From an uncultured delta proteobacterium (lineage in GTDB: Bacteria; Myxococcota_A; Polyangia; Polyangiales; Polyangiaceae): a stretch of 64,000 nt of DNA. The first letter of the stretch is position 1; each line of letters begins with the position of its first letter. The position numbers were made by a program, and so were the translations under genes. The notes beneath the pieces were generated by a model that was not told the origin of the DNA, did not search any database, and saw nothing but the letters and a program-made list of their open reading frames with translations. The stretch covers positions 1,440,001 through 1,504,000 of the forward strand of contig CAWKKR010000008.1 of assembly GCA_963850305.1 (NCBI GenBank). Reading direction: 5' to 3'. Shown piece after piece: positions 1 to 64,000 of this stretch.

Positions 1-2072
1 GCTTCCGGGCTCGCGGCCCCCACCACCTCGTCGAAGGGCACTCCGACACTTGCGGTGACCGCATGAACGACCGCGGGTTGATCTCCGGACAGCACCGCGA
101 GGCGATACCCCATCTCGCGGAGCTTGGTGAGACTCTCTCGAGCGTCGGGCCTCACCGGATCTCCGATGCCCGCGACGGCACGGACTTCGCCGTCGATCGC
201 GAAGAGGACTGGCGTCAGCGAGCGTGCCGCGAGCCGTTCGGTGCGGTCCTGCACCCACGCCGGGATCGACGGAGCGTGCTCGACCACGAACGGTGCGGAG
301 CCAATCACCACGCGTTTACCAGCGACGAGCGCCTCCACGCCGCCGCCGAGAGTCTCTCGCATGAAGTCGGCGACCGGCAACGTTTCCGCCTGGAACGCGG
401 TTCGAAGCGCGCGGGCGATCGGGTGAGCGGAGCCGGATTCCGCCGCAGCGGCCATCGGTTTCACGGACTCGTCGCCCACGAACTCCACGAGCGCCAGTCG
501 GCCCTCGGTCAGAGTTCCCGTCTTGTCGAACACGACGAGCCCGGGTCTCGCGAGGGCCTCGAGAAACTGGCCTCCCTTGATCATCAGACCGCGCCGCGCC
601 GCGCGTCCGAGAGCGGCGGTCACCGCGAGCGGCGTCGCCAGCGCGAGGGCACATGGACACATGATCACCAGCAGAGCCACCGCTCGCTCCACGGCCAGGG
701 CGGGGCTCTTCGACCACAGCGTGACGACGACCAGGGCTGCGGTGACGAGCACGACCATCACGAAGTAGCCCGAGAATCGATTCGCCAGCAGCACGATGGG
801 CGCGCGACGCTCTGCCGCTTCCGCGACACGAGCCACCAGTCGCGCCAGCCGCGTTTCTCGTCCGGTCTTTTCCGCACGCACCAAGAGCCGGCTCGAGACG
901 TTGACCGAACCCGCGTGAACCGCGTCACCGACCGCGACGTCCGCCGGAAGCGACTCGCCCGTCAAGAGAGAGACATCGACGCTCGAAGCTCCTTCCACCA
1001 CTGTTCCATCGACAGGCACTAGGTCACCGGAGCGAACCTCGACGAGCGAGCCTCGAGGCAGCGCGGCCACGGGGACTTCACGGACGAGGCCGCCATCCAA
1101 GAGCCATGCCGTCGATGGCGACAAGGCGTTGAGCGCGTCCTCGGCGCTCGCTGCCTTCCGTTGCTGCCGGTGCTGCAGAAACCGCCCGACGAGCAGCAGG
1201 AATACGAGCATCGTCATCGTATCGAAGTAGAGGTCGCCATGCGAGCGGAACGTGTTCACGACGCCGCTCACGCTCCCCACGACGATGGCGACGCTGATGG
1301 GCAGGTCCATGTGCGGCGTAAGCGTCCGCAGCGCGCCGAGGGCGCCGCGATAGAACACGCTCGCCGACCAGAAGATCGACGGCAAGGCGACGACCATGCT
1401 GCCCCACCGAAAGAGTTCCGCCTGTCCGGGATCCATGCCGGAGGACGTGCCGCAGTAAAGGGCGATGGCGAGCAACATGGCGTTCCCTGCAGCCGCGCCG
1501 GCGACGCCGATGCGCATCAGGAGCGCGCGATCCTCTCTGCGCCGAACCGCGTCGCGGTCCAACCCCTGCAGTGGATGACTCGGGTAGCCGATCGAATCGA
1601 GCCACGCCGCGATCCGCGACAGCTCTACCTCGGCAGGGTCCCAGACGAGGCGGACGACGTCGCGGGATACGTCGAGCCGTGCCTCCGAGACGCCGGGCAG
1701 CGCCGCAGGTGCCTTCTCGATGAGCCACACGCACGAGGCGCAGTGGACATTCTCGAGAAAGAGTTCCGTTCCGAGACGGCCGTCACCGAGCGCGCGGCAA
1801 TGGATGGCAATGAATTCCGGCTCGTCGAGATCGGCGTAGGTCCGCTTCGAGGTTTTCGCCGGCGCGCCGACCGCGCCGGCCGTTTCGCGATACCGGTAAT
1901 AGTCGTCGAGCCTGCAGGCTTTCAGGATCGCGTACACTGACGCGCAGCCTGAGCAGCAGAATCGATGGTCCTGTCCCGGGACAATGGAGAGAACCGGTTG
2001 CCCGCAGTGAGCGCAGGTCGCAAAAGGGAATGCGGTAGTCCGTTCCGGCCCGGCCAGGGTCTCAACGAACAT
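1..2072 (-). CDS. ccoI: Heavy-metal (Cu) P1B-type ATPase CcoI/FixI, 3' end runs off the window
   Basis: Absent from the ORF track (no stop in window). My translation from ATG 2072: MFVETLAG..CAHC..FCCSGC (CcoI-type N-terminus), HCASC, TGES (~960), CPC (~650), FDKTGTLTEG (501-530, in frame with the start), SAHP, LSGD. Lies downstream of ccoGH. Confidence 0.93.
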   Translation of the reverse strand, partial: MFVETLAGPERTTAFPFATCAHCGQPVLSIVPGQDHRFCCSGCASVYAILKACRLDDYYRYRETAGAVGAPAKTSKRTYADLDEPEFIAIHCRALGDGRLGTELFLENVHCASCVWLIEKAPAALPGVSEARLDVSRDVVRLVWDPAEVELSRIAAWLDSIGYPSHPLQGLDRDAVRRREDRALLMRIGVAGAAAGNAMLLAIALYCGTSSGMDPGQAELFRWGSMVVALPSIFWSASVFYRGALGALRTLTPHMDLPISVAIVVGSVSGVVNTFRSHGDLYFDTMTMLVFLLLVGRFLQHRQQRKAASAEDALNALSPSTAWLLDGGLVREVPVAALPRGSLVEVRSGDLVPVDGTVVEGASSVDVSLLTGESLPADVAVGDAVHAGSVNVSSRLLVRAEKTGRETRLARLVARVAEAAERRAPIVLLANRFSGYFVMVVLVTAALVVVTLWSKSPALAVERAVALLVIMCPCALALATPLAVTAALGRAARRGLMIKGGQFLEALARPGLVVFDKTGTLTEGRLALVEFVGDESVKPMAAAAESGSAHPIARALRTAFQAETLPVADFMRETLGGGVEALVAGKRVVIGSAPFVVEHAPSIPAWVQDRTERLAARSLTPVLFAIDGEVRAVAGIGDPVRPDARESLTKLREMGYRLAVLSGDQPAVVHAVTASVGVPFDEVVGAASPE

Positions 2073-2784
2073 GATCTGGGGCCTGCGAACAGCTTGTATC
2101 GGACAGGTGCGGCGAAACGAGAGAAAGGGGGGACCAGCGGCCGAGAAGGCTCGTGAGGCCGAAACCTAGGAGCACAAGGGCGCCAACGAAACCCGCATGC
2201 TTCCGGAGCGGCCGCATCACGAGCGTGGCACCCGCGCCGATGCCCACCACGGCGGGCAACGTCCCGAGCCAGAACGCACCCATCACGATCGCGCCGGGCA
2301 GCGCGCTGCCCATTCCTGCCGAAAGGACGAGAAACGCATGGAGAAACCCGCAAGGAAGCGCGGCGGTGCAGCCGCCGACGACCGCCGACCGGACTACGGG
2401 AGGTTCGTCACGCAGACGCCGGATGAGATTCGCGACAGGAACGTGAATCGGGGTTCGAGCGCCCCACCGGAGACGCGCTCCGGCGGCTTCCAGCATCCGG
2501 GCCATCCCCCAGACAATCATCACGATGCCGGCGACGGCACCAGCGACGTGGCCGACACCGATACGGAGCCCCGCATGATCCACCGTCGAACCAAGCGCTC
2601 CGGCGAGGGTGCCCAGTGCGACGTAGCCGAGTCCGCGCGTCCCGTTGTACGCCGCGATCGCGCCGATGCGACCGCCCTTCTCGGTCCCCGCGGTCGAAAA
2701 CGCGACGAGCCCGCCGCACATCGCCGCGCAATGCATGCTCCCGACGACGCTGGCTGCGATGACCGACGCGACGACCTCGATCAT
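2062..2784 (-). CDS. Sulfite exporter TauE/SafE-like (DsbD_2) membrane protein of cbb3 maturation clusters
   Basis: GSMHCAAMCGG and LPCGFL motifs, multiple TM helices. Start MIEVV at 2784 overlaps the ccoH stop (ATGA). Confidence 0.88.
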   Translation of the reverse strand: MIEVVASVIAASVVGSMHCAAMCGGLVAFSTAGTEKGGRIGAIAAYNGTRGLGYVALGTLAGALGSTVDHAGLRIGVGHVAGAVAGIVMIVWGMARMLEAAGARLRWGARTPIHVPVANLIRRLRDEPPVVRSAVVGGCTAALPCGFLHAFLVLSAGMGSALPGAIVMGAFWLGTLPAVVGIGAGATLVMRPLRKHAGFVGALVLLGFGLTSLLGRWSPLSLVSPHLSDTSCSQAPDHVR

Positions 2785-3287
2785 CGTTCGGGCCCCGACG
2801 GCACGTCGTAGCGGACGACCGCAGTGAAGTGCTCCATCGCCCGGTCGACGGCGAGGGACAGCTCCCACAGACCCGGTCGGTTCATCGGGAGACGTCCGCG
2901 GTAATCACCCGGGGAACTTTCGCTCAGGAGCGATCGAAGGATTCGCGTCGACCGCACGATGGCGAACGCCTCGACGCCAACCTGCGCACCCCGAAGGGGC
3001 GATCCGGCGCGATCGAGCAATCGGACCTCGACGACCGCGCTGCCGCCTCCGTCGGGGATGACGTTCACGTCCGCGCGCCAGCCGAGCCGTGCATTCTCGC
3101 GATCCTGCGTGCGCTGTGCGTCCCACGACATGGCCCTTGCGTAGTATCGATTCTCGACGGCGAACGACGGATCGTTCAGCACGCGCCGGACGAGCAGGAG
3201 CTGGAGGATGACGACCGCGCCGAGGACGACGACCGGAAACAGGGCCCAGCGGGTTTCCGGACGGAGGAGTTGCGCCGTAAACTTCAT
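2781..3287 (-). CDS. ccoH: FixH/CcoH family cbb3 assembly protein
   Basis: N-terminal TM, 'DPSFAVENRYY' motif, Ig-like C-terminus (PGLWEL); position after ccoG. Confidence 0.85.
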   Translation of the reverse strand: MKFTAQLLRPETRWALFPVVVLGAVVILQLLLVRRVLNDPSFAVENRYYARAMSWDAQRTQDRENARLGWRADVNVIPDGGGSAVVEVRLLDRAGSPLRGAQVGVEAFAIVRSTRILRSLLSESSPGDYRGRLPMNRPGLWELSLAVDRAMEHFTAVVRYDVPSGPER

Positions 3288-3288
3288 T

Positions 3289-4662
3289 TCACTGGCCTTC
3301 CGGACCGAGGAGGTCGTAACGGGCGATGCGTTCGAAGCCGGCGCCGTCCGAGATCCGCAAGCGGATCGGGCGAATGCCTCTCGAGAAAGTGTTTCGCGGT
3401 GCGAGAACGAAGAAACCTTCCGTCGCCTGATCGCCGGCCGCGACGTGGAGGGGGTTCTCGGGTGCCACGAGCGTCGTGTCCGGCGCGTCGAGCAGGGACA
3501 TCGAATATTCCGCTCCGTTGCTCGTGCGATTCTGGATCTTGATGCGGATCAGGTTCCGGATGAGCTCTCCTTGTTTCACGAACGGCGTCTCGAGACCCCG
3601 GAGGATCGAAACTTCCGCGATGCGCCGGCTCGAGGCCGTGACGAAGAGGGCCGTCAGCAGCAAACCAAGGACGATCGGATAAAGGACAATGCGGGGGCGG
3701 AGGAGCGCCCGCACGTCGACCGTCCGGCTCGCGAGGGCGTATTCGGACGTGTACCGGATGAGGCCGAGGGGGCGTCGCAGCTTGGCCATGACGCCGTCGC
3801 AGGCGTCCATGCACTGAGTGCAAGCGATGCACTCGAGCTGGAGTCCGTTGCGGATATCGATGCCCGTCGGACAGGTTGCGACGCAGAGGCCGCAGTCGAC
3901 GCAGTCACCGGTCGTCGAGCCCTTCTTGCCGCGGGGCTCTCCTCGATTGGAATCGTAGGCGACCACGAGGGACTTCTTGTCGAGGAGGACCGATTGCAGC
4001 CGCGCGTACGGGCAGACGACGGTGCACATCTGCTCGCGAAAGTAGGTGAAGTCCGCGAAGACGAGCGCGGTCGTGCCGCCCATGACGAGGAATGCCGTCG
4101 GATGTTCGGCAGGGGAGGAGTGCATCCAGTGCGACAGTTCCACGACGCCGACGAAGTACGAGAGAAACAGGTTCCCGACCAGCGCCGCGAGGACGAGGAA
4201 CACGACGTTCTTGAGGATTCGCCGGCCGTTGGCCCCTTCGCGGTCGAGTCTCGCCTGCTCCCTCTGGTCGCCCTCGATGAGCCGTTCGATTGGGCGAAAC
4301 AGGAACTCCATGTAGACCGTCTGCGGACAGCCCCAGCCGCACCAGACGCGCCCCGCAAGCGCCGTCATCAGGAAGATGCCCACGAAGATGGACAGCATCA
4401 TCAACATGAGGAGCACGCCGTCGGTCGGAAGGAACGTCCGGCCGAAGAAAATGAACTGCCAGTGACGGATGTCGAGCAAGACGGCCGGCTTGCCGCCGAC
4501 GTGGAGGAACGGCAACCCCACGAACGTCGCAATGAGGCCCCACGCGGTCGCCAGACGCCGCCTGTAATAGTGGCCGTGGAAGGGCCTTGGACGGATCCAG
4601 CGCCGGGTTCCGTCCCCGTTCAAGGTGGGGAGCACCCGGCCCGGCGCACGCAGTGTGGACAT
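3289..4662 (-). CDS. ccoG: cbb3 accessory protein CcoG/FixG (4Fe-4S membrane protein)
   Basis: GRVWCGWGCPQTVY, EQMCTVVCPYARLQ, CVDCGLCVATCPTGIDIR, CIACTQCMDAC. Confidence 0.96.
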   Translation of the reverse strand: MSTLRAPGRVLPTLNGDGTRRWIRPRPFHGHYYRRRLATAWGLIATFVGLPFLHVGGKPAVLLDIRHWQFIFFGRTFLPTDGVLLMLMMLSIFVGIFLMTALAGRVWCGWGCPQTVYMEFLFRPIERLIEGDQREQARLDREGANGRRILKNVVFLVLAALVGNLFLSYFVGVVELSHWMHSSPAEHPTAFLVMGGTTALVFADFTYFREQMCTVVCPYARLQSVLLDKKSLVVAYDSNRGEPRGKKGSTTGDCVDCGLCVATCPTGIDIRNGLQLECIACTQCMDACDGVMAKLRRPLGLIRYTSEYALASRTVDVRALLRPRIVLYPIVLGLLLTALFVTASSRRIAEVSILRGLETPFVKQGELIRNLIRIKIQNRTSNGAEYSMSLLDAPDTTLVAPENPLHVAAGDQATEGFFVLAPRNTFSRGIRPIRLRISDGAGFERIARYDLLGPEGQ

Positions 4663-4663
4663 C

Positions 4664-5284
4664 CTACTTCCCCGCCGGAGCGGCCGGTGGCGCGACCAGC
4701 GTCCCCTCGGGCGCCTTACCCTCGAGATGCGTGCCCCGGATGGTGCCGACGTAGGCCGCGAGCTTCGCGATCTCGATCGGCGCGAGCACCTTCCCCCACT
4801 CGGGCATTCCCTTCGACGCCACTCCGCCGTTGACGACTCTGTAAATATCCATCAGGCGTCCGCGTCCGTGAATCCAGTAGTCATCCGTGAGATTCGGACC
4901 GATGAGCCCGGCCCCCTTCGGGCCGTGACACTGGACGCAACGCTTCTGGAACATCGCTCGCGCATCCGCCATGACGGCGGCGTTCTTCGTGAGCTTGCCG
5001 AGCGATTGCTCGGAGACGGTCCCCAGATCCCGCTGGGCTGCAGCTTCTCGAGCGACCTGCATTTCCTCGTCGTATGCCTCCACGACGGTCGTCCCTTTCA
5101 TGAACACGTGCATCCAGAGCACGTAACAGATGGCGAAATAGAACGTGCCCCAGTAGATCCATACCCACCAGCGCGGCATGGGATTGTCGTATTCCTGGAT
5201 CCCGTCGTACTCGTGATCGGTGAGCGGGTCCGTCTTCGGGGCGGAATCCGGCCCCACGGCGGGCTCGTGCGTTTGCGTCGTCAT
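4664..5284 (-). CDS. ccoP: cbb3 cytochrome c oxidase subunit III (mono-heme CcoP)
   Basis: HEYDGIQEYDNPMPRWW N-terminus, single CVQCH, GPNLTDDYWIHG, KGMPEW. Start MTTQ at 5284 overlaps the ccoQ stop. Confidence 0.93.
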   Translation of the reverse strand: MTTQTHEPAVGPDSAPKTDPLTDHEYDGIQEYDNPMPRWWVWIYWGTFYFAICYVLWMHVFMKGTTVVEAYDEEMQVAREAAAQRDLGTVSEQSLGKLTKNAAVMADARAMFQKRCVQCHGPKGAGLIGPNLTDDYWIHGRGRLMDIYRVVNGGVASKGMPEWGKVLAPIEIAKLAAYVGTIRGTHLEGKAPEGTLVAPPAAPAGK

Positions 5285-5466
5285 GGTCGGTATCCTTCGT
5301 CGTCCGAGTCGGTCAAAGGGAGCGTGCGCGCGCCCTCCCATTCGTTGCCCCGCTTCCGCGACGCCACCTGAACGAGAACCGCGGCGAACGCGACCAGGAA
5401 GAGCACGAGCGCGATCTCGGGATAGATGGCGAGCCCGGTCGCGCCGACGACCTCCGACAGGTTCAT
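5281..5466 (-). CDS. ccoQ: cbb3 subunit CcoQ
   Basis: 61 aa MNLSEVVG..IALVLFLVAFAAVLVQV..LPLTD, single TM, between ccoO and ccoP. Confidence 0.85.
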   Translation of the reverse strand: MNLSEVVGATGLAIYPEIALVLFLVAFAAVLVQVASRKRGNEWEGARTLPLTDSDDEGYRP

Positions 5467-5467
5467 G

Positions 5468-7690
5468 TCAACGAGCTCCTTCCACGGCAACGACGGGGGT
5501 GCCGGTTTCGGTCGGGGGCACGGCTCTGATGTCCGTTCCGAGGCGTTGCAGGTAGGCGACGAGCGCCACGATCTTCTTGTCGCCGAGCCCCTTCTGGCCG
5601 CCCTGCGCCTCGATCGATGACGCGAGTGCCGTCGCCTGGGCTCGAGCCATGCTCTCGGCATGATTGATGGCGTCTCCATACGGCACGCCGAGCATCGCCA
5701 TGACATCGACCTTTCTCTGGATACCCGTGAAATCCAAGGTGTCCGCGAGTAGCCAGGGGTACTTCGGCATGATGGACCCCGGGGTCATCGCCGCGGGATC
5801 TTCCATGTGACGGACGTGCCAGAGGTCCGGGTACTTACCGCCCACGCGCTGGAGGTCTGGCCCGATCCTCCGCGAGCCCCACTGGAACGGGTGGTCGTAG
5901 ACGAACTCCCCCGGTTTCGAATACTCGCCGTACCGCTCCGTCTCGGCACGGATCGGTCGGATCATCTGCGAGTGGCAGTTGTAGCAACCCTCGCTCACGT
6001 AGATGTCGCGCCCGGCGAGTTCGAGCGGCGTGTACGGCTTCACGGTAGCGATCGTCGGGACGTTCGAGCGGATGAGGAACATCGGGACGATCTCGAACAG
6101 CGAGGCGGTGGCCACGGCGCCCGTGACCCAGAGCGTGAACTTCAGCGGCTTCCGTTCCCAGACACGATGCCAGGCCGCGCGTGCGAAGAACTGAAGCTCG
6201 TAACCGAAATCGAGCATCGTCGGGTGGGCTGGAATGACGACCTTCGGTTCCTCTCCCACCCAGTCGGGCGAGAGGGGCGGCGCCTCGTGCACGACCTCCT
6301 CGTACTTTTCCGGGCGGTCCATCCACGTCATGAGGATGTTGACGAGGCACATCAGAACGCCGCAGAAGTACATCGCGCCGCCGAGCGCTCGAACCCACCA
6401 CATCGGCAAGATGCGAACGGCCGTCTCGATGAAGTCGGGGTAGGCGAGGCGTCCCGTCGAGTCGAAGGCACGCCACATGAGCCCTTGTGTGATCCCCGCG
6501 GCGTAGAGGGCAACGACATAGAACAGGAGACCGAGGGTCCCGATCCAGAAGTGAACCTCGGCGAGCTTCTTCGACCAGAGCTTCGTCTGGAAGAGCCTTG
6601 GCGCGAGCCAGTACAGGAGCCCGAACGTCATGAACCCGTTCCAGCCGAGCGTTCCCGAATGGACGTGAGCGATGGTCCAGTCCGTGTAATGCGAGAGAGC
6701 GTTCACGCTCTTGATGGCGAGCATGGGCCCCTCGAACGTCGCCATGCCATAGAAGGTCACGCCCGCGACGAAGAACTTGAGCACCGGGTCTTCCGCGACC
6801 TTGTTCCAGGCGCCGCGAAGGGTCAGAAGGCCATTGATCATGCCTCCCCACGATGGCATCCAGAGCATCACGCTGAACACCATGCCGAGCGTGGAGGCCC
6901 ACTCGGGAAGCGCCGTGTAGTGCAGGTGGTGCGGGCCTGCCCAGATGTAGATGAACACCAGCGACCAGAAGTGAAGGATGCTGAGCTTGTAGGAATAGAC
7001 GGGCCGGTTCGCCGCCTTGGGCAGGAAGTAGTACATCAGCCCGAGAAATGGAGTCGTCAGGAAAAAGGCCACTGCGTTATGGCCGTACCACCACTGCATC
7101 AGGGCATCCTGCACGCCCGCGTACACGGAGTAGCTCTTCGTGAACGTGACTGGGATGGATAGGTTGTTGAACACGTGAAGGATGGCGACCGTTATGATCG
7201 TCGCGATGTAGAACCAGAGCGCGACGTAGAGGTGCCGTTCGCGCCGCCTGGCGATCGTTCCGAAGAAATTCACGGCGAAGACGATCCAGATCACGGCGAT
7301 GGCGATGTCGATGGGCCACTCGAGCTCGGCGTACTCCTTCGACTGCGTGATGCCGAAGGGTAGAGTCAAGGCAGCGGATACGATGATCGCTTGCCAGCCC
7401 CAGAAGTGGAGCGCGGACAGTTTGTCACTCCACATCCGTGCCTTCAGCAGGCGCTGGCTCGAGTAATAGACGCCGGCGAAGATCGCGTTCCCGGCGAAGG
7501 CGAAGATCGCCGCGTTCGTGTGCAATGGCCGGAGCCGCCCGAACGTGAGATAAGGCTGCGAAAAGGTCAGCCCCGGCATCACCAGTTCGAGCGCCAGGAA
7601 GACGCCGACCAGTGTCGCGACGACGCCCCAGAGGATCGTAGCGACCGCGAACTTGCGGACGATCGCGTCGTCGTAGATGAATCTTTCCAT
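5468..7690 (-). CDS. ccoN: cbb3-type cytochrome c oxidase, fused subunits I and II (CcoNO)
   Basis: FGRLRPLHTN, QWWYGHNAV, WAGPHHLHY, WTIAHVH (CcoN), then EGCYNCHSQMIR and WGSRRIGPDL (CcoO) in one ORF. Start probably MERFIYDD at 7690 (7702 possible). Confidence 0.97.
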   Translation of the reverse strand: MERFIYDDAIVRKFAVATILWGVVATLVGVFLALELVMPGLTFSQPYLTFGRLRPLHTNAAIFAFAGNAIFAGVYYSSQRLLKARMWSDKLSALHFWGWQAIIVSAALTLPFGITQSKEYAELEWPIDIAIAVIWIVFAVNFFGTIARRRERHLYVALWFYIATIITVAILHVFNNLSIPVTFTKSYSVYAGVQDALMQWWYGHNAVAFFLTTPFLGLMYYFLPKAANRPVYSYKLSILHFWSLVFIYIWAGPHHLHYTALPEWASTLGMVFSVMLWMPSWGGMINGLLTLRGAWNKVAEDPVLKFFVAGVTFYGMATFEGPMLAIKSVNALSHYTDWTIAHVHSGTLGWNGFMTFGLLYWLAPRLFQTKLWSKKLAEVHFWIGTLGLLFYVVALYAAGITQGLMWRAFDSTGRLAYPDFIETAVRILPMWWVRALGGAMYFCGVLMCLVNILMTWMDRPEKYEEVVHEAPPLSPDWVGEEPKVVIPAHPTMLDFGYELQFFARAAWHRVWERKPLKFTLWVTGAVATASLFEIVPMFLIRSNVPTIATVKPYTPLELAGRDIYVSEGCYNCHSQMIRPIRAETERYGEYSKPGEFVYDHPFQWGSRRIGPDLQRVGGKYPDLWHVRHMEDPAAMTPGSIMPKYPWLLADTLDFTGIQRKVDVMAMLGVPYGDAINHAESMARAQATALASSIEAQGGQKGLGDKKIVALVAYLQRLGTDIRAVPPTETGTPVVAVEGAR

Positions 7691-7716
7691 GCGCGCGCTC
7701 ATACCCGCCCGCCGCT

Positions 7717-7732
7717 CGCAAGAATCGTGCGA
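7717..7732 (-). promoter_or_regulatory. sigma54-like -24/-12 promoter of the cco operon
   Basis: Minus strand TCGCACG-ATTC-TTGCG against consensus TGGCACG-N4-TTGC; one G of the conserved GG is C. Confidence 0.55.
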
Positions 7733-7772
7733 AGCACTCGCGGCCAAAGTTTTCGGACAGTTCCTGGTCGCG

Positions 7773-7806
7773 ATGCGCCGGTTGCACGCACGCGCACGGC
7801 TTGCGC
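7773..7806. promoter_or_regulatory. Tandem RYGCA-N5-TGCRY enhancer-like boxes
   Basis: ATGCG-CCGGT-TGCAC, 4 nt, then the perfect palindrome GCGCA-CGGCT-TGCGC (7792-7806). Confidence 0.65.
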
Positions 7807-7927
7807 GGGGCGCGGATGACGTCGCGACGACGTCTGCAGCAACGCCACATCATCGAGCCGATGGGATCCGTGCTCGTGCTCCAACCGTGAACTGCGTTCG
7901 CCTACGGCGAAGCGTCACGCTCGTTCC

Positions 7928-8728
7928 TCAAAGCGCCGGCGACTTCTCGCGCGGTTCGACGACCCGTTCGGTGGAGGGCATCGCTGGAAAGACGGATCGG
8001 TTTCGTCCGCCCGATTTCGCCTCGTAGAGCGCCGCGTCGGCCATGGCGCAGAGAGCTCCGCTGGTGGCGTGCTCCGCGTGCGCGATGTCGGCGATTCCGA
8101 TCGAAACCGTCGGTGCTGGAGCGCCCGGGAAGGGTGGCCGTAGCGTCTCGCGTATGCGCTCGGCCAGGCCATGACCCCCAACGCCGTCCACTCCGGGCGC
8201 CAGAACGACGAATTCGTCTCCGCCCCATCTCGCTGCCAGATCGCTTGCGCGGCCCGATGCGGAGAGTGCGTCGGCAACCGTCCGGAGCGCGGCGTCTCCG
8301 GCAGCGTGGCCTTGCCCGTCGTTGATCGCCTTCAGGTGGTCAACGTCGATGAGGAGGAGCGATAGCGGTGAGCCGTAGCGCGCTGCTCGCCTCACCTCCT
8401 CGGCTAGCCGCGTCTCGAAGTGTCGGCGATTCGCGAGGTGTGTCAGGGAATCGGTTTTTGACGACTCCTCGAGCCGGTCGGTTCTCTTTCCGAGAAGTTT
8501 TCCAAGCACGACGAAGACGAGAGCAGTACTCACCGTCAAGTAGCCGTAGGTCAGCATGTCCCCAGCCACGTCCGCCGCGATCCCGTCGATCGACGGCCGC
8601 CCTGAAACGATCTGGCGAATGACAATCAGGCCGGCGGGCGCGCCGAAAGCGAGTAGCACGCCGACGGCCGGGTAAAGTATCGACTTAGGCCACGCGGGCG
8701 GCGGGGACGTGCTCACATCGATCGGCAT
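7928..8728 (-). CDS. Membrane-anchored diguanylate cyclase
   Basis: Two TM helices, DSLTHLANRR, IDVDHLKAINDGQGH, RASD I-site and GGDEF. Confidence 0.93.
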   Translation of the reverse strand: MPIDVSTSPPPAWPKSILYPAVGVLLAFGAPAGLIVIRQIVSGRPSIDGIAADVAGDMLTYGYLTVSTALVFVVLGKLLGKRTDRLEESSKTDSLTHLANRRHFETRLAEEVRRAARYGSPLSLLLIDVDHLKAINDGQGHAAGDAALRTVADALSASGRASDLAARWGGDEFVVLAPGVDGVGGHGLAERIRETLRPPFPGAPAPTVSIGIADIAHAEHATSGALCAMADAALYEAKSGGRNRSVFPAMPSTERVVEPREKSPAL

Positions 8729-8801
8729 CAGCAGGTTTCATACCCGAGGTCGAAGATCGAGCGAGCTTCACGTCTGGCAGTCGGCGGCCCGGGCTTCGTC
8801 G

Positions 8802-8817
8802 TGGCATGCGCTATGCT
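8802..8817 (+). promoter_or_regulatory. sigma54 promoter for CBS-USP-DUF4010 genes
   Basis: TGGCATG-CGCT-ATGCT with GG/GC at the correct 12-bp spacing, ~70 nt before the CBS gene. Confidence 0.6.
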
Positions 8818-8888
8818 AGCTGTGCTTTCCACCTACCAGGCGATGCCTCGATGGCCGCAGGGTCCTCCCCGGTCCCCAGAGGAACACT

Positions 8889-9299
8889 ATGACAGCAAGC
8901 CCTATAACTGCCTACATGGCCCACCACCCCCACACCATCGGCCGTGAACAAACGGTGGCCAAGGCTCACGAGGTGATGAGGAAGTACGGCATCCGTCATC
9001 TGCCCGTTCTGGACGGAGGACGCATCGTCGGGCTCGTTTCCGAGCGTGATCTCTTCGTCGTGGAAGGGCTGCGGGACGTCGATGCCGCACACGTTACGGT
9101 CGAAGAAGCGATGAGCCAGGACCCGTACGTCGTTCCCCCGACGAAGCCGCTCGGCGAGGTGGTACGGGAGATGGCCGCGCACAAGTACGGCTCGGTAATC
9201 GTTGCCAAGGATTCGGCGATCATCGGCGTGTTCACGACGGTGGACGCGCTGAAGGCGTTGAGCGACACGCAGACGTGGGAAGCGCGCCACCCATTCTGA
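8889..9299 (+). CDS. CBS domain protein
   Basis: IRHLPVLDGGRIVGLVSERDL and IGVFTTVDAL tandem CBS motifs; GAGG RBS. Confidence 0.92.
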   Translation: MTASPITAYMAHHPHTIGREQTVAKAHEVMRKYGIRHLPVLDGGRIVGLVSERDLFVVEGLRDVDAAHVTVEEAMSQDPYVVPPTKPLGEVVREMAAHKYGSVIVAKDSAIIGVFTTVDALKALSDTQTWEARHPF

Positions 9300-9393
9300 G
9301 CCCGTGCGCGAAGGCCAGAAACAACTTTTCGACCGGATGAGCGAGCCCCGGCTAACATCTTGCTCTGCGGTGCCGTAGGAGACGGAGGTTTCG

Positions 9394-9834
9394 ATGAAGA
9401 GGATGCTCGTGGCCTTGGACGGTTCTGCTCGAAAGCATGACGTGCTCGGTGCAGCGATTGCGCTGGGGCGCAAGACTGGCGCGAAGCTGGTGCTCTTTCG
9501 CAGCGTTGGGATCCCGAGGGAATTGCCCGAGGAGGCCTATTCCCTTGCGCCCGACGCCGTCCCCGAGCTCCTTCACGCAGCGGCGATGAGAGAGCTCGAA
9601 AGCCTCCAGGTCGACGTTCCGAACGAGCTCCGGGGTCCCCTTCGAGTGCTCATCGGCGCCCCGTGGCAGACGATCGAACGCGTTGCCGTCGAGGAGGATG
9701 TCGATTTGATCGTCATCGGTTCGCACGGCTACGAAGGGGCCGATCGCCTGCTCGGCACGACGGCGGCAAAAGTCGTCAACCACGCAGACCGTGCCGTTCT
9801 CGTCGTTCGAGCTCCAGACCGGCTCAACAGGTGA
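9394..9834 (+). CDS. Universal stress protein
   Basis: MLVALDGS; DLIVIGSHG..DRLLGTTAAKVV; GGAGG RBS. Confidence 0.93.
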   Translation: MKRMLVALDGSARKHDVLGAAIALGRKTGAKLVLFRSVGIPRELPEEAYSLAPDAVPELLHAAAMRELESLQVDVPNELRGPLRVLIGAPWQTIERVAVEEDVDLIVIGSHGYEGADRLLGTTAAKVVNHADRAVLVVRAPDRLNR

Positions 9835-11099
9835 TGCCGCGGGAGTTCCTCGCGGACGTCCCGCGCGACGCGGTCAAGATCGCGGTCGTGTTCGCGCTTG
9901 CGTTCTTGATCGGGCTCGAGCGCGAGGAACACAAGCAGCTCGACGCGACCTACTCCTTCGGCGGGATCCGGACGTTCCCACTCATCGCCCTCGTGAGCTA
10001 TGCGCTCGCGCTGATGTCGACGCCTCTCCTCGTCCCGTGGTCGATCGGATTCGCGGTCATCGGCGGACTCATGTTGCTTTCCTATCACCACCGGCTCGAG
10101 AGCCAGCCACCGAGGGGAATCACCACGGAAATCACGGCGCTGGCAACATACGTCATCGGCGGTCTCGTCGAGCACGAGCGTTACTGGATCGCGACGACGC
10201 TCGCCGTACTCAGTGTGCTGCTGCTCGAGCTGAAGAGGGGCCTCGAGGATCTGACCCGGCACATCGCCTCGGACGAGATCGTCACGGTCACGAAGTTTCT
10301 CGCCATCAGTGTCGTCCTGTTGCCGATTGTGCCCGATCGGGATCTCACCCGCTTTCAGATCAACCCGTTCAAGACCTGGCTCGTCGTGGTGGGTGTCAGT
10401 GGCGTCTCGTTCGCAAGTTACGTCGTTCAGCGGCTTCTGGAAGGCCGCGGCGGTCTGATCTTGTCGGCCGTTCTCGGCGGCGCGTACTCCTCGACGGTGA
10501 CGACCGTAGTGCTCGCCAAGCGGGCCAAGGAAGAGTCGCGCCCGAACCTGTTTGCCGGGAGCATTCTCACCGCGTCCGGGGTGATGTACGCAAGGCTCGT
10601 GCTCCTCGTGGCATTTTTCAACCGGACACTCGCGGCGCGGCTCGCGCCCGCCTTCGCGGGGCTGGCCGTCCTTGGGATCCTGGCAGGCTGGGTCGTCTCG
10701 AATCGACCCGACGGGGCCCGAGCAGTGCAGAAGCAACGACAGGCCCCGAAGAACCCCCTTGAACTCGGCTCGGCGTTCCTGTTTGCCGCCATCTTCGTTT
10801 TGATTCTCGTTCTGACGCACCTGGCTCGCGAGTTTCTCGGACGCGCTGGGCTATACTCGCTCGCGGCCATCATGGGGGTTACGGACGTCGACCCGTTCAT
10901 ATTGGGGCTCACTCAGATGAGCCCCCTCTCGACACCCCTTCGATTGGCGGTCGCGGCCATTGTCATTGCCGCAGCGAGCAACAATGTCATCAAGGGCATC
11001 TATGCATATGCGTTTGCCGACCGCGCGACGGGGCGGAAAAGTCTATCGCTTCTGTTCGCGCTCGCCTTGGTCGGGCTCGTCCCGCTCGTTTGGGTCTGA
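9834..11099 (+). CDS. MgtC/SapB family, DUF4010 membrane protein
   Basis: IGLERE, GGIRTFPLI, GITTE, GGAYSSTVTT, GVTDVDP. Start MPREF overlaps the USP stop. Confidence 0.88.
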   Translation: MPREFLADVPRDAVKIAVVFALAFLIGLEREEHKQLDATYSFGGIRTFPLIALVSYALALMSTPLLVPWSIGFAVIGGLMLLSYHHRLESQPPRGITTEITALATYVIGGLVEHERYWIATTLAVLSVLLLELKRGLEDLTRHIASDEIVTVTKFLAISVVLLPIVPDRDLTRFQINPFKTWLVVVGVSGVSFASYVVQRLLEGRGGLILSAVLGGAYSSTVTTVVLAKRAKEESRPNLFAGSILTASGVMYARLVLLVAFFNRTLAARLAPAFAGLAVLGILAGWVVSNRPDGARAVQKQRQAPKNPLELGSAFLFAAIFVLILVLTHLAREFLGRAGLYSLAAIMGVTDVDPFILGLTQMSPLSTPLRLAVAAIVIAAASNNVIKGIYAYAFADRATGRKSLSLLFALALVGLVPLVWV

Positions 11100-11129
11100 A
11101 GGCGCTCACGACGGATCCCTCGCCGTCGC

Positions 11130-12503
11130 CTACCGACTGGTCTTCGAGAGACCGTATTCGTGCAGCCGGTATTGGATCGTTCGGACGCTGATATCGAGAA
11201 GTTCGGCCGCCTTCGTCGTGGAGCCGTCCGTCCCTTCCAGCGTCTTCGTGATCGCGTACCGCTCGATCTCGGCCATCGTGGATCCGGGAATGCGGAGCGG
11301 GCCAAGACCGTCGAGGGTCGTTTCGAAGGGAAGGTCTTCCACGTCGATGAGCTGCCCTTCGGTGAGTACGACGGCCCGCTCGATGGCATTCTCCAGCGCG
11401 CGAACGTTACCCGGCCAGCGGTGTCCGACGAGTTTCGCGCGCGCTTCTCTGGTGAACCCCTCGATACGCTTGTGATTGTCGAGCGCGAATCTCTTCAGAA
11501 AATGTTCCGCAAGCACGATTATGTCCAGGCCGCGAAGTCGGAGCGGCGGCATCTCGATCTGCACGACGTTCAGTCGGTAAAATAGGTCCTCTCGGAATTT
11601 CCCGTCGCTCACCGCCGTCGTGAGGTCCTTGTTGGTTGCGGCAATCACACGCACGTCCACGCTCACGGTCTCGTTCCCACCGACGCGTTCGAACATCCTC
11701 TCCTGGAGAACACGGAGGAGTTTCACCTGCGTCGATGGTGAAATCTCGCCGATTTCATCCAGGAAGAGGGTCCCGCCGTCGGCCTGCTCGAAGCGACCCG
11801 TGCGGCGCCGCTCCGCTCCGGTGAAGGCACCCTTCTCGTGTCCGAAGAGCTCGCTCTCGAGCAACGACTCGGCGAGCGCGGAGCAATTCAGCGTCACGAA
11901 CGGCTTCGCCGAGCGAGGTCCGAGCGCGTGGATCGCCCGCGCGAGCTCCCCCTTACCGGTTCCACTTTCCCCGGTCACGAGGACAGTCGCACGCGACGAA
12001 GCCACCTGCTTCGCGACGCGATAAACCTTCTGCATCACGGCACTCGTTCCGAGAAGCCCCTGGAGTCCATCGACGTCCCGGTCCTGGATCTGCCGGCGGA
12101 GATTTTCCGCCTCCACGCGGACGTCGCGATGCTCCAAGGCTCGTTCGATCGCGACCTCCAGGGCATCGAAGTCGAAAGGTTTCGACAGGTAGTCCTCGGC
12201 GCCCAATCGCATGGCCGAGACCGCGGCGGCCAGATCCTGGTGCGAGGTGACGACGATGACGGGAAGATGGGCGTTCGCTTCACGCACCTTCGCGAGCAGT
12301 TCCATCCCATCCATCCGCGGCATTTCGAGATCGGTCACCACGACGTCCGGGGGCCGCTCCGCCGCGATGGCGAGGGCGGCGACGCCGTCTTCGGCGGAGT
12401 CCACCTCGTATCCCCGGCCTCTGAGGAGCGGCACCAGGGCGGAGCGAGCCCCTGGCTCGTCATCGACGATGAGGATGCGTCCCTTGTTTTCCCGATTCGC
12501 CAT
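11130..12503 (-). CDS. sigma54-dependent NtrC-family response regulator (receiver-AAA+-HTH)
   Basis: ILIVDDE/VTDLEMP receiver, [42 protein letters not shown]. Start at 12503 or 12518. Confidence 0.95.
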
Positions 12504-12819
12504 GCTGGCTCCTGTCACGTCGCCTTCGAGAGGCTAGTTCCGATGGGTACATTACGCGTTGCGGGACGTCCCGGTATCGCGAATCGTAAGGACCTGAATG
12601 CGCGACATACGGGCGAGCACGTGTCGAAGTTGGTCATTTCGGCGACTCTCTGCACCTCATGTGCCAGCTCGGAGCAGGTGGGCGTCGGCGCCGCGGAGGG
12701 CCAACCGGCAGCCGTCGTCTGCGAGGCAAGGGTCCGCAAGACAAGGTAGGAGGATCTCGTCTTCAGCCTCGCGCACGAGGGGTGCAGCGACTACGATCGC
12801 AGGCACGGAATTTTCGAGC

Positions 12820-13149
12820 ATGAAAACGGCCAAAGCAAAACTCGTCGCGATCGTCTTTCCGTTCGGTACGGCCGATCGTCTCGTGCCCGAGCTCGAGCGC
12901 CTCGGCGTGTCCGGGTACACGAGCTGGCGTGTGGACGGGGCTGGCTTCGAAGGAACGCGCCGCTACGGTCTCGTAGACGGCGCCAATGTGCGCCTGGAAA
13001 CGGTCGTCACGCCACAGATCTGCGACCGGATCCTCCAGTATCTGCTCGAGAATTATTCCGATGTTGCACTCATCGCGCATGCGCACGACGTCCAGGCCAT
13101 CCCTCGGGAGCACTTCGTCTCGTCGCCGGATATCGAGTTCGTGAGATGA
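12820..13149 (+). CDS. P-II-like (SbtB/DUF190-type) signalling protein
   Basis: 109 aa; GVSGYT..V.G.G..G.R and NVRLETVV are typical of P-II-like proteins. Confidence 0.72.
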   Translation: MKTAKAKLVAIVFPFGTADRLVPELERLGVSGYTSWRVDGAGFEGTRRYGLVDGANVRLETVVTPQICDRILQYLLENYSDVALIAHAHDVQAIPREHFVSSPDIEFVR

Positions 13150-14141
13150 AGATGCCCTACGCGCTCGGCGCGGCGATGCTGATCGCCGCCGCATTTGGAT
13201 TCGGCTACGCGGGCCGCGTCCACCCGACGACATCGTCCACGCACCCGGATGCTCCCGGCGCTCCGGCTGCTGTCGTGGAGAGCGGCGAGGGCACGACTGC
13301 AGGCCTCGCCATCTCGGGCCGCGTCGTGGAGACGATCGACGTGGCGAAGTACACTTATCTCCGTCTCGCCACCGCTCGAGGGGAGACCTGGGCGGCCGTT
13401 CCGAAGAGCGCGGTCGCTCGGGGGGCATCCGTCACCGTCACGAACGCCGCACCCATGGAGCATTTCACGAGCACCACCCTGAAGCGGACGTTTGACGTCA
13501 TTTACTTCGGATCGCTCGCGGGAAAGGGCGAAGTCAGCGGAAATCTCCCCCCGGAGTCCGAGCAACCGATCAACGGGCATGTCGAGGCGGCGAACGATCC
13601 GGGAATCCCCGAGGCGCTCCTCGATAATCCGAGCGGCGCCCTGCCGCCCGGCCACCCGAGCATCGGTAACGGCGCCATGCCCCTCGTGAATGGCGATCAG
13701 GCGTTGCCTCCGGGTCACCCCAGCATCGACGACCCCGGCGCTTTGCCGGCAACCGGAGCATTGCCCCCTGGGCACCCTGGTGATGTGCCGAACACCGCAC
13801 CCGTGGCGATCCCGAAGCTCGTGCGCGCAGCGGGCCCGAACGGCTTCCGCATCGTCGATCTGTTCGCCAATGAACGACGGCTCGTCGGGCAGACCGTGCG
13901 AGTGCGCGCGATGGTGACGAAGGTGACTCCAGACGTGCTCGGAATGACGTTTCTTCACGCGAAAGACGGCAGCGGGGACGCAGCAGCGAAGACGGACGAC
14001 ATCGCCGTGATGACCTCGGCTCGACCGGCTCGAGGCGCCGTCGTCGTGTTCGAGGGTGTTCTGCGAATGAACGCGGATCTCGGTATCGGATATCGCTACC
14101 CCGCACTCCTCGACAAGGCGACGGTCGTGAGGACCGATTGA
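13146..14141 (+). CDS. Exported NrfJ-like / OB-fold protein with LPPGHP repeats
   Basis: Signal/TM segment, GRVVETIDVAKYTYLRL..GETWAAVP domain, three LPPGHP repeats, C-terminal OB-like domain (VRVRAMVTKV..FLHAKDGSG). ATGA overlap with the P-II-like gene. Confidence 0.65.
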   Translation: MKMPYALGAAMLIAAAFGFGYAGRVHPTTSSTHPDAPGAPAAVVESGEGTTAGLAISGRVVETIDVAKYTYLRLATARGETWAAVPKSAVARGASVTVTNAAPMEHFTSTTLKRTFDVIYFGSLAGKGEVSGNLPPESEQPINGHVEAANDPGIPEALLDNPSGALPPGHPSIGNGAMPLVNGDQALPPGHPSIDDPGALPATGALPPGHPGDVPNTAPVAIPKLVRAAGPNGFRIVDLFANERRLVGQTVRVRAMVTKVTPDVLGMTFLHAKDGSGDAAAKTDDIAVMTSARPARGAVVVFEGVLRMNADLGIGYRYPALLDKATVVRTD

Positions 14142-14151
14142 GCGCCGAGCT

Positions 14152-15489
14152 TCACGGGCGGGTCGGGAGCGTCGCCGGCGGCTTACCCGTGATTGCCTTG
14201 ACCGAGTCGTACAGCAGTTCCCGGACATAAACCGGGTTGTGGACACCGCCTGCCGCCCCTCGGCCGAGAAGCAGGTAGTTGTACAGAGCGCCGGCTTGGT
14301 CGGCGGTGAGCGGCGCCGTGACACCGCCGTCGGATTCCGGCGAATAGTTCTGCGGGCGTACCTGGTCCGTCTGGAACTGATTGTCGGCGAGATCCGTGCT
14401 CGAAAGAGGTCCGTATGGCGCGGCCGTGTCGCGCGTGAGCCAGCCCTTGCCGTTGAGCGCGACGCGCAGCTCCTGGATACCCGCTTCCATCAAACTCTGC
14501 CCACCGATCACGTCGAAGCTGGTGGCCGTCGCGTGGCAACCCGACTGCTGGCACGTGCTGAGCTGTGGAGCGAAGGAGTGATCCCCGATGCCCATGTTCG
14601 TCGCGACGGGCGGCATGTGGCACTCGATGCAACCATCCTTGAACGCCTGGTGCGATGACGTCTTGTAGATCTGACCGGCGTAATGATACCCGCCCTTGCC
14701 GGTGTAGATGTCCGCCTGCGGTCCCTCGTGCGGCCCCCAATACGTGGTCGTGAGCTTGTTCGATGCGGTAATGAAGTTCGTCACGTCCTTGCGTGACTTG
14801 TGGCAGAAGATGCACGCGTTCCCTTTGCCATAAGGGCCCGCCTGGGTTCCGTCGGAAACACCGACGGCGGAGCTCTTCTCGACGAGCATCTGATCCGTCG
14901 GGTCCGTCGGAACCCGGAGCGGAAACGAGCCCGGCGTGTAGTTCTTTCCGGTCACGTGAGGGTCGTTACTCTGGTCCACCTCGTGACATGTCGTGCAGTC
15001 CACCTCCGCGACGGTGGCGCTGCCCGCGTAGGTGGATTCCGTGATCGTGTCGTTCACGCTGTTCAGGTAGTTGACCTGACCGAGCGCCGAGTGAGGACCC
15101 GTGGTTCCGAGGTGGTTCACGGTTCCCGCAAGGCGAAGCGCGACGCCGTCGATCGCGTGGCAGTTTCCGCACGGCTCGTTTCCCGTCCAGTCGGCGACCT
15201 CGGAGCCCCCGAGGTTCGCGATGTACGTCGCGTAGTGCGTGCTTGCTTGCCACTCCGCGACGATCCCGGTGAAGCCGTGGCACGGCGAAAGGCAGCTCGT
15301 CGACAGCGCGACGCCCGCGTCGGGGCCGGCGTCGATGCTCGTCATCAGTCCGGGCGGCCCTTGTTGCCCCGACAATCCTTGCGGTCCCGCGTCGCCCCGT
15401 GCTCCGCGTGCTCCCGGCGGCCCCGCAGGCCCGGTACAAGCGATCGACACCGTTCCAAGTGCAAGGACCCAATACAAGCGCGTGATCAT
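14152..15489 (-). CDS. Hexaheme cytochrome c lipoprotein with collagen-like stalk and OmcB-like C-terminus
   Basis: Lipobox SIAC; 10 Gly-X-Y triplets; CLSPCH, CGNCH, CTTCH, CIFCH, CIECH, CQQSGCH; C-terminal GALYNY..GGVHNPVYVRELLYDSV. Confidence 0.85.
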   Translation of the reverse strand: MITRLYWVLALGTVSIACTGPAGPPGARGARGDAGPQGLSGQQGPPGLMTSIDAGPDAGVALSTSCLSPCHGFTGIVAEWQASTHYATYIANLGGSEVADWTGNEPCGNCHAIDGVALRLAGTVNHLGTTGPHSALGQVNYLNSVNDTITESTYAGSATVAEVDCTTCHEVDQSNDPHVTGKNYTPGSFPLRVPTDPTDQMLVEKSSAVGVSDGTQAGPYGKGNACIFCHKSRKDVTNFITASNKLTTTYWGPHEGPQADIYTGKGGYHYAGQIYKTSSHQAFKDGCIECHMPPVATNMGIGDHSFAPQLSTCQQSGCHATATSFDVIGGQSLMEAGIQELRVALNGKGWLTRDTAAPYGPLSSTDLADNQFQTDQVRPQNYSPESDGGVTAPLTADQAGALYNYLLLGRGAAGGVHNPVYVRELLYDSVKAITGKPPATLPTRP

Positions 15490-15545
15490 GAAGCCCCTCG
15501 TTCCGGGTGGTAGGCGTGCCCTTCACCGAGCAATCAGCAGGTCTA

Positions 15546-15561
15546 CGCAACAAGCAGGCCA
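15546..15561 (-). promoter_or_regulatory. sigma54 promoter of the hexaheme lipoprotein gene
   Basis: Minus strand TGGCCTG-CTTG-TTGCG, correct GG/GC spacing, 57 nt before the ATG. Confidence 0.65.
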
Positions 15562-15613
15562 CTCTCTCGGCCGGGAAGGGGCGCGTGTCAACGGGCCGAT
15601 TCGTGTCAGTGGA

Positions 15614-15647
15614 ATGAACGGTTTGCGTGGAGGTGCACCGTTTGCAC
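15614..15647. promoter_or_regulatory. Tandem RYGCA-N5-TGCRY boxes
   Basis: ATGAA-CGGTT-TGCGT, 4 nt, then the perfect palindrome GTGCA-CCGTT-TGCAC (15633-15647). Confidence 0.65.
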
Positions 15648-15651
15648 GAGG

Positions 15652-15924
15652 TCACTCTGGCGCATTCTTTGCTGTGTCCTCCTCATTCGAACCAGATGTT
15701 TCGGCCGGAGCCGGGTGAACCGCGTCGATGAGCACGCCGCAAAAGAAACACCCTAGCGACGCGATGCCAATCATGTGTCCGAAGCTCATCGCGAAGATGA
15801 CGGGCAGAGGCTTTCCGGAAACGACCGCGAAAGACATGATCGCGAGTCCCAGGAGTGCCAGCACGCACGCGAGCCAGACGAGCCGAGGCACGGACCAGCG
15901 AGCCAGTCTCGACAGCACGTTCAT
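15652..15924 (-). CDS. Small 2-TM membrane protein coupled to the NapC/NirT-like gene
   Basis: 90 aa MNVLSRL.. with two hydrophobic helices; ATGA overlap with the upstream stop at 15921. Confidence 0.7.
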   Translation of the reverse strand: MNVLSRLARWSVPRLVWLACVLALLGLAIMSFAVVSGKPLPVIFAMSFGHMIGIASLGCFFCGVLIDAVHPAPAETSGSNEEDTAKNAPE

Positions 15925-16610
15925 GGGGACGCTCCCGTCGAACCGGGGGACGAAGTTGCCGTCTTCGATCGAACGGCGGGAGACGGTTCCAGGGCCGCAA
16001 CCTTGGTGAACGGATGCGCGTAGCCATGGCACCCGGCGCTGACGCAGCTCACCTTGTTCTCGTCGAGCTCCACCTTCAGCGACAGATGATCGGGAACGCG
16101 TCGCCAGTCCTCGGCGGTGGTCGTGTGACACTGGCGGCAGTTGCGGTTATCGTACGGCTTTCGAAGACGAATCACCCTCTCCGCCTGCGCGAGCGACATC
16201 CGATCGTAGCCGCGCAAGTAGTACATGTAGACGTGCCGCATGCCCCCGAGCTTCGTCAGGGCGTAACCGAACATGCCGTAATCGGCGTGGCACACGTAGC
16301 AGCTCTCCCCGCCGAAGAACGGGTTGCGCGAGTGGCGTGCCGCGAGGGATTGACTCGTCGGATCGGAAGAGTCCTCGTAATGGGCTTCCATCACGTGACA
16401 CGACCCGCAAAACGACCGCTCTTCGGTCCGCTGCATGCCCGCGGCCGTGGAGCTCGCCGCGACGATCGCGGGCAGCACGCCTAGACCGACGAGAAGCCAT
16501 AGCTTGACGGACAGGTCGAGGGCCGGCTTCTTGACCAGGTAGACCACCAGGATCGACGCCGCCACTGCGGCGGTCGACAGCGCAACGATGCCCGTCCACT
16601 CGATGTGCAC
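15921..16610 (-). CDS. NapC/NirT/CymA-family membrane tetraheme cytochrome c (quinol dehydrogenase)
   Basis: Two N-terminal TM helices, T....FCGSCHVM, CYVCH, K..GMRHVY, CRQCH, CVSAGCH..AHP. Confidence 0.88.
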   Translation of the reverse strand: MHIEWTGIVALSTAAVAASILVVYLVKKPALDLSVKLWLLVGLGVLPAIVAASSTAAGMQRTEERSFCGSCHVMEAHYEDSSDPTSQSLAARHSRNPFFGGESCYVCHADYGMFGYALTKLGGMRHVYMYYLRGYDRMSLAQAERVIRLRKPYDNRNCRQCHTTTAEDWRRVPDHLSLKVELDENKVSCVSAGCHGYAHPFTKVAALEPSPAVRSKTATSSPGSTGASP

Positions 16611-16662
16611 GCCCGGATAGTAGGCATCCGCGTACGTCGCGCAAAGGGTTCGTTCATCGGAC

Positions 16663-18519
16663 GTGACGTTCGTCCTCGGGGTTGTGTCTCGGCCTCGGTT
16701 TCTCGTCCTTATTCGAAACCGTCACAGGAAGCGGATCCGTGGATATCATCCGGCTCCGTTGTCGCCACGAGTTCGCGCTTTTTCGTCACTCGCTCTGGGG
16801 ATCGCCATCATCGTCGCGATCGTCGCCGCTTGCTCGGCGCCGGAATCGACGGGGACGGGACACCGCGCGCCGGGACTGGGCGTGTACATCCCGCTCGCGT
16901 GGAAGACGGATCGTGTCGTGAGCGGGCACGCGAGGCACGTCGTCGAGCTTCACATCCCCTGCACGCGGTGCCATGCGCTCACCGCCGACTCGATGGGCAC
17001 CGTCTCACCGATTCGCTGCGCCGCCTGCCACGCCGAGCAGGCACGCTTCGATCACGCCGAACGAGAGGCTCGGAAGAAGTTCGGTCCCGCCGTGTCGACC
17101 GACTGCATGACCTGCCACATGTTCACGGTGGAAGGCGCGGGGCGTCCGGCGGCGGAACTGCTCGCGAGCGTGCCGCCGCCGACGGCTTGCGGGCGTTGCC
17201 ACGCCTCCAAGGGGAACGATGCGCCGCAGGTCGAGGTGCACGCAACGAGTGCGTGCGTGACGTGTCACACGCCCCACGAGAATGGCAAGCCCCACGGCGG
17301 TCCGTGCGCTGATTGCCACCAGGACATCAAGACCGAACACGCAAGCGCGGGCAAGACGCCGAGCGAAGTCTGCACCACGTGTCACTCCCACCAGCACGCA
17401 CCAGCCTCCGCCGCGATCGGCGCCTGCGTGACCTGCCATGCGAGTCACGAGCCCGTCATTCCGGTCACCGCGCTCTTCGCGGGCGGACATACCGAGTGCA
17501 TCGGGTGCCACCGGCCACACGATTTCACACCGGCGAGCGTCGTGCCTTGCCGGTCGTGTCACGAGAACCAGCATGTGCTCGCCGAGTCCATCGTGCCCGC
17601 GCATGCACGGTGCGAGAGCTGTCACGCGCCGCACGACGTTCGCGGCGTGAGCGACCAGGTCTGCTTCACCTGCCACGCGAACGTGCACTCCGACCACCCA
17701 AAGCAGGCCGCGGGGTCTTGCATTGGATGCCATAATCCGCACCCACACGAGGCGGCGACGGCCGTGATTGCCAGGCCGTGCAGCAACTGCCACCAGATAG
17801 CGGCGTCCGATCATGCCTTCCACGGCGGCATCGCGTGCGAGACCTGCCACCAGCCACACCAATTCAAGCTCACGCTCGCGAGCACGGTTCTCTGTCGAAA
17901 CTGCCACGCGAAGCAGGTCACCCTGGTATCGACGAACGCCGGACACCAGGCGTGCGAAGGATGTCATCGCGGGCTTCCGCACCAGCCGGCGAAGGTCGAG
18001 GTGCCCTGCGCGACGTGCCATGCGGCCGTCGTGGCCGTGGTCACGAAAGGTCACTCCGAGTGCACCCAGTGCCACGAGCCGCACAGCGGCGCATTCGCGG
18101 CCGTGTGCAAGACGTGTCACGCGGTCGAGCAACAAACCGCCCCTCCTGGCCACCAGGCGTGCACGAACTGCCACGACCAGCACAACGGCGTTCAGAAGGC
18201 CCCCTGCGCCGCCTGCCACCAAGTCGAAGCCGCCTCCGAGCACGGCAAGATCGCGGGCGGTTGCACCAACTGTCATCGACCGCACGGCCCGGGCGGCATC
18301 TTCGCGCCGCCCGCGTGCACCACCTGCCATCAACCCGCGCAGCTACCAGGGCTTCACAGCATCCCGAAGCACCAGCTCTGCATGAACTGCCACACCGGTC
18401 ACGGCGACCCGACCGCGCCCCTCCGCACGCCGTGCCTCACGTGCCACACGGATCGCAAAGATCATTTCCCCGACGCCCCGAGTTGCACGAGCTGTCATCT
18501 CTTCGGGCCGACGAAGTGA
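16663..18519 (+). CDS. 27-heme cytochrome c, probable lipoprotein
   Basis: 27 CxxCH motifs counted, mostly in paired H..CxxCH.PH...CxxCH modules. Hydrophobic leader ends VAAC; true start may be TTG 16759. Confidence 0.92.
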   Translation: MTFVLGVVSRPRFLVLIRNRHRKRIRGYHPAPLSPRVRAFSSLALGIAIIVAIVAACSAPESTGTGHRAPGLGVYIPLAWKTDRVVSGHARHVVELHIPCTRCHALTADSMGTVSPIRCAACHAEQARFDHAEREARKKFGPAVSTDCMTCHMFTVEGAGRPAAELLASVPPPTACGRCHASKGNDAPQVEVHATSACVTCHTPHENGKPHGGPCADCHQDIKTEHASAGKTPSEVCTTCHSHQHAPASAAIGACVTCHASHEPVIPVTALFAGGHTECIGCHRPHDFTPASVVPCRSCHENQHVLAESIVPAHARCESCHAPHDVRGVSDQVCFTCHANVHSDHPKQAAGSCIGCHNPHPHEAATAVIARPCSNCHQIAASDHAFHGGIACETCHQPHQFKLTLASTVLCRNCHAKQVTLVSTNAGHQACEGCHRGLPHQPAKVEVPCATCHAAVVAVVTKGHSECTQCHEPHSGAFAAVCKTCHAVEQQTAPPGHQACTNCHDQHNGVQKAPCAACHQVEAASEHGKIAGGCTNCHRPHGPGGIFAPPACTTCHQPAQLPGLHSIPKHQLCMNCHTGHGDPTAPLRTPCLTCHTDRKDHFPDAPSCTSCHLFGPTK

Positions 18520-18576
18520 TCGCGCCACCGCGCGGTCAATCGACGCCGGACGCTCGTGCCGAAGCTTCTCCCGTGA

Positions 18577-18612
18577 CCGAGGAGCGCCTCGGGGCCCTCC
18601 CGAAATGGGAGG
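18577..18612. terminator. Twin GC-rich hairpins between convergent cytochrome genes
   Basis: CCGAGG-agcg-CCTCGG and CCTCCC-gaaat-GGGAGG; no U-tract. Confidence 0.3.
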
Positions 18613-18636
18613 AGGCTCACATACGTCACACCCACG

Positions 18637-19800
18637 CTACGGGACCGTGAACGTCACGATACCGTCGACGTGGAGCTCGGGATGCGTGAACGTGCGGTTG
18701 TCGTCGGCGATGTCGCCGTGGCACGCGCTGCACCTCGGATTGAGATCGACGTACGGGTGCGGAGCCGGCGGGGGCAGGGCATGGCACGTGCCGCAGGCGT
18801 CCTGCGAGCCGTCCACGACGTTCCAGGCGGGCGTCGTGTTCGTGCCTCCGGAGGGGTTTCCGTCCTTGAACGCGGCGCCATGGCATTCGGTGTTGCGACA
18901 ACTGCCGTTGTCGTAAACCGGGGTTCCGCTGCCCGATGCGGCGGCGCCGGAGAAGAGGACGGACGGGGGAAGACCCGTATCGATGTGCCCGGGCTCGAGC
19001 ACGGTTGCGGGCACATGGTGACATTCGGCGCACGGGACTGCTCGCGCGGTGGCGTTGCCTGAAAGGTGCGCTTGATGCGCGCCGGCTCCGGGTTGGCCGG
19101 GCACCGGCGCCGGATTGGTTCCTTGACCGTGGCATGTGGTGCAACTCGTCGGAACGTCGACATCGACGACGCCGTTCACGTGGAGCAAAGGATCGATGAT
19201 GGTGCGGTCGTCGCTTCCGACGACCATGCCGTGGCAGAGCGAGCAATCGGTCAACTGGGGGTGCGGCGTCGGAGGTGGCAATCCGTGGCACGTGCCACAC
19301 GTCTCCGCCGACGTTCGCGGTGCGGTCCAGACCGGGTTGGCGTCGTGGTGGCAGTACGTGTCTCGACAGGTGTGCGCGACGGGATCGTAGTTCGGCGTGA
19401 GCCCGTTCTCTTTCGCGAGCGCGCCGAAGACGAGGGTTGCCGGTGGCGCGTGATCGATGTGCCCGGGCGAGTCCGTCCGTTCCGGCACGACGTGACACTC
19501 GTCACAGGCGACCGGTCCGTGCGTCGAGGACGCGTCCAGGTGGATCGAATGCGCCCCGACGCCAGGGTCGTGGGGATCGCTCGAGCCCAGCAAATCGATC
19601 GGCGGCGCCGCGCGGCGGAGCGCGGTGCCGGAGCGCCGTGCGTCGCCGTGACAGGAGGTGCACTCGGTCGATGCGTCTCCCTGTCCGAGCTCCTGGGGAC
19701 GCTCGAGGCAGCCCACGGGCACGGTGCCGAGCGCGGCAGCGACGCTGACGGCGAGGCCGAGCCCCGCCCAGCGTCGGACCCCATCACTCGTGTCACTCAT
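18637..19800 (-). CDS. Decaheme CxxxxCH/CxxCH-domain cytochrome c lipoprotein (two 5-heme modules)
   Basis: 8 CxxCH plus CRDTYCH and CRNTECH; duplicated GAH..HL..C.ECH.VP..GHID..CGTCH.LPPP.PHP..LHV.G module. Leader ends VGC; start MSDTS overlaps the upstream stop. Confidence 0.9.
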   Translation of the reverse strand: MSDTSDGVRRWAGLGLAVSVAAALGTVPVGCLERPQELGQGDASTECTSCHGDARRSGTALRRAAPPIDLLGSSDPHDPGVGAHSIHLDASSTHGPVACDECHVVPERTDSPGHIDHAPPATLVFGALAKENGLTPNYDPVAHTCRDTYCHHDANPVWTAPRTSAETCGTCHGLPPPTPHPQLTDCSLCHGMVVGSDDRTIIDPLLHVNGVVDVDVPTSCTTCHGQGTNPAPVPGQPGAGAHQAHLSGNATARAVPCAECHHVPATVLEPGHIDTGLPPSVLFSGAAASGSGTPVYDNGSCRNTECHGAAFKDGNPSGGTNTTPAWNVVDGSQDACGTCHALPPPAPHPYVDLNPRCSACHGDIADDNRTFTHPELHVDGIVTFTVP

Positions 19801-20845
19801 GGCAATACCGGCACATGCCCTCGCTGGTACTCTGGCTGCTGCGGAAGCCGGGCGGGTGTGGATTCCCGCCGTAGGCACCGACCTTGTGACACGTGATGCA
19901 GTTCGTCGCGGGGCCTTGGTCGTGGCAGCTCGCGCAGAGCGCGATGTCACGCCGAGCCGCGACGCCGTGAAAGTTGGGCGAGCTCGTGTCGGTGCCGATC
20001 CAGCCGACGGGATGAGGGTTGACGCCGTTGATCGCGTTACCGCTCACGCCTCGCTCGACGTGGCACGCATCGCACGTGGCCGGCTCGTGACAGCTCAGAC
20101 ACCGCGCCGGATCGGCCTGCGCTTCCATCGGGTGGCGCACCAGGAAGTCTCCGCGGTGCACGAAGTCGCTCTCGATCTTCTCCGGGCGCCGCTGTTCCAC
20201 GGTGAGATCCTGCGCGGTGTCGTGGCAGCTGTCGCAGTCCGCCTGAGCGTGACACGAGCGGCAGAGTTGTTTCTCCTCCGCCGCCGCTTGCCCATGGTTG
20301 CGAATGAAATCCCCCTCGTGCCTGAGAAACGTGCGGGGCATCAGACGAACGAGATCTCGTTGTGCGTGACACGGCTGACACCTGCCGCGATCCCACTCTG
20401 CCTGGTGCTCGTGGCATGTCAGGCACTTCTTCATCGGCGGGATGTCGGGAGCGTCCTTCTCGACGACGCCCGCGTGACACGGGACGCACTGCCCGCCGAT
20501 CCCCCCGAGCGCGAGGTGCCGATCGTGATCGAACGCGATCTCGCCGTCGGGTCGCTCGAGCGGGGCGGCGATCACGCGCCGCATTTCGTCCTCGTGACTG
20601 TGATGACAACGATCGCACAGCGCGGCCCTGGGCAGCTCGTCTGCTGGACCGGCGCCACTCGAAGTGTGGCAGTCGGTGCAATTCAAGCATTGGGGTTCCC
20701 CTAGGTGGCCACATGCGAGCCCAGTCAGGTGGAGTCGATGAGGAAACCGCGGTGGGATTCGCTCGCTGCACGCGGCGACCACGGCGGCCACACATAGCAC
20801 GACCGCGAGCACGCTGCCGAGACGCGAGGCGCTCCGATCCGTCAT
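19793..20845 (-). CDS. Dodecaheme cytochrome c (c3/c7-like N-terminal part), lipoprotein
   Basis: 12 CxxCH motifs; FPHRLH and FDHDRH c3-type His motifs; leader ends VAAC. Start MTDRS overlaps the porin stop (ATGA). Confidence 0.92.
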   Translation of the reverse strand: MTDRSASRLGSVLAVVLCVAAVVAACSERIPPRFPHRLHLTGLACGHLGEPQCLNCTDCHTSSGAGPADELPRAALCDRCHHSHEDEMRRVIAAPLERPDGEIAFDHDRHLALGGIGGQCVPCHAGVVEKDAPDIPPMKKCLTCHEHQAEWDRGRCQPCHAQRDLVRLMPRTFLRHEGDFIRNHGQAAAEEKQLCRSCHAQADCDSCHDTAQDLTVEQRRPEKIESDFVHRGDFLVRHPMEAQADPARCLSCHEPATCDACHVERGVSGNAINGVNPHPVGWIGTDTSSPNFHGVAARRDIALCASCHDQGPATNCITCHKVGAYGGNPHPPGFRSSQSTSEGMCRYCHE

Positions 20846-22281
20846 CGCGCGACGCCTCGAGAACGATCCAGCTCGCACACGACTCGAATCTCCGTCTCGG
20901 CGTCCAGGCGGGCATAGGGGGAATTCGCGAGCGATGCGCCAATCAGGAGATTCAGGGACTTTCGCGCCTGCCAGCTGAGGGTTCCGGCGTACACGCTGGA
21001 CGTGCGCACATTCCGGATCGGCGCGTCGTAGAAGTACCCGTAAGCCTCGAGCGTGCCCGTCACGGCCTCTTCGAAGCGGCGCGCGAGAGAGAGCCGAACG
21101 GCGTGGTATCCGTTGTCGGGCGCGACCAGTCGCGTGTACTCCACGCGAACCGTCGTGCGCCCCGCCGGATCCGGGAGTGCTCGGACGGCGACCGTTCCTC
21201 GCGCTCCGGGTCTGCCGCGGTCGTAGACGTCGAAGAACCCGGACGACTCGAGCCGTAGAGATGGGAGTGCCCGCAGCGTCGCGTATCCGCCGGCCTCGTC
21301 GTAACTGTCCGTGCTGAACACCGACAGCACCGACTGTCGGGAGAGGAGAAGCGCAGGCGCCGCGTGCAGGTAATCCACTGTCACGTCGAGCTTCTCGACG
21401 GGCGTGGCGTTGGCCGAGAGCCGGGCGTCCGCCAGACGCCGCTCGTCGACATCGAGGAGCGCGTTCCCTGCGACGACAACGGTGTCGGGCAAGTTCAGGC
21501 GCGCGTCGGCCCCGAGATCGGCCCTCGCGATCAGCCCGTCGACACGCTCTTCATGGAAAGAGAGACCCGCTCGAGCCCACCCGTTTCCGTAACCCACGCG
21601 ACTCCCGGCGAGCCACGTGCTCGACCTCGGCGGTGCCTGCATTGCAGTCGGGTCCTTGAGTGAGGTATCGGCGGCGGCGCCGAGCAGATAGTAACCCGGG
21701 CGCTCGTCCCATCTCGGCAGGACCGTGTAGCCGCCATATCCTTCCACGTCGAAACCAGCACCGAGATCGATCCGGACGTCGCCGCCGTCGAAGCGCGCGT
21801 AGCGAGCTGCTCCGCCGGCGACGTGCTGCCGCCCGAGTCGCACCGACACACGGCCTTGCCGGAGGAGGATGTTCGCGGTCTGGATGTCGCCATCGAGAGC
21901 GTGCTCGGGCGACGGATTGCCGAGCGTCGCCTCGCCCCATGCGGCAAGCTCGACGTCCACGCCGTCCTTGTTCCATGGCGTGTCGAGATCGTGGACGTTC
22001 AGGAAGACGTACTCTTGAACGGGAAGGAGGGTGCGTGTGTAGACGAGCGCTCCGTTCGGCCCCGGCAGGAGCGCGCGCCGAAAGAGCTCCGCATAGGTTT
22101 CGCTGCGCGCGTAGAGCTCGAACTGATCGCCGGTGCCCGCGGTCCTGTCAGGGTCCGCCGTAGCAACCGAAGGCCATAGCGTGATGAGCCCTAAAAGGAC
22201 GCTCGAAGCGATGCGCCCGTCCGAGGGTCGCAGGAAACGAGGCTGCGCGCGACCGCCGTCCCCGCCGGACGGCAACCTCAA
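20842..22281 (-). CDS. Outer-membrane beta-barrel (porin of a porin-cytochrome complex)
   Basis: Signal peptide (..WPSVATA-D), alternating amphipathic strands rich in Y/F/G (VRLGRQ..FDGG, LEAYGYFYD, YAGTLSW); first gene of the operon with two multiheme cytochromes. Start codon uncertain. Confidence 0.8.
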   Translation of the reverse strand: MRLPSGGDGGRAQPRFLRPSDGRIASSVLLGLITLWPSVATADPDRTAGTGDQFELYARSETYAELFRRALLPGPNGALVYTRTLLPVQEYVFLNVHDLDTPWNKDGVDVELAAWGEATLGNPSPEHALDGDIQTANILLRQGRVSVRLGRQHVAGGAARYARFDGGDVRIDLGAGFDVEGYGGYTVLPRWDERPGYYLLGAAADTSLKDPTAMQAPPRSSTWLAGSRVGYGNGWARAGLSFHEERVDGLIARADLGADARLNLPDTVVVAGNALLDVDERRLADARLSANATPVEKLDVTVDYLHAAPALLLSRQSVLSVFSTDSYDEAGGYATLRALPSLRLESSGFFDVYDRGRPGARGTVAVRALPDPAGRTTVRVEYTRLVAPDNGYHAVRLSLARRFEEAVTGTLEAYGYFYDAPIRNVRTSSVYAGTLSWQARKSLNLLIGASLANSPYARLDAETEIRVVCELDRSRGVAR

Positions 22282-22501
22282 GGGGCCGCCCCGAGAAGGG
22301 CATGTGCACGGTTCGCCCCGTTGTCATCCACGACGAAGATGCTGTTCGATGCACCGTCTACACCTGGGGGCATGGTCCGCGGGCGCCAGGTTAGCCGCTC
22401 TCGGGAGGCACACAAGGCGCACTCGCGAAACTCCGTGAGATTCCGCGAGACCAGCTACGTGTCCGAGTCTCCGAATCCCCACCTCGCGATCAAGGCTCCG
22501 T

Positions 22502-22535
22502 ATGCACGCCCTGCAGCGCCGTGCAGGAGTTGCAG
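22502..22535. promoter_or_regulatory. Tandem RYGCA-N5-TGCRY-like boxes between the porin operon and usp
   Basis: ATGCA-CGCCC-TGCAG, 4 nt, GTGCA-GGAGT-TGCAG. Confidence 0.62.
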
Positions 22536-22658
22536 GTGGATGCTCGAGATTCCGCACTTATTCGTCGGACAGTCCGGTTTCTCGCGCGGCTGCCGCTACT
22601 CGAATTCCGGCGGTGGCGAACCGGGCGGCGCGCGTCCCGCGCATCGGAATTCTCGCGT

Positions 22659-22674
22659 TGGCACATGGGGTGCA
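22659..22674 (+). promoter_or_regulatory. sigma54 promoter of usp(-ackA)
   Basis: TGGCACA-TGGG-GTGCA with correct GG/GC spacing. Confidence 0.62.
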
Positions 22675-22702
22675 CAGATAAGGCTCGCGAATTCAGTGAC
22701 TC

Positions 22703-23353
22703 ATGGAAAGGAAGGATGCTGCGATGTCCGAGGCAACAGCGAGCGAGAAACCGTACCAGATCGTCATTGGATTCGATTTCTCGGATCTCTCGGAGCGTGC
22801 CGTCGAGGAGGCTCTCGAGATCGCTCGACGGTGGGCACCGGCAGAGCTGCACGTCGTCACCGTCGCGCGGCCCGAAGGGCTCCTCGTCCGTCTGCCCGGC
22901 GAAGCGGACCCGATCACGGAAGACCTGGCGCGAGAGACGGTACGTCTGCGTATCGCGCAAGTCGTCGACGAGTATCAGGCGCACGTAGGACGGCTGGGCA
23001 TCGATCGCCTGGCGATCTACGTACTCGCGGGATTGCCCCTCGGGGATCCAGGAAAGCTCATCACCGACGTTGCTCGCGCCGTCGACGCCAACCTGATCGT
23101 GGTCGGCACGCACGGCCGCAGGGGGATCTCCCGGGTCGTGCTCGGATCGGTGGCTCAGCACGTCGTCCGAGAAGCGAGCACGAGCGTCTACGTGGTCCGT
23201 CCCGCGGATTTTGTCGGAGGCACACGAGTGCCGGCGATAGAACCCCCCCTCGCGCCCGGTGAACCCCATCTAAGGCAGTTCGAGCATCACCGAACCTACC
23301 ATTACGTCGACAAGGTGGCGCCCCGGACGAATCGCATCACGCCGGCGTCGTGA
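22703..23353 (+). CDS. Universal stress protein with C-terminal extension
   Basis: IVIGFDFS, LIVVGTHGRRGISRVVLGSVA; tail VPAIEPP..HHRTYHY. Start at 22703 or 22724. Confidence 0.9.
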   Translation: MERKDAAMSEATASEKPYQIVIGFDFSDLSERAVEEALEIARRWAPAELHVVTVARPEGLLVRLPGEADPITEDLARETVRLRIAQVVDEYQAHVGRLGIDRLAIYVLAGLPLGDPGKLITDVARAVDANLIVVGTHGRRGISRVVLGSVAQHVVREASTSVYVVRPADFVGGTRVPAIEPPLAPGEPHLRQFEHHRTYHYVDKVAPRTNRITPAS

Positions 23354-23454
23354 ACCCGGCGCTCCGAACGCTGCGAGGCTTGACCTCTCGACATGGCCGG
23401 TGAGATTCAACGGACCGGTTCCGTCACGCGGGGTCGCGCCCGAAAGGCTCGTGA

Positions 23455-24606
23455 ATGTCGCCGCCCAAAACGAACATTCTTTGCGTCAACGCTGGTTCAT
23501 CGTCGCTCAAGTACTCGCTGTTTGCGTTCGATGGCGTCAGTCCTCGACGGGTCGCAGGAGGCGATGTCAATCGGATTGGAACGACAGGTTCGACCGCGCC
23601 GGACTACTCGGCGGCCATCGAGACGGCTTTCTCGTCCTTTTCGACGAACGCGAACGGGTCCGAGGGCGGCGAATCACCGAGCGCCGTGGGACATCGAATC
23701 GTCCATGGCGGGCCACGTCTGTCGGCGCCATGTGTCATCGACGAGGCCGTACTCGCCGAGCTGGTGGAGCTGGTGCCACTTTCTCCACTACACCTGCCGC
23801 CAGCCATTGAGGCGATTCGAGCGACCCGCGCGCGTCTGCCAGGCGTTCCTCAGGTTGCCTGCTTCGACACTGCGTTTCACGGATCCATCCCGGAAGTGGC
23901 CCGCCGCCTTCCGCTGCCCGACCGCTTCGACCACGAGGGTATTCGTAGGTATGGGTTTCACGGGCTCTCGTACGAGTATGTCATGTCCGTTCTCGGTACC
24001 GAGGCGCCCTCTCGAATCGTCATCGCGCACCTGGGGAACGGCGCCAGCCTCGTCGCGGTGAAGGACGGTCGAGCCATCGACACCACGATGAGCTTCACGC
24101 CTACGGGCGGTATTCCCATGGGCACTCGCTCCGGCGATCTCGACCCAGGGGTGCTCCTCTACCTGCTGCGAGAACGCGGCTATACGGAGCGAACTCTCAC
24201 GGAGCTCGTCGAGCACGACGCCGGCCTCGTGGCGATCGGCGGCGCGTCTGACGTCCGGACACTGATGTCGCGGATGACCGTCGATGCGCACGCGAGGCTG
24301 GCTCTCGACGTGTTTGCCTACTCCATAAAAAAGACGATCGGTGCGTATGTCGCGGCTCTCGGCGGCATCGATCTCCTCGTGTTCACCGGCGGCATCGGAG
24401 AACACGCCGCGCCCATACGGGCCGAAGCGTGCCGTGGACTCGAAGGCCTGGGAATCGAGCTCGATCAGACGAAGAATGCTGCCGGGGACCCGAGGCCGAG
24501 TTCCGTTCATAGCCGATGTGTCGTGCGCGTGGTGCGCACGGACGAAGAGCTCGTCATTGCGAGGCACACGCGTGACGTTCTGTTGTCGTTGCGGCGTCCA
24601 TCCTAG
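23455..24606 (+). CDS. ackA: Acetate/propionate kinase
   Basis: NAGSSSLKY, GHRIVHGG, FDTAFH, RRYGFHGLSY, HLGNGAS, MGTRSGD, FTGGIGE, TDEE. Confidence 0.96.
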   Translation: MSPPKTNILCVNAGSSSLKYSLFAFDGVSPRRVAGGDVNRIGTTGSTAPDYSAAIETAFSSFSTNANGSEGGESPSAVGHRIVHGGPRLSAPCVIDEAVLAELVELVPLSPLHLPPAIEAIRATRARLPGVPQVACFDTAFHGSIPEVARRLPLPDRFDHEGIRRYGFHGLSYEYVMSVLGTEAPSRIVIAHLGNGASLVAVKDGRAIDTTMSFTPTGGIPMGTRSGDLDPGVLLYLLRERGYTERTLTELVEHDAGLVAIGGASDVRTLMSRMTVDAHARLALDVFAYSIKKTIGAYVAALGGIDLLVFTGGIGEHAAPIRAEACRGLEGLGIELDQTKNAAGDPRPSSVHSRCVVRVVRTDEELVIARHTRDVLLSLRRPS

Positions 24607-24616
24607 AAATCCGTCG

Positions 24617-24651
24617 ATGCATTTTTGGCGCGTGAGGTGCAGCACCTGCGT
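24617..24651. promoter_or_regulatory. Tandem RYGCA-N5-TGCRY-like boxes
   Basis: ATGCA-TTTTT-GGCGC, 5 nt, GTGCA-GCACC-TGCGT. Confidence 0.55.
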
Positions 24652-24714
24652 CGAGATCGGGCCACCAGGTCCAGCGACTCTCGGCTGCAGCGGCGCCCGC
24701 GAAGGAGCCGTTGT

Positions 24715-24730
24715 TGGTACGAGCGTTGCT
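24715..24730 (+). promoter_or_regulatory. sigma54 promoter of the GNAT-acyl-CoA synthetase gene
   Basis: TGGTACG-AGCG-TTGCT, near consensus. Confidence 0.7.
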
Positions 24731-24751
24731 TCGAGCTACATACACGACCGC

Positions 24752-27555
24752 ATGGCTCACCCCGATGATTCCGTGGATGCCGACCATTGCGCCGATGTTC
24801 CTTCCTGCAGCGACGAGGTGATCCTGAAGGATGGAGGGTCGGTTCTGATTCGCACCTTGACCGGGTCGGATCAGTACCGCATCCACGCTTTCTTCGAACG
24901 CCTGAGCCCGCGGTCCAGCCGGTATCGTTTCTTCGGCGCCCACCGACTACCCCCGATGGACGAGATCGTGCGTCTGACGAGTCCCGACCCTGGCCGATCG
25001 GCAGGGCTTGCCGCGCTCACCGAGGTCGATGGCGAAGAGCGGATCGTCGGCATCGCCGAATTTGCTGCGAAAAAAGGGAGCACCGATTCGCCGCGGCGCG
25101 CGGAGTTCGCGGTGGCCGTCGCGGACAATCACCAGGACCGTGGAATCGGCACCCTTCTCCTCGAGCGCACCGCGGCGCTGGCGCAGCGAGTGGGCATCGA
25201 CGAACTCGAAGCTCTCGTCCTCGGTGACGACGATCGAATGCTCGATGTTTTCGAGCGAAGCGGGTTCGAGCTCCAGAGGTCGGGTGATCGTGAGGGGAAA
25301 GTCGTGTTTCCGACGGCGCGCACCGAAGAATTCCTCGCCGCGAGCCTGGAGCGCGAGCGTATTGCCGCTCGCGAAAGCGTCCGCGTTTTCTTCGAGCCGC
25401 GGTCCGTCGCCGTCGTCGGCGTGTCTCGGCGCGCGGGGTCCATCGGACGTTCGATCCTCGAGAACCTGGTCAAGAGCGGATTTCGGGTCCCACCTTCGCC
25501 GTCAACCGGTACCTCACCGAGGAGGTCTTCGGACGCCCGACCTTCCCGTCGTTGACGGCAATTCGCCAGAGCGTCGATCTGGTCATCGTTGCAGTCCCGG
25601 CCGACCGCGTCGAAGCCGTTGTCGCCGAATGCGCGCAGGTGCACGCGCGCGGTGTCGTGATCGTGTCGTCCGGGTTCGGCGAGGCGTCTTCCGAGGGCCG
25701 CGCCCGCGAAGTTCGGATCAAGCACATGGTGCGAAACGCCGGAATGCGCCTCGTGGGGCCCAACTGCATGGGCGTGCTCAATGCCTCACCGGACGTGCGA
25801 TTGAACGCGACCTTCGCGCCAGTATGGCCGCCCGCGGGAAACGTGTCGATGTTGTCGCAGAGCGGCGCGCTCGGCATCGCGATGCTCGATCACGCTGCAC
25901 AATTGAACGTCGGGATCTCGGGTTTCGTCTCGGTGGGCAACCGAGCGGATGTCTCCGTCAACGATCTGCTCGCGTACTGGGCCGATGACCCGAAGACAAA
26001 GGTCATGGTGCTGTACCTCGAGAGCCTCGGTAACGCCCGCAAGTTCGCTCGACTGGCTCCCGAGGTAGCGCGAAGGAAACCCATCGTGGCGGTCAAGTCC
26101 GGTCGATCCGCAGCGGGAACGCGAGCGGCTGCCAGCCATTCGGCGGCCCTCGCGAGCCTCGACGTCGGCATTGACGCCCTCTTCGAACAGGCTGGCGTCA
26201 TCCGCACCAACACGCTCGAGGATCTCTTCGACGTCGTGGCGCTGCTTTCGACCCAGCCCCTCCCGAAAGGTCCGCGCATCGGTGTCGTCACCAACGCGGG
26301 TGGGCCTGGCATTCTGCTCGCCGACGCCTGTGAAGCTCGCGGGCTGACACTCCCCGCGCTCTCCGAGGCGACGGTCCGCGGGCTTCGAAAAATCCTGCCA
26401 CCCCAAGCCGGCTTCTCGAACCCCGTCGATATGATCTCCTCCGCGACGCCGGAGCAATACGAGCAGGCGATGGACCTCGTCGGTCGGGACGCCGCCGTGG
26501 ACGCCGTCGTCGCGATCTACATTCCGCTGCTCGTGACGAAACCGGACGACATCGCCTGCGCGATCGCCCGTGGCGCTGCCCGCGTGCCGGCCGAAAAACC
26601 CGTGACGACGGTGTTCATGTCGGCGAAGGGAACTCCTGCCGCCCTGGCCGAGGGTGCGCGCGGCCCGATCCCCTCTTATAGCTTTCCGGAAAATGCGGCA
26701 CTGGCGCTCTCCGCCGCATGGAATCACGCCCGGTTCGAGCAAAGAGGTCGCGGCAAGGTCACGACGCTACCGAAGGACCGACGGCGAACCATCCGCACGA
26801 TCGTCGACACCGCCATCCGCGGTGCCCGCGGAATGGAAGGCTGGTTGTCTCCGGCCGACGTCACGCGGCTCCTGGAATTGGCCGGTATCCCGTACGCCGC
26901 CACGACCGAGGTGGTCGCTGAACCGGACGCTGCGGCGAAAGCAAGTGAATCGGTCGGCTACCCCGTGGTGCTGAAGGCAGTGGCCACCGGCTTGGTCCAC
27001 AAGAGCGACGCCGGTGGTGTCGCGATGGGGCTCGCCTCTCCCGAAGCCGTCCGGCTCGCGGCCAATCACATGAAGCAGCGAGTCGAAAAAGCTGGCTTCC
27101 TGCTGCAGCGATTCCTCCTCCAGCGCGAGGTCCCCGAAGGATTCGAAGCGCTGGTCGGCGTGACCACGGATCGTGAACTGGGCCCCATTCTCGTCGCCGG
27201 CCTCGGTGGGGTGCAAGTCGAGTTGCTGGGAGACGTAGTGTTTCGACTGCCTCCGGTCTCGGATCTCGACGCTCGCGATATGCTCGACCATCTGAGGGCA
27301 CGGCGCCTGTTCGACGGCTTCCGCGGCGCCCCCGCGGGGGACCGGATGGCACTGGCGGAGGTGATCTGCAAAGTCTCCGCGCTCGTCGACATCGCCCCGG
27401 AGATCGCCGAGCTCGATCTGAACCCCATCAAGGTGCTGCCGTCCGGCCAAGGCGTCGTGGTGGTGGACGCACGGCTTCGCGTGCGCCCTGCTCGAGCCGA
27501 CTACGTGGGTTCCGCGCCGCCTTGTCGGAACATGGACTCGGCGCTGTCGCGGTGA
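24752..27555 (+). CDS. GNAT + CoA-binding + ATP-grasp protein (Pat-type acetyltransferase / ADP-forming acyl-CoA synthetase); frameshifted as assembled
   Basis: GNAT (LSPRSSRYRFFG, AEFAVAVAD..GIGT), FEPRSVAVVG, GPNCMG, SQSGA, AASH, TNAGG, GYPVVLK..HKSDAGGV, DLNP. Adding one G to the GGG at 25485-25487 joins the two ORFs (..KSGFRGPTFAVN..). Confidence 0.88.
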
Positions 27556-27654
27556 AACCCACGCGGGTGCACCCGTTGCTGCTTGGCACAATCGGTACAA
27601 TGCTCGCTCACCAACCAAGCGTCGCGTCAATCGGCGTGCCACCCAGGAACGAAG

Positions 27655-30015
27655 ATGTCAGAGCCGATCTCGAGCGATCTCCTGCGGAAGATGGACGCGT
27701 ATTTCCGCGCCGCGAACTACCTGTCGGTAGGTCAGATCTATCTGCTAGCCAATCCGTTGCTTCGCGAGCCCCTCGGCTTGAAGCACGTGAAGCCGCGGCT
27801 CCTGGGCCATTGGGGGACGACGCCGGGGTTGAACTTCGTCTACGTCCACATGAACCGGGTCATCGCCCTGCGCGAACTGGACGTGATCTACGTGACTGGT
27901 CCCGGGCACGGCGGGCCGGCGATCGTCGCGAATGCGTATCTCGAGGGGACGTACAGCGAGGTTTACCCGAACATCTCCCGAGACGAAGATGGCCTCGGAC
28001 GGCTCTTCAAGCAGTTTTCCTTCCCCGGCGGGATCCCGAGTCACGTTGCTCCCGAGACGCCCGGGAGCATCCACGAGGGCGGCGAGCTTGGCTACTCGCT
28101 ATCGCATGCGTTCGGAGCCGTGTTCGACAACCCGGGCCTTCTTGCTTGCTGCGTCGTCGGCGACGGAGAAGCAGAGACGGGTGCGCTCGCGACGAGCTGG
28201 CACTCGAACAAGTTCCTCAATCCAGCGACGGACGGCGCCGTTCTTCCAATTCTCCATCTGAACGGGTACAAGATCGCCGGGCCCACGGTGCTCGCGCGGA
28301 TCCCGCGCGAAGAGCTCGAAGCGCTCCTCCGGGGCTATGGCTGGGCACCGCGCTTCGTCGAGGGGGACGAGCCCGAAGCCATGCACCGGAAGATGGCCGC
28401 TGCGCTCGACGAGACGCTCGACGACATCCGCCGCATTCAGGAGGACGCGCGCGTTCGCGGCGTCACCGAGCGACCGCGCTGGCCGATGCTCGTCCTCGTG
28501 ACGCCGAAGGGATGGACGGGACCCAAGGAAGTAGACGGGGTCCCGGTCGAGGGGACCTTCCGCGCGCATCAGGTTCCGCTGTCCGAGCTCGCCACCAAGC
28601 CCGGCCACCTTCGAATCCTCGAAGACTGGATGAAGAGTTATCGCCCTGATGAGCTCTTCGACGCGCAGGGCACCCTCATTCCCGAGCTGGCGGAGTTGCC
28701 TCCGAAGGGGACGCGCCGGATGAGCGCGAATCCGCACGCCAACGGTGGCGCCCTGAGAGTCCCACTTCGGATGCCCGAGTTTCGAAGCTACGCCGTCGTA
28801 GTACCGGAGCCGGGCGTCACCTACGCGGAGGCGACCCGCGAGCAGGGCAAGTTCATCCGCGACATCCTCGTGCTCAATCGCGAAGCGCGCAATTTCCGGA
28901 TATTCAGCCCCGACGAAACGGCCTCGAACCGGTGGAACCACGTCTTCGAGGTCACGAATCGCGCTTTGGTCGGCGAGGTCCTCCCCGCGGATGATCACGT
29001 CGCGCGCGACGGTCGCGTGATGGAGGTCTTGAGTGAACACCAGTGTGAGGGATGGCTCGAGGGGTACCTCCTCACGGGACGTCACGGCTTCTTCTCTTGC
29101 TACGAAGCGTTCATCCACATCATCGACTCGATGTTCAACCAGCACGCGAAATGGTTGAAGGTGACGCGCGAGATCCCATGGCGACGGCCGATTGCGTCGC
29201 TCAACATCCTCCTTTCGTCGCACGTCTGGCGGCAGGACCACAACGGATTCAGTCACCAGGATCCCGGCTTCATCGACCACGTCGTGAACAAGAAGGCCGA
29301 GGTCGTGCGTGTGTACCTTCCACCGGACGCGAACACGCTCTTGTCCGTCACGGACCACTGCCTGCGCAGCGTGAACTACGTGAACGTGATCGTCGCGGGG
29401 AAGCAGCCCTCCCTCCAGTGGCTCACGATGGACCAGGCCATCAAGCACACGACCGAAGGTATCGGCATCTGGGAGTGGGCGAGCAATGACGACGCGGGCG
29501 ATCCCGATGTGGTCATGGCCTGCGCCGGCGACGTGCCGACCCTCGAGACGCTTGCGGCAGTGAGCATTCTGAGAAAGCACGCCCCGGAGCTCAAGATCCG
29601 TGTCGTGAACGTCGTCGACCTCATGCGGCTCGTGCCCACGAGCGAACACCCGCACGGCCTGGGGGACGCCGACTTCGATGTTCTCTTCACGACGGACCGA
29701 CCCATCATCTTCGCATTCCATGGCTATCCGTGGCTGGTCCACCGGCTCACTTACCGGCGCACCAACCACAAGAACCTGCACGTCCGCGGTTACAAGGAAG
29801 AGGGAACCACCACGACGCCGTTCGACATGGTCGTCAGAAACGACCTCGATCGCTTCCACCTCGTTCAGGACGTGATCGATCGAGTTCCGAAGCTCGGGCC
29901 GCGCGCCGCGCATCTGCGGCAGCGGATGGCTGACCAGCTCGTCGAGCATCGACAGTACGTTTCCGAATACGGCGATGACATGCCGGAGATTCGCGACTGG
30001 CGATGGCTTCGGTGA
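27655..30015 (+). CDS. xfp: Xylulose-5-P/fructose-6-P phosphoketolase
   Basis: [61 protein letters not shown]. Confidence 0.97.
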
Positions 30016-30251
30016 CCGGCAGCAGGTCGACGACGAGGAGAGCTCGTACCCGATGGAGACCTTCGAGCGGCTCGGGCTCGCGATCCTGGACCACGTAGAA
30101 GGCGCGACGCTCGATGTGGTGTGGCTCTGAGGTCGCTTTTCGGCGTTTCGTGGTCGAGGGTCTCCCGGATCGACATCAGCCGTGCGTCCAGTTGCCGGGC
30201 AGCTGACGGGCGGGCTTCGGCGACGCGAGCACGCTTCCGTTCGGTTCCAGA

Positions 30252-31271
30252 CTATCGCGCCGTCACGAGCTCCAACACTTTCGCGTACGTAGGAGGCGCC
30301 GCGACGGCACCGCGCTCGCGCAGCATGCGGTGCATCCGCGGCAGCCGGTAATACGGGACGGACGGCAGCACGTGATGTTCGATGTGGAAGTTCACACGAA
30401 TGGGGGCCACGGTTGCCCGCGCGAGGAAGCCGGCGTGCGTCGTCCGGGTGTTCCTGAACATATCCCGACCTCGTTCCGTTCCGGCGTGCTCGGCGATGGA
30501 TCGGATGCGCAGGAAAAGCGGGAAGGGCGTCACGTACGAGAGGACCCAGACGAAGTACAGCCACGAGTGCCCGCTCGCTCGACAGGTCGCGAACAAGAGT
30601 GCATTCGTCAGCAGCATGCCTCCCGCGTTCTTGACGAACTCGTACGGATAGCTCCACCACCGCCGACCGTCGCGAGGCAACCAGACCAGCTCGTTCGCAA
30701 CGGTCCACTTGAGGATCCCCGCATCCATCAGCGCTCGACCGAAGAGGTACTTGATGCCCGTCAGACCGACGATGTCGCGTCGGAACTTTCGAGCCAGCGA
30801 CGCCCGTGTCGTCGGAAACGGCTGGATCAGGGACAGGTCCGGGTCGTCCGGTTGGTTCGTTCTCCGATGGTGAATGAAATGGTGCGCGCGGTATTTCCGG
30901 AGATCGTTCCATGTCGGACGTGCGCAGAGCCAATCGCCCACGGCGTCATTGAGCCATCGCGTCTTGAAGAGTGTTCTGTGGGCAGCCTCGTGATGCAGGA
31001 TGGCGAGTCCGAGGTGGCGCCCGCCGAGAACTGCGAAGCCGAGCACGAATGCCGGAACCGCGATCCACGACGGCTCGAAGCTTGCCCAGACCAGCGCTGC
31101 GAAGGTCGCGACGATCACGGTCCAGGTGAAGCCTACCGCGAGCAGTCCCATCAGATCGGAACGCTGGCTCAGCATCCGGATCTCCTCGTGAGTGAAGAGC
31201 TCGGACGTCTTTCGACGCGTTTCCGGCGGCAGGTCCGGGGGCGTCGAGGATTCGGGGATCGACTCGTTCAT
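30252..31271 (-). CDS. Fatty acid desaturase family protein
   Basis: His boxes HEAAH, HFIHH, HIEHH and TM segments. Start MNESI overlaps the PaaX-like stop (ATGA). Confidence 0.9.
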   Translation of the reverse strand: MNESIPESSTPPDLPPETRRKTSELFTHEEIRMLSQRSDLMGLLAVGFTWTVIVATFAALVWASFEPSWIAVPAFVLGFAVLGGRHLGLAILHHEAAHRTLFKTRWLNDAVGDWLCARPTWNDLRKYRAHHFIHHRRTNQPDDPDLSLIQPFPTTRASLARKFRRDIVGLTGIKYLFGRALMDAGILKWTVANELVWLPRDGRRWWSYPYEFVKNAGGMLLTNALLFATCRASGHSWLYFVWVLSYVTPFPLFLRIRSIAEHAGTERGRDMFRNTRTTHAGFLARATVAPIRVNFHIEHHVLPSVPYYRLPRMHRMLRERGAVAAPPTYAKVLELVTAR

Positions 31272-32131
31272 CTTGAGGCTCCAGCCAGTTGAATCTTTCG
31301 ATGGCGCGCGGGAAGCCGCGCGCGCTGGGCGCCGTCGTCCGACTCCAGCGATGCGAGCACTCGACGCCAGACCGCGTGCCCCGCCTTGTCGAAGCGAAGG
31401 AGCGCTTCCGTGAACGCGCGCCGCTCCTTCACGTCCACGAGGGGAGCCGGAAGCAACGGATCGAAAACGAGGGAGTGAATTGCATCGTGGCCGATCAGGA
31501 ACGACTCTCGCGCCGCCGTCATCGGGTCGAGAGAAGGGGCGCGCTCCAGCCACGCTTCGAGCAGGCGACGAGACTGCGTGTAGGTTTTCATCAGCTTCTT
31601 GCCGTTCCAGAGAGCTCGCGCCCGTGCATCCCAGTCCTCGTCGAAGTCGCTCGCGACGAAGAGACCGCACGCTTCGGACTCGAGCTTCAGCTTGAACATG
31701 CGATCGCGCACGGCCCCGACCCCGCCGACCAGGTTGTCCGGGCGCAAGAACAAGTTCCGCTCGAGCTCCCGGAATCCGAGCAGCGCGAATGCGCGATCAC
31801 GTCGCCTCGACGCCGGGCGATCGGCCCGAGCCAGGGGCGTGCCGCATGCCGCAATCCAGTTCCCGCTCCACTCGCCACGGACGCGCGACTCGGCGTTGCG
31901 CCACATCCGAAGATCGTCGGCGAGGCTCGCCGCGTTCGGCCCAATTCGATACTCGCCGCGCCCCGTGGCTTCGATCTTACCGGCGGCCGACAGGCGTACC
32001 AGGGCGACGCGTACGCTGTTCTCTCTGATCCCGAAAATGGCGCATGCAGAAATCGCGGCTCGCGCCGAGATGCAGGCGTCATCGGCGCCCACGAGCAGGC
32101 GAAGAATGAGCTGGCGAGGGTTCGGTGTCAT
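31268..32131 (-). CDS. PaaX-family transcriptional regulator
   Basis: wHTH FGIRENSVRVALVRL..RGEY; LGF..LRPDNL; C-terminal FDPLLPAPLV. Confidence 0.88.
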   Translation of the reverse strand: MTPNPRQLILRLLVGADDACISARAAISACAIFGIRENSVRVALVRLSAAGKIEATGRGEYRIGPNAASLADDLRMWRNAESRVRGEWSGNWIAACGTPLARADRPASRRRDRAFALLGFRELERNLFLRPDNLVGGVGAVRDRMFKLKLESEACGLFVASDFDEDWDARARALWNGKKLMKTYTQSRRLLEAWLERAPSLDPMTAARESFLIGHDAIHSLVFDPLLPAPLVDVKERRAFTEALLRFDKAGHAVWRRVLASLESDDGAQRARLPARHRKIQLAGASR

Positions 32132-32145
32132 TAATACTCGTCCGT

Positions 32146-32208
32146 CGTAATTGCGCCTCGATATGTAATGTGACATAAGAAGTACATTCTATCAACGTAA
32201 CTGTAATG
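32146..32208. promoter_or_regulatory. AT-rich divergent promoter region with candidate operator
   Basis: Inverted repeat TATGT-N6-ACATA (32162-32177); TGTAATG at 32164 and 32202; CGTAA at 32146 and 32196. Confidence 0.45.
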
Positions 32209-32231
32209 AATGACGAAAAGGGGCAGAAATC

Positions 32232-33146
32232 ATGGATACTTTGAAGACCATGACCTACGAGGTCCGCGGACGCGTCGCCCGGATCACGCTGAATCGACCC
32301 GCGCGCGGTAACGGCATCACGCTGGACATGCCGCAGGAGCTGGCCGCCTGCGTCGAGCGCGCGAACCTCGATCCAGCAGTGCACGTGATTGCGCTGGCGG
32401 GGAACGGGTCGGGTTTCTGCGGCGGCTACGACCTCGTGGAGAGCGCGGAAGGTCACGGGGTGCCGAGCGACGCTTCCTTGCGTCCGGCGGGGTCGGCGCT
32501 CGATCGTCGAGTGCAGATGCTGAACCACGTACCGAACACCGCGTGGGATCCGATGACCGATTACGCCATGATGAGCCGCAACGTTCGCGGCTTCATGAGC
32601 CTCTTTCATGGCGAAAAGCCGGTGGTCTGCAAGGTGCACGGCTTCTGCGTCGCTGGCGGCACCGACATGGCGCTCTGTTCGGATCTTCTCGTGATCGCGG
32701 ACGATGCGAAGATCGGTTATCCTCCGGCGCGCGTCTGGGGTTCACCGACGACGTCTCTCTGGGTGCACCGGCTCGGGATCGAGAAGGCCAAGCGATTGCT
32801 CTTCACCGGGGATTGCCTTTCCGGCAAGGAAGCGGCCGAGTGGGGACTCGCGATCGAGTCGGCCCCTCGGGACGAGTTGGACGAGCGCTTCGAAATCCTC
32901 GTCGGGCGCATCGCGCAGATGCCGATCAATCAGCTCATCATGATGAAGCTGTTGCTCAATCAGACGTTGATGGCCCAGGGGCTTCACACGACGCAGCTCG
33001 TCGGGACCATCTTCGACGGCATCACGCGCCACACGAAGGAGGGGTACGCGTTTCAGCAGCGCGCGGCCGAGGTGGGCTTCAAACAGGCCGTGCGCGAGCG
33101 CGATGAGCCTTTCGGGGACTTCGGGATGTCGTCGTTCAAGGGGTGA
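32232..33146 (+). CDS. Crotonase/enoyl-CoA hydratase family protein
   Basis: ITLNRP..N, FCGGYDL, KPVVCKVHGFCVAGG, LLFTGD. Confidence 0.93.
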   Translation: MDTLKTMTYEVRGRVARITLNRPARGNGITLDMPQELAACVERANLDPAVHVIALAGNGSGFCGGYDLVESAEGHGVPSDASLRPAGSALDRRVQMLNHVPNTAWDPMTDYAMMSRNVRGFMSLFHGEKPVVCKVHGFCVAGGTDMALCSDLLVIADDAKIGYPPARVWGSPTTSLWVHRLGIEKAKRLLFTGDCLSGKEAAEWGLAIESAPRDELDERFEILVGRIAQMPINQLIMMKLLLNQTLMAQGLHTTQLVGTIFDGITRHTKEGYAFQQRAAEVGFKQAVRERDEPFGDFGMSSFKG

Positions 33147-33148
33147 GC

Positions 33149-33829
33149 TCACCTTGCCATCGGGAGCGGCGCGACGCCCGGACCCTCGCCGACGAGCGTG
33201 GCGGAGCCGAGGCGGGACATCACGCGGCGCGCTCGTTCGATGCTGGCGTCAGCCACGTGTCGTCCCTCGTCGCCTTCTTCCAGGACGATCCGCGTGACCC
33301 CCTCGAGTGCGAGCACGAGCGCGCGTAAGAGGAGCGGATCGACGCGCCTGCCGCCGCGCTGCGGCATCCCGTCATGGAGCATCTGGACCAGGACCTCGTG
33401 GACCTCCATGCGGCGCGCGTGCAGTGATGACTCGAGGCGCTGCGCCTCGCCACCCAGTACGAAGACGAGCCGGCCCATGTCGCGGGCGTTCTTCAGGTGC
33501 GCATCGATGCAGCCTTGAAGCTGCCGGAGCGCCTCCGTTTCCCGGCTCACGGCGAGCCGGCATGCATCGAGCAGGTTTTCCGTGCCGAGGCGGTAGAGCG
33601 CCTCCGCGACGTCTTCCTTGCTCTCGTACAGCCGATAGAACGTGCGCCGCGAGATCCCCGCGGCGGCGAGCAGATCTTCGACGGACGCAGCGCGGAAGCC
33701 GCGGTTCGCGAACACGATCGCGGCCCCCTGCAGAACGTGGGCGCGCGCGCTGGCCTCGCCGAGCTGTACGCCGCTCGGCCCCGGGGGTCGCTCGGTGGGG
33801 ACTCTCTTACCTGAGGACTTGCGGACCAT
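33149..33829 (-). CDS. TetR/AcrR-family regulator
   Basis: FANRGFRAASVEDLLAAAGISRRTFYRLYESKED HTH; start probably MVRKS. Confidence 0.9.
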   Translation of the reverse strand: MVRKSSGKRVPTERPPGPSGVQLGEASARAHVLQGAAIVFANRGFRAASVEDLLAAAGISRRTFYRLYESKEDVAEALYRLGTENLLDACRLAVSRETEALRQLQGCIDAHLKNARDMGRLVFVLGGEAQRLESSLHARRMEVHEVLVQMLHDGMPQRGGRRVDPLLLRALVLALEGVTRIVLEEGDEGRHVADASIERARRVMSRLGSATLVGEGPGVAPLPMAR

Positions 33830-34044
33830 TGGCGCCGAGCATGCCCACGCCTTGGGCGCGCCGTCAGCGTCGATCTGCGGGTTCCCAAGCAAGTCCTTGA
33901 CGAGAGGTATACGTATTGTCTACCATGAGCTCGATGGAAACTCTGCGAGACGAGCGCTGCCTTCTGACCGGCGCGGCGAGCGGGCACCTCGTCAACGTCT
34001 CTCCGGCTGCGCGGCTCGTCGGGCTGCCCTGGCACGCTGCGTAC

Positions 34045-35199
34045 ATGAAGCGAGCCGGTGCGACGGCCATTATTGCCCTGCTGGCATGCGGGCCGTCGGG
34101 CTGCGGTGGACAAGGCTCCGGCTCTTCGCCGGATGGGGCCGGATCGAACGACGGCGGAGGTCGAGCGAGACCGGTGCTCGGCGAACCGATCGATGTGCCG
34201 GACTCGGAGGAGTGGGTGTGGGTTCCGATCGAGGGCACGCAGTGCGCCGACGGCACGGAGGCAGGGATCGGCGTCAATTTCACGAGTCAGAGTCGCGATC
34301 TGCTGGTGTTTTTTCAGGGTAACGGCGTCTGCTACGACCTGATCTCCTGCACGATATTCCAGTCGGAGCTCACGGGCATGGGCTCCGATCCCCTGGATCA
34401 TCTCTGGTGGAGTGACCCGAATACGAACCACCTCGGGATCTTCGATCGAAGCGATCCGACGAATCCGTTTCGCGCGAGCAACTTCATCGCGTTCCCGCAC
34501 TGCGGAGTCGACGCGCACACGGCGGACAAGGACTCCACGTATCCGCCTCTCCCGACGATTCACCAGCACGGTTACGCCAACGTGACGATCACACTCCCGA
34601 GGATCCTCGCTACGTTCCAGGATGCGACGCGAGTGGTCGTGACGGGCTTCAGCGCCGGCGGGATCGGTGCCTCGGCGAACTACGACCAGATTGCGAACGG
34701 CTTCGAAGGGCTGGGGATGCCGTCTCCGTTCCTGATCGTCGATGCAGGCCCAATTCTCCGCCCCCCGTACGCCAGCGCGACGGCGACGGCGTCTCTTCAC
34801 GATGGATGGGGGCTGGCCCAGACGATCGACACCTGGTGTTCCACGTGCCCGACCGAGGGATACCACACTGGATACAGGGAACTCGCACGGCGGCACCCGG
34901 GACTTCGCAGCTCGATCCTCTCTTCGTACAATGACGATACCGCCACGCCACTCTATGCTCTCTTGAACGCAGACACGACGTTCGACGGTGCCGAGTTCCA
35001 GGCGGGGCTCCTGGATCTCGCGACCTGGACGGCAAGTTATCAAGACACGCTCGCCCCGAGTGCACACCAGGAATTCTTTTACCCAGGCAGCCGGCACGGC
35101 GCTCTCGTCGTCGACGCACTCTCGGCGACGCCAGGCCTCACCGACTTCCTGAATGAGCAACTCGGTGGCAGCCCCGACTGGGCTACCGTCGAACAGTGA
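34045..35199 (+). CDS. Pectin acetylesterase/Notum-like serine hydrolase, probable lipoprotein
   Basis: CADGT..G, FFQGNGVCYD, TGFSAGG nucleophile motif, C-terminal HG; N-terminal signal peptide with Cys. Confidence 0.8.
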   Translation: MKRAGATAIIALLACGPSGCGGQGSGSSPDGAGSNDGGGRARPVLGEPIDVPDSEEWVWVPIEGTQCADGTEAGIGVNFTSQSRDLLVFFQGNGVCYDLISCTIFQSELTGMGSDPLDHLWWSDPNTNHLGIFDRSDPTNPFRASNFIAFPHCGVDAHTADKDSTYPPLPTIHQHGYANVTITLPRILATFQDATRVVVTGFSAGGIGASANYDQIANGFEGLGMPSPFLIVDAGPILRPPYASATATASLHDGWGLAQTIDTWCSTCPTEGYHTGYRELARRHPGLRSSILSSYNDDTATPLYALLNADTTFDGAEFQAGLLDLATWTASYQDTLAPSAHQEFFYPGSRHGALVVDALSATPGLTDFLNEQLGGSPDWATVEQ

Positions 35200-35762
35200 G
35201 GCCCCTGATGCATCCCAGAAAATTGCGAATCGAGCCGCTGGAACCCTCCGAGTGGAGCGAGGACGTGCGCGACGCGCTCGGGCCTCGGACCAGTTCGGGA
35301 CGCGCGTTGAACATCTTCACCACGCTGGCGCGTCACCCCCAGTTGCTCAAGCGATGGCTCGTGTTCGGTAGCCACATTCTCGGCGGCTCGACGCTCTCGC
35401 CGCGCGCACGCGAGCTCTTGATCCTCCGGACCGGGTATCGCTGTAAGAGCGAGTACGAGTGGGGTCAGCATGCCCACATTGCGCGGCAGGTGGGGCTCTC
35501 GGACGAGGAGATCCGTCGCATCACGGAGGGACCCGGCGCACCGGGTTGGGAGCCGCTCGAGGCGCTGCTTCTCCGCGCTGCGGATGAGCTCCACGACGAT
35601 CAGGTCATCGGTGATGTCACGTGGGCCGCTCTCCGCGACGCATACGACGTGAAGCAGCTGCTCGACCTGGTCTTCACCGTGGGTCAGTACACCCTGGTCT
35701 CGATGGCGCTGAACACGCTGGGTGTCCAGCTCGACGAGGGCGTCGAGGGATTCCCCAAATGA
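35196..35762 (+). CDS. Carboxymuconolactone decarboxylase/AhpD-like protein
   Basis: LARHP, LSPRARELLILR, YEWGQH; GTGA overlap with the upstream gene. Confidence 0.88.
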   Translation: MRPLMHPRKLRIEPLEPSEWSEDVRDALGPRTSSGRALNIFTTLARHPQLLKRWLVFGSHILGGSTLSPRARELLILRTGYRCKSEYEWGQHAHIARQVGLSDEEIRRITEGPGAPGWEPLEALLLRAADELHDDQVIGDVTWAALRDAYDVKQLLDLVFTVGQYTLVSMALNTLGVQLDEGVEGFPK

Positions 35763-36565
35763 GGCTCGAGGGCAAAGTCGCGATCGTCGTCGGCGGGGGT
35801 CAGACCCCGGGAGATACGATCGGGAACGGGCGCGCCGCCGCGATTCTGTTCGCGCGCGAAGGTGCCAAGGTGCTGGTCGTGGACCGCGATCGGGATTCGG
35901 CGGAGGAGACGGCCGAACTGATCCGGAAGGAGAATGGTCTCAGCCGCGCGGTGCGCGCCGACGTGACGCGGGAGGACGATTGCCGGAGCTTCGTGGAAGC
36001 GTGCGTCTCCACGTTCGGCAAGATCGACGTGCTCCACAATAACGTCGGAATCGGTACCGGCGACAATGGCGTCGATCAGCTCACCGAGGAAGCCTGGGAC
36101 CGCATCTACGATGTGAACACCAAGAGCGTCTTCCTCGCGTGCAAGCACGCGATTCCCCTGATGCGCAATCAGCGGAGCGGCGTCGTCCTCAACGTATCGT
36201 CGATTGCCTCGATCTGCGCCTCTCCGCTCTCCTCGCATCTCACCGCTTACAAGTCGAGCAAGGCGGCGGTGAACGCGCTCACGCAGGGCCTCGCGATCGC
36301 GAACGCGGGTTATGGGATCCGGGTGAACGCGATTCTGCCGGGCCTCATGAACACGCCGATGGCGATCGAAAGCATCGCCAATCGCCTCCAAATGGACAAG
36401 GCGGATCTCGTGCGCGCGCGCGACGCGATGGTCCCGCTGGGCGGGAAGATGGGGACGGCCTGGGACGTCGCCTTCGCCGCGCTGTTTCTCGCGTCGGACG
36501 AGGCTCGGTTCATCACCGGCGTGCTCTTGCCGGTGGACGGGGGGCAGAGCACCCGAACTGGATGA
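35759..36565 (+). CDS. SDR-family oxidoreductase
   Basis: MRLEGKVAIVVGGG..IGNG, NNVG, YKSSK, IRVNAILPG, VDGG; ATGA overlap. Confidence 0.93.
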   Translation: MRLEGKVAIVVGGGQTPGDTIGNGRAAAILFAREGAKVLVVDRDRDSAEETAELIRKENGLSRAVRADVTREDDCRSFVEACVSTFGKIDVLHNNVGIGTGDNGVDQLTEEAWDRIYDVNTKSVFLACKHAIPLMRNQRSGVVLNVSSIASICASPLSSHLTAYKSSKAAVNALTQGLAIANAGYGIRVNAILPGLMNTPMAIESIANRLQMDKADLVRARDAMVPLGGKMGTAWDVAFAALFLASDEARFITGVLLPVDGGQSTRTG

Positions 36566-36601
36566 GCGTGAACCGAAGCGCGATCGGCGGATTGGCGACG
36601 C

Positions 36602-37120
36602 TCAGAACGGGAGTCCCTGCACGTCGATGCGTCCCTTCGGCCACGTCGGTGCGGCGTGTAGCGCACGCCACATCGCGGGCATGGGCATCCGTACCCGTCC
36701 ATCGGGCTGGTCGACCCACACGGGGGAGGGGAGCTCGAGGTATCCGCGACGCGCGTAGATCGCGACGAGACTGACGTTGCAGAAGATCATGGCTCGATCG
36801 GGGCCCATGGCTTCCACGAGCGGTTTGAGGCCGTCCATCAGCCGCTCGAGAAGGCCCCGCCCGCGCAGCTCTTTTCGGATGATGAGCCCGCCGACGCCGA
36901 CGACCTCGAACCCGTTCCCGCCCTCGACATCGACGTGCGCGACGGTCGCGCCCGCGACAGCCTCGAGCCGCCCGTCGTCTCCGCGTAGCCCCACGTGGCG
37001 GTCCTTTGCGCGCCAGACGAGTCCGGCGCCGGCTGGGCCGAATGGCTCCCGCTCGCGCCCGGTCAGAGCGATCCACTCTCGCAGAGACAGCTCACCGAAT
37101 TCGACCAGCTCCACGGACAC
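36602..37120 (-). CDS. GNAT-family N-acetyltransferase (AAC(2')-like fold)
   Basis: VGGLIIRKELRGRGL motif A, IYARRGY. Confidence 0.75.
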   Translation of the reverse strand: MSVELVEFGELSLREWIALTGREREPFGPAGAGLVWRAKDRHVGLRGDDGRLEAVAGATVAHVDVEGGNGFEVVGVGGLIIRKELRGRGLLERLMDGLKPLVEAMGPDRAMIFCNVSLVAIYARRGYLELPSPVWVDQPDGRVRMPMPAMWRALHAAPTWPKGRIDVQGLPF

Positions 37121-37363
37121 ACTTTATAGTGTGCCCGGGTCTTTCGCTCAACCACGGCGCGCCGCGCGCCGATGCTGCACGCGATGCCCGTAGTTCGATC
37201 GCAGACGATCCATTAGCTACACCGTAAGCGGTGAAAATATCGTTAAGATCGCGCCGAAAATGAGCGGCGCTTCCTGCCGCCATGCCGGCTCGTATCGAAC
37301 GTCGTTCCCACGCAATTTACTCGCGTCTGTCGGGCCGGCGAAAGTAGTTCATTATCGGATGCC

Positions 37364-40300
37364 TTGCGTCGGCTCATCCTGATCTCGCCCAACTTGCTGC
37401 GCGTGGCGCGGTGGACGTCACGCGTCGTCGCGGCTGCGGTCCTTCTCGGCCTATTGACGCTCTCGCTCGGAGTTCATTCTCTCGACCAGCCGTGGGTCAA
37501 GCGCCACGTGCTGTCGCTGGTCCGGAGCACGACGGGTATCGATCTCGATTATCGGTCGGTGCGCGTCGGATTGCTTTCTTTCGTCGACATCGACGATATC
37601 CTGGTGCGGTCACCCGCACGCGTGCGCGGTGTCGCTCCCGAGCTCGCTCGCATCGGGCACGTCGAAGCGCGATGGTCCCTCGGCTCCATTTTTCACGAGG
37701 GTCCCTACATCAGCCGCGTCACGGTGTCCGGCGTGGCGCTGACGGTCGTCATCGACGAGCACGGCACGACGTCCTTCGATCTGCTTTCTCCCGCGACCGG
37801 TGGACCACCGGCGCCGGCCGTGCCGCTGTCGCACCAGCCAGCCTCGTTTCTCGGAAAGGCGCTCCCGATCGGTTCGATCGACGTCCGCAACGTCACGATG
37901 GCCGTCATTCGAACCGACCATGGTCGCGCGCGCGACCGTGCGAAGCTCTCCGGGGTTTCCGCGGCCGTGAGTACGGAGACCGTACCGAAAGGTTCGCGCA
38001 TCAGAGCTCATCTCGGTTCGCCGGACGCGCCGCTCGCTCTTCACCTGACGGTGGACCGTGAGGGAGCGCCCGAAGGCACGCTGGAAGCGAAGCTCTGGCT
38101 CACTCTCGAAGCGTCGCCCACGCTGGCGCACGTGATCGTGGACTTTCGCGTGCTGGAGCAAACCTTTCTGGCGGACTTTCACGTCGGAGATCCGGTTCAT
38201 GTGGAGGCGAGCGCGCGTTTCGATCCAGTCGGAGGCAAGACGGAGCTGACGGTCGACCGCACGACGGTGGGCAACGGAGCCGCGACAGCGGCCGCCTCGG
38301 TGGAGGTCCCGGATTCGGGTGCGCCCCTGGTGAGACACGCGGAGGGCGATATGGACCTGGCGCTGCTGCTGCGCTGTCTCCCTCCAGGTCTCATCCCGGT
38401 CAGCCTCGAACGCGCTCGAGTCCGTTACGACATCGAGTCCTTGGTGGCCGATGCGCGTCCGCGGCTGTCCGACGGCGGCAAGATCGATCTCGATGCGGAT
38501 CTCGCCAACGTGAAGGTCGCGCTCACCGGCGGTGCGGTCCAGTTCGACGAGGCCAAGTTCACTCTTCACGGCCATGCGAAGGACGGGAACATAGCGTTTC
38601 AAGGTGCGACCGAGGTTTCGAGGCTGGTGTCCGAGAGTCCGCCGATCAACGTCGACCACGTCACGGTCGGCTTCGACGGGGAGCCCCGAGCGGACCGCGC
38701 AATGGAGGGTCACGTCGATGTTCGTTTCACGCGCCTGGACGTCGGCGGCCCGTCGCCGCTCGGCGCGCGGGAGGGCCATGCGAAACTCCAGGTTCAGGGT
38801 CTGCGAGTGGACCCGCAAAAGCCTCTGGAGGCGCAAGGTGACGTCGCCCTCTCGGCGGATGTGCGGTCGATCGACGTGCGGTTCGGGCGGGCGCAGGCCG
38901 TCGTCGATGGATGGGCCTTTCACGCGCACGCGAATCTCGACGGACGCACTCCGTACGCCGTCGACTTCGGAACGTCGGCGTCACGCCTTCGAGCGAGCGA
39001 CGCGGAAGGGCGCATGCTCGCCGATGCGCCGGTGCGCGTCGACGCTCGACTGGGAGACGTCTATCCCAACCTCGACCGTCCCGCGGCCAGTCGCGGGACG
39101 GTGCATGGTAAGCTCAGCCTGGGCCAGCTCGAAGCGACGCTCGATTCGAAGAAGGACGTGGACGCGGCCGACTTCACCTTGCACCTCGTGGCGGCCAGCC
39201 TGGCTCAGGTGCGGCCGTTTCTGCCCGCGAATGTCGCGAACGAAGCCCCGTGGGCTCGCATCGCCGTGGACGTGCGGACCACCGGGCGCGTGGAGCGGCT
39301 CACGTCGCCGAATCCGAGCGTGAAGCAGAGCATGGAGGTTCACGCCGATGGGCCCGCGTTCGGGAACGTGAAGGCGAAATCCTTGACGCTGTCGCTGCAC
39401 TCGAACGGCGACACGCTCCGCCACTCCGCCGATGCGGAGCTCCACGTCCAGGGGCTCGCCGTCGGGGATGGGGCTTCGAGTGACGACGGAGCGACGCTCT
39501 CGGTTTCGGTCGATCGCCAGGCGCCGTCGCTGCACATCGAGCTCGGCACGACCGGTCTCGCGACGTCGAAGGGGTCGGCGTCGCTGTCGTTCGACCGTGC
39601 GCGCCGCGTGGTCAAGTACGACGTGGCGGGCAGCCTGTCCGGCCTCTCGCCGCTCGCGAAGGCGGCGTCCATGTCGCGAGGCTTCGACGGATTCGATCTC
39701 TCGAAGGTCGCACTCTCGTTCGCCGCCCAAGGGGAGTTGCTCGGCGCCGTTTCGACTCTCACGAGCGACGGCATTCTGGTGCCCGCCCCGCACTTCACGC
39801 GCACTGCCGGCATCGAGGGTACGGCTGACTGGAAGGCGTCCGACCTGAATTTCACCAGTGGTGGCACCGTGCTCGCCATCCCCTCCGCGGAGTGGCGCGG
39901 CGTATTCCATGTCGCCGGCGCGCGCCGCACCGTGGAGAGTCATCTCGACGTTGGCTCGTTCCATCTCGTGGCCGGACCAAACAGGCTGGACGTCCATGGG
40001 CTCTCCGACCGAGCTTCCGCCACCGTCACCGGGGACTTGCGGGATCCCGAAGCAGAGGTCGCCGACCGCCTGAGTATACGCGGTGTACATCAGGACATCG
40101 TGCCCGGGTATCCCACGGGCAATCTTTCGTTCACGCTCGCGGCCGAGCGGGACTCCGAAGGGGTCGTACACGTTTCCGACCTGAAACTCGTGAACGGGGA
40201 TGGCGGGACGACGCTGGCGCTGACGGGCGCGATCGATCTGGCCGCTCGTCGCCACCGGCTCTCGATCAGCGCCGATCTGACCCAGGAGCTCGCGTCGCTT

Positions 40301-41188
40301 TCCAGAGTGCCCAAGCTCTTCGTGGGTCGTGGCCTGGTGACGCTCGATGCGACGGTGGAGTCACCGGACCTCGCGCTCTTCCGAACGCGCGTCGATCTCA
40401 AGGCAAATGACGTTCATGCGCAAGTCCCACTCGAGGGCGTGGACGTCGAATCGGTCGACGCGAAGATCCCGATCACGATGACCCTCGAAGTCCGTCGGGA
40501 CACCGCAACGGGCAAGCTGAGCGTCAACATCCGCCATGACGAGCAGCACAATCCGTATTCGATGCTCCGCTTTGCGGATCAACACCCGTTGATCAGCCGC
40601 ACGGGATTTCTTTCCATCGATCGCGTGAAGACGCGCCTCGTCTCGATCGCGCCGCTCGTCGGTAACCTCGCCGTCGAGCAAAATGTGATGTCGCTCCGGC
40701 AATTCGAGATGGGGATCCGCGGGGGGAGAGTCACGGGGCAATGCGCGCTCGACTGGGATGGGCCGAAGTCGACGCTCGTGTTTCACGTGCGCGCGACCGG
40801 CGTCAGATCCACGCACGGCGAACCGTTCGACGGCAACATGGCCGTGGCTTTCTCCGCGAGCGATCGCACGGTCGAAGGTCGCGCCGACATCGTCCGCATC
40901 GGCCCTCGGCACCTGCTCGATCTTCTCGACATGCAGGACCCGATGCACGTGGATCCCACGATGAACCGCGTTCGAACGGCCCTTGCTTTCGGGTACCCGG
41001 ATCGGATGCGTCTGGTATTCCAGCACGGGTTCGTCAGTGCGAAACTGGAGCTGGGGGGGCTGGCGAGTCTCGTCAGCATCGACGAGATACGCGGAATCCC
41101 CATGGGACCCATCGTCGACCACATCATGTCGCGAATCCGCCAGGCGTCACGGAAATCCGAGGACTCGGAAAAGGACGATGAGGAATGA
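37364..41188 (+). CDS. Large AsmA/TamB/YdbH-like intermembrane bridge protein
   Basis: 1274 aa; single N-terminal TM anchor followed by a long beta-strand-rich body; followed by a DUF1318-like gene. Confidence 0.68.
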   Translation: MRRLILISPNLLRVARWTSRVVAAAVLLGLLTLSLGVHSLDQPWVKRHVLSLVRSTTGIDLDYRSVRVGLLSFVDIDDILVRSPARVRGVAPELARIGHVEARWSLGSIFHEGPYISRVTVSGVALTVVIDEHGTTSFDLLSPATGGPPAPAVPLSHQPASFLGKALPIGSIDVRNVTMAVIRTDHGRARDRAKLSGVSAAVSTETVPKGSRIRAHLGSPDAPLALHLTVDREGAPEGTLEAKLWLTLEASPTLAHVIVDFRVLEQTFLADFHVGDPVHVEASARFDPVGGKTELTVDRTTVGNGAATAAASVEVPDSGAPLVRHAEGDMDLALLLRCLPPGLIPVSLERARVRYDIESLVADARPRLSDGGKIDLDADLANVKVALTGGAVQFDEAKFTLHGHAKDGNIAFQGATEVSRLVSESPPINVDHVTVGFDGEPRADRAMEGHVDVRFTRLDVGGPSPLGAREGHAKLQVQGLRVDPQKPLEAQGDVALSADVRSIDVRFGRAQAVVDGWAFHAHANLDGRTPYAVDFGTSASRLRASDAEGRMLADAPVRVDARLGDVYPNLDRPAASRGTVHGKLSLGQLEATLDSKKDVDAADFTLHLVAASLAQVRPFLPANVANEAPWARIAVDVRTTGRVERLTSPNPSVKQSMEVHADGPAFGNVKAKSLTLSLHSNGDTLRHSADAELHVQGLAVGDGASSDDGATLSVSVDRQAPSLHIELGTTGLATSKGSASLSFDRARRVVKYDVAGSLSGLSPLAKAASMSRGFDGFDLSKVALSFAAQGELLGAVSTLTSDGILVPAPHFTRTAGIEGTADWKASDLNFTSGGTVLAIPSAEWRGVFHVAGARRTVESHLDVGSFHLVAGPNRLDVHGLSDRASATVTGDLRDPEAEVADRLSIRGVHQDIVPGYPTGNLSFTLAAERDSEGVVHVSDLKLVNGDGGTTLALTGAIDLAARRHRLSISADLTQELASLSRVPKLFVGRGLVTLDATVESPDLALFRTRVDLKANDVHAQVPLEGVDVESVDAKIPITMTLEVRRDTATGKLSVNIRHDEQHNPYSMLRFADQHPLISRTGFLSIDRVKTRLVSIAPLVGNLAVEQNVMSLRQFEMGIRGGRVTGQCALDWDGPKSTLVFHVRATGVRSTHGEPFDGNMAVAFSASDRTVEGRADIVRIGPRHLLDLLDMQDPMHVDPTMNRVRTALAFGYPDRMRLVFQHGFVSAKLELGGLASLVSIDEIRGIPMGPIVDHIMSRIRQASRKSEDSEKDDEE

Positions 41189-41724
41189 ACCGGCCCTACG
41201 TGCTTTCGCTCCTTGCCGCGGTCGCGGTCTCTGGTTGCTTCAAGTCCGAGATCGTCGTGCCCGATCATGCGACGGCTCTCGAGCAGGAAGCAGCGGGCTC
41301 CTTTGCCGCTACCGACGACAGGCTGAACCGCGCCGGTATCGAACCGCGCCCGGTGCCACTGACGCCGGATCAGATCGCGACGCTCGGACTTTCGCCGCCG
41401 TCGCTCGTGGACGGATTGGACGAGACCAGCGCCGATCGGCTCGACGGATTGCTCGTGCAGCATTGTGTGGGAGAGGGAGCGGACGGCTTGATCGCCAACA
41501 CGCACGACGCCTGCCAGGGCGCCGCGGACCCCGACGAGGTTCAGCCCCTGATCGATGGGGTGAACCGCGCTCGCCGCTTGCTGTTCCGGTTCATGCACGA
41601 CCAGCGCCCCGACGTCTCCGAGAGCGATCTGCGGAAGGCGTGGCACGCGGCTCACATGATATCCGTGGTCTGCGGCGGATGGCTCGAGAGCGACGACGGC
41701 AAATGGGGGCCGAAGAAATGCTGA
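41185..41724 (+). CDS. DUF1318 (YdbL-like) lipoprotein
   Basis: Lipobox VSGC; VGEGADGLI, VNRARR, GGWLE..DGKW..K match the YdbL pattern; ATGA overlap. Confidence 0.72.
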   Translation: MNRPYVLSLLAAVAVSGCFKSEIVVPDHATALEQEAAGSFAATDDRLNRAGIEPRPVPLTPDQIATLGLSPPSLVDGLDETSADRLDGLLVQHCVGEGADGLIANTHDACQGAADPDEVQPLIDGVNRARRLLFRFMHDQRPDVSESDLRKAWHAAHMISVVCGGWLESDDGKWGPKKC

Positions 41725-44700
41725 CACCGCGCTCCGTACTGGGGGTCGTCTTCGCACTGGGTCTTTCGATAATCTCCGGATCGGTGTTCGCGCAGGACGA
41801 CGAACCCGACGACGATCTGCATCGTCCCGATCGCCTGACGGTCGGGGTCGCCGACGATCTGCTCGGCCAGCTCGCTCCCGACGGAAAGACGCTCTACTTC
41901 GTCTCGAATCGAGACACGACGAACCAGCTCTTCGCGCAGGACCAGGAGTCCGGACGCGAGAAGCTGCTCTTCGACGACGACGCGGACGTCACCTGGCCGC
42001 GCGTCAGTCCCGACGGAAAATTGCTCCTTTATATTTCGTTCGGCGAGAACGCCTCGGGCGAGCTCTGCGTGCGGAGGTTGCCGGACGGCGATGAGCGACG
42101 CTGTCTCGAGGACACCTCGGCAGCGCTGCAAGCGGAGTGGATCGACACCCACCGGATTGTGCTCGTCGGTCGTCAATCCATCCAGGGCGATCTCCGCATC
42201 TCCGAAGTGAGCGTCAGCCAGTCGCTCTCCGCGCGCGCCTTGTTCGATCGGAACGTGACGAGTCCTGCGGTCTCGCCGGACGGGCGCGTTTTCGTTTACG
42301 CCCCGCTCGAGCGCTCGACCGACGCGGTGGGACCCGCGTTCGCCGCGCACGCCGCGTCACATCTCGAGGCCGTGTTGCTCGGAGCGCCCAGCACGCCGTC
42401 GGTCATCACCCTGGACCTGCCGGGAGTGACGGGCCAGCCCGTCTTTTCTCGGGACGGCCGTTACCTTTTCTTCGTGCAGTTCTTTTTCGATTCGAACCGC
42501 GACGGAGTGATCGATGCGAGCGACGTCGGCGTGCTCTTTCGGGCGCCCATTTCGTTCAAGGGCAACGTACCCACGCTCGGCTTCGCCGAGCAGCTGACGG
42601 ACACGTCGTGGAACTGCGAGTATCCCGCGCCGTCCGCGACGAAGCTCATCGCCACGTGTTCCAAGAACGGGGATCTCGACATTTTTTCCCTGCCGCTCAG
42701 CGGTGAGGTCCGATCCGAGTGGACCGTGGACGACCTGACGGCCCAGATCGATTCTGCGAGTTCTCGCGTCGTACAGCAGCTCCTGTCGCGGCGCAGGCTC
42801 GGTCTGCAGACGACGCCGGTCCTGCGACGGCGGGGAATGATGAAGCTTGCGATGCTTCACCTGGACCTCGACGAGTTTCGCGCGGCCGAGTTCTACGCGA
42901 GGCGCATCGCCACGCTTCGCGCCCCGGGGACGGCAGGCATCTCCGCGCCGCTCTTGGCGCTCGTCGATCAGCGGCGGGCCTGGCGGGAAAGGGAGCGGGG
43001 CCGCATGATGGCGCCGTTCCGTCCTGCAGCGCGAAAGCGCCTCGATGAACTTCAGCCGAAAGCAACCGCGAGTCCGATGGCCGTCGCGCTGACCCATGTC
43101 GTGAGAAGCGAGATCGCGAGCTCGATCGGGGACGAGACCCAGGCCCGGGCGGAGCTCGACGCGGTGAAGCTGGACGAGGAGACGCCCGAGTCCATCATCG
43201 ACCAATACTACCGGCGCGCGGATGCCCTTTACCGGCACCTCGACGACCGCGAGGCCCTCATTTCCGTATGTTCGCGCCTCGCCGGCATGGAGACGTTGCC
43301 CCCTGACACGCGGCTCCGCTACGCGCGCGCCGCGGTACGTGCGATGGTGCGCGGTCTCCCCTTCGGCGACGCGCTGGCGCGTGTCGTGCGCGAACGCGGG
43401 TCCGCTTCGAACGACTCGGAGCTGGCCTTTGCTCTCGACGTGGAGCGCGAAGTGCTGGCCATCGAGCCAGGGAAGACGACCGGGATGAGCAACGAGCTCA
43501 CTGCGCTCTACCTGCGGCAGTCGCGTCCGGGCCGGCGTCGCGCGATGGTGGACGAGACCGTCCGGCGAGCGACCCTCGTGGGTGCGTCCGGCGTGGTCGA
43601 CTCGCTTGCGCAGCTGAACATCGAGACCGTCAAGAAAGGAACGGGGGAGCGGCGGACGGCCGAACGCCTTTATCGCCGCGTGTTGACGGCCCGCGCATTC
43701 CACCGGAAAGCGGAGGGACGCTTCGACGAGGCGCGCGCCGACTTCGACGCCATGGTGAGGGAGACGGGATCCCTGGAGGCCGTCGTGGGCGCGATCGACA
43801 TGCGCCTCAAGATGGGCGTTCGTCCGGCGGAAATCGAGGCTTTCTACTCCAAGAAGGACGGCGACCCCGCGCGGTCGCATTTCGCGAAAGCGTACTTGAT
43901 CGCGAGGCAGCTCCCGAAGCTCGACGGTTCCGTGCAAGTCGAGAAGGCGAACGATGCGCTGAAGATGCTCCGCGGCTCCTGGGCGGATCTCCTGCACTAC
44001 CGTATCGTGCAGGCACTCTACGGGGCATTGCTACACGAGGAGTACCTCCGGACGAGAGATCTCGGATCGGCGGAAGAAGCCAATCTCCACTATCTCGTGG
44101 CGCTGCAACTCATGGGCAAGAACCCACGCTTTCGCGCGATGATCCTCGGCGAGCTCGGTCTACTCCAGACGGAGGTCGGGAATTTTCGGATCGCGCTCGG
44201 CTATCTGCTCGAACGCGACAAGATTCCCTACACGGACAGTGCCGAAGGCCTCGCCGTCCATCTTGCGAAGGCGCGCGCGCTACTCCACGCCGACCGCGAA
44301 GCGGAATCGGCCACGACCGCGGACGAGGCCCTCGCCATGATCGCTCGAAAGCCAGGGCTCGAACGCTACAGGCTGCTCGCCCTCGACCGCGCAGCGCTCG
44401 ACCACTTCGCTGCGGGGGATTACTCCCGCGCCGTGGCGCTCTACGATACCGAGATACCGCTTCTCGACGGTCCGCGCGGCCCAGCCGCCGACCGCAATCG
44501 GTTCGTCACGCGCCTGATGCGCGCTGCCGCGGCCATCCGTGCCGGTGCTCCGGCCCGCGCGCTCGACGATCTCGCCTTCGTGGATCGACAGCTCGCCACA
44601 CCCGGCTTCGGCGCGGCCGTCGTCTGGCCGCACGCGTCGCCAGAGCACGTCGTGGAGTCCTATCGGCTCATCGCGGCGGGGCTGCGCGCCGCCGCTGATC

Positions 44701-45167
44701 GCAGACTCGGCCGGTTCGACGCCGAGACGGCGGCGCTGACCGAACGTCGCGCCATCCTCGCCGAGCGTTTCGCTAGTACGAAGCGCACCGACGGGGAAAA
44801 GAGACTGATGGCGGTGGACGCGGAGCTCGGGCAGAGCGCGAACGACCGCCACGATCTCGCGGCGATGCGCTCCTTCATCGGGGAAGCGCTCGCCCATGCC
44901 GACGATCTGCACGCGCGCGCGCACGAGGAATTCAGCAAGGAACAACTCAACGTGCTCATGCTCGCCTCCAAGCTCAGCGTCGCGACGCGCGCGCCCGTGG
45001 TTCCGGATCTCCCCGCGCGCCTACGAACCGCGGTGCACGATCTGAGCGACCGCCCCGCGCTGCGGTACTACGAACGATGGCTCGAGATCTACCAGGCCCT
45101 GACGGGCCCGGCCGGTTCGAGCTCGGGCGCACCGGTGGCGCTCTCGCCGCCGGCCACCGAGCGCTAG
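41718..45167 (+). CDS. Exported PD40/TolB-like beta-propeller + TPR-like helical protein
   Basis: Signal peptide from MLTPR; PDGKTLYFVSNR, SPDGK, SPDGR, SRDGR repeats; DSNRDGVIDASD Ca-loop; long helical C-terminal region. Confidence 0.8.
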   Translation: MLTPRSVLGVVFALGLSIISGSVFAQDDEPDDDLHRPDRLTVGVADDLLGQLAPDGKTLYFVSNRDTTNQLFAQDQESGREKLLFDDDADVTWPRVSPDGKLLLYISFGENASGELCVRRLPDGDERRCLEDTSAALQAEWIDTHRIVLVGRQSIQGDLRISEVSVSQSLSARALFDRNVTSPAVSPDGRVFVYAPLERSTDAVGPAFAAHAASHLEAVLLGAPSTPSVITLDLPGVTGQPVFSRDGRYLFFVQFFFDSNRDGVIDASDVGVLFRAPISFKGNVPTLGFAEQLTDTSWNCEYPAPSATKLIATCSKNGDLDIFSLPLSGEVRSEWTVDDLTAQIDSASSRVVQQLLSRRRLGLQTTPVLRRRGMMKLAMLHLDLDEFRAAEFYARRIATLRAPGTAGISAPLLALVDQRRAWRERERGRMMAPFRPAARKRLDELQPKATASPMAVALTHVVRSEIASSIGDETQARAELDAVKLDEETPESIIDQYYRRADALYRHLDDREALISVCSRLAGMETLPPDTRLRYARAAVRAMVRGLPFGDALARVVRERGSASNDSELAFALDVEREVLAIEPGKTTGMSNELTALYLRQSRPGRRRAMVDETVRRATLVGASGVVDSLAQLNIETVKKGTGERRTAERLYRRVLTARAFHRKAEGRFDEARADFDAMVRETGSLEAVVGAIDMRLKMGVRPAEIEAFYSKKDGDPARSHFAKAYLIARQLPKLDGSVQVEKANDALKMLRGSWADLLHYRIVQALYGALLHEEYLRTRDLGSAEEANLHYLVALQLMGKNPRFRAMILGELGLLQTEVGNFRIALGYLLERDKIPYTDSAEGLAVHLAKARALLHADREAESATTADEALAMIARKPGLERYRLLALDRAALDHFAAGDYSRAVALYDTEIPLLDGPRGPAADRNRFVTRLMRAAAAIRAGAPARALDDLAFVDRQLATPGFGAAVVWPHASPEHVVESYRLIAAGLRAAADRRLGRFDAETAALTERRAILAERFASTKRTDGEKRLMAVDAELGQSANDRHDLAAMRSFIGEALAHADDLHARAHEEFSKEQLNVLMLASKLSVATRAPVVPDLPARLRTAVHDLSDRPALRYYERWLEIYQALTGPAGSSSGAPVALSPPATER

Positions 45168-45225
45168 CACTACGGCCAGAGACTCGCGGACTCCCTCGTA
45201 AGGCGCGAGCGGGCGCGCCCGTGCT

Positions 45226-47337
45226 TCAAATCCTTATCGACCCCAGGACGACGAGCCAGTTGTGCGTCGCGTGGACCGCGAGGCACGGCGCGAGAGAGGA
45301 AGTCGCCGCGTAGAGCGCACCCGCGATCAATCCGACGGGAAAGACGGCGAGAAACGAGATGGCCGGGTGAACCGATGCGAACGCGAGCGCAGCGATGACC
45401 GGCGCGATCCACTTCCCGCGCGCGTCGAGCTCATGGGCTACCGCGTGCTGGAGCCATCCACGGAAGAAGAGCTCCTCGGCGAGCGGCGCCGCGACACCGG
45501 CGGTGAGCGCGAACGCGATCTGTCCGGCGTGACTCGCGTGCTGCATCGTCGCGGTCGGATCGGGGTGAAGGACGTGCCCGACCAGGAACCGCGCGAAGAA
45601 CGCCGTCGCGGTCCCGCCTGCGAGACCGAGAACCACGGCCAGCGGGTTCTTCGGCCAGAACCTGAGCGGTGCGAGCTCGCGCCGACCGTAGGCAACGAGG
45701 ACGGCGAGTACGATTGCAGACGCGCCATAACTCCCCGCCGCGATGAAGCCGCCGTCGTGCGTGAAGCTCACGAGAAATCGCGCGGCGAGGACCTGCGACG
45801 CCTGAAACGCGGCGAAGGCGAGGGCAGCGCGCCACGCCGGCGTCTCGCGCTCGAAGTCTTCGCCGTCGTCCAGCCACCGGACGACCCGCGTCGCGGCACG
45901 GCGAGCTTCGAGCGCGACGAGGGCGAGCGCGATCATCGGCACGATGGCTTGCCACGGCTTGTCGGCGAACAAGATGGCCATGAGGGGCGTCAGCAAGAGC
46001 AGAGACTCGAGGCGTAGCGTGCCGCCCGGCTGCACCCGGTTATTCTGCACGCCGCCCGTGAGGAACGCGACGGACACGGCCGCGCTCCCGTAGATCCACG
46101 CGGCGAGCGCGACGATGCCTCCGCGCCATGCGATCTCGCCGATGATCCTCGACGGCATCGGTGTCAGGAGCGCGAGCGCGAGCGGAAAGAGTCCGAGAAA
46201 GATCCGGCGCCGGACGACGGCGACCTTGCCGTCGATGAGGTCGCGCGGCTCGATCGGAAGCGCGGCGAGGAACGGCCGCGCCACGAGATCGCGACTCACC
46301 GCGCGGGACGCGAGGCCCGCGACGCTCACGAGCGCCATGTAACCGGTCCATCCCACGAAGAAATGCGGCAGGAAGTGGACGAAGGCGCTGTCGAGGACGC
46401 TCCCGGTCATGAACAGTGCGGCCATCCCGACGAGCGGCATCGCCCCGAAGAGCAGGAACGGCCAGCGCCGTCCTCCGGGTTCCCTTCGCGCGAGCAGCTC
46501 GTCGATGGGACCCACCGTGAGCTCGTGCGTTTCGGCGCGCGTGAACTTCTTGCGCGGGACGACCTCGGCCTGATCGTAGCCCACCCGCTCGGCGAGCATG
46601 AGCGCCACCACGCCGAAAACGAAGAGCCCGCCGGTGAAGGCGAACGCCGCGGCGAGTCCACCGTCTCCGGCCAGCGGTCTCGCTAGCGGCGCCAGGAAGA
46701 ACGGGTGCACCCGCTTGCCGAGAGTCGCGGTCATGGGACCGATGAACCCGGCCATCAGGAAGAGCGCCTGAACGAACGTCGCGGCCTGCGCGACCGACAT
46801 CGCGCGCTCCGACGGAACGAGAACGAAGGCCCAGCGCATCAGCGCCGCGCCGAGGGTCGATGCGCTGATGGACGCCGCGAGACCGAGCGCGATGGACTCG
46901 CCATGCGGCAGTGACGGCGCCGCGGCCACGAATGCCGCGGCAGTGACGATGTGCGCCAGCGCCACTTCGAGAGACTCGACGAGGGTCCGAGCGCCGTCGT
47001 ACACGGGCAGAGTGTCGAGAAACGGCGACGCGAGCGGCGGCGCCATGCCGCGAAGATTCCTGCTGCGAATGAGCATGCCCCAGCAAGTCGTGAAGCCGAG
47101 CACCGAAAGGACGAGCCACTCCACCGAGGGAACGCCTGCTGCCGCGGAAGTCAGACTCATCGAACCGATCGCCTTGCCGATCTCGGCGTAGATCACGACC
47201 GCCGCGACTCGAACGAGGAATGCGGAACCCTTGCGGAGCCGTTCGACGCGCGCACCCGGCAACCCCGAACGCAGCCAGTGGCGCACGAGAAGTCCGACGA
47301 AGGCTCGAGCCTGGCGAAACGGTGCAGCAGAGGTCAT
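45226..47337 (-). CDS. ABC-exporter-like multi-TM permease fused to a CPBP (Abi/CAAX) intramembrane metalloprotease
   Basis: Many TM helices; C-terminal EELFFRG, FASVH, HATHN CPBP motifs; ATGA overlap with the ABC ATPase. Confidence 0.8.
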   Translation of the reverse strand: MTSAAPFRQARAFVGLLVRHWLRSGLPGARVERLRKGSAFLVRVAAVVIYAEIGKAIGSMSLTSAAAGVPSVEWLVLSVLGFTTCWGMLIRSRNLRGMAPPLASPFLDTLPVYDGARTLVESLEVALAHIVTAAAFVAAAPSLPHGESIALGLAASISASTLGAALMRWAFVLVPSERAMSVAQAATFVQALFLMAGFIGPMTATLGKRVHPFFLAPLARPLAGDGGLAAAFAFTGGLFVFGVVALMLAERVGYDQAEVVPRKKFTRAETHELTVGPIDELLARREPGGRRWPFLLFGAMPLVGMAALFMTGSVLDSAFVHFLPHFFVGWTGYMALVSVAGLASRAVSRDLVARPFLAALPIEPRDLIDGKVAVVRRRIFLGLFPLALALLTPMPSRIIGEIAWRGGIVALAAWIYGSAAVSVAFLTGGVQNNRVQPGGTLRLESLLLLTPLMAILFADKPWQAIVPMIALALVALEARRAATRVVRWLDDGEDFERETPAWRAALAFAAFQASQVLAARFLVSFTHDGGFIAAGSYGASAIVLAVLVAYGRRELAPLRFWPKNPLAVVLGLAGGTATAFFARFLVGHVLHPDPTATMQHASHAGQIAFALTAGVAAPLAEELFFRGWLQHAVAHELDARGKWIAPVIAALAFASVHPAISFLAVFPVGLIAGALYAATSSLAPCLAVHATHNWLVVLGSIRI

Positions 47338-48086
47338 CGGATCAGCCGCAGGAACGCTTCTTCGAGGGTCCCCTCTTCGGGAACTCCGGCCCTGGCGCGG
47401 ACCTGGTCGGGCGTGCCGTCAGCGAGTAGCCGGCCCTTGTCGAGCACGAGGAAGCGTTCGCACAGGCCGTCGGCCATCTCGAGCAGGTGCGTCGAGACGA
47501 CCACCGCGACGCCACTCGCCGCGAGACCACGCAGGTGCGCCTTCACGAACGCCGAGCTCTGTGGGTCGAGTCCGTTCGTCGGCTCGTCCAGGAGGAGGAC
47601 GCGCGGTTCATGCACGAGCGCGACCAGCAGCGCGAGCTTCTTCTTCGTCCCGTGCGAGTAGCCGCCGACGGACGTCGCGAGCTGCTTCTCGAACTCGAGC
47701 CCGGTGACCAGTGGTTCGAGGCGTTGCCAGGCCGCGCTCCGATCGAGCCCGCGCACGTTCGCGACGAAGTCCACCGTCTCTCGTCCCGTGAGAAAGTCGA
47801 AGAACGCCGGCTCGTCCGGGCAGTAGCCGAGGATGAGCTTCACCTCGCGGGCGTCGCGCGTGCAGTCGAGAGCATTCACCGTGGCCGTGCCGCGCGTCGG
47901 CTTCAGCAACCCGAGCACGAGCTTCATCGTCGTCGTCTTGCCGGCGCCGTTCGGCCCGAGGAGCCCCACGATTTCGCCCGCCCCGATCTCGGCCGAGAGC
48001 GAGTGGAGCGCGGGCGTGCCGCCATAATCCTTGCCGAGCGAACGCAGGCTCACCAGCGGCAGGAGCTCGCGCTGGGCGGCCATCAT
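47334..48086 (-). CDS. ABC transporter ATP-binding protein
   Basis: GPNGAGKTT, YSHGTKKK signature, LLLDEPTNGLD, STH; own start MMAAQ at 48086. Confidence 0.93.
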   Translation of the reverse strand: MMAAQRELLPLVSLRSLGKDYGGTPALHSLSAEIGAGEIVGLLGPNGAGKTTTMKLVLGLLKPTRGTATVNALDCTRDAREVKLILGYCPDEPAFFDFLTGRETVDFVANVRGLDRSAAWQRLEPLVTGLEFEKQLATSVGGYSHGTKKKLALLVALVHEPRVLLLDEPTNGLDPQSSAFVKAHLRGLAASGVAVVVSTHLLEMADGLCERFLVLDKGRLLADGTPDQVRARAGVPEEGTLEEAFLRLIR

Positions 48087-49364
48087 CGGGCGCTCATTTC
48101 GTCCACGCGGAGTCCCATCCGCTTCGCGATGGCGTCCCGAGCGTCCACGAACTCTCGCGATTCGGGCAGGATCTGCACCAGGGTGTCGTAGTCGGCCCAG
48201 GCGGCTTTTGCATCGGAAAGACGCAGGTCCTTCTCTGCCTCGGACGTCAGAATCGGTCACGAACCATTGGAGCAGCTCGGCGGCCGAGGAGTCTTCCGGG
48301 TCGAGCTTGAGGGCGAGCCGGATGTCGGGCGCGGCGTCCTCGAAATCATTGGCTCTGGAGTACGCCCGCGCGCGCTCGACGAGCGCGCTCTCGTCGTAGG
48401 GATTCACGGCAAGCACGGTGGTCAGAGCATGCGCGGAATCGTCGTAACGGCCCATCTCGAAGAGAATGATGGCCTGCGTTCGCAGGAAGTCGGGCGCGGG
48501 GTAGATGGCGACGGCTCGATCGCAGGCCTGGAGGGCCGCTTCGGCGTCCTCCGCCCGGAGGCGACGGCAGTCGTCGGAGTCGACGTAGCCGAGGAGGGCG
48601 CGCAGGGCCGGATTTTCTCCGGCGAACTGCTGCGACTCTTTCGCGAAGTCCGCGAGCGAGTCGCGATCGCCTGCGGAGCAGTTCGGACGGAGCGTGCCTG
48701 CGTATGCCCAGCGGGGGCCCAGGCACTCCTCGCAGGCCGCGAGGGCCCGGTCGAGAAGTCCCCTGTCCGGGTTTCCGTCGCCGTCCGCGGACATCCGAAG
48801 TAACAGCGTGTAGGCCTCCACGAGCCCCGGGCGGAGCTCGATGGCCTTCTCCAGATCCGCTCGGGCAAGCGCAACGTCCGCCGCGGTCGTGCCGCGTTTC
48901 TTTCCGTATCCACGTGGATCCGCGACGCGCGCTGCGGCGCGCGCGACGTAGCCCACGAAGGATCGCGGCGTCCGCGCGACCCACCCATTCAAGATCGGCA
49001 ACTCCGACGTGCTTGCGAACGAAAAGGCATCGAAGAGCGTCTCGATGTCGCGCTCCCGGGTCCGGTCGCGCTCGAACTGCGCTTCCGCGGCCCCGAGGAC
49101 GACGTCGAGCTCCGGCGTTCTCCCCGCTCGCAGCAGCGCGATGACCCAGCCCGGGTTCATGACGGACACGTCGTTTGCGTCGAGGGTTCGAGCGGGACAC
49201 GCGAGCTTCGGCACCAGCGCGACGAGCCTTCGCTGGTCATCGGTGAGAGCGTGCTTCGCTCCCTTTGCGCTGTGGTGTGGTCGCGCGTGGCGTGCTGCGA
49301 CCCAGCGCACCCCGACGGTCCAGATGACGGCGACGAGCACCAAGAAGAGCCAGCCGCGACGCAT
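48083..49364 (-). CDS. DUF4034-like/TPR membrane-anchored protein; frameshifted as assembled
   Basis: N-terminal TM, LNGWVARTPRS..YVARA, TPR repeats. After ~48255 the alternative frame continues ILTSEAEKDL..YDTLVQILPES..MSAR* and ends in TGA overlapping the ABC ATG. Confidence 0.75.
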
Positions 49365-49439
49365 GGATTCACCTCGAAGATAACACCGCGCAATGGCTAG
49401 CCGGCCGGGACCCTCGGGCCCGAGGCCACGTCCAACGTT

Positions 49440-49754
49440 CGCTCGAATCGAGCCGCCAGGGGCTTGGCCAAGCTCCGATGGCTCAAAGTGAGCCAGCTAC
49501 GAGCTTAAATCAGCTCTCGACGTCTCGAAGTGAGTGTTTGGGAGCGTATCCCTGCGATTATTTCCGCTGAAAGCGCAAGCAACGAGCCAGGCCAAGCTCG
49601 AACTGGCTCAAAGTGAACCGCCGGGAGCTCAGCCAAGCTCCGAGCTGGCTCACGAGGAGCGGCCGAGAGCTAATTTAAGCGTCGTCTGGCTCAAAGTGAG
49701 CCGCCGGGAGCTCAGCCAAGCTCCGAGCTGGCTCACGATGAGCCGCCGAGAGCT
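49440..49754. repeat. Intergenic tandem array of ~41-42-bp double-palindrome units
   Basis: GGCTCA-N3-TGAGCC-like cores at 49480, 49605, 49647, 49688, 49730 (degenerate at 49440, 49522, ~49565), most followed by GAGCT-N6-AGCTC. 69-bp near-perfect duplication 49603-49671 / 49686-49754 (3 mismatches). Confidence 0.88.
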
Positions 49755-49776
49755 TGTTTCCTAGTAGACTTCGTGC

Positions 49777-50187
49777 ATGGAGCGGCGTCGTACGCCGAGC
49801 GGGGCTTCGCGGCCGCGCGACGCGCTGGATACTCTGCCGGCAGATTCCGACGCGCTCGTTCGTCTCCGTGATCTGAGTCGGCTCGATGCCGACGTGGACT
49901 CGCTGCTCGCCGCGCCGGGGGTGACGGAGGCGCCGGAAGCGCGCCTGCCGCAGCTATCGATTCCATTCGAGCTGAATCGGCCTGCCCCGATTCTGCTCGA
50001 TCAACCGCGTGCACCGCAGCCGTCGGTGCCGTTCGAACTCTCCCGCGAAGTCGCTATTCCGCGTCCCTCTCCGGCCCGGGGCGACGAGCCGGTCGTGCTT
50101 CCGCTTCGGCGAACGCTCTGGCCGTTCGTCATCGTGCTCGGAGGGCTAATTTTCGCAGCCATCGTCCGTCTTTGGAGCCTCAGGTGA
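49777..50187 (+). CDS. Hypothetical Pro-rich protein with C-terminal TM anchor
   Basis: 136 aa; repeated S(I/V)PFEL(N/S)R; C-terminal hydrophobic helix. Confidence 0.6.
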   Translation: MERRRTPSGASRPRDALDTLPADSDALVRLRDLSRLDADVDSLLAAPGVTEAPEARLPQLSIPFELNRPAPILLDQPRAPQPSVPFELSREVAIPRPSPARGDEPVVLPLRRTLWPFVIVLGGLIFAAIVRLWSLR

Positions 50188-50232
50188 CCTCCGCGCCGCA
50201 GACCCGACTGGCCAAGAGCAACGCCATGGCGG

Positions 50233-51921
50233 ATGTATATTGAGATGGGACCGGTGCAAGGCGGGCGGAGCGCCGCGCGATTCGTCGTGCGTACACTGGC
50301 GTTCGCCGCCATCTACGCGGTGACGGCGAAGCTTGCGCTGCTGCTCGGGGCGGTCGAAGGGTTCGCGACGCTCGTCTGGCCACCGAGTGGACTCGCGTTC
50401 GCCGCCGTCGTCACGCGCGGGTATGGCATGGTTCCGGCGATTCTTCTCGGAGCGTTCGTCGCGAACGTGTGGCAAGGCGCTCCGGCTCTGGCGGCGCTCG
50501 GTGTGGCGCTCGGAAATACGGGGGAAGCGGTCCTGGGCGCGTATTTGCTGGCTCGCACCGGCTTCCGCTTCTCGCTGGCGCGGATCGTGGACGTCGCGTT
50601 GCTGGTCGGGATTGCGGCCCTCGCGACGCTGCTCGCCGCCACGTTCGGTCCGCTGTCGCTCCTCGCGTGTGGCGTCATTCACGCGCATCGCTTCGAAGCG
50701 ACGTGGGGGGCGTGGTGGATGGGTGACTTTTACGGCGTTCTCGTCGTCGGGTCGTTCCTGCTCGCCTGGTCCGCGCCGCGATTGAAAGGCGTGCCTGCTC
50801 GCCATGGGGAGGCGTTGGTGCTCGGGCTCTTGCTGATCCTAACGAGCGCGCTCGTATTCGTGGGGCCGGTGGCGGCGAGCGCGACGGCGTTCGCGGTGCT
50901 GCCGTCCGTGGTCTGGGGGACGGTGAGGTTCGGGCAGCGCGGTGCGACCGCGGGGGCCGTATTCGTGTCGCTCGCCGCGGTTTCGGGAACCCTTTTCGGC
51001 TACGGCCCGTTCCTCTACGGAACGCTGGCCGAGCGGCTCTGGGTGCTTCAGTCCTACGTCGCAGTCCTGGCCCTGACGCTCCTGGTGCTCGGCGCGGCCA
51101 TCGAGGAGCGCGGCAAGGCCGTTTCGGAGCTTCAGCGAGCGCTCGATGCGCGCGAGGAGTTTCTCTCGATCGCGAGTCACGAGCTTCGCGCGCCCGTGAG
51201 TACGATGCTGCTGAATCTCGCGATGCTGAAGGAATTGCTCCGCGACAGGACCGCCGTGCGTGACCAGGCCCGCGTGGAGCGCAAGGTCGACCAGGCCGTG
51301 AAGCAGACGAATCGACTGACGGCGTTGATCGAGCAACTCCTCGATCTGACGCGCGTCGCCTCGGGGAAGCTCGAGCTCGACGTGAAGCGCGTCGACCTGT
51401 GCCGCATGGTGCAGGAGGTGTGCGAGAGGTTTTCGGAATACGCCGACCGCTCGGGTGCGAAGCTCGTCTTTTCCGCGAACGGTCCCGTCGAGGGCGAATG
51501 GGACCCGGTCCGGCTCGAGCAGGTCGCGGGAAACCTGGTATCGAACGCCGTTCGTCACGGCGGGCGTGGCGCGATCGAAGTGGAGGTTCATGCCCATGCG
51601 GGTCGCGCCGCCCTCGTCGTTCGCGATCACGGGCCGGGCATCGCCCCGGACGTGCTGCCGCGCATCTTCGAGCGGTTCGAGCGGGCTGCGGGATCTCGCG
51701 GCGCCGGTGGCCTCGGGCTCGGGCTCTACATCGCGCGGCAGATCGTGGAGGCGCACGGCGGATCGATCCGCGTCGCGAGCACGCTCGGCGAAGGCGCAGC
51801 GTTCATCGTGGAGTTACCCGTGCGGCGCGCGGACGAGCGTGACTCTCGTGAGTCGAAGACTCGCCGGCGATCGTCTCCCGCGGTATTCCGAGACCCATCG
51901 GACTCCGTCTCCGGCGGTTGA
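50233..51921 (+). CDS. MASE1-domain sensor histidine kinase
   Basis: VWPPSG, WWMGD (MASE1); IASHELRAP H-box; NLVSNA, DHGPGI, GLGLGL. Confidence 0.93.
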   Translation: MYIEMGPVQGGRSAARFVVRTLAFAAIYAVTAKLALLLGAVEGFATLVWPPSGLAFAAVVTRGYGMVPAILLGAFVANVWQGAPALAALGVALGNTGEAVLGAYLLARTGFRFSLARIVDVALLVGIAALATLLAATFGPLSLLACGVIHAHRFEATWGAWWMGDFYGVLVVGSFLLAWSAPRLKGVPARHGEALVLGLLLILTSALVFVGPVAASATAFAVLPSVVWGTVRFGQRGATAGAVFVSLAAVSGTLFGYGPFLYGTLAERLWVLQSYVAVLALTLLVLGAAIEERGKAVSELQRALDAREEFLSIASHELRAPVSTMLLNLAMLKELLRDRTAVRDQARVERKVDQAVKQTNRLTALIEQLLDLTRVASGKLELDVKRVDLCRMVQEVCERFSEYADRSGAKLVFSANGPVEGEWDPVRLEQVAGNLVSNAVRHGGRGAIEVEVHAHAGRAALVVRDHGPGIAPDVLPRIFERFERAAGSRGAGGLGLGLYIARQIVEAHGGSIRVASTLGEGAAFIVELPVRRADERDSRESKTRRRSSPAVFRDPSDSVSGG

Positions 51922-51966
51922 CGCCGGGGCTCGGAGCCGCGGGCTTATCCTGATACTCTTGGTTCC

Positions 51967-53322
51967 GTGTCGCGGCTCGAGCAACCGAGGGACCGAGGTT
52001 CGTCACTGGCTGGAAGCGCCGCCTGGATCCCGGGCGGCCTCGTTGCGGTCACGCTGTTCGTGACTGGACCTTCGCGCGCGGATGGGGTGGATGGAGCCCC
52101 GCTGCGGTTCACGGACGCGATTCGGCTGGCGCTCAGCCGAAACGAGCGCGCGCGCATCACGGAGCTGAACGTCGCCGCGGCGGAGGCGGGCGTCGAGAAA
52201 GCACGCGCCGCGTTTCTTCCCACGGTGACGGTTTCCGGCAACGATACGTTTCGTCCCAGTCCGGCGGAGCGCGACGGCGCGCTAACGCAAACCCGGAACG
52301 CGGCGACCGGGGCCGCCACGCTGAGCCAGCCTTTGATCAACGTGCCGTCGTGGCCGCTCTACTCCCAGTCGAAGCGGCTGCTGGAAGCGCAGGAGGCGCA
52401 GACCGTGGACGACAAGCGGCTGCTGTCTTTCGACGCTGCGCACGCCTTCATGAGCGCGCTCGCTGCTGACGCGGTCGTGAGGGCCGCGCAGCGTCGCGCG
52501 GACTCCTCCTCCGCGAACCTCGCCGACACGACGGCTCGCGCGCAGGCGGGGCTCACGAGCACCAACGACGCCACGCGCGCGCAGATCGATCTGTACGAAG
52601 CGGGCCGCGAGCTCGAATCCGATCGAGGCTCGCTCCAGAACGCGTACGTGCAGCTGTCGTTCGTCATCGACGCGAACGTCACGGGAGGGGTCGTGGCTCC
52701 GGAAGAGACTCTCGCCGCCGCGCGGCGACCGTTGCCGAACGTCGAGGACCTCGCGAACATCGCGATGTCGCGCAGGCCCGATCTCGTCGCGAAGCGCCGG
52801 ACGGCGGACGCGGCGCACGACTTCGCGGACGAACCGCCGTTGCGAATCATCCCGGCCCTCGGCGTGAACGCACAGGTGCTGGCCCTGACGAACCCTGCGT
52901 CGACCAGCAGATGGAACGACGAGACCCTTGGGGCGACGCTCACCTGGACGCTCTACGATGCCGGTGTGCGCTATGCCGACAAGCACCAGCGCGACGCGAA
53001 CGCGACGATCGCCGATCTGGATGTCGACGCGCTCGTTCGCTCGGTCGGGGCCGACGTACGGAGCGCGGTCGCGACCTTGCAGGGCCAGCAAGCCGCCTAC
53101 CGGCAAGCGGAGCAAGCCGTCACGGCCGCGCGGCAGAGCGCCGACGAGACGTCGGCGCTCTACAAACAAGGGCTCGCGAAGGCCATCGAGCTCGTGGACG
53201 CCAACGACACTCGATTTCTCGAAGAGGTCAACGACGCTTCCGCGGAGTATTCGATGGCGCAGGCGTACCTGAACTTGCGGCAAGCCCTCGGGCTCGACCC
53301 GCTGGGCACGGAGTTCCGATGA
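51967..53322 (+). CDS. TolC-family outer-membrane efflux protein
   Basis: Signal peptide, AIRLALSRN, AAFLP, RRPDL, YKQG, LRQALG; precedes MFP/RND. Confidence 0.9.
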   Translation: MSRLEQPRDRGSSLAGSAAWIPGGLVAVTLFVTGPSRADGVDGAPLRFTDAIRLALSRNERARITELNVAAAEAGVEKARAAFLPTVTVSGNDTFRPSPAERDGALTQTRNAATGAATLSQPLINVPSWPLYSQSKRLLEAQEAQTVDDKRLLSFDAAHAFMSALAADAVVRAAQRRADSSSANLADTTARAQAGLTSTNDATRAQIDLYEAGRELESDRGSLQNAYVQLSFVIDANVTGGVVAPEETLAAARRPLPNVEDLANIAMSRRPDLVAKRRTADAAHDFADEPPLRIIPALGVNAQVLALTNPASTSRWNDETLGATLTWTLYDAGVRYADKHQRDANATIADLDVDALVRSVGADVRSAVATLQGQQAAYRQAEQAVTAARQSADETSALYKQGLAKAIELVDANDTRFLEEVNDASAEYSMAQAYLNLRQALGLDPLGTEFR

Positions 53323-54574
53323 AGCGAGGACACGTTCTTCTTCTCGGGGTGCTGGCCGCCGGTTGCGGCCAGTCGACGACCGAATCCGGGCTCAAGGGCG
53401 GCGGGAAGGCGGCGCGCAAGCTCGAGTACCCCGTCGAGGTCACGTCGCTCGCGTCGCGACAGGTTCGGTACACCGTGACTGCTCCCGGCTCGATCGAGGC
53501 GTTTCAGCAGGTGCAGATCACGGCGCGCGTCGCCGGAGCCGTCGACACCGTGTCGTTCAGAGAGGGCGAGCTCGTCAAGAAGGACGCGACGCTCGTCACG
53601 ATCGAGGGCGAACGATTCCACGTTGCCGTGGATCAGGCGAACGCGGCGCTCGCGAAAGCCGAGGCGAGCGAAAAGCAGGCAGAGGGCGAGCTCGCGCGCC
53701 GGCAGGGCGCCGTCGTGGATCATCCGGGCCTCATTCCCGGGGAGGAGATCGCGACGTATCAGACGGCGGTCGCGACCGGCAAAGCCGACGTCGAGGCGGC
53801 GAGGCAGGCGGTCCGTGTTGCCGAGCTGAATCTCCGTGATTCCCACGTGCGCACGCCCATCGCGGGGGTCGTCCAGACGCGTACCGTTCAGGACGGCCAG
53901 TATCTTCAGCCGGGCGCCGTTCTCGCCACGATCTTGCAGCGCGACCCGCTCTTGCTTCGCTTTCAGGCGACGGAACAGGACGCTCCGCGCCTGAAGCCCG
54001 GGATGACGGCGACGCTTCACCTGGAGGAAAGCGCGCACTCGTACACGGCGAACATCACTCTCGTCGCGGACGCTGCGGATCCGACGACGCGGCTCGTGCC
54101 CGTGACGGGCGAGATCGACGACAAGGAGCACAAGTACTGGCTCCGGCCCGGAGCGTTCTGCGAGGTGGACGTGCCCGTGGGCTCCGCGCGGCAAGCCATC
54201 GTCGTGCCGACGCTGGCCGTACAGCCCACGGAAAATGGCAACACCGTCTACGTCGTGGAGGGCACCCAGGCGAAGGCGCGCGCCGTGACGCTCGGCATGC
54301 ACACATCGGACGGCAACGTGGAAGTCACACGGGGACTCGCCGCCGGCAATCTGCTCGTCACCCGCGGTGTCGAGCTCCTGAGCGACGGTGCGCCCGTGAA
54401 AATTACCGCCAGGACGACCCAGGCTGGCGACACTTCCGCTCCGGCGCCGAAGTCGGAAGATGCAGCCGGTGCAGCGGCCGTTGCGGCAGCGGACGCCCCC
54501 CGGGGGCAGCCCTGGCGGAACCCGGCGTCGCGGGACACGCCGGCAAGCATCGGAAGGGTGGAGGTTCGCCCTGA
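53319..54574 (+). CDS. RND efflux periplasmic adaptor (MFP) lipoprotein; frameshifted near the C-terminus as assembled
   Basis: Lipobox AAGC, ITARVAGAV..EGELV, VRTPIAGVV, LRPG, VEVTRGL. One extra C in the C6 run at 54496-54501 gives the tail ..GKHRKGGGSP* ending at 54574. Confidence 0.85.
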
Positions 54575-57500
54575 ACATCACGGACATCTGTCTCCGGCGC
54601 CCCGTGTTCGCCTGGATGATCATGGCGGGGACGATCCTCTTCGGGATCCTCGCCGTGACGCGCATCGGCGTGAGCCAGTTTCCCGACGTGGACAATCCGA
54701 CCATCAACGTCACCGTGTCGTGGCCGGGTGCGTCGCCGGAGGATGTCGAGACGAGTCTCGTGAACCCTCTGGAGGATGCCATCTCGCAGGTCACCGGCGT
54801 GCAGACGCTGGCGTCGTCGGCGTCCGAAGGCTCGGCTCGCGTCACGGCAACCTTCGATCTGTCCCGCAACATCGATCTCGCCCTTCAAGATACGCAGGCC
54901 AAGATCGCTCAAGTGCAGCGCTCGCTCCCCGCGAGCGCGATGGCGCCCGTCGTCTCGAAGAGTAACCCCGACGACACGCCCATCATCACGATCGGGATCT
55001 CGGGCCCGTTTTCGCCCCAGCTCCTCGCCGACGTCGCACGGTACGAGATCGAGGACAAGCTCGAGACGATCCCCGGCGTCGGTCAGGTGAGCATGATGGG
55101 CTACCTGGACCGCAACGTGCGCATCTGGGTGGACGCGGACAAGCTCGCCGCGACGGGCGCGACCGTGACCGACATCACGAACGCGTTCGCGAAGCAGCAC
55201 GTCACGTCCACGGGCGGACAGATGGTGGACGGTGGGCGGGCGCTCGACGTGCGGATCCTCGGTGAAGCCGCGGACCTCGCCACGATCGGCAACATCGTCG
55301 TCCGGAACGTCGACGGAACGGCGATTCGCGTCAAGGACGTCGCGCTGGTTCAGGATGGGCTGGCGGACGTCACCACGATCGCTCGCCTGAACGGGGTACC
55401 GGTCCAGGCGATGGGCATCCTGAAGCAGCCCGGCTCGAACGCCGTGGCCGTCGCCGAGGCGGTCACGGATTCGATGGCCGCGCTGCAGAAGACGCTCCCC
55501 GGTGGCATGAAGATCGACGTCCTGTTCGACACGACGGGCTTCATCAAGGAATCGGTGTCGGAAATCGGTCTGGAGCTCGTCCTCGCCGTGGTGCTGACGG
55601 GGCTCGTGTGCTGGCTGTTCCTGGGGTCGCTGTCGAGCACGCTGAACGTGCTGTTCGCGATCCCCATGTCGCTCCTCGGCACGATCGCGATCCTCTATTT
55701 CGCCGGATACACGCTGAACACCTTCACGCTCCTCGGGCTTTCACTCGCGGTCGGTCTCGTCGTCGACGACGCGGTGATGGTCATGGAGAACATTTACCGG
55801 CACGCGGAGATGGGAAAAGATCGTGTCGTCGCGGCGAGTGAAGGTACGAAGGAAATCACGTTCGCCGCGCTGGCCGCGACGATCGCGGTCATCGCCATCT
55901 TCCTGCCGGTGGCGTTCATGTCGGGCGTCATCGGCCGGTTCTTCCTGCAATTCGGGGTGACCCTCTCGGTGGCCGTCGGTCTGTCGTACATCGAGGCGAT
56001 CACGCTGGCTCCCGCGCGTTGCGCGCAGATGCTGAATACCTCCCACGAGGGGCCCGGGCGCGCCGTCGACAGGGCCTTCGAGCGTCTCTCCGCCGCTTAT
56101 GGTCGCGGTCTGGCGCGCGTGCTCGAGATGCCCTGGTCGGTCATCGCCGCGGGTCTCGCGGTCCTGGCGCTCGCGGGTTTCACGGCGACGCGACTCCGTC
56201 AGGAGATGGTCCCGTCGCAGGATCAGAGCCGGCTCGCCGTCCGCCTGACCACGGTCGTCGGCGCCGATATCACCGAGATGGATCGGCTCGCCAGGAAAGC
56301 CGAGGCCATCCTCCTGAAGCGTCCCGAGATCGTGTCGGTGCTGACGAGCCTGAATAGCGGGAACTCGGGGACGCTCTCGCTCACGATGGTGCCTCCCGGG
56401 CAGAGGAAGCTCACGCAAGCCGAGTTCTCGGCGTTGATTCGAAAGGAGCTGAACGGCATCGCGGGGCTCCGCGCCATGGTCCAGGATCTCTCGCAGCAGG
56501 GTTTCGCGGGTTCGAGCAACGGGCACCCGCTCGAATTTTCCGTCCGCGGTTCGGACTGGCCGACGCTCGTGACGCTCGCGAAGAAGCTGAGAGACGAGAC
56601 CTCCGCGTCCGGCCTGGCCGTGGACGTGGACACGGACTACCAGGTCGGCGCGCCGGAGCTCGCGATCACGCCGGACCGCGCGCGCGCGACGGACGTCGAT
56701 GTCGCCGTCGCGGACATCGCGACGACCGTGAGCTCTCTCGTCGGCGGTATCGTCGTGGGCGAATATTCGTCGGGTGGCCGCCGGATGGACATCCGGCTTC
56801 GCTCGCTCAAGTCGCAACGTTCGCGTCCGGAGGATCTGGCCTTGCTTCGCGTGCGAACGGCCGCGGGGACCCTGGTCCCGCTGTCGTCCGTCGTGACCAC
56901 GCAGGAGACGTCGGAGCTTCAATCGATCAACCACGCCGACCGGGAGCGCGCGATCCGCATCTACGGAAATATCGCGCCCGGTCACTCTCAGGACCAGGCG
57001 ATTGCGTTCGTGCAAGATCTGTCGAGATCCCTGCCCGCAGGATATCGCATCGTGCTCGGCGGACAGAGCTCCCAGTTCGGAGATGCGATGAGTAGCTTGC
57101 TCTTCGCCCTGCTCGTCGGGATCCTGTTTGCGTACATGGTGCTCGCGTCTCAGTTCAATTCGTTCCTGGACCCGGTGACGGTTCTGACGATCCTCCCGCT
57201 CTCGATCGCGGGGGCGATCTTCGCGCTCTTCGTCGCCGGGAAGACCCTCAACATCTTCAGCATGATCGGTCTTCTGCTCCTCATGGGCATCGTGAAGAAG
57301 AATTCGATCATGCTCGTCGACTACGCGAACGAGGTGCGCGCCGCCGGCTGCGGCGCGGCGGAAGCCATGAAGCGCGCGGGCCCCGTCCGCCTGAGGCCCA
57401 TCCTGATGACGGCCGTCGCAACGCTGATGGCCGCCGTGCCGTCCTCGCTCGGGCTCGGTCCGGGTGCCGAGACCCGCGCGCCCATGGCGGATGCCGTGAT

Positions 57501-57627
57501 CGGTGGTCTCGTCCTCTCCACGGTGTTGAGCTTGTTCGTCGTGCCTTCGTTCTACGTCCTCGCGGATCGACTGAAGGCGCGCCTCGCGAGCCTGCGCGCC
57601 GCGAGCCCGAAGCTCGAGCTCCCCTGA
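54571..57627 (+). CDS. AcrB-family RND efflux permease
   Basis: (M)NITDICLRRPVFA, GASPEDVE, GLVVDDA, GIVKKNSI, RLRPILMT. The apparent start is CTG 6 nt after GGAGG. Confidence 0.95.
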   Translation: MNITDICLRRPVFAWMIMAGTILFGILAVTRIGVSQFPDVDNPTINVTVSWPGASPEDVETSLVNPLEDAISQVTGVQTLASSASEGSARVTATFDLSRNIDLALQDTQAKIAQVQRSLPASAMAPVVSKSNPDDTPIITIGISGPFSPQLLADVARYEIEDKLETIPGVGQVSMMGYLDRNVRIWVDADKLAATGATVTDITNAFAKQHVTSTGGQMVDGGRALDVRILGEAADLATIGNIVVRNVDGTAIRVKDVALVQDGLADVTTIARLNGVPVQAMGILKQPGSNAVAVAEAVTDSMAALQKTLPGGMKIDVLFDTTGFIKESVSEIGLELVLAVVLTGLVCWLFLGSLSSTLNVLFAIPMSLLGTIAILYFAGYTLNTFTLLGLSLAVGLVVDDAVMVMENIYRHAEMGKDRVVAASEGTKEITFAALAATIAVIAIFLPVAFMSGVIGRFFLQFGVTLSVAVGLSYIEAITLAPARCAQMLNTSHEGPGRAVDRAFERLSAAYGRGLARVLEMPWSVIAAGLAVLALAGFTATRLRQEMVPSQDQSRLAVRLTTVVGADITEMDRLARKAEAILLKRPEIVSVLTSLNSGNSGTLSLTMVPPGQRKLTQAEFSALIRKELNGIAGLRAMVQDLSQQGFAGSSNGHPLEFSVRGSDWPTLVTLAKKLRDETSASGLAVDVDTDYQVGAPELAITPDRARATDVDVAVADIATTVSSLVGGIVVGEYSSGGRRMDIRLRSLKSQRSRPEDLALLRVRTAAGTLVPLSSVVTTQETSELQSINHADRERAIRIYGNIAPGHSQDQAIAFVQDLSRSLPAGYRIVLGGQSSQFGDAMSSLLFALLVGILFAYMVLASQFNSFLDPVTVLTILPLSIAGAIFALFVAGKTLNIFSMIGLLLLMGIVKKNSIMLVDYANEVRAAGCGAAEAMKRAGPVRLRPILMTAVATLMAAVPSSLGLGPGAETRAPMADAVIGGLVLSTVLSLFVVPSFYVLADRLKARLASLRAASPKLELP

Positions 57628-57712
57628 CGCGCGAGCTCGCACCGTGTACGCCTCCGCGCATGCCTGCGTACCGTGGTGCTCGCGGGTGTCCGCATGCTAT
57701 TGTTGTCGCTTC

Positions 57713-57925
57713 GTGACCTCTCCGAAATCCTGTCCGCACATCGGTGACTGCCCCATGTACGAGCTCCTCACGTATGCGGGGACACTGGCCGCGTGGAAGA
57801 TCCGATACTGCGCGGGACCCTACGAGACCTGTGCGCGATACCAGCGATCGCAGTCCGGTCAGACAGTGCCGCTCAACCTGATGCCGAGTGGCGCGCTCCT
57901 CTCCAAGAAGCGGGGGTCCGGGTGA
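57713..57925 (+). CDS. Small Cys4 hypothetical protein
   Basis: 70 aa CPHIGDCPMY..YCAGPYETCARY..VPLNLMPSG; GTGA overlap with the YeeE gene. Confidence 0.65.
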   Translation: MTSPKSCPHIGDCPMYELLTYAGTLAAWKIRYCAGPYETCARYQRSQSGQTVPLNLMPSGALLSKKRGSG

Positions 57926-58509
57926 CGTCGCCCCACTGGGCATTCTGGGTCGGGGGCCTGGCGCTCGCCGCGGTTCCCCTCGTCCACTGGTTGACGCTCG
58001 GGCGTATGTTTGCCGTCTCGGGGCGCTTCACCGCGCTCGTGGAACGCGTCAGATCCGGCCCTTCCGACGCGAATCTGAGCGCCGATGATCTGATCGCGGC
58101 AATCCGCGCGATGACCGTGGATGAGCTCGGCGAGGACGCGGTGACGGACGCCCCACCGCTCGCCGTACCTGGGACTTCGAGTCCCGGAACGGTGCCTCAC
58201 GTCGCGTTTCTGCTGAGCCTCGTCGCCGGAGGCGCGCTGTCCGCCGCCACGTCGTCGGGGCTTCACCTCGGCTACGCGCTTCGAAGCGAGACCTTTCCGC
58301 GCATCTTCGGGAGCGCGCCGTTCACGGCCTCCGTCGTGCTGCTGTTCGGGGGAATCCTGGTCGGTTTCGGCACGCGGATGGCGGGAGGGTGCACCTCCGG
58401 GCACGGGCTCTGCGGTGTGAGCCGGTTTCAGCCCGGTAGTCTCGTCTCGACGGCAGCTTTCTTCGGCATGGGAGTGGCGCTCTCACTCGCCCTCGCGTGG
58501 CTCGCGTGA
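57922..58509 (+). CDS. YeeE/YedE-family sulfur-compound transporter subunit
   Basis: GGILVGFGTRMAGGCTSGHGLCG motif. Confidence 0.9.
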   Translation: MTSPHWAFWVGGLALAAVPLVHWLTLGRMFAVSGRFTALVERVRSGPSDANLSADDLIAAIRAMTVDELGEDAVTDAPPLAVPGTSSPGTVPHVAFLLSLVAGGALSAATSSGLHLGYALRSETFPRIFGSAPFTASVVLLFGGILVGFGTRMAGGCTSGHGLCGVSRFQPGSLVSTAAFFGMGVALSLALAWLA

Positions 58510-58932
58510 AGCAGACGATTTTCACCTCGCTCGTGGGTCTCGGTCTCGGATTCGTGCTGAGCCGAATCGGATTTTCGTCGTGGGACGAGGTTCACCGCAT
58601 GTTCACCTTCGCGGACCTTCGCATGTTCCTCACGTTCGTCGTCGGCGTGGGGGTGCTCGCCGTTGCCTGGCCGGTCCTGCGCGTCCTGTCGAAGTTGGAA
58701 CCGGTGTGGGCACCGCGCCGGATTCATCGTGGCTCGCTTCTCGGAGGGTTGCTATTCGGCGCGGGCTGGGCGCTGAGCGGGGCGTGCCCGAGCATCGCGC
58801 TCGTGCAGCTAGGCGAGGGACAGCTCGTGGCGATTCTGGACTCTCTTCGGGATATTCGCCGGGAACTACCTCTACGGTCACCTGAACGAGCGCTGGTTCC
58901 GCTGGCCCACGACCACCTGTGTCGACGATTGA
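58506..58932 (+). CDS. Second YeeE/YedE-family (DUF6691-like) subunit; frameshifted as assembled
   Basis: GLGLGFVL, GGLLFGAGWALSGACP. Removing one base at 58834-58836 gives ..AIWTLFGIFAGNYLYG..TTCVDD* ending at 58932. Confidence 0.85.
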
Positions 58933-58934
58933 CT

Positions 58935-61900
58935 TCATGCCGCGGGCGTTCGCTTGATCTCGAAGGATCTCATCCGGTCGCGCAGCGTCGAGGCGTTGAT
59001 GCCGAGCATCTCCGCAGCCCCCCCCGAGCCCGAAATCTGCCAGTTGCATCGCTCGAGAGCCGACAGGAGATTCTCCCGCTCCAGCTTCCGGAGTTCGGCT
59101 TCCGTCAACAGGCGTCCCGGCGTAGGGGGCGTGGTCGACGTGCCAGCGGGGTGCAGCGCGGGTTCCAGGCGGAGCGGAGGCCGCGCTGAAAGGATCACTG
59201 CTCGTTCGATGACGTGCTGGAGCTCACGCACGTTCCCGGGCCAATCGTATTCCTGGAGCTTCCGTCGCTGCTCGTCGTCCAGCGTCAGGTCGTCGCGCCC
59301 CAGATCGCGAGCGTGCGTGCGCAAGAAATGCTCCGCCAGCGGCACGATGTCCTCGCGCCGATACCTGAGCGGGGGTACCTCGACGGGGAACACGCTCAAT
59401 CGATAGTAGAGATCCTTTCGAAAGGTTCCCGCGCTCACTTCGGATTCGAGATCTCGGTTCGTCGCGACGATGACGCGGACGTCCGTGCGACGCGTCCGAT
59501 CGTCTCCCACGCGCTCGAACTCGCTCTCTTGCAGCACCCGCAGGAGTTTCGACTGCAGGACGAGGGGGATCTCGCCGACCTCGTCCAGGAACAGGGTGCC
59601 GTGATTCGCGAGCTCGAACCGCCCGATGCGATCCTTGTGCGCGCCCGTGAAGGCGCCGCGCACGTGGCCGAAGAATTCGCTCTCGAAGAGCTCCTTCGGG
59701 ATCGACGCGCAGTTGACCTTCACCAGCGGGCCTTCGGCGCGTCCGCTCCTCGCGTGGATCGCGCGCGCGACCAGCTCCTTTCCGACGCCCGATTCCCCGC
59801 GAATGAGCACGGTGGCCGACGTCGTCGCGACGCTCTCGATGAGGTGAAGGACGCCCTGCAGCCCCTCGCTGTGGCCCACGAAATCGCCCGAACGCCGTCC
59901 GGACCGCACCTCTTCTCGCAGGTAATCTCGCTCCCCTTCGATCTGCACCTTGAGCCGGGCGATCTCCTCGAACGCCTGCTGCCGCAATTTTTCGGCTCGC
60001 TTGCGCTCCGTGATGTCTCGAACGAAGATCGAATAGACGGTAGGGCCGTTCGATTCGAGCACGGATATCGACAGCTCGAGCGGCACGATCTTGCCGTCCC
60101 GGTGCTTGCCCAGAACCTCTACTCGTTCGCTCGCTGCGTGCTGTGCGGCGCGGTAGAGCTCTCCTCCGGTGTAGGGCGTTCCGGCCCCCATCGTCTCGAG
60201 AACGAAGATCTCGTGGAGCGCGCCGCCGAGCATCTCGCCGCGGGGCCAGCCGAGGATGTGCTCGGTCTGCGGCGTCCACTCGAGAATGACCGTGTCTTGG
60301 TTGACCATGACGAAGCCGTCGAGCGCGGACGCGACGACCTTGCCAAAGCGGGCATCCGAGCGAGCGAGCGATGCCTCGGCGTTGCGCCGTGCCATTGCGT
60401 CGGCGACCATCGCGCCGACGAGCCGCAGGCGACGCAGCTGATCCGCAGGAAGCTTTCGGGCCGAGCGGATGCGATGGAAGCCGATGCATCCGATCACGTC
60501 GCCGGAGATCACCAGCGGCACGGTCGCGAAGAGCCGCGTCCCGTCACGTTCGAGTACCTGCCTGCAGGACTTCGCATCCGCGGGCACGTCCTCGAGCCCG
60601 AAGACGAGCGCGTGCCCTTCGCGCAGCACGGTGAGCGGCCACCCGAACTCCTCGACCGAAATACCGAGCGTACTGGGCGCGAAACTGGGGATTCCTTCGG
60701 CGCACCACTCGTTGGTCAGCTTGAAGCGGGCGCGTTCTCCCACCAGTTCGAAGAGCGATACACGATCGAATCCGAGCGCGCGTCCGACCTCCCCCAGCGC
60801 GTCGAGAACCGTCGAATCGAGCGGGTTTACCCGATCCCCGACCAGTCGCGCGGAGATCTCCGAGAGCGCTTCCTCGAAGCGAAGCCGTTCGTTCAGCGCT
60901 CGGTCGACACGCTCGCGGTCGATGGCATTGGAGAACAGCTCGCCGATGACGCCGAGCGCGTCGATGAGCGAGTGGCTGGGCATCTCGTGCGTTTCGAACG
61001 TCGTCGCTCCGAACGTCGAACCCGCGACGATCAACGGCAGGAGGATGACGTGACGAAGGGGACCCTCCTCGAGCTCCTCACGCTCTCTGCGTGCCTCCGG
61101 CGGCAGGGTGTCTCGCGACAGGACCAGCGGCTTGGTGTCGGTCAGCCTCGAGAGCGCATAAGCGTAGTGCTCGGCGGGAATGGGCGTGTGGGTCGGCAGG
61201 GTTCCGTCCACGCCGGGTGCGAGGTACCGATGCGTGATCGAGAACGTGCGGCGATCGTCCGAGAGCTCGTAGATGACCCCGCGAACGAAGGCGTAGAGTT
61301 CCGCGATCTTCCGGAGCGCGTCGTCCATTCCCCGGCCGAGATCCGCGACCGGGAGATCGATGAACCGCCGCGAGACTTCACCGACGAGCTCCGTCAGTCG
61401 ATGAGTCTGCTGCAGCTCCTCCTCGGCGCGCTTTCGGTCCCACGCGCTCGCGATGATCTGCGAGACGACCTTGAGTCCCTCTTCGTGCGCGTCGTTCCAG
61501 GGTTTTTTGCCCATGAAACCGACGCACCCGAGCACCTCGCCACCGACCTGCAGTGGATAGAATGCGTGCCACGCCATGCCGACCCGGGCGAAGAACTCTC
61601 GCTCGATGACGGCGTCTTCCGGATACCTGTCGCGCTCCACGAGGATCGTCTCGCCGGCGACGATACGTGCGCTGAGCCAGGGCAGGGCGGTGACCGGAAA
61701 GGTTTCTCCGGTGGCGAAGACGAACTCCGCGGGGGTGAGCCCGTAGCGGTGTACGACGCGAAATGTGTTCTTGTCCTTCGAGAGCGCCGCAATCAGCCCC
61801 CGCTCGAAGCCGAGACCCGCCACCACCGACTCGAGCGCACCTTCCACGCCGTTGTGGACCTCGGACGCATGTATCCCGATGAAGTGGCGCGATATCCGTC

Positions 61901-61967
61901 CGACGAGCTCCGCCACGAGCAACCGGACCGCAAGCACTTCCGCGGGGACCGTCACGGTCTCAGCCAC
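58935..61967 (-). CDS. sigma54 enhancer-binding protein with three GAF-like domains + PAS (FhlA-like)
   Basis: Three repeated GAF blocks (..PLxVxGxxxG), PAS ([12 protein letters not shown]), [38 protein letters not shown]. Confidence 0.93.
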
Positions 61968-62022
61968 TTACACCTCTATTATCGAAAATAGTCGTCCGCC
62001 CCGGGGGAGTAAAGCGGCGTCA

Positions 62023-62054
62023 CGGGATCTCGCGACACCGCGGGATCTCGCGAC
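62023..62054. promoter_or_regulatory. 14-bp direct repeat, candidate enhancer for the divergent activator
   Basis: CGGGATCTCGCGAC at 62023 and 62041 (18-bp period), ~75 bp upstream of a sigma54 promoter. Confidence 0.6.
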
Positions 62055-62129
62055 CGAGAGCGGTAGGCGTTCTTCGCGATGCTCGCGGAAATAGGGCCAA
62101 TTGTGGCGTCCAGCTAGGACCCGCGAGTG

Positions 62130-62145
62130 CGGCACGGGCCTTGCG
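62130..62145 (+). promoter_or_regulatory. sigma54 promoter of the receiver-porin operon
   Basis: CGGCACG-GGCC-TTGCG, near consensus. Confidence 0.72.
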
Positions 62146-62165
62146 ATAGGTGCCGCCCGAGCCGC

Positions 62166-62570
62166 ATGCAGAAAATTAGATTCCTCGTCGTCGATGACGA
62201 TCCGATCGTCCTCGAAGTCGCTCGCGAACGACTCACGCAGCTGGGGTTCGAGGTCGCGACGCGAAACCAATCGCTAGGCACCTCGGGGTGGATTCTTCAG
62301 AACCGCCCGGACTTCGTGCTCCTCGACGTGATGATGCCCGCCCTCACCGGAGGAGAGCTGGCCGGCGTCTTGAAGCGACGCGCCACGAACACCTCGGTCA
62401 TCTTGTATTCGAGCAAACCCGAACCGGAGCTCCAGGCGCTCGTCCGTCAAACCGGTGCCCTCGGCGCAATTTCCAAGCGCGTGGACGAACGTCAGTTCGC
62501 GCACGAGGTCCAGCGCCTGGTCCGGCTCTGGTTCGGTGTTCGGCAGGACAAGGCCGGGGGTGAAACATGA
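62166..62570 (+). CDS. Single-domain response regulator (receiver)
   Basis: FLVVDDD, LLDVMMP, YSS, ISK. Confidence 0.92.
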   Translation: MQKIRFLVVDDDPIVLEVARERLTQLGFEVATRNQSLGTSGWILQNRPDFVLLDVMMPALTGGELAGVLKRRATNTSVILYSSKPEPELQALVRQTGALGAISKRVDERQFAHEVQRLVRLWFGVRQDKAGGET

Positions 62571-63937
62571 ACCTCCGAGGCCGCGTACCGGCGCTGCTCA
62601 CGGTCGTCGTCGCCGTCGGTGCTTCGCGGCGCGCCCATGCGCAGGCGATTCCGCCGGCCGCCCCTGTGTCGGTACCTCCCGCGGCGACCGCCGCGCCGGA
62701 CTCGACGCCGCGCGTTGCACGCGCGCCTAGCGCGCTTAGCGCGCTCCCCCCCACTACGGATGACGAAACGGCGTCGCTCGATACCGGGCTCACGCGCCCG
62801 CAGGCCCTCTCCATCTACGGGTTTTCGGATTTCGGCTTCAACAAGTTTTACACGTCGGACAAGAGTCAGCTCAACGCCCTGTTTCCTTCGAAGGCGGGAA
62901 CGTTCGTGCTCGGCAACGCGAACCTGTTCTTCGATGCGCAACCCGCGCAAGATTGGAGAACGCTGATGGAGATTCGTTTCACGAATCTCCCCGATGGTTA
63001 CGAGCGAAGCCTGGGGTCCACGGACGGCACGCCCTACGTCCGCGACAACACGACCATTCAAGACTTCACGTCGGCGTCAATCCGCGGATCGGTCGTACTC
63101 GGATCGATCATCATCGAGCGCGCCGAAACCGAGTACGCGTTTTCGGACGCATTCCACGTGATGGCCGGCTACTTCTTCACGCCCTGGGGGATCTGGAACG
63201 TCGATCACGGCACGCCGACGCTGATCTCGCTGCTCTTGCCCTCGTTCATGGCGGACGACCAGCTCCCTAGTCAGATGCTCGGCGTTCAGGGGTACGGCAG
63301 CTTCTACACGCCCAACTGGGAGCTCGGCTATCACGCGTATATCGGCAACAATCGCTCTCCGTCACAGGTCGACTTTCTCGACAGCAAGGCGTTCGGCGGG
63401 CGTCTGTTCGCGAGCTCCACCGGAAGCGCAATCAAGACGAAACTGGGCGTTTCCGGTTATTACGGACGTTACGCAGACATCTCGAAGGAGGTGGTCTCCG
63501 AGCTTCCGTACCTCACGCAGACCACGGAGACCGTGGCGTATCGAGAGTGGATGGTCGGGGCCGACGCTTCCGTCGACGACGGACCGTTTCGGCTGCGCAC
63601 CGAGGGGATCGTGCGTCGCGTCGATTACGACCCCGGCAAGCGCGATGGCACGGATCCGAATCACTACTACCTGAATGGGTACGTGCTCGCGGCGTACCAG
63701 CTTCCCTGGGCCGGACTCGAGCCGTACCTGTATGCGGAGGGGATCCACTGGCCGAGCATTCTCGGCGACACGACGTTCATCGCGTCGGTGGGCCTCAACG
63801 TTCACTTCAACCCGTCCGTGCAGCTCAAGGCGCAGTACGGCCGGGCGATGTTCTTCGACCTCGTCACGAAGGCGAACCGGACGCCGAGCGACAACGACGT
63901 CGACAACTTCGCCGCTCGCCTGGTGGTGTCGTTCTGA
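62567..63937 (+). CDS. Outer-membrane beta-barrel protein (porin-like)
   Basis: Signal peptide (AHA-Q), Pro/Ala linker, IYGFSD, GYFFTPWGIWNVDHG, amphipathic strands, terminal VVSF. Confidence 0.82.
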   Translation: MNLRGRVPALLTVVVAVGASRRAHAQAIPPAAPVSVPPAATAAPDSTPRVARAPSALSALPPTTDDETASLDTGLTRPQALSIYGFSDFGFNKFYTSDKSQLNALFPSKAGTFVLGNANLFFDAQPAQDWRTLMEIRFTNLPDGYERSLGSTDGTPYVRDNTTIQDFTSASIRGSVVLGSIIIERAETEYAFSDAFHVMAGYFFTPWGIWNVDHGTPTLISLLLPSFMADDQLPSQMLGVQGYGSFYTPNWELGYHAYIGNNRSPSQVDFLDSKAFGGRLFASSTGSAIKTKLGVSGYYGRYADISKEVVSELPYLTQTTETVAYREWMVGADASVDDGPFRLRTEGIVRRVDYDPGKRDGTDPNHYYLNGYVLAAYQLPWAGLEPYLYAEGIHWPSILGDTTFIASVGLNVHFNPSVQLKAQYGRAMFFDLVTKANRTPSDNDVDNFAARLVVSF

Positions 63938-64000
63938 TGGACCGGCGCGGCATGCTGCAGTTGCTCGCGATGGTCGGCATCGCGAGCTTGGCGACGCGGG
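63937..64000 (+). CDS. N-terminus of an exported protein with twin-arginine-like leader (partial)
   Basis: MDRRGMLQLLAMVGIASLATR.., start overlapping the porin stop (TGATG). Confidence 0.55.
   Translation, partial: MDRRGMLQLLAMVGIASLATR

Follow-up and report, generated by a model that had tools for sequence, protein, structure and literature searches.

Four promoter regions of similar design occur in a 64,000-nucleotide stretch of DNA from an uncultured member of the Polyangiaceae (this whole stretch is the window), which raises the question whether the cbb3 oxidase, cytochrome and acetate genes behind them are switched on together, by which regulator and upon which signal. The preliminary description had reported four tandem pairs of RYGCA-N5-TGCRY palindromes, each 40-125 bp from a -24/-12 element. 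All four were indeed found, with gaps of 40, 52, 122 and 63 bp, and two boxes are perfect palindromes as claimed, GCGCA-N5-TGCGC at 7792 and GTGCA-N5-TGCAC at 15633. The pairs and the sigma54 elements, the latter scored on a hand-set matrix (in bits) along with their background frequency, are:

7773..7806, no strand, tandem enhancer pair, period 19 (boxes at 7773/7792), upstream of the cbb3 operon
9449..9482, no strand, fifth pair, period 19 (9449/9468), within the USP coding sequence
15614..15647, no strand, tandem enhancer pair, period 19 (15614/15633); a 19-bp pair and sigma54 site also precede the homologue in the relative G007
22502..22535, no strand, tandem enhancer pair, period 19 (22502/22521)
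24617..24651, no strand, tandem enhancer pair, period 20 (24617/24637)
7717..7732, minus strand, non-canonical sigma54 -24/-12 element of ccoNO (TCGCAC...TTGC), GG lost, 8.0 bits, background 8.6%
8802..8817, plus strand, strong sigma54 element before CBS-USP-MgtC/DUF4010 (8889-11099), 15.0 bits
12651..12666, minus strand, sigma54 element of the regulator gene, 15.2 bits
15546..15561, minus strand, sigma54 element facing the cytochrome gene 14152-15489, 10.1 bits, background 2.6%
22659..22674, plus strand, sigma54 element facing USP (22703-23353) and acetate kinase (23455-24606), 15.2 bits
24715..24730, plus strand, sigma54 element facing the GNAT/acyl-CoA-ligase-like gene and phosphoketolase, 16.5 bits

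The sigma54 elements differ in quality; background is at most 0.5% for those at 22659, 24715 and 8802. The unusual ccoNO element has counterparts of the TCGCAC type at -31 in G002 and G003, and canonical GGCAC sites lie at -29 to -34 in G008, G010, G017 and G020. The element described ahead of the CBS-USP genes exists, but this promoter has no enhancer boxes (none of at least 4 bits in 8601-8900). The fifth pair, near which no sigma54 site was found, the element of the regulator gene and a further site at 15658 (plus strand, 14.5 bits) had been overlooked.

The four pairs are part of a set of about 30 sigma54 promoters found throughout the genome. There are 22 period-19 pairs in the genome, 20 of them outside called genes, and nine period-20 pairs, six to seven of them outside; each of the remaining 28 periods between 15 and 44 has at most seven pairs genome-wide and at most two outside genes, with one noncoding pair each at periods 29 and 30. 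Against 20 order-4 Markov simulations of noncoding DNA, which gave 0-2 and 0-3 noncoding pairs, the genome has 20 (period 19) and 7 (period 20). A sigma54 site is nearby in 23 of 28 such pairs (background 4%), at a median gap of 79 bp. What did not survive is the idea of a regulon island: the box pairs are real, but 32 pairs with a sigma54 site are spread across the genome. The predicted regulon comprises 37 promoters and at least 63 genes. Could the boxes nevertheless be read by an unrelated factor, or be chance in GC-rich DNA, with the regulator in the window there incidentally? The sigma54 consensus can mimic GCA-N5-TGC, as at 15658, where the site overlaps a weak box, and the genome encodes about 30 sigma54-activator-like proteins; but the enrichment goes well beyond simulation, the boxes match the published NmpR site, and both the recognition helix and the co-occurrence described below speak against it. 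We regard this explanation as very improbable.

Besides USP and acetate kinase, the genes behind the boxes in the window are:

2062..7702, minus strand, cbb3 oxidase operon: fused ccoNO (5468-7702), small ORF (5281-5466), ccoP, ccoG, FixH and DsbD_2 (Pfam, NCBIfam)
14152..15489, minus strand, multihaem cytochrome with lipoprotein-type N-terminus, collagen-like linker, four CxxCH and two longer motifs
24752-27555, plus strand, GNAT fused to an NDP-forming acyl-CoA-ligase-like domain, frame change near 25490
27583-30015, plus strand, phosphoketolase

The cbb3 operon is followed by a heavy-metal P-type ATPase gene, which runs from 1937 past the window edge, and an intact 920-aa paralogue of the GNAT/acyl-CoA-ligase-like protein is encoded on contig C4. 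Genome-wide, box-pair targets include the cbb3 oxidase, CBS/USP proteins, ackA/phosphoketolase, PEP synthase, an NAD(P)-type NiFe hydrogenase and a multihaem lipoprotein. The proposal that the regulon includes outer-membrane cytochromes and acetate genes holds for cbb3, ackA, phosphoketolase and one multihaem cytochrome, all with boxes and sigma54 site, but not for the porin operon; among the cytochromes of this genome, only 14152-15489 has a full pair and promoter. That operon is part of the following cluster, assigned from Pfam, haem counts and AlphaFold:

15921..22281, no strand, porin-cytochrome-like cluster
15921-16610, minus strand, NapC/NirT (Pfam)
16663-18519, plus strand, 27-haem protein (haem count)
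18637-20878, minus strand, cytochromes with 8 and 12 CxxCH (haem counts)
20842-22281, minus strand, predicted 22-strand beta-barrel (AlphaFold mean pLDDT 85)

The weak sigma54 site assigned to the porin (22350-22365, minus strand) scores 6.4 bits with 18% background, which is chance level, and overlaps a lone box at 22349; no boxes lie upstream of the barrel gene in any of five relatives. The cluster is kept in G001, G002 and G004 and partly in G008 and G013, and in G001 a pair and promoter stand ahead of a same-strand NapC-cytochrome-porin-cytochrome run. Known porin-cytochrome conduits are Pcc of Geobacter and MtrCAB of Shewanella. As in these, the barrel gene lies beside genes for multihaem cytochromes and a NapC/NirT quinol dehydrogenase; in contrast to them, the predicted barrel of the window, part of a putative conduit, belongs to no Pfam or NCBIfam family. 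The model matches outer-membrane barrels, the best fold matches being generic barrels with no conduit porin among those listed.

Which protein reads the boxes? A candidate is encoded in the window itself:

11130..12503, minus strand, NmpR-family sigma54 response regulator (REC-AAA-HTH, 457 aa), GAFTGA present, recognition helix SVRTIQYR

The box named in the preliminary description agrees with the published NmpR consensus, GCGCA-N5-TGCGC (PMC11841059). The suspected kinship is borne out as well: in a FastTree phylogeny rooted on seven other activators, all from this genome, the window regulator falls into one clade with NmpR of Myxococcus xanthus (support 0.977-0.984), within which it forms a clade of its own. 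Its helix is near-identical to SVRKIQYR of NmpR, the threonine is found in 120 of the 120 best homologues, and none of the seven other aligned activators has an SxRxIQY helix. The protein that binds the boxes is likely the window regulator. NmpR is positively autoregulated through boxes at its operon. Of 14 relative loci, 10 have a 19/20-bp pair ahead of the regulator's own gene run, in one of them about 900 bp away; in this genome, no pair lies beside the gene's sigma54 element.

The genome encodes a second NmpR-family paralogue, on contig C7, and a rival reading is that this protein drives the promoters, either alone or jointly with the regulator of the window, and that the 19-bp period is a lineage habit that plays no role in specificity. 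The C7 protein resembles NmpR more closely (55.9%, 506 bits, versus 52.5%, 446), has a near-identical helix and is adjoined by an NmpS-like kinase. The half-sites do not differ in composition between the periods (T occupies position 2 in 18/88 versus 12/84), and NmpR itself binds a period-20 site at pilR, with sites 5 nt apart (PMC11841059). However, the C7 gene comes with a 31-bp pair of its own, and period follows clade across the relatives: 22 of 31 pairs have period 19-20 at 15 window-clade loci, and 18 of 24 have period 29-31 at 20 other Polyangia NmpR-family loci. Both periods coexist in G008 and in this genome. At the orthologous ccoNO promoter the period is 19 in G001, G002 and G004, 22 in G003, 29 in G010 and 30 in G020. 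Fourteen genomes with a window-clade regulator have 244 period-19 versus 95 period-22 matches (215 versus 93 without this genome), with an excess of at least 2-fold in 12 of them, and 27 genomes lacking it have 135 versus 140; the genomes are kin, so these tallies are not independent trials. G001-G004 have the window-clade regulator as their sole NmpR-type protein, yet show the excess, and genomes with a C7-type but no window-clade regulator show little or none (period 19/period 22: G013 3/2, G014 4/3, G020 7/5, G021 7/4, G018 borderline at 6/3). G005 and G006, of the same genus, lack both the regulator and the excess (1/6, 7/9). The split is incomplete: G028 has two 20-bp pairs and no window-clade regulator, G024 shows no excess (8/10), and four other genomes have a 2-fold one. 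Because the excess co-occurs with its clade, it is the window regulator that probably reads the 19-bp pairs; the rival reading is unlikely.

Upstream of the regulator the picture is less clear. No match to the protoglobin PF11563 was found in this genome (94.8% complete), and the NmpU globin query found nothing in the seven genomes of the genus; a query with NmpT, the double-receiver phospho-sink, gave weak receiver matches alone (best E 1.7e-12). In five relatives, window-clade regulators lie directly behind globin-PAS kinases. Here, a REC-kinase and a FixL-like PAS hybrid kinase are encoded beneath boxes as a pair (C8:883351-886433), the REC-kinase being frameshifted in this assembly. The FixL-like kinase is present in G000-G004 and absent from G005/G006; a 19-bp pair lies upstream of the REC-kinase in 5/6 globin-less and 0/4 globin-bearing genomes; and the H-box of the REC-kinase shares Leu+11/His+12 with five globin kinases, a combination unique among 45 H-boxes here. 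Because of these observations and of the globin not being found in the genus, it is tempting to speculate that the globin kinase was swapped for the REC-kinase, as phosphodonor, and the FixL-like haem-PAS hybrid kinase, an idea whose chances we put at slightly under even. The kinase closest to the PAS-kinase part of the globin kinases is the NmpS-like protein on C7 rather than the REC-kinase, and this REC-PAS-kinase beside the other paralogue is also the best NmpS match (44.7%); the REC-kinase suggested as partner of the window regulator shares the architecture of NmpS, a hybrid REC-kinase, but is not that match. The first PAS domain of the candidate hybrid kinase matches FixL (E 1e-15) and DosP (5e-11) and, like both, keeps the proximal His, in all four copies shown; its haem binding is putative. 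It differs in being part of a PAS-PAS-kinase-REC hybrid paired with a REC-kinase, in its presumed output through a sigma54 activator and not FixJ, and in the distal Arg of FixL, the residue that senses bound oxygen, which is Leu at the aligned column.

The replaced Arg and the failure to find a globin sensor would fit a regulon that is real but answers to another signal, such as energy or redox state, stationary phase, or CO/NO as haem ligand, as would the absence of a pair before the bd oxidase and the many general stress and energy genes among the targets (USP, CBS, band 7, P-type ATPases, Dps-like). But cbb3 is the only one of four terminal oxidases with a pair in front, five relatives link the clade to globin kinases, and three regulons with a demonstrated response to hypoxia overlap with the gene set. 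We consider a signal other than oxygen improbable.

Taken together, the NmpR-family activator of the window probably drives a low-oxygen sigma54 regulon through 19-20-bp pairs, including the genes of a putative kinase relay. Phosphorylated dimers would occupy both boxes, which lie on the same face of the helix some two turns from each other (three for NmpR), assemble into oligomers and reach sigma54-RNA polymerase by DNA looping to open the promoter, as NtrC-type activators do; some 30 sigma54 promoters would thus be turned on when oxygen runs low, a signal suggested by gene content and the kinship to NmpR. The output would unite high-affinity respiration by cbb3, substrate-level ATP formation (phosphoketolase, acetate kinase) and likely H2-evolving disposal of NAD(P)H with USP/CBS proteins and one or more multihaem cytochromes at the surface. 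A more far-reaching version, in which two paralogous NmpR-family activators of the Polyangia read one box and are separated by spacing alone (two turns in one clade, three in the others), and in which, in this genus, the globin kinase of the two-turn clade has given way to a FixL-like haem-PAS relay and a DosR-like sigma54 programme for hypoxia unites cbb3 respiration, acetate and hydrogen fermentation and a porin-cytochrome conduit, is doubtful. If spacing alone does separate the paralogues, this would be a natural case of insulation by a one-turn shift among sigma54 activators, useful for studies of regulon divergence and for orthogonal sigma54 switches. The regulon offers a concrete map of how low oxygen may be survived in a family mostly regarded as aerobic predators, and gives an outline answer to the question, left open by the authors of the NmpR work, of what the system controls outside M. 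xanthus. The proposal is testable, since Labilithrix luteola and Sorangium sp. So ce1099, both cultured, have a regulator of this clade.

The closest known system is NmpRSTU, with which this regulon shares a clade of NtrC-type regulators, tandem GCA-N5-TGC boxes upstream of sigma54 promoters, kinase genes within the regulon and cbb3, CBS, USP and hemerythrin targets (PMC11841059, PMC6211767); the mxan_4236 promoter is induced 6.5-fold in hypoxia (PMC11841059, PMC6211767). Of the seven promoters that NmpR binds, five have sites separated by 14-15 nt, which gives a period of 29-30 (PMC11841059), whereas 19-20 dominates here. By strict search, NmpR controls seven promoters and 23 genes (PMC11841059, PMC6211767), fewer than predicted here, where fermentation, hydrogenase and multihaem cytochrome targets and a second paralogue are added and NmpU was not found. 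The DosR dormancy regulon of mycobacteria includes USPs, nitroreductase, phosphofructokinase, a cation-transporting ATPase, PEP synthase and a group 3b-type NiFe hydrogenase (PMC3721108, bioRxiv 10.1101/2023.09.11.557286). These target types are common to both, a likeness of output and not of membership. The regulator class differs, DosR not being known as a sigma54 activator, and none of the four HSP20 genes here has a pair. The lxa locus of Burkholderia cenocepacia is likewise a low-oxygen, USP-rich set; it also contains genes for nitroreductase, cation ATPase and a sugar kinase, and a palindrome recurs in it (PMC3721108). This motif, TGA-N6-TCA, is Anr/Fnr-like, whereas here the boxes are putative sigma54 enhancers and only two Fnr-type boxes occur in the genome. 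By this analogy, the target set of the box pairs resembles the hypoxia regulons of DosR and lxa.

The paired boxes are real and more extensive than the preliminary description had it. All four pairs, including two perfect palindromes, were found where they had been placed and at the distances from the promoters that had been claimed: 7773, 15614 and 22502 with a box-to-box period of 19 bp, 24617 with 20 bp. The window is C8:1440001-1504000 of genome G000 (6.26 Mb, 66% GC, 94.8% complete). When each box is allowed no more than one mismatch, period 19 is represented in the whole genome by 22 pairs, 20 of them noncoding, and period 20 by 9 pairs, 6 of them noncoding; each of the other 28 periods has at most 7 pairs, at most 2 noncoding. 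"Noncoding" means outside the 4968 genes (79.5% of the DNA) called with a dicodon model of our own, which missed some broken genes. The comparison with background DNA that had been proposed bears the motif out, since the 20 and 7 pairs observed at periods 19 and 20 are far above the 0-2 and 0-3 found in 20 order-4 Markov simulations. Period counts and simulations together rule out a chance origin of the boxes.

A sigma54 site of at least 11 bits lies within 250 bp of 23 of the 28 noncoding period-19 pairs and 5 of the 8 period-20 pairs, compared with 4.2% of 2149 noncoding positions drawn at random. The box matrix, trained on the pairs, is circular; the sigma54 test, with a matrix set by hand from the consensus, is not. 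The median gap between pair and sigma54 site is 79 bp. That the boxes are misread sigma54 elements is ruled out for the four window pairs, each of which has a promoter of its own at a distance of 40-122 bp; box and sigma54 site overlap only at 15658-15674. No IHF site matched in any of the four gaps between boxes and promoters.

The promoters that had been assigned to the window are of unequal quality. Those at 22659, 24715 and 8802 are strong and that at 15561 is fair, but the porin site is at chance level (18% background) and the cbb3 element (7717-7732, minus strand) lacks the GG. Yet the latter lies where four relatives have canonical sites. Its -24 element is TCGCAC or TTGCAC in the studied genome and its relatives G002 and G003, with GGCAC at the equivalent place in other genera. 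Only about 15 bp separate it from the first ATG, which would leave the transcript a very short leader. A 14.5-bit sigma54-like site at 15658-15673 (plus strand), 10 bp from the enhancer pair and overlapping a weak third box, points antisense into a small ORF (15652-15924) and NapC; it is either a promoter of an antisense RNA or inactive.

The suspected kinship of the window regulator (11130-12503, minus strand) with NmpR holds. The nmpRSTU genes of Myxococcus xanthus (strain AM003, locus L076) were located by a published primer, and the domains of NmpU, NmpT and NmpS were confirmed. The best matches to NmpR in the studied genome are a paralogue on contig C7 (55.9%) and the window protein (52.5%). 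All three fall into one clade and carry an SxRxIQY helix that seven other activators lack. The window regulator belongs to a sub-clade with a support of 1.0 (FastTree local value) that has Thr in place of Lys in this helix; that this exchange alters the box is not supported, the half-site make-up being the same. Named homologues of the regulator come from Polyangiaceae, Labilithrix and Sorangium, which places the genome among the Polyangia myxobacteria. A further sigma54 activator of the window (58935-61967, minus strand; GAF-GAF-PAS, 1010 aa) has a different helix and is unrelated to the boxes.

The period of the pairs follows the clade of the regulator. Counting pairs with a sigma54 site nearby, 22 of 31 have periods of 19-20 and 2 of 29-31 at 15 window-clade loci (227 kb), as against 3 of 24 and 18 of 24 at 20 other NmpR-family loci of Polyangia (344 kb); at eight Myxococcaceae loci, 3 of 4 are at 30-31. 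Both designs occur in relative G008, where the window-clade locus has periods of 19, 19 and 20 and a C7-type locus periods of 28-31, and the C7 gene of the studied genome has a 31-bp pair. At the orthologous ccoNO promoter the period is 19 in the studied genome, G001, G002 and G004, 22 in G003, 29 in G010 and 30 in G020; of the 20 promoters examined, the remaining 13 showed no more than one box. Among 41 genomes, the 14 with a sub-clade regulator hold 244 period-19 versus 95 period-22 matches and the 27 others 135 versus 140, counts that overstate independence since the genomes are kin. The excess is seen in G001-G004, which have the sub-clade regulator alone; their congeners G005 and G006 lack both regulator and excess. 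Exceptions are G024 (regulator without excess), G008 (less than twofold) and G018, G029, G035 and G037 (twofold excess without the regulator). Period 19 stays close to its control in four genomes of Myxococcaceae (8/5, 10/9, 12/15 and 15/12). Period-30 counts across genomes were set aside as too noisy, because 30 is divisible by three and the controls gave counts just as high. Ahead of the regulator's own gene run, 14 relative loci have a 19/20-bp pair in ten cases, a 21-bp pair in three and none in one; beside the G000 gene a promoter is present and a pair was not found.

Both periods differ by 10-11 bp, one helical turn, so dimers would sit on the same face in both designs. A clade-specific period may thereby separate the paralogues in the cell. 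At NmpR-bound promoters the gap is 14-15 nt in five of seven, 5 at pilR and 24 at mxan_4246 (PMC11841059); that NmpR binds pilR suggests that the spacing barrier would not be absolute.

With looser cut-offs, 39 noncoding pairs were obtained, 32 with a sigma54 site, for a predicted regulon of 37 promoters with no fewer than 63 genes. Below this cut-off, and additional to the 37, is the cbb3 promoter. Targets, named by Pfam and NCBIfam, are:

CBS proteins, USPs, hemerythrin, a Dps/ferritin-like protein, nitroreductases and band-7 proteins
PEP synthase, phosphofructokinase, two ackA loci with phosphoketolase, GNAT/acyl-CoA-ligase-like proteins
A HAD/GH65 pair and, behind it, a four-subunit NAD(P)-linked NiFe hydrogenase
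Proton and magnesium P-type ATPases, an alternate-type F1F0 operon and the cytochrome at 14152-15489 (minus strand)

The hydrogenase matches sulfhydrogenases best, under the curated cut-offs, and is a putative group 3b enzyme. The F1F0 operon (L036:4499-8803, contig C3) lies downstream of a 19-bp pair; G004 has a homologous operon in its locus L221, which is rich in boxes. Of 13 USP genes 4, and of 19 CBS genes 9, have a pair within the 1.5 kb ahead of them, compared with 74 of 4968 genes overall; such small-family counts are inflated, the families having been seeded from boxed genes, and the nine include the window's CBS gene, reached across another gene, which should not count. None of the four HSP20 genes of the studied genome has a pair. 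Sigma54 sites of 18.3 and 12.0 bits (L053:7300-7933, contig C7 near 1007346, and L053 near 6300) lie near HSP20, alanine dehydrogenase and USP genes beside the C7 paralogue, with no adjoining box of at least 8 bits. Among terminal oxidases, cbb3 is preceded by a pair, the two A-type oxidases and the bd oxidase are not.

The porin/cytochrome conduit had been counted as a regulon member, which the sequence supports for the 14152 cytochrome, with its pair and promoter, but not for the porin. The gene at 20842-22281 (minus strand) encodes a predicted 22-strand barrel (pLDDT 85, alignment-based fold; a single-sequence fold with pLDDT 30 was discarded), beside cytochromes with 12, 8 and 27 CxxCH motifs and a NapC/NirT protein. 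No enhancer was found within 500 bp upstream of the barrel gene in five relatives. The 14152 cytochrome is the only conduit gene with pair and promoter in the studied genome, and its homologue in G007 has both as well; a single box lies near NapC in G000, G002 and G004. G001 has a 19-bp pair and a promoter of 13.5 bits ahead of NapC, cytochrome, barrel and cytochrome genes that follow one another on one strand. Membership of the conduit is likely for the genus and only partial in the studied genome. A PDB sequence search with the 14152 cytochrome gave no match. The 27-CxxCH cytochrome (16663-18519, plus strand) fits no named NCBIfam family above cut-off; its counterparts in G001, G002 and G004 likewise have exactly 27 motifs, and relatives with 34 occur in G008 and G013. 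A 331-aa protein without Pfam family (13146-14141, plus strand) follows a P-II-like gene (12820-13149, plus strand); its homologues adjoin barrel or cytochrome genes in G008 and G013.

Protoglobin was not found in the studied genome or six congeners; 22 of 41 genomes have one. In G009, G011, G019, G034 and G038 a globin-PAS kinase directly precedes the window-clade regulator. These proteins (L063:8021-9616 and L064-L067) look like a fusion of the NmpU globin with a PAS-kinase resembling that of NmpS, which would reduce the NmpU-NmpS relay to one step. In G001, G004 and G007 the place beside the regulator is taken by a REC-kinase and a PAS-PAS-kinase-REC hybrid, which the studied genome has at C8:883351-886433, the REC-kinase frameshifted. 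A frame change was seen in two of 41 genes compared with relatives; the breaks in this kinase, in an acyl-CoA-ligase-like gene and in rpoN (three pieces, C9:20315-21786) are probably assembly indels. The first PAS domain of the hybrid has matches in FixL and DosP; the proximal His is conserved in it, the distal Arg is not. The hybrid is present in 12 of 41 genomes, among them G000-G004 but not G005/G006. Further copies or fragments lie at C5:64440-66137, C8:908917-909999, C1:710734-712623 and C4:77833-80064, and congeners have 3-5 copies. A 19-bp pair lies 120-1725 bp upstream of the REC-kinase in five of six globin-less and none of four globin-bearing genomes; in the studied genome a peptidase gene intervenes. 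Leu+11/His+12 is common to the five globin kinases and the REC-kinases of the five globin-less genomes, is missing from the REC-kinases of G009 and G011, and occurs in no other of 45 H-boxes of the studied genome. However, the closest overall match to the globin kinases is the C7 kinase, which counts against the REC-kinase as their counterpart; G001, G003 and G004 have no such close match. We tentatively consider an exchange of the globin kinase for REC-kinase and FixL-like hybrid, to which we give almost an even chance.

Box sites and their geometry, target genes, the regulator's clade and its co-occurrence with the period are read directly from the sequences. With this exchange of kinases, low oxygen would be read by the PAS hybrid and signalled via the REC-kinase to the window regulator. 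Its dimers, bound to two boxes two turns apart, would oligomerise and activate sigma54 polymerase, and the output would be high-affinity respiration, fermentative ATP, disposal of reductant and USP/CBS proteins.

A literature search, thin for subscription papers, found neither an NmpR-type regulon in Polyangia nor a spacing switch between paralogues. The core logic is already known from NmpR. New, as far as searched, are the clade-dependent shift of period, the proposed change of sensor and a breadth like that of DosR: the lxa and DosR regulons share USP, nitroreductase, phosphofructokinase and cation ATPase, and DosR of M. smegmatis controls a group 3b hydrogenase and PEP synthase (PMC6211767, PMC3721108, bioRxiv 10.1101/2023.09.11.557286, 10.64898/2026.10.24.761498).
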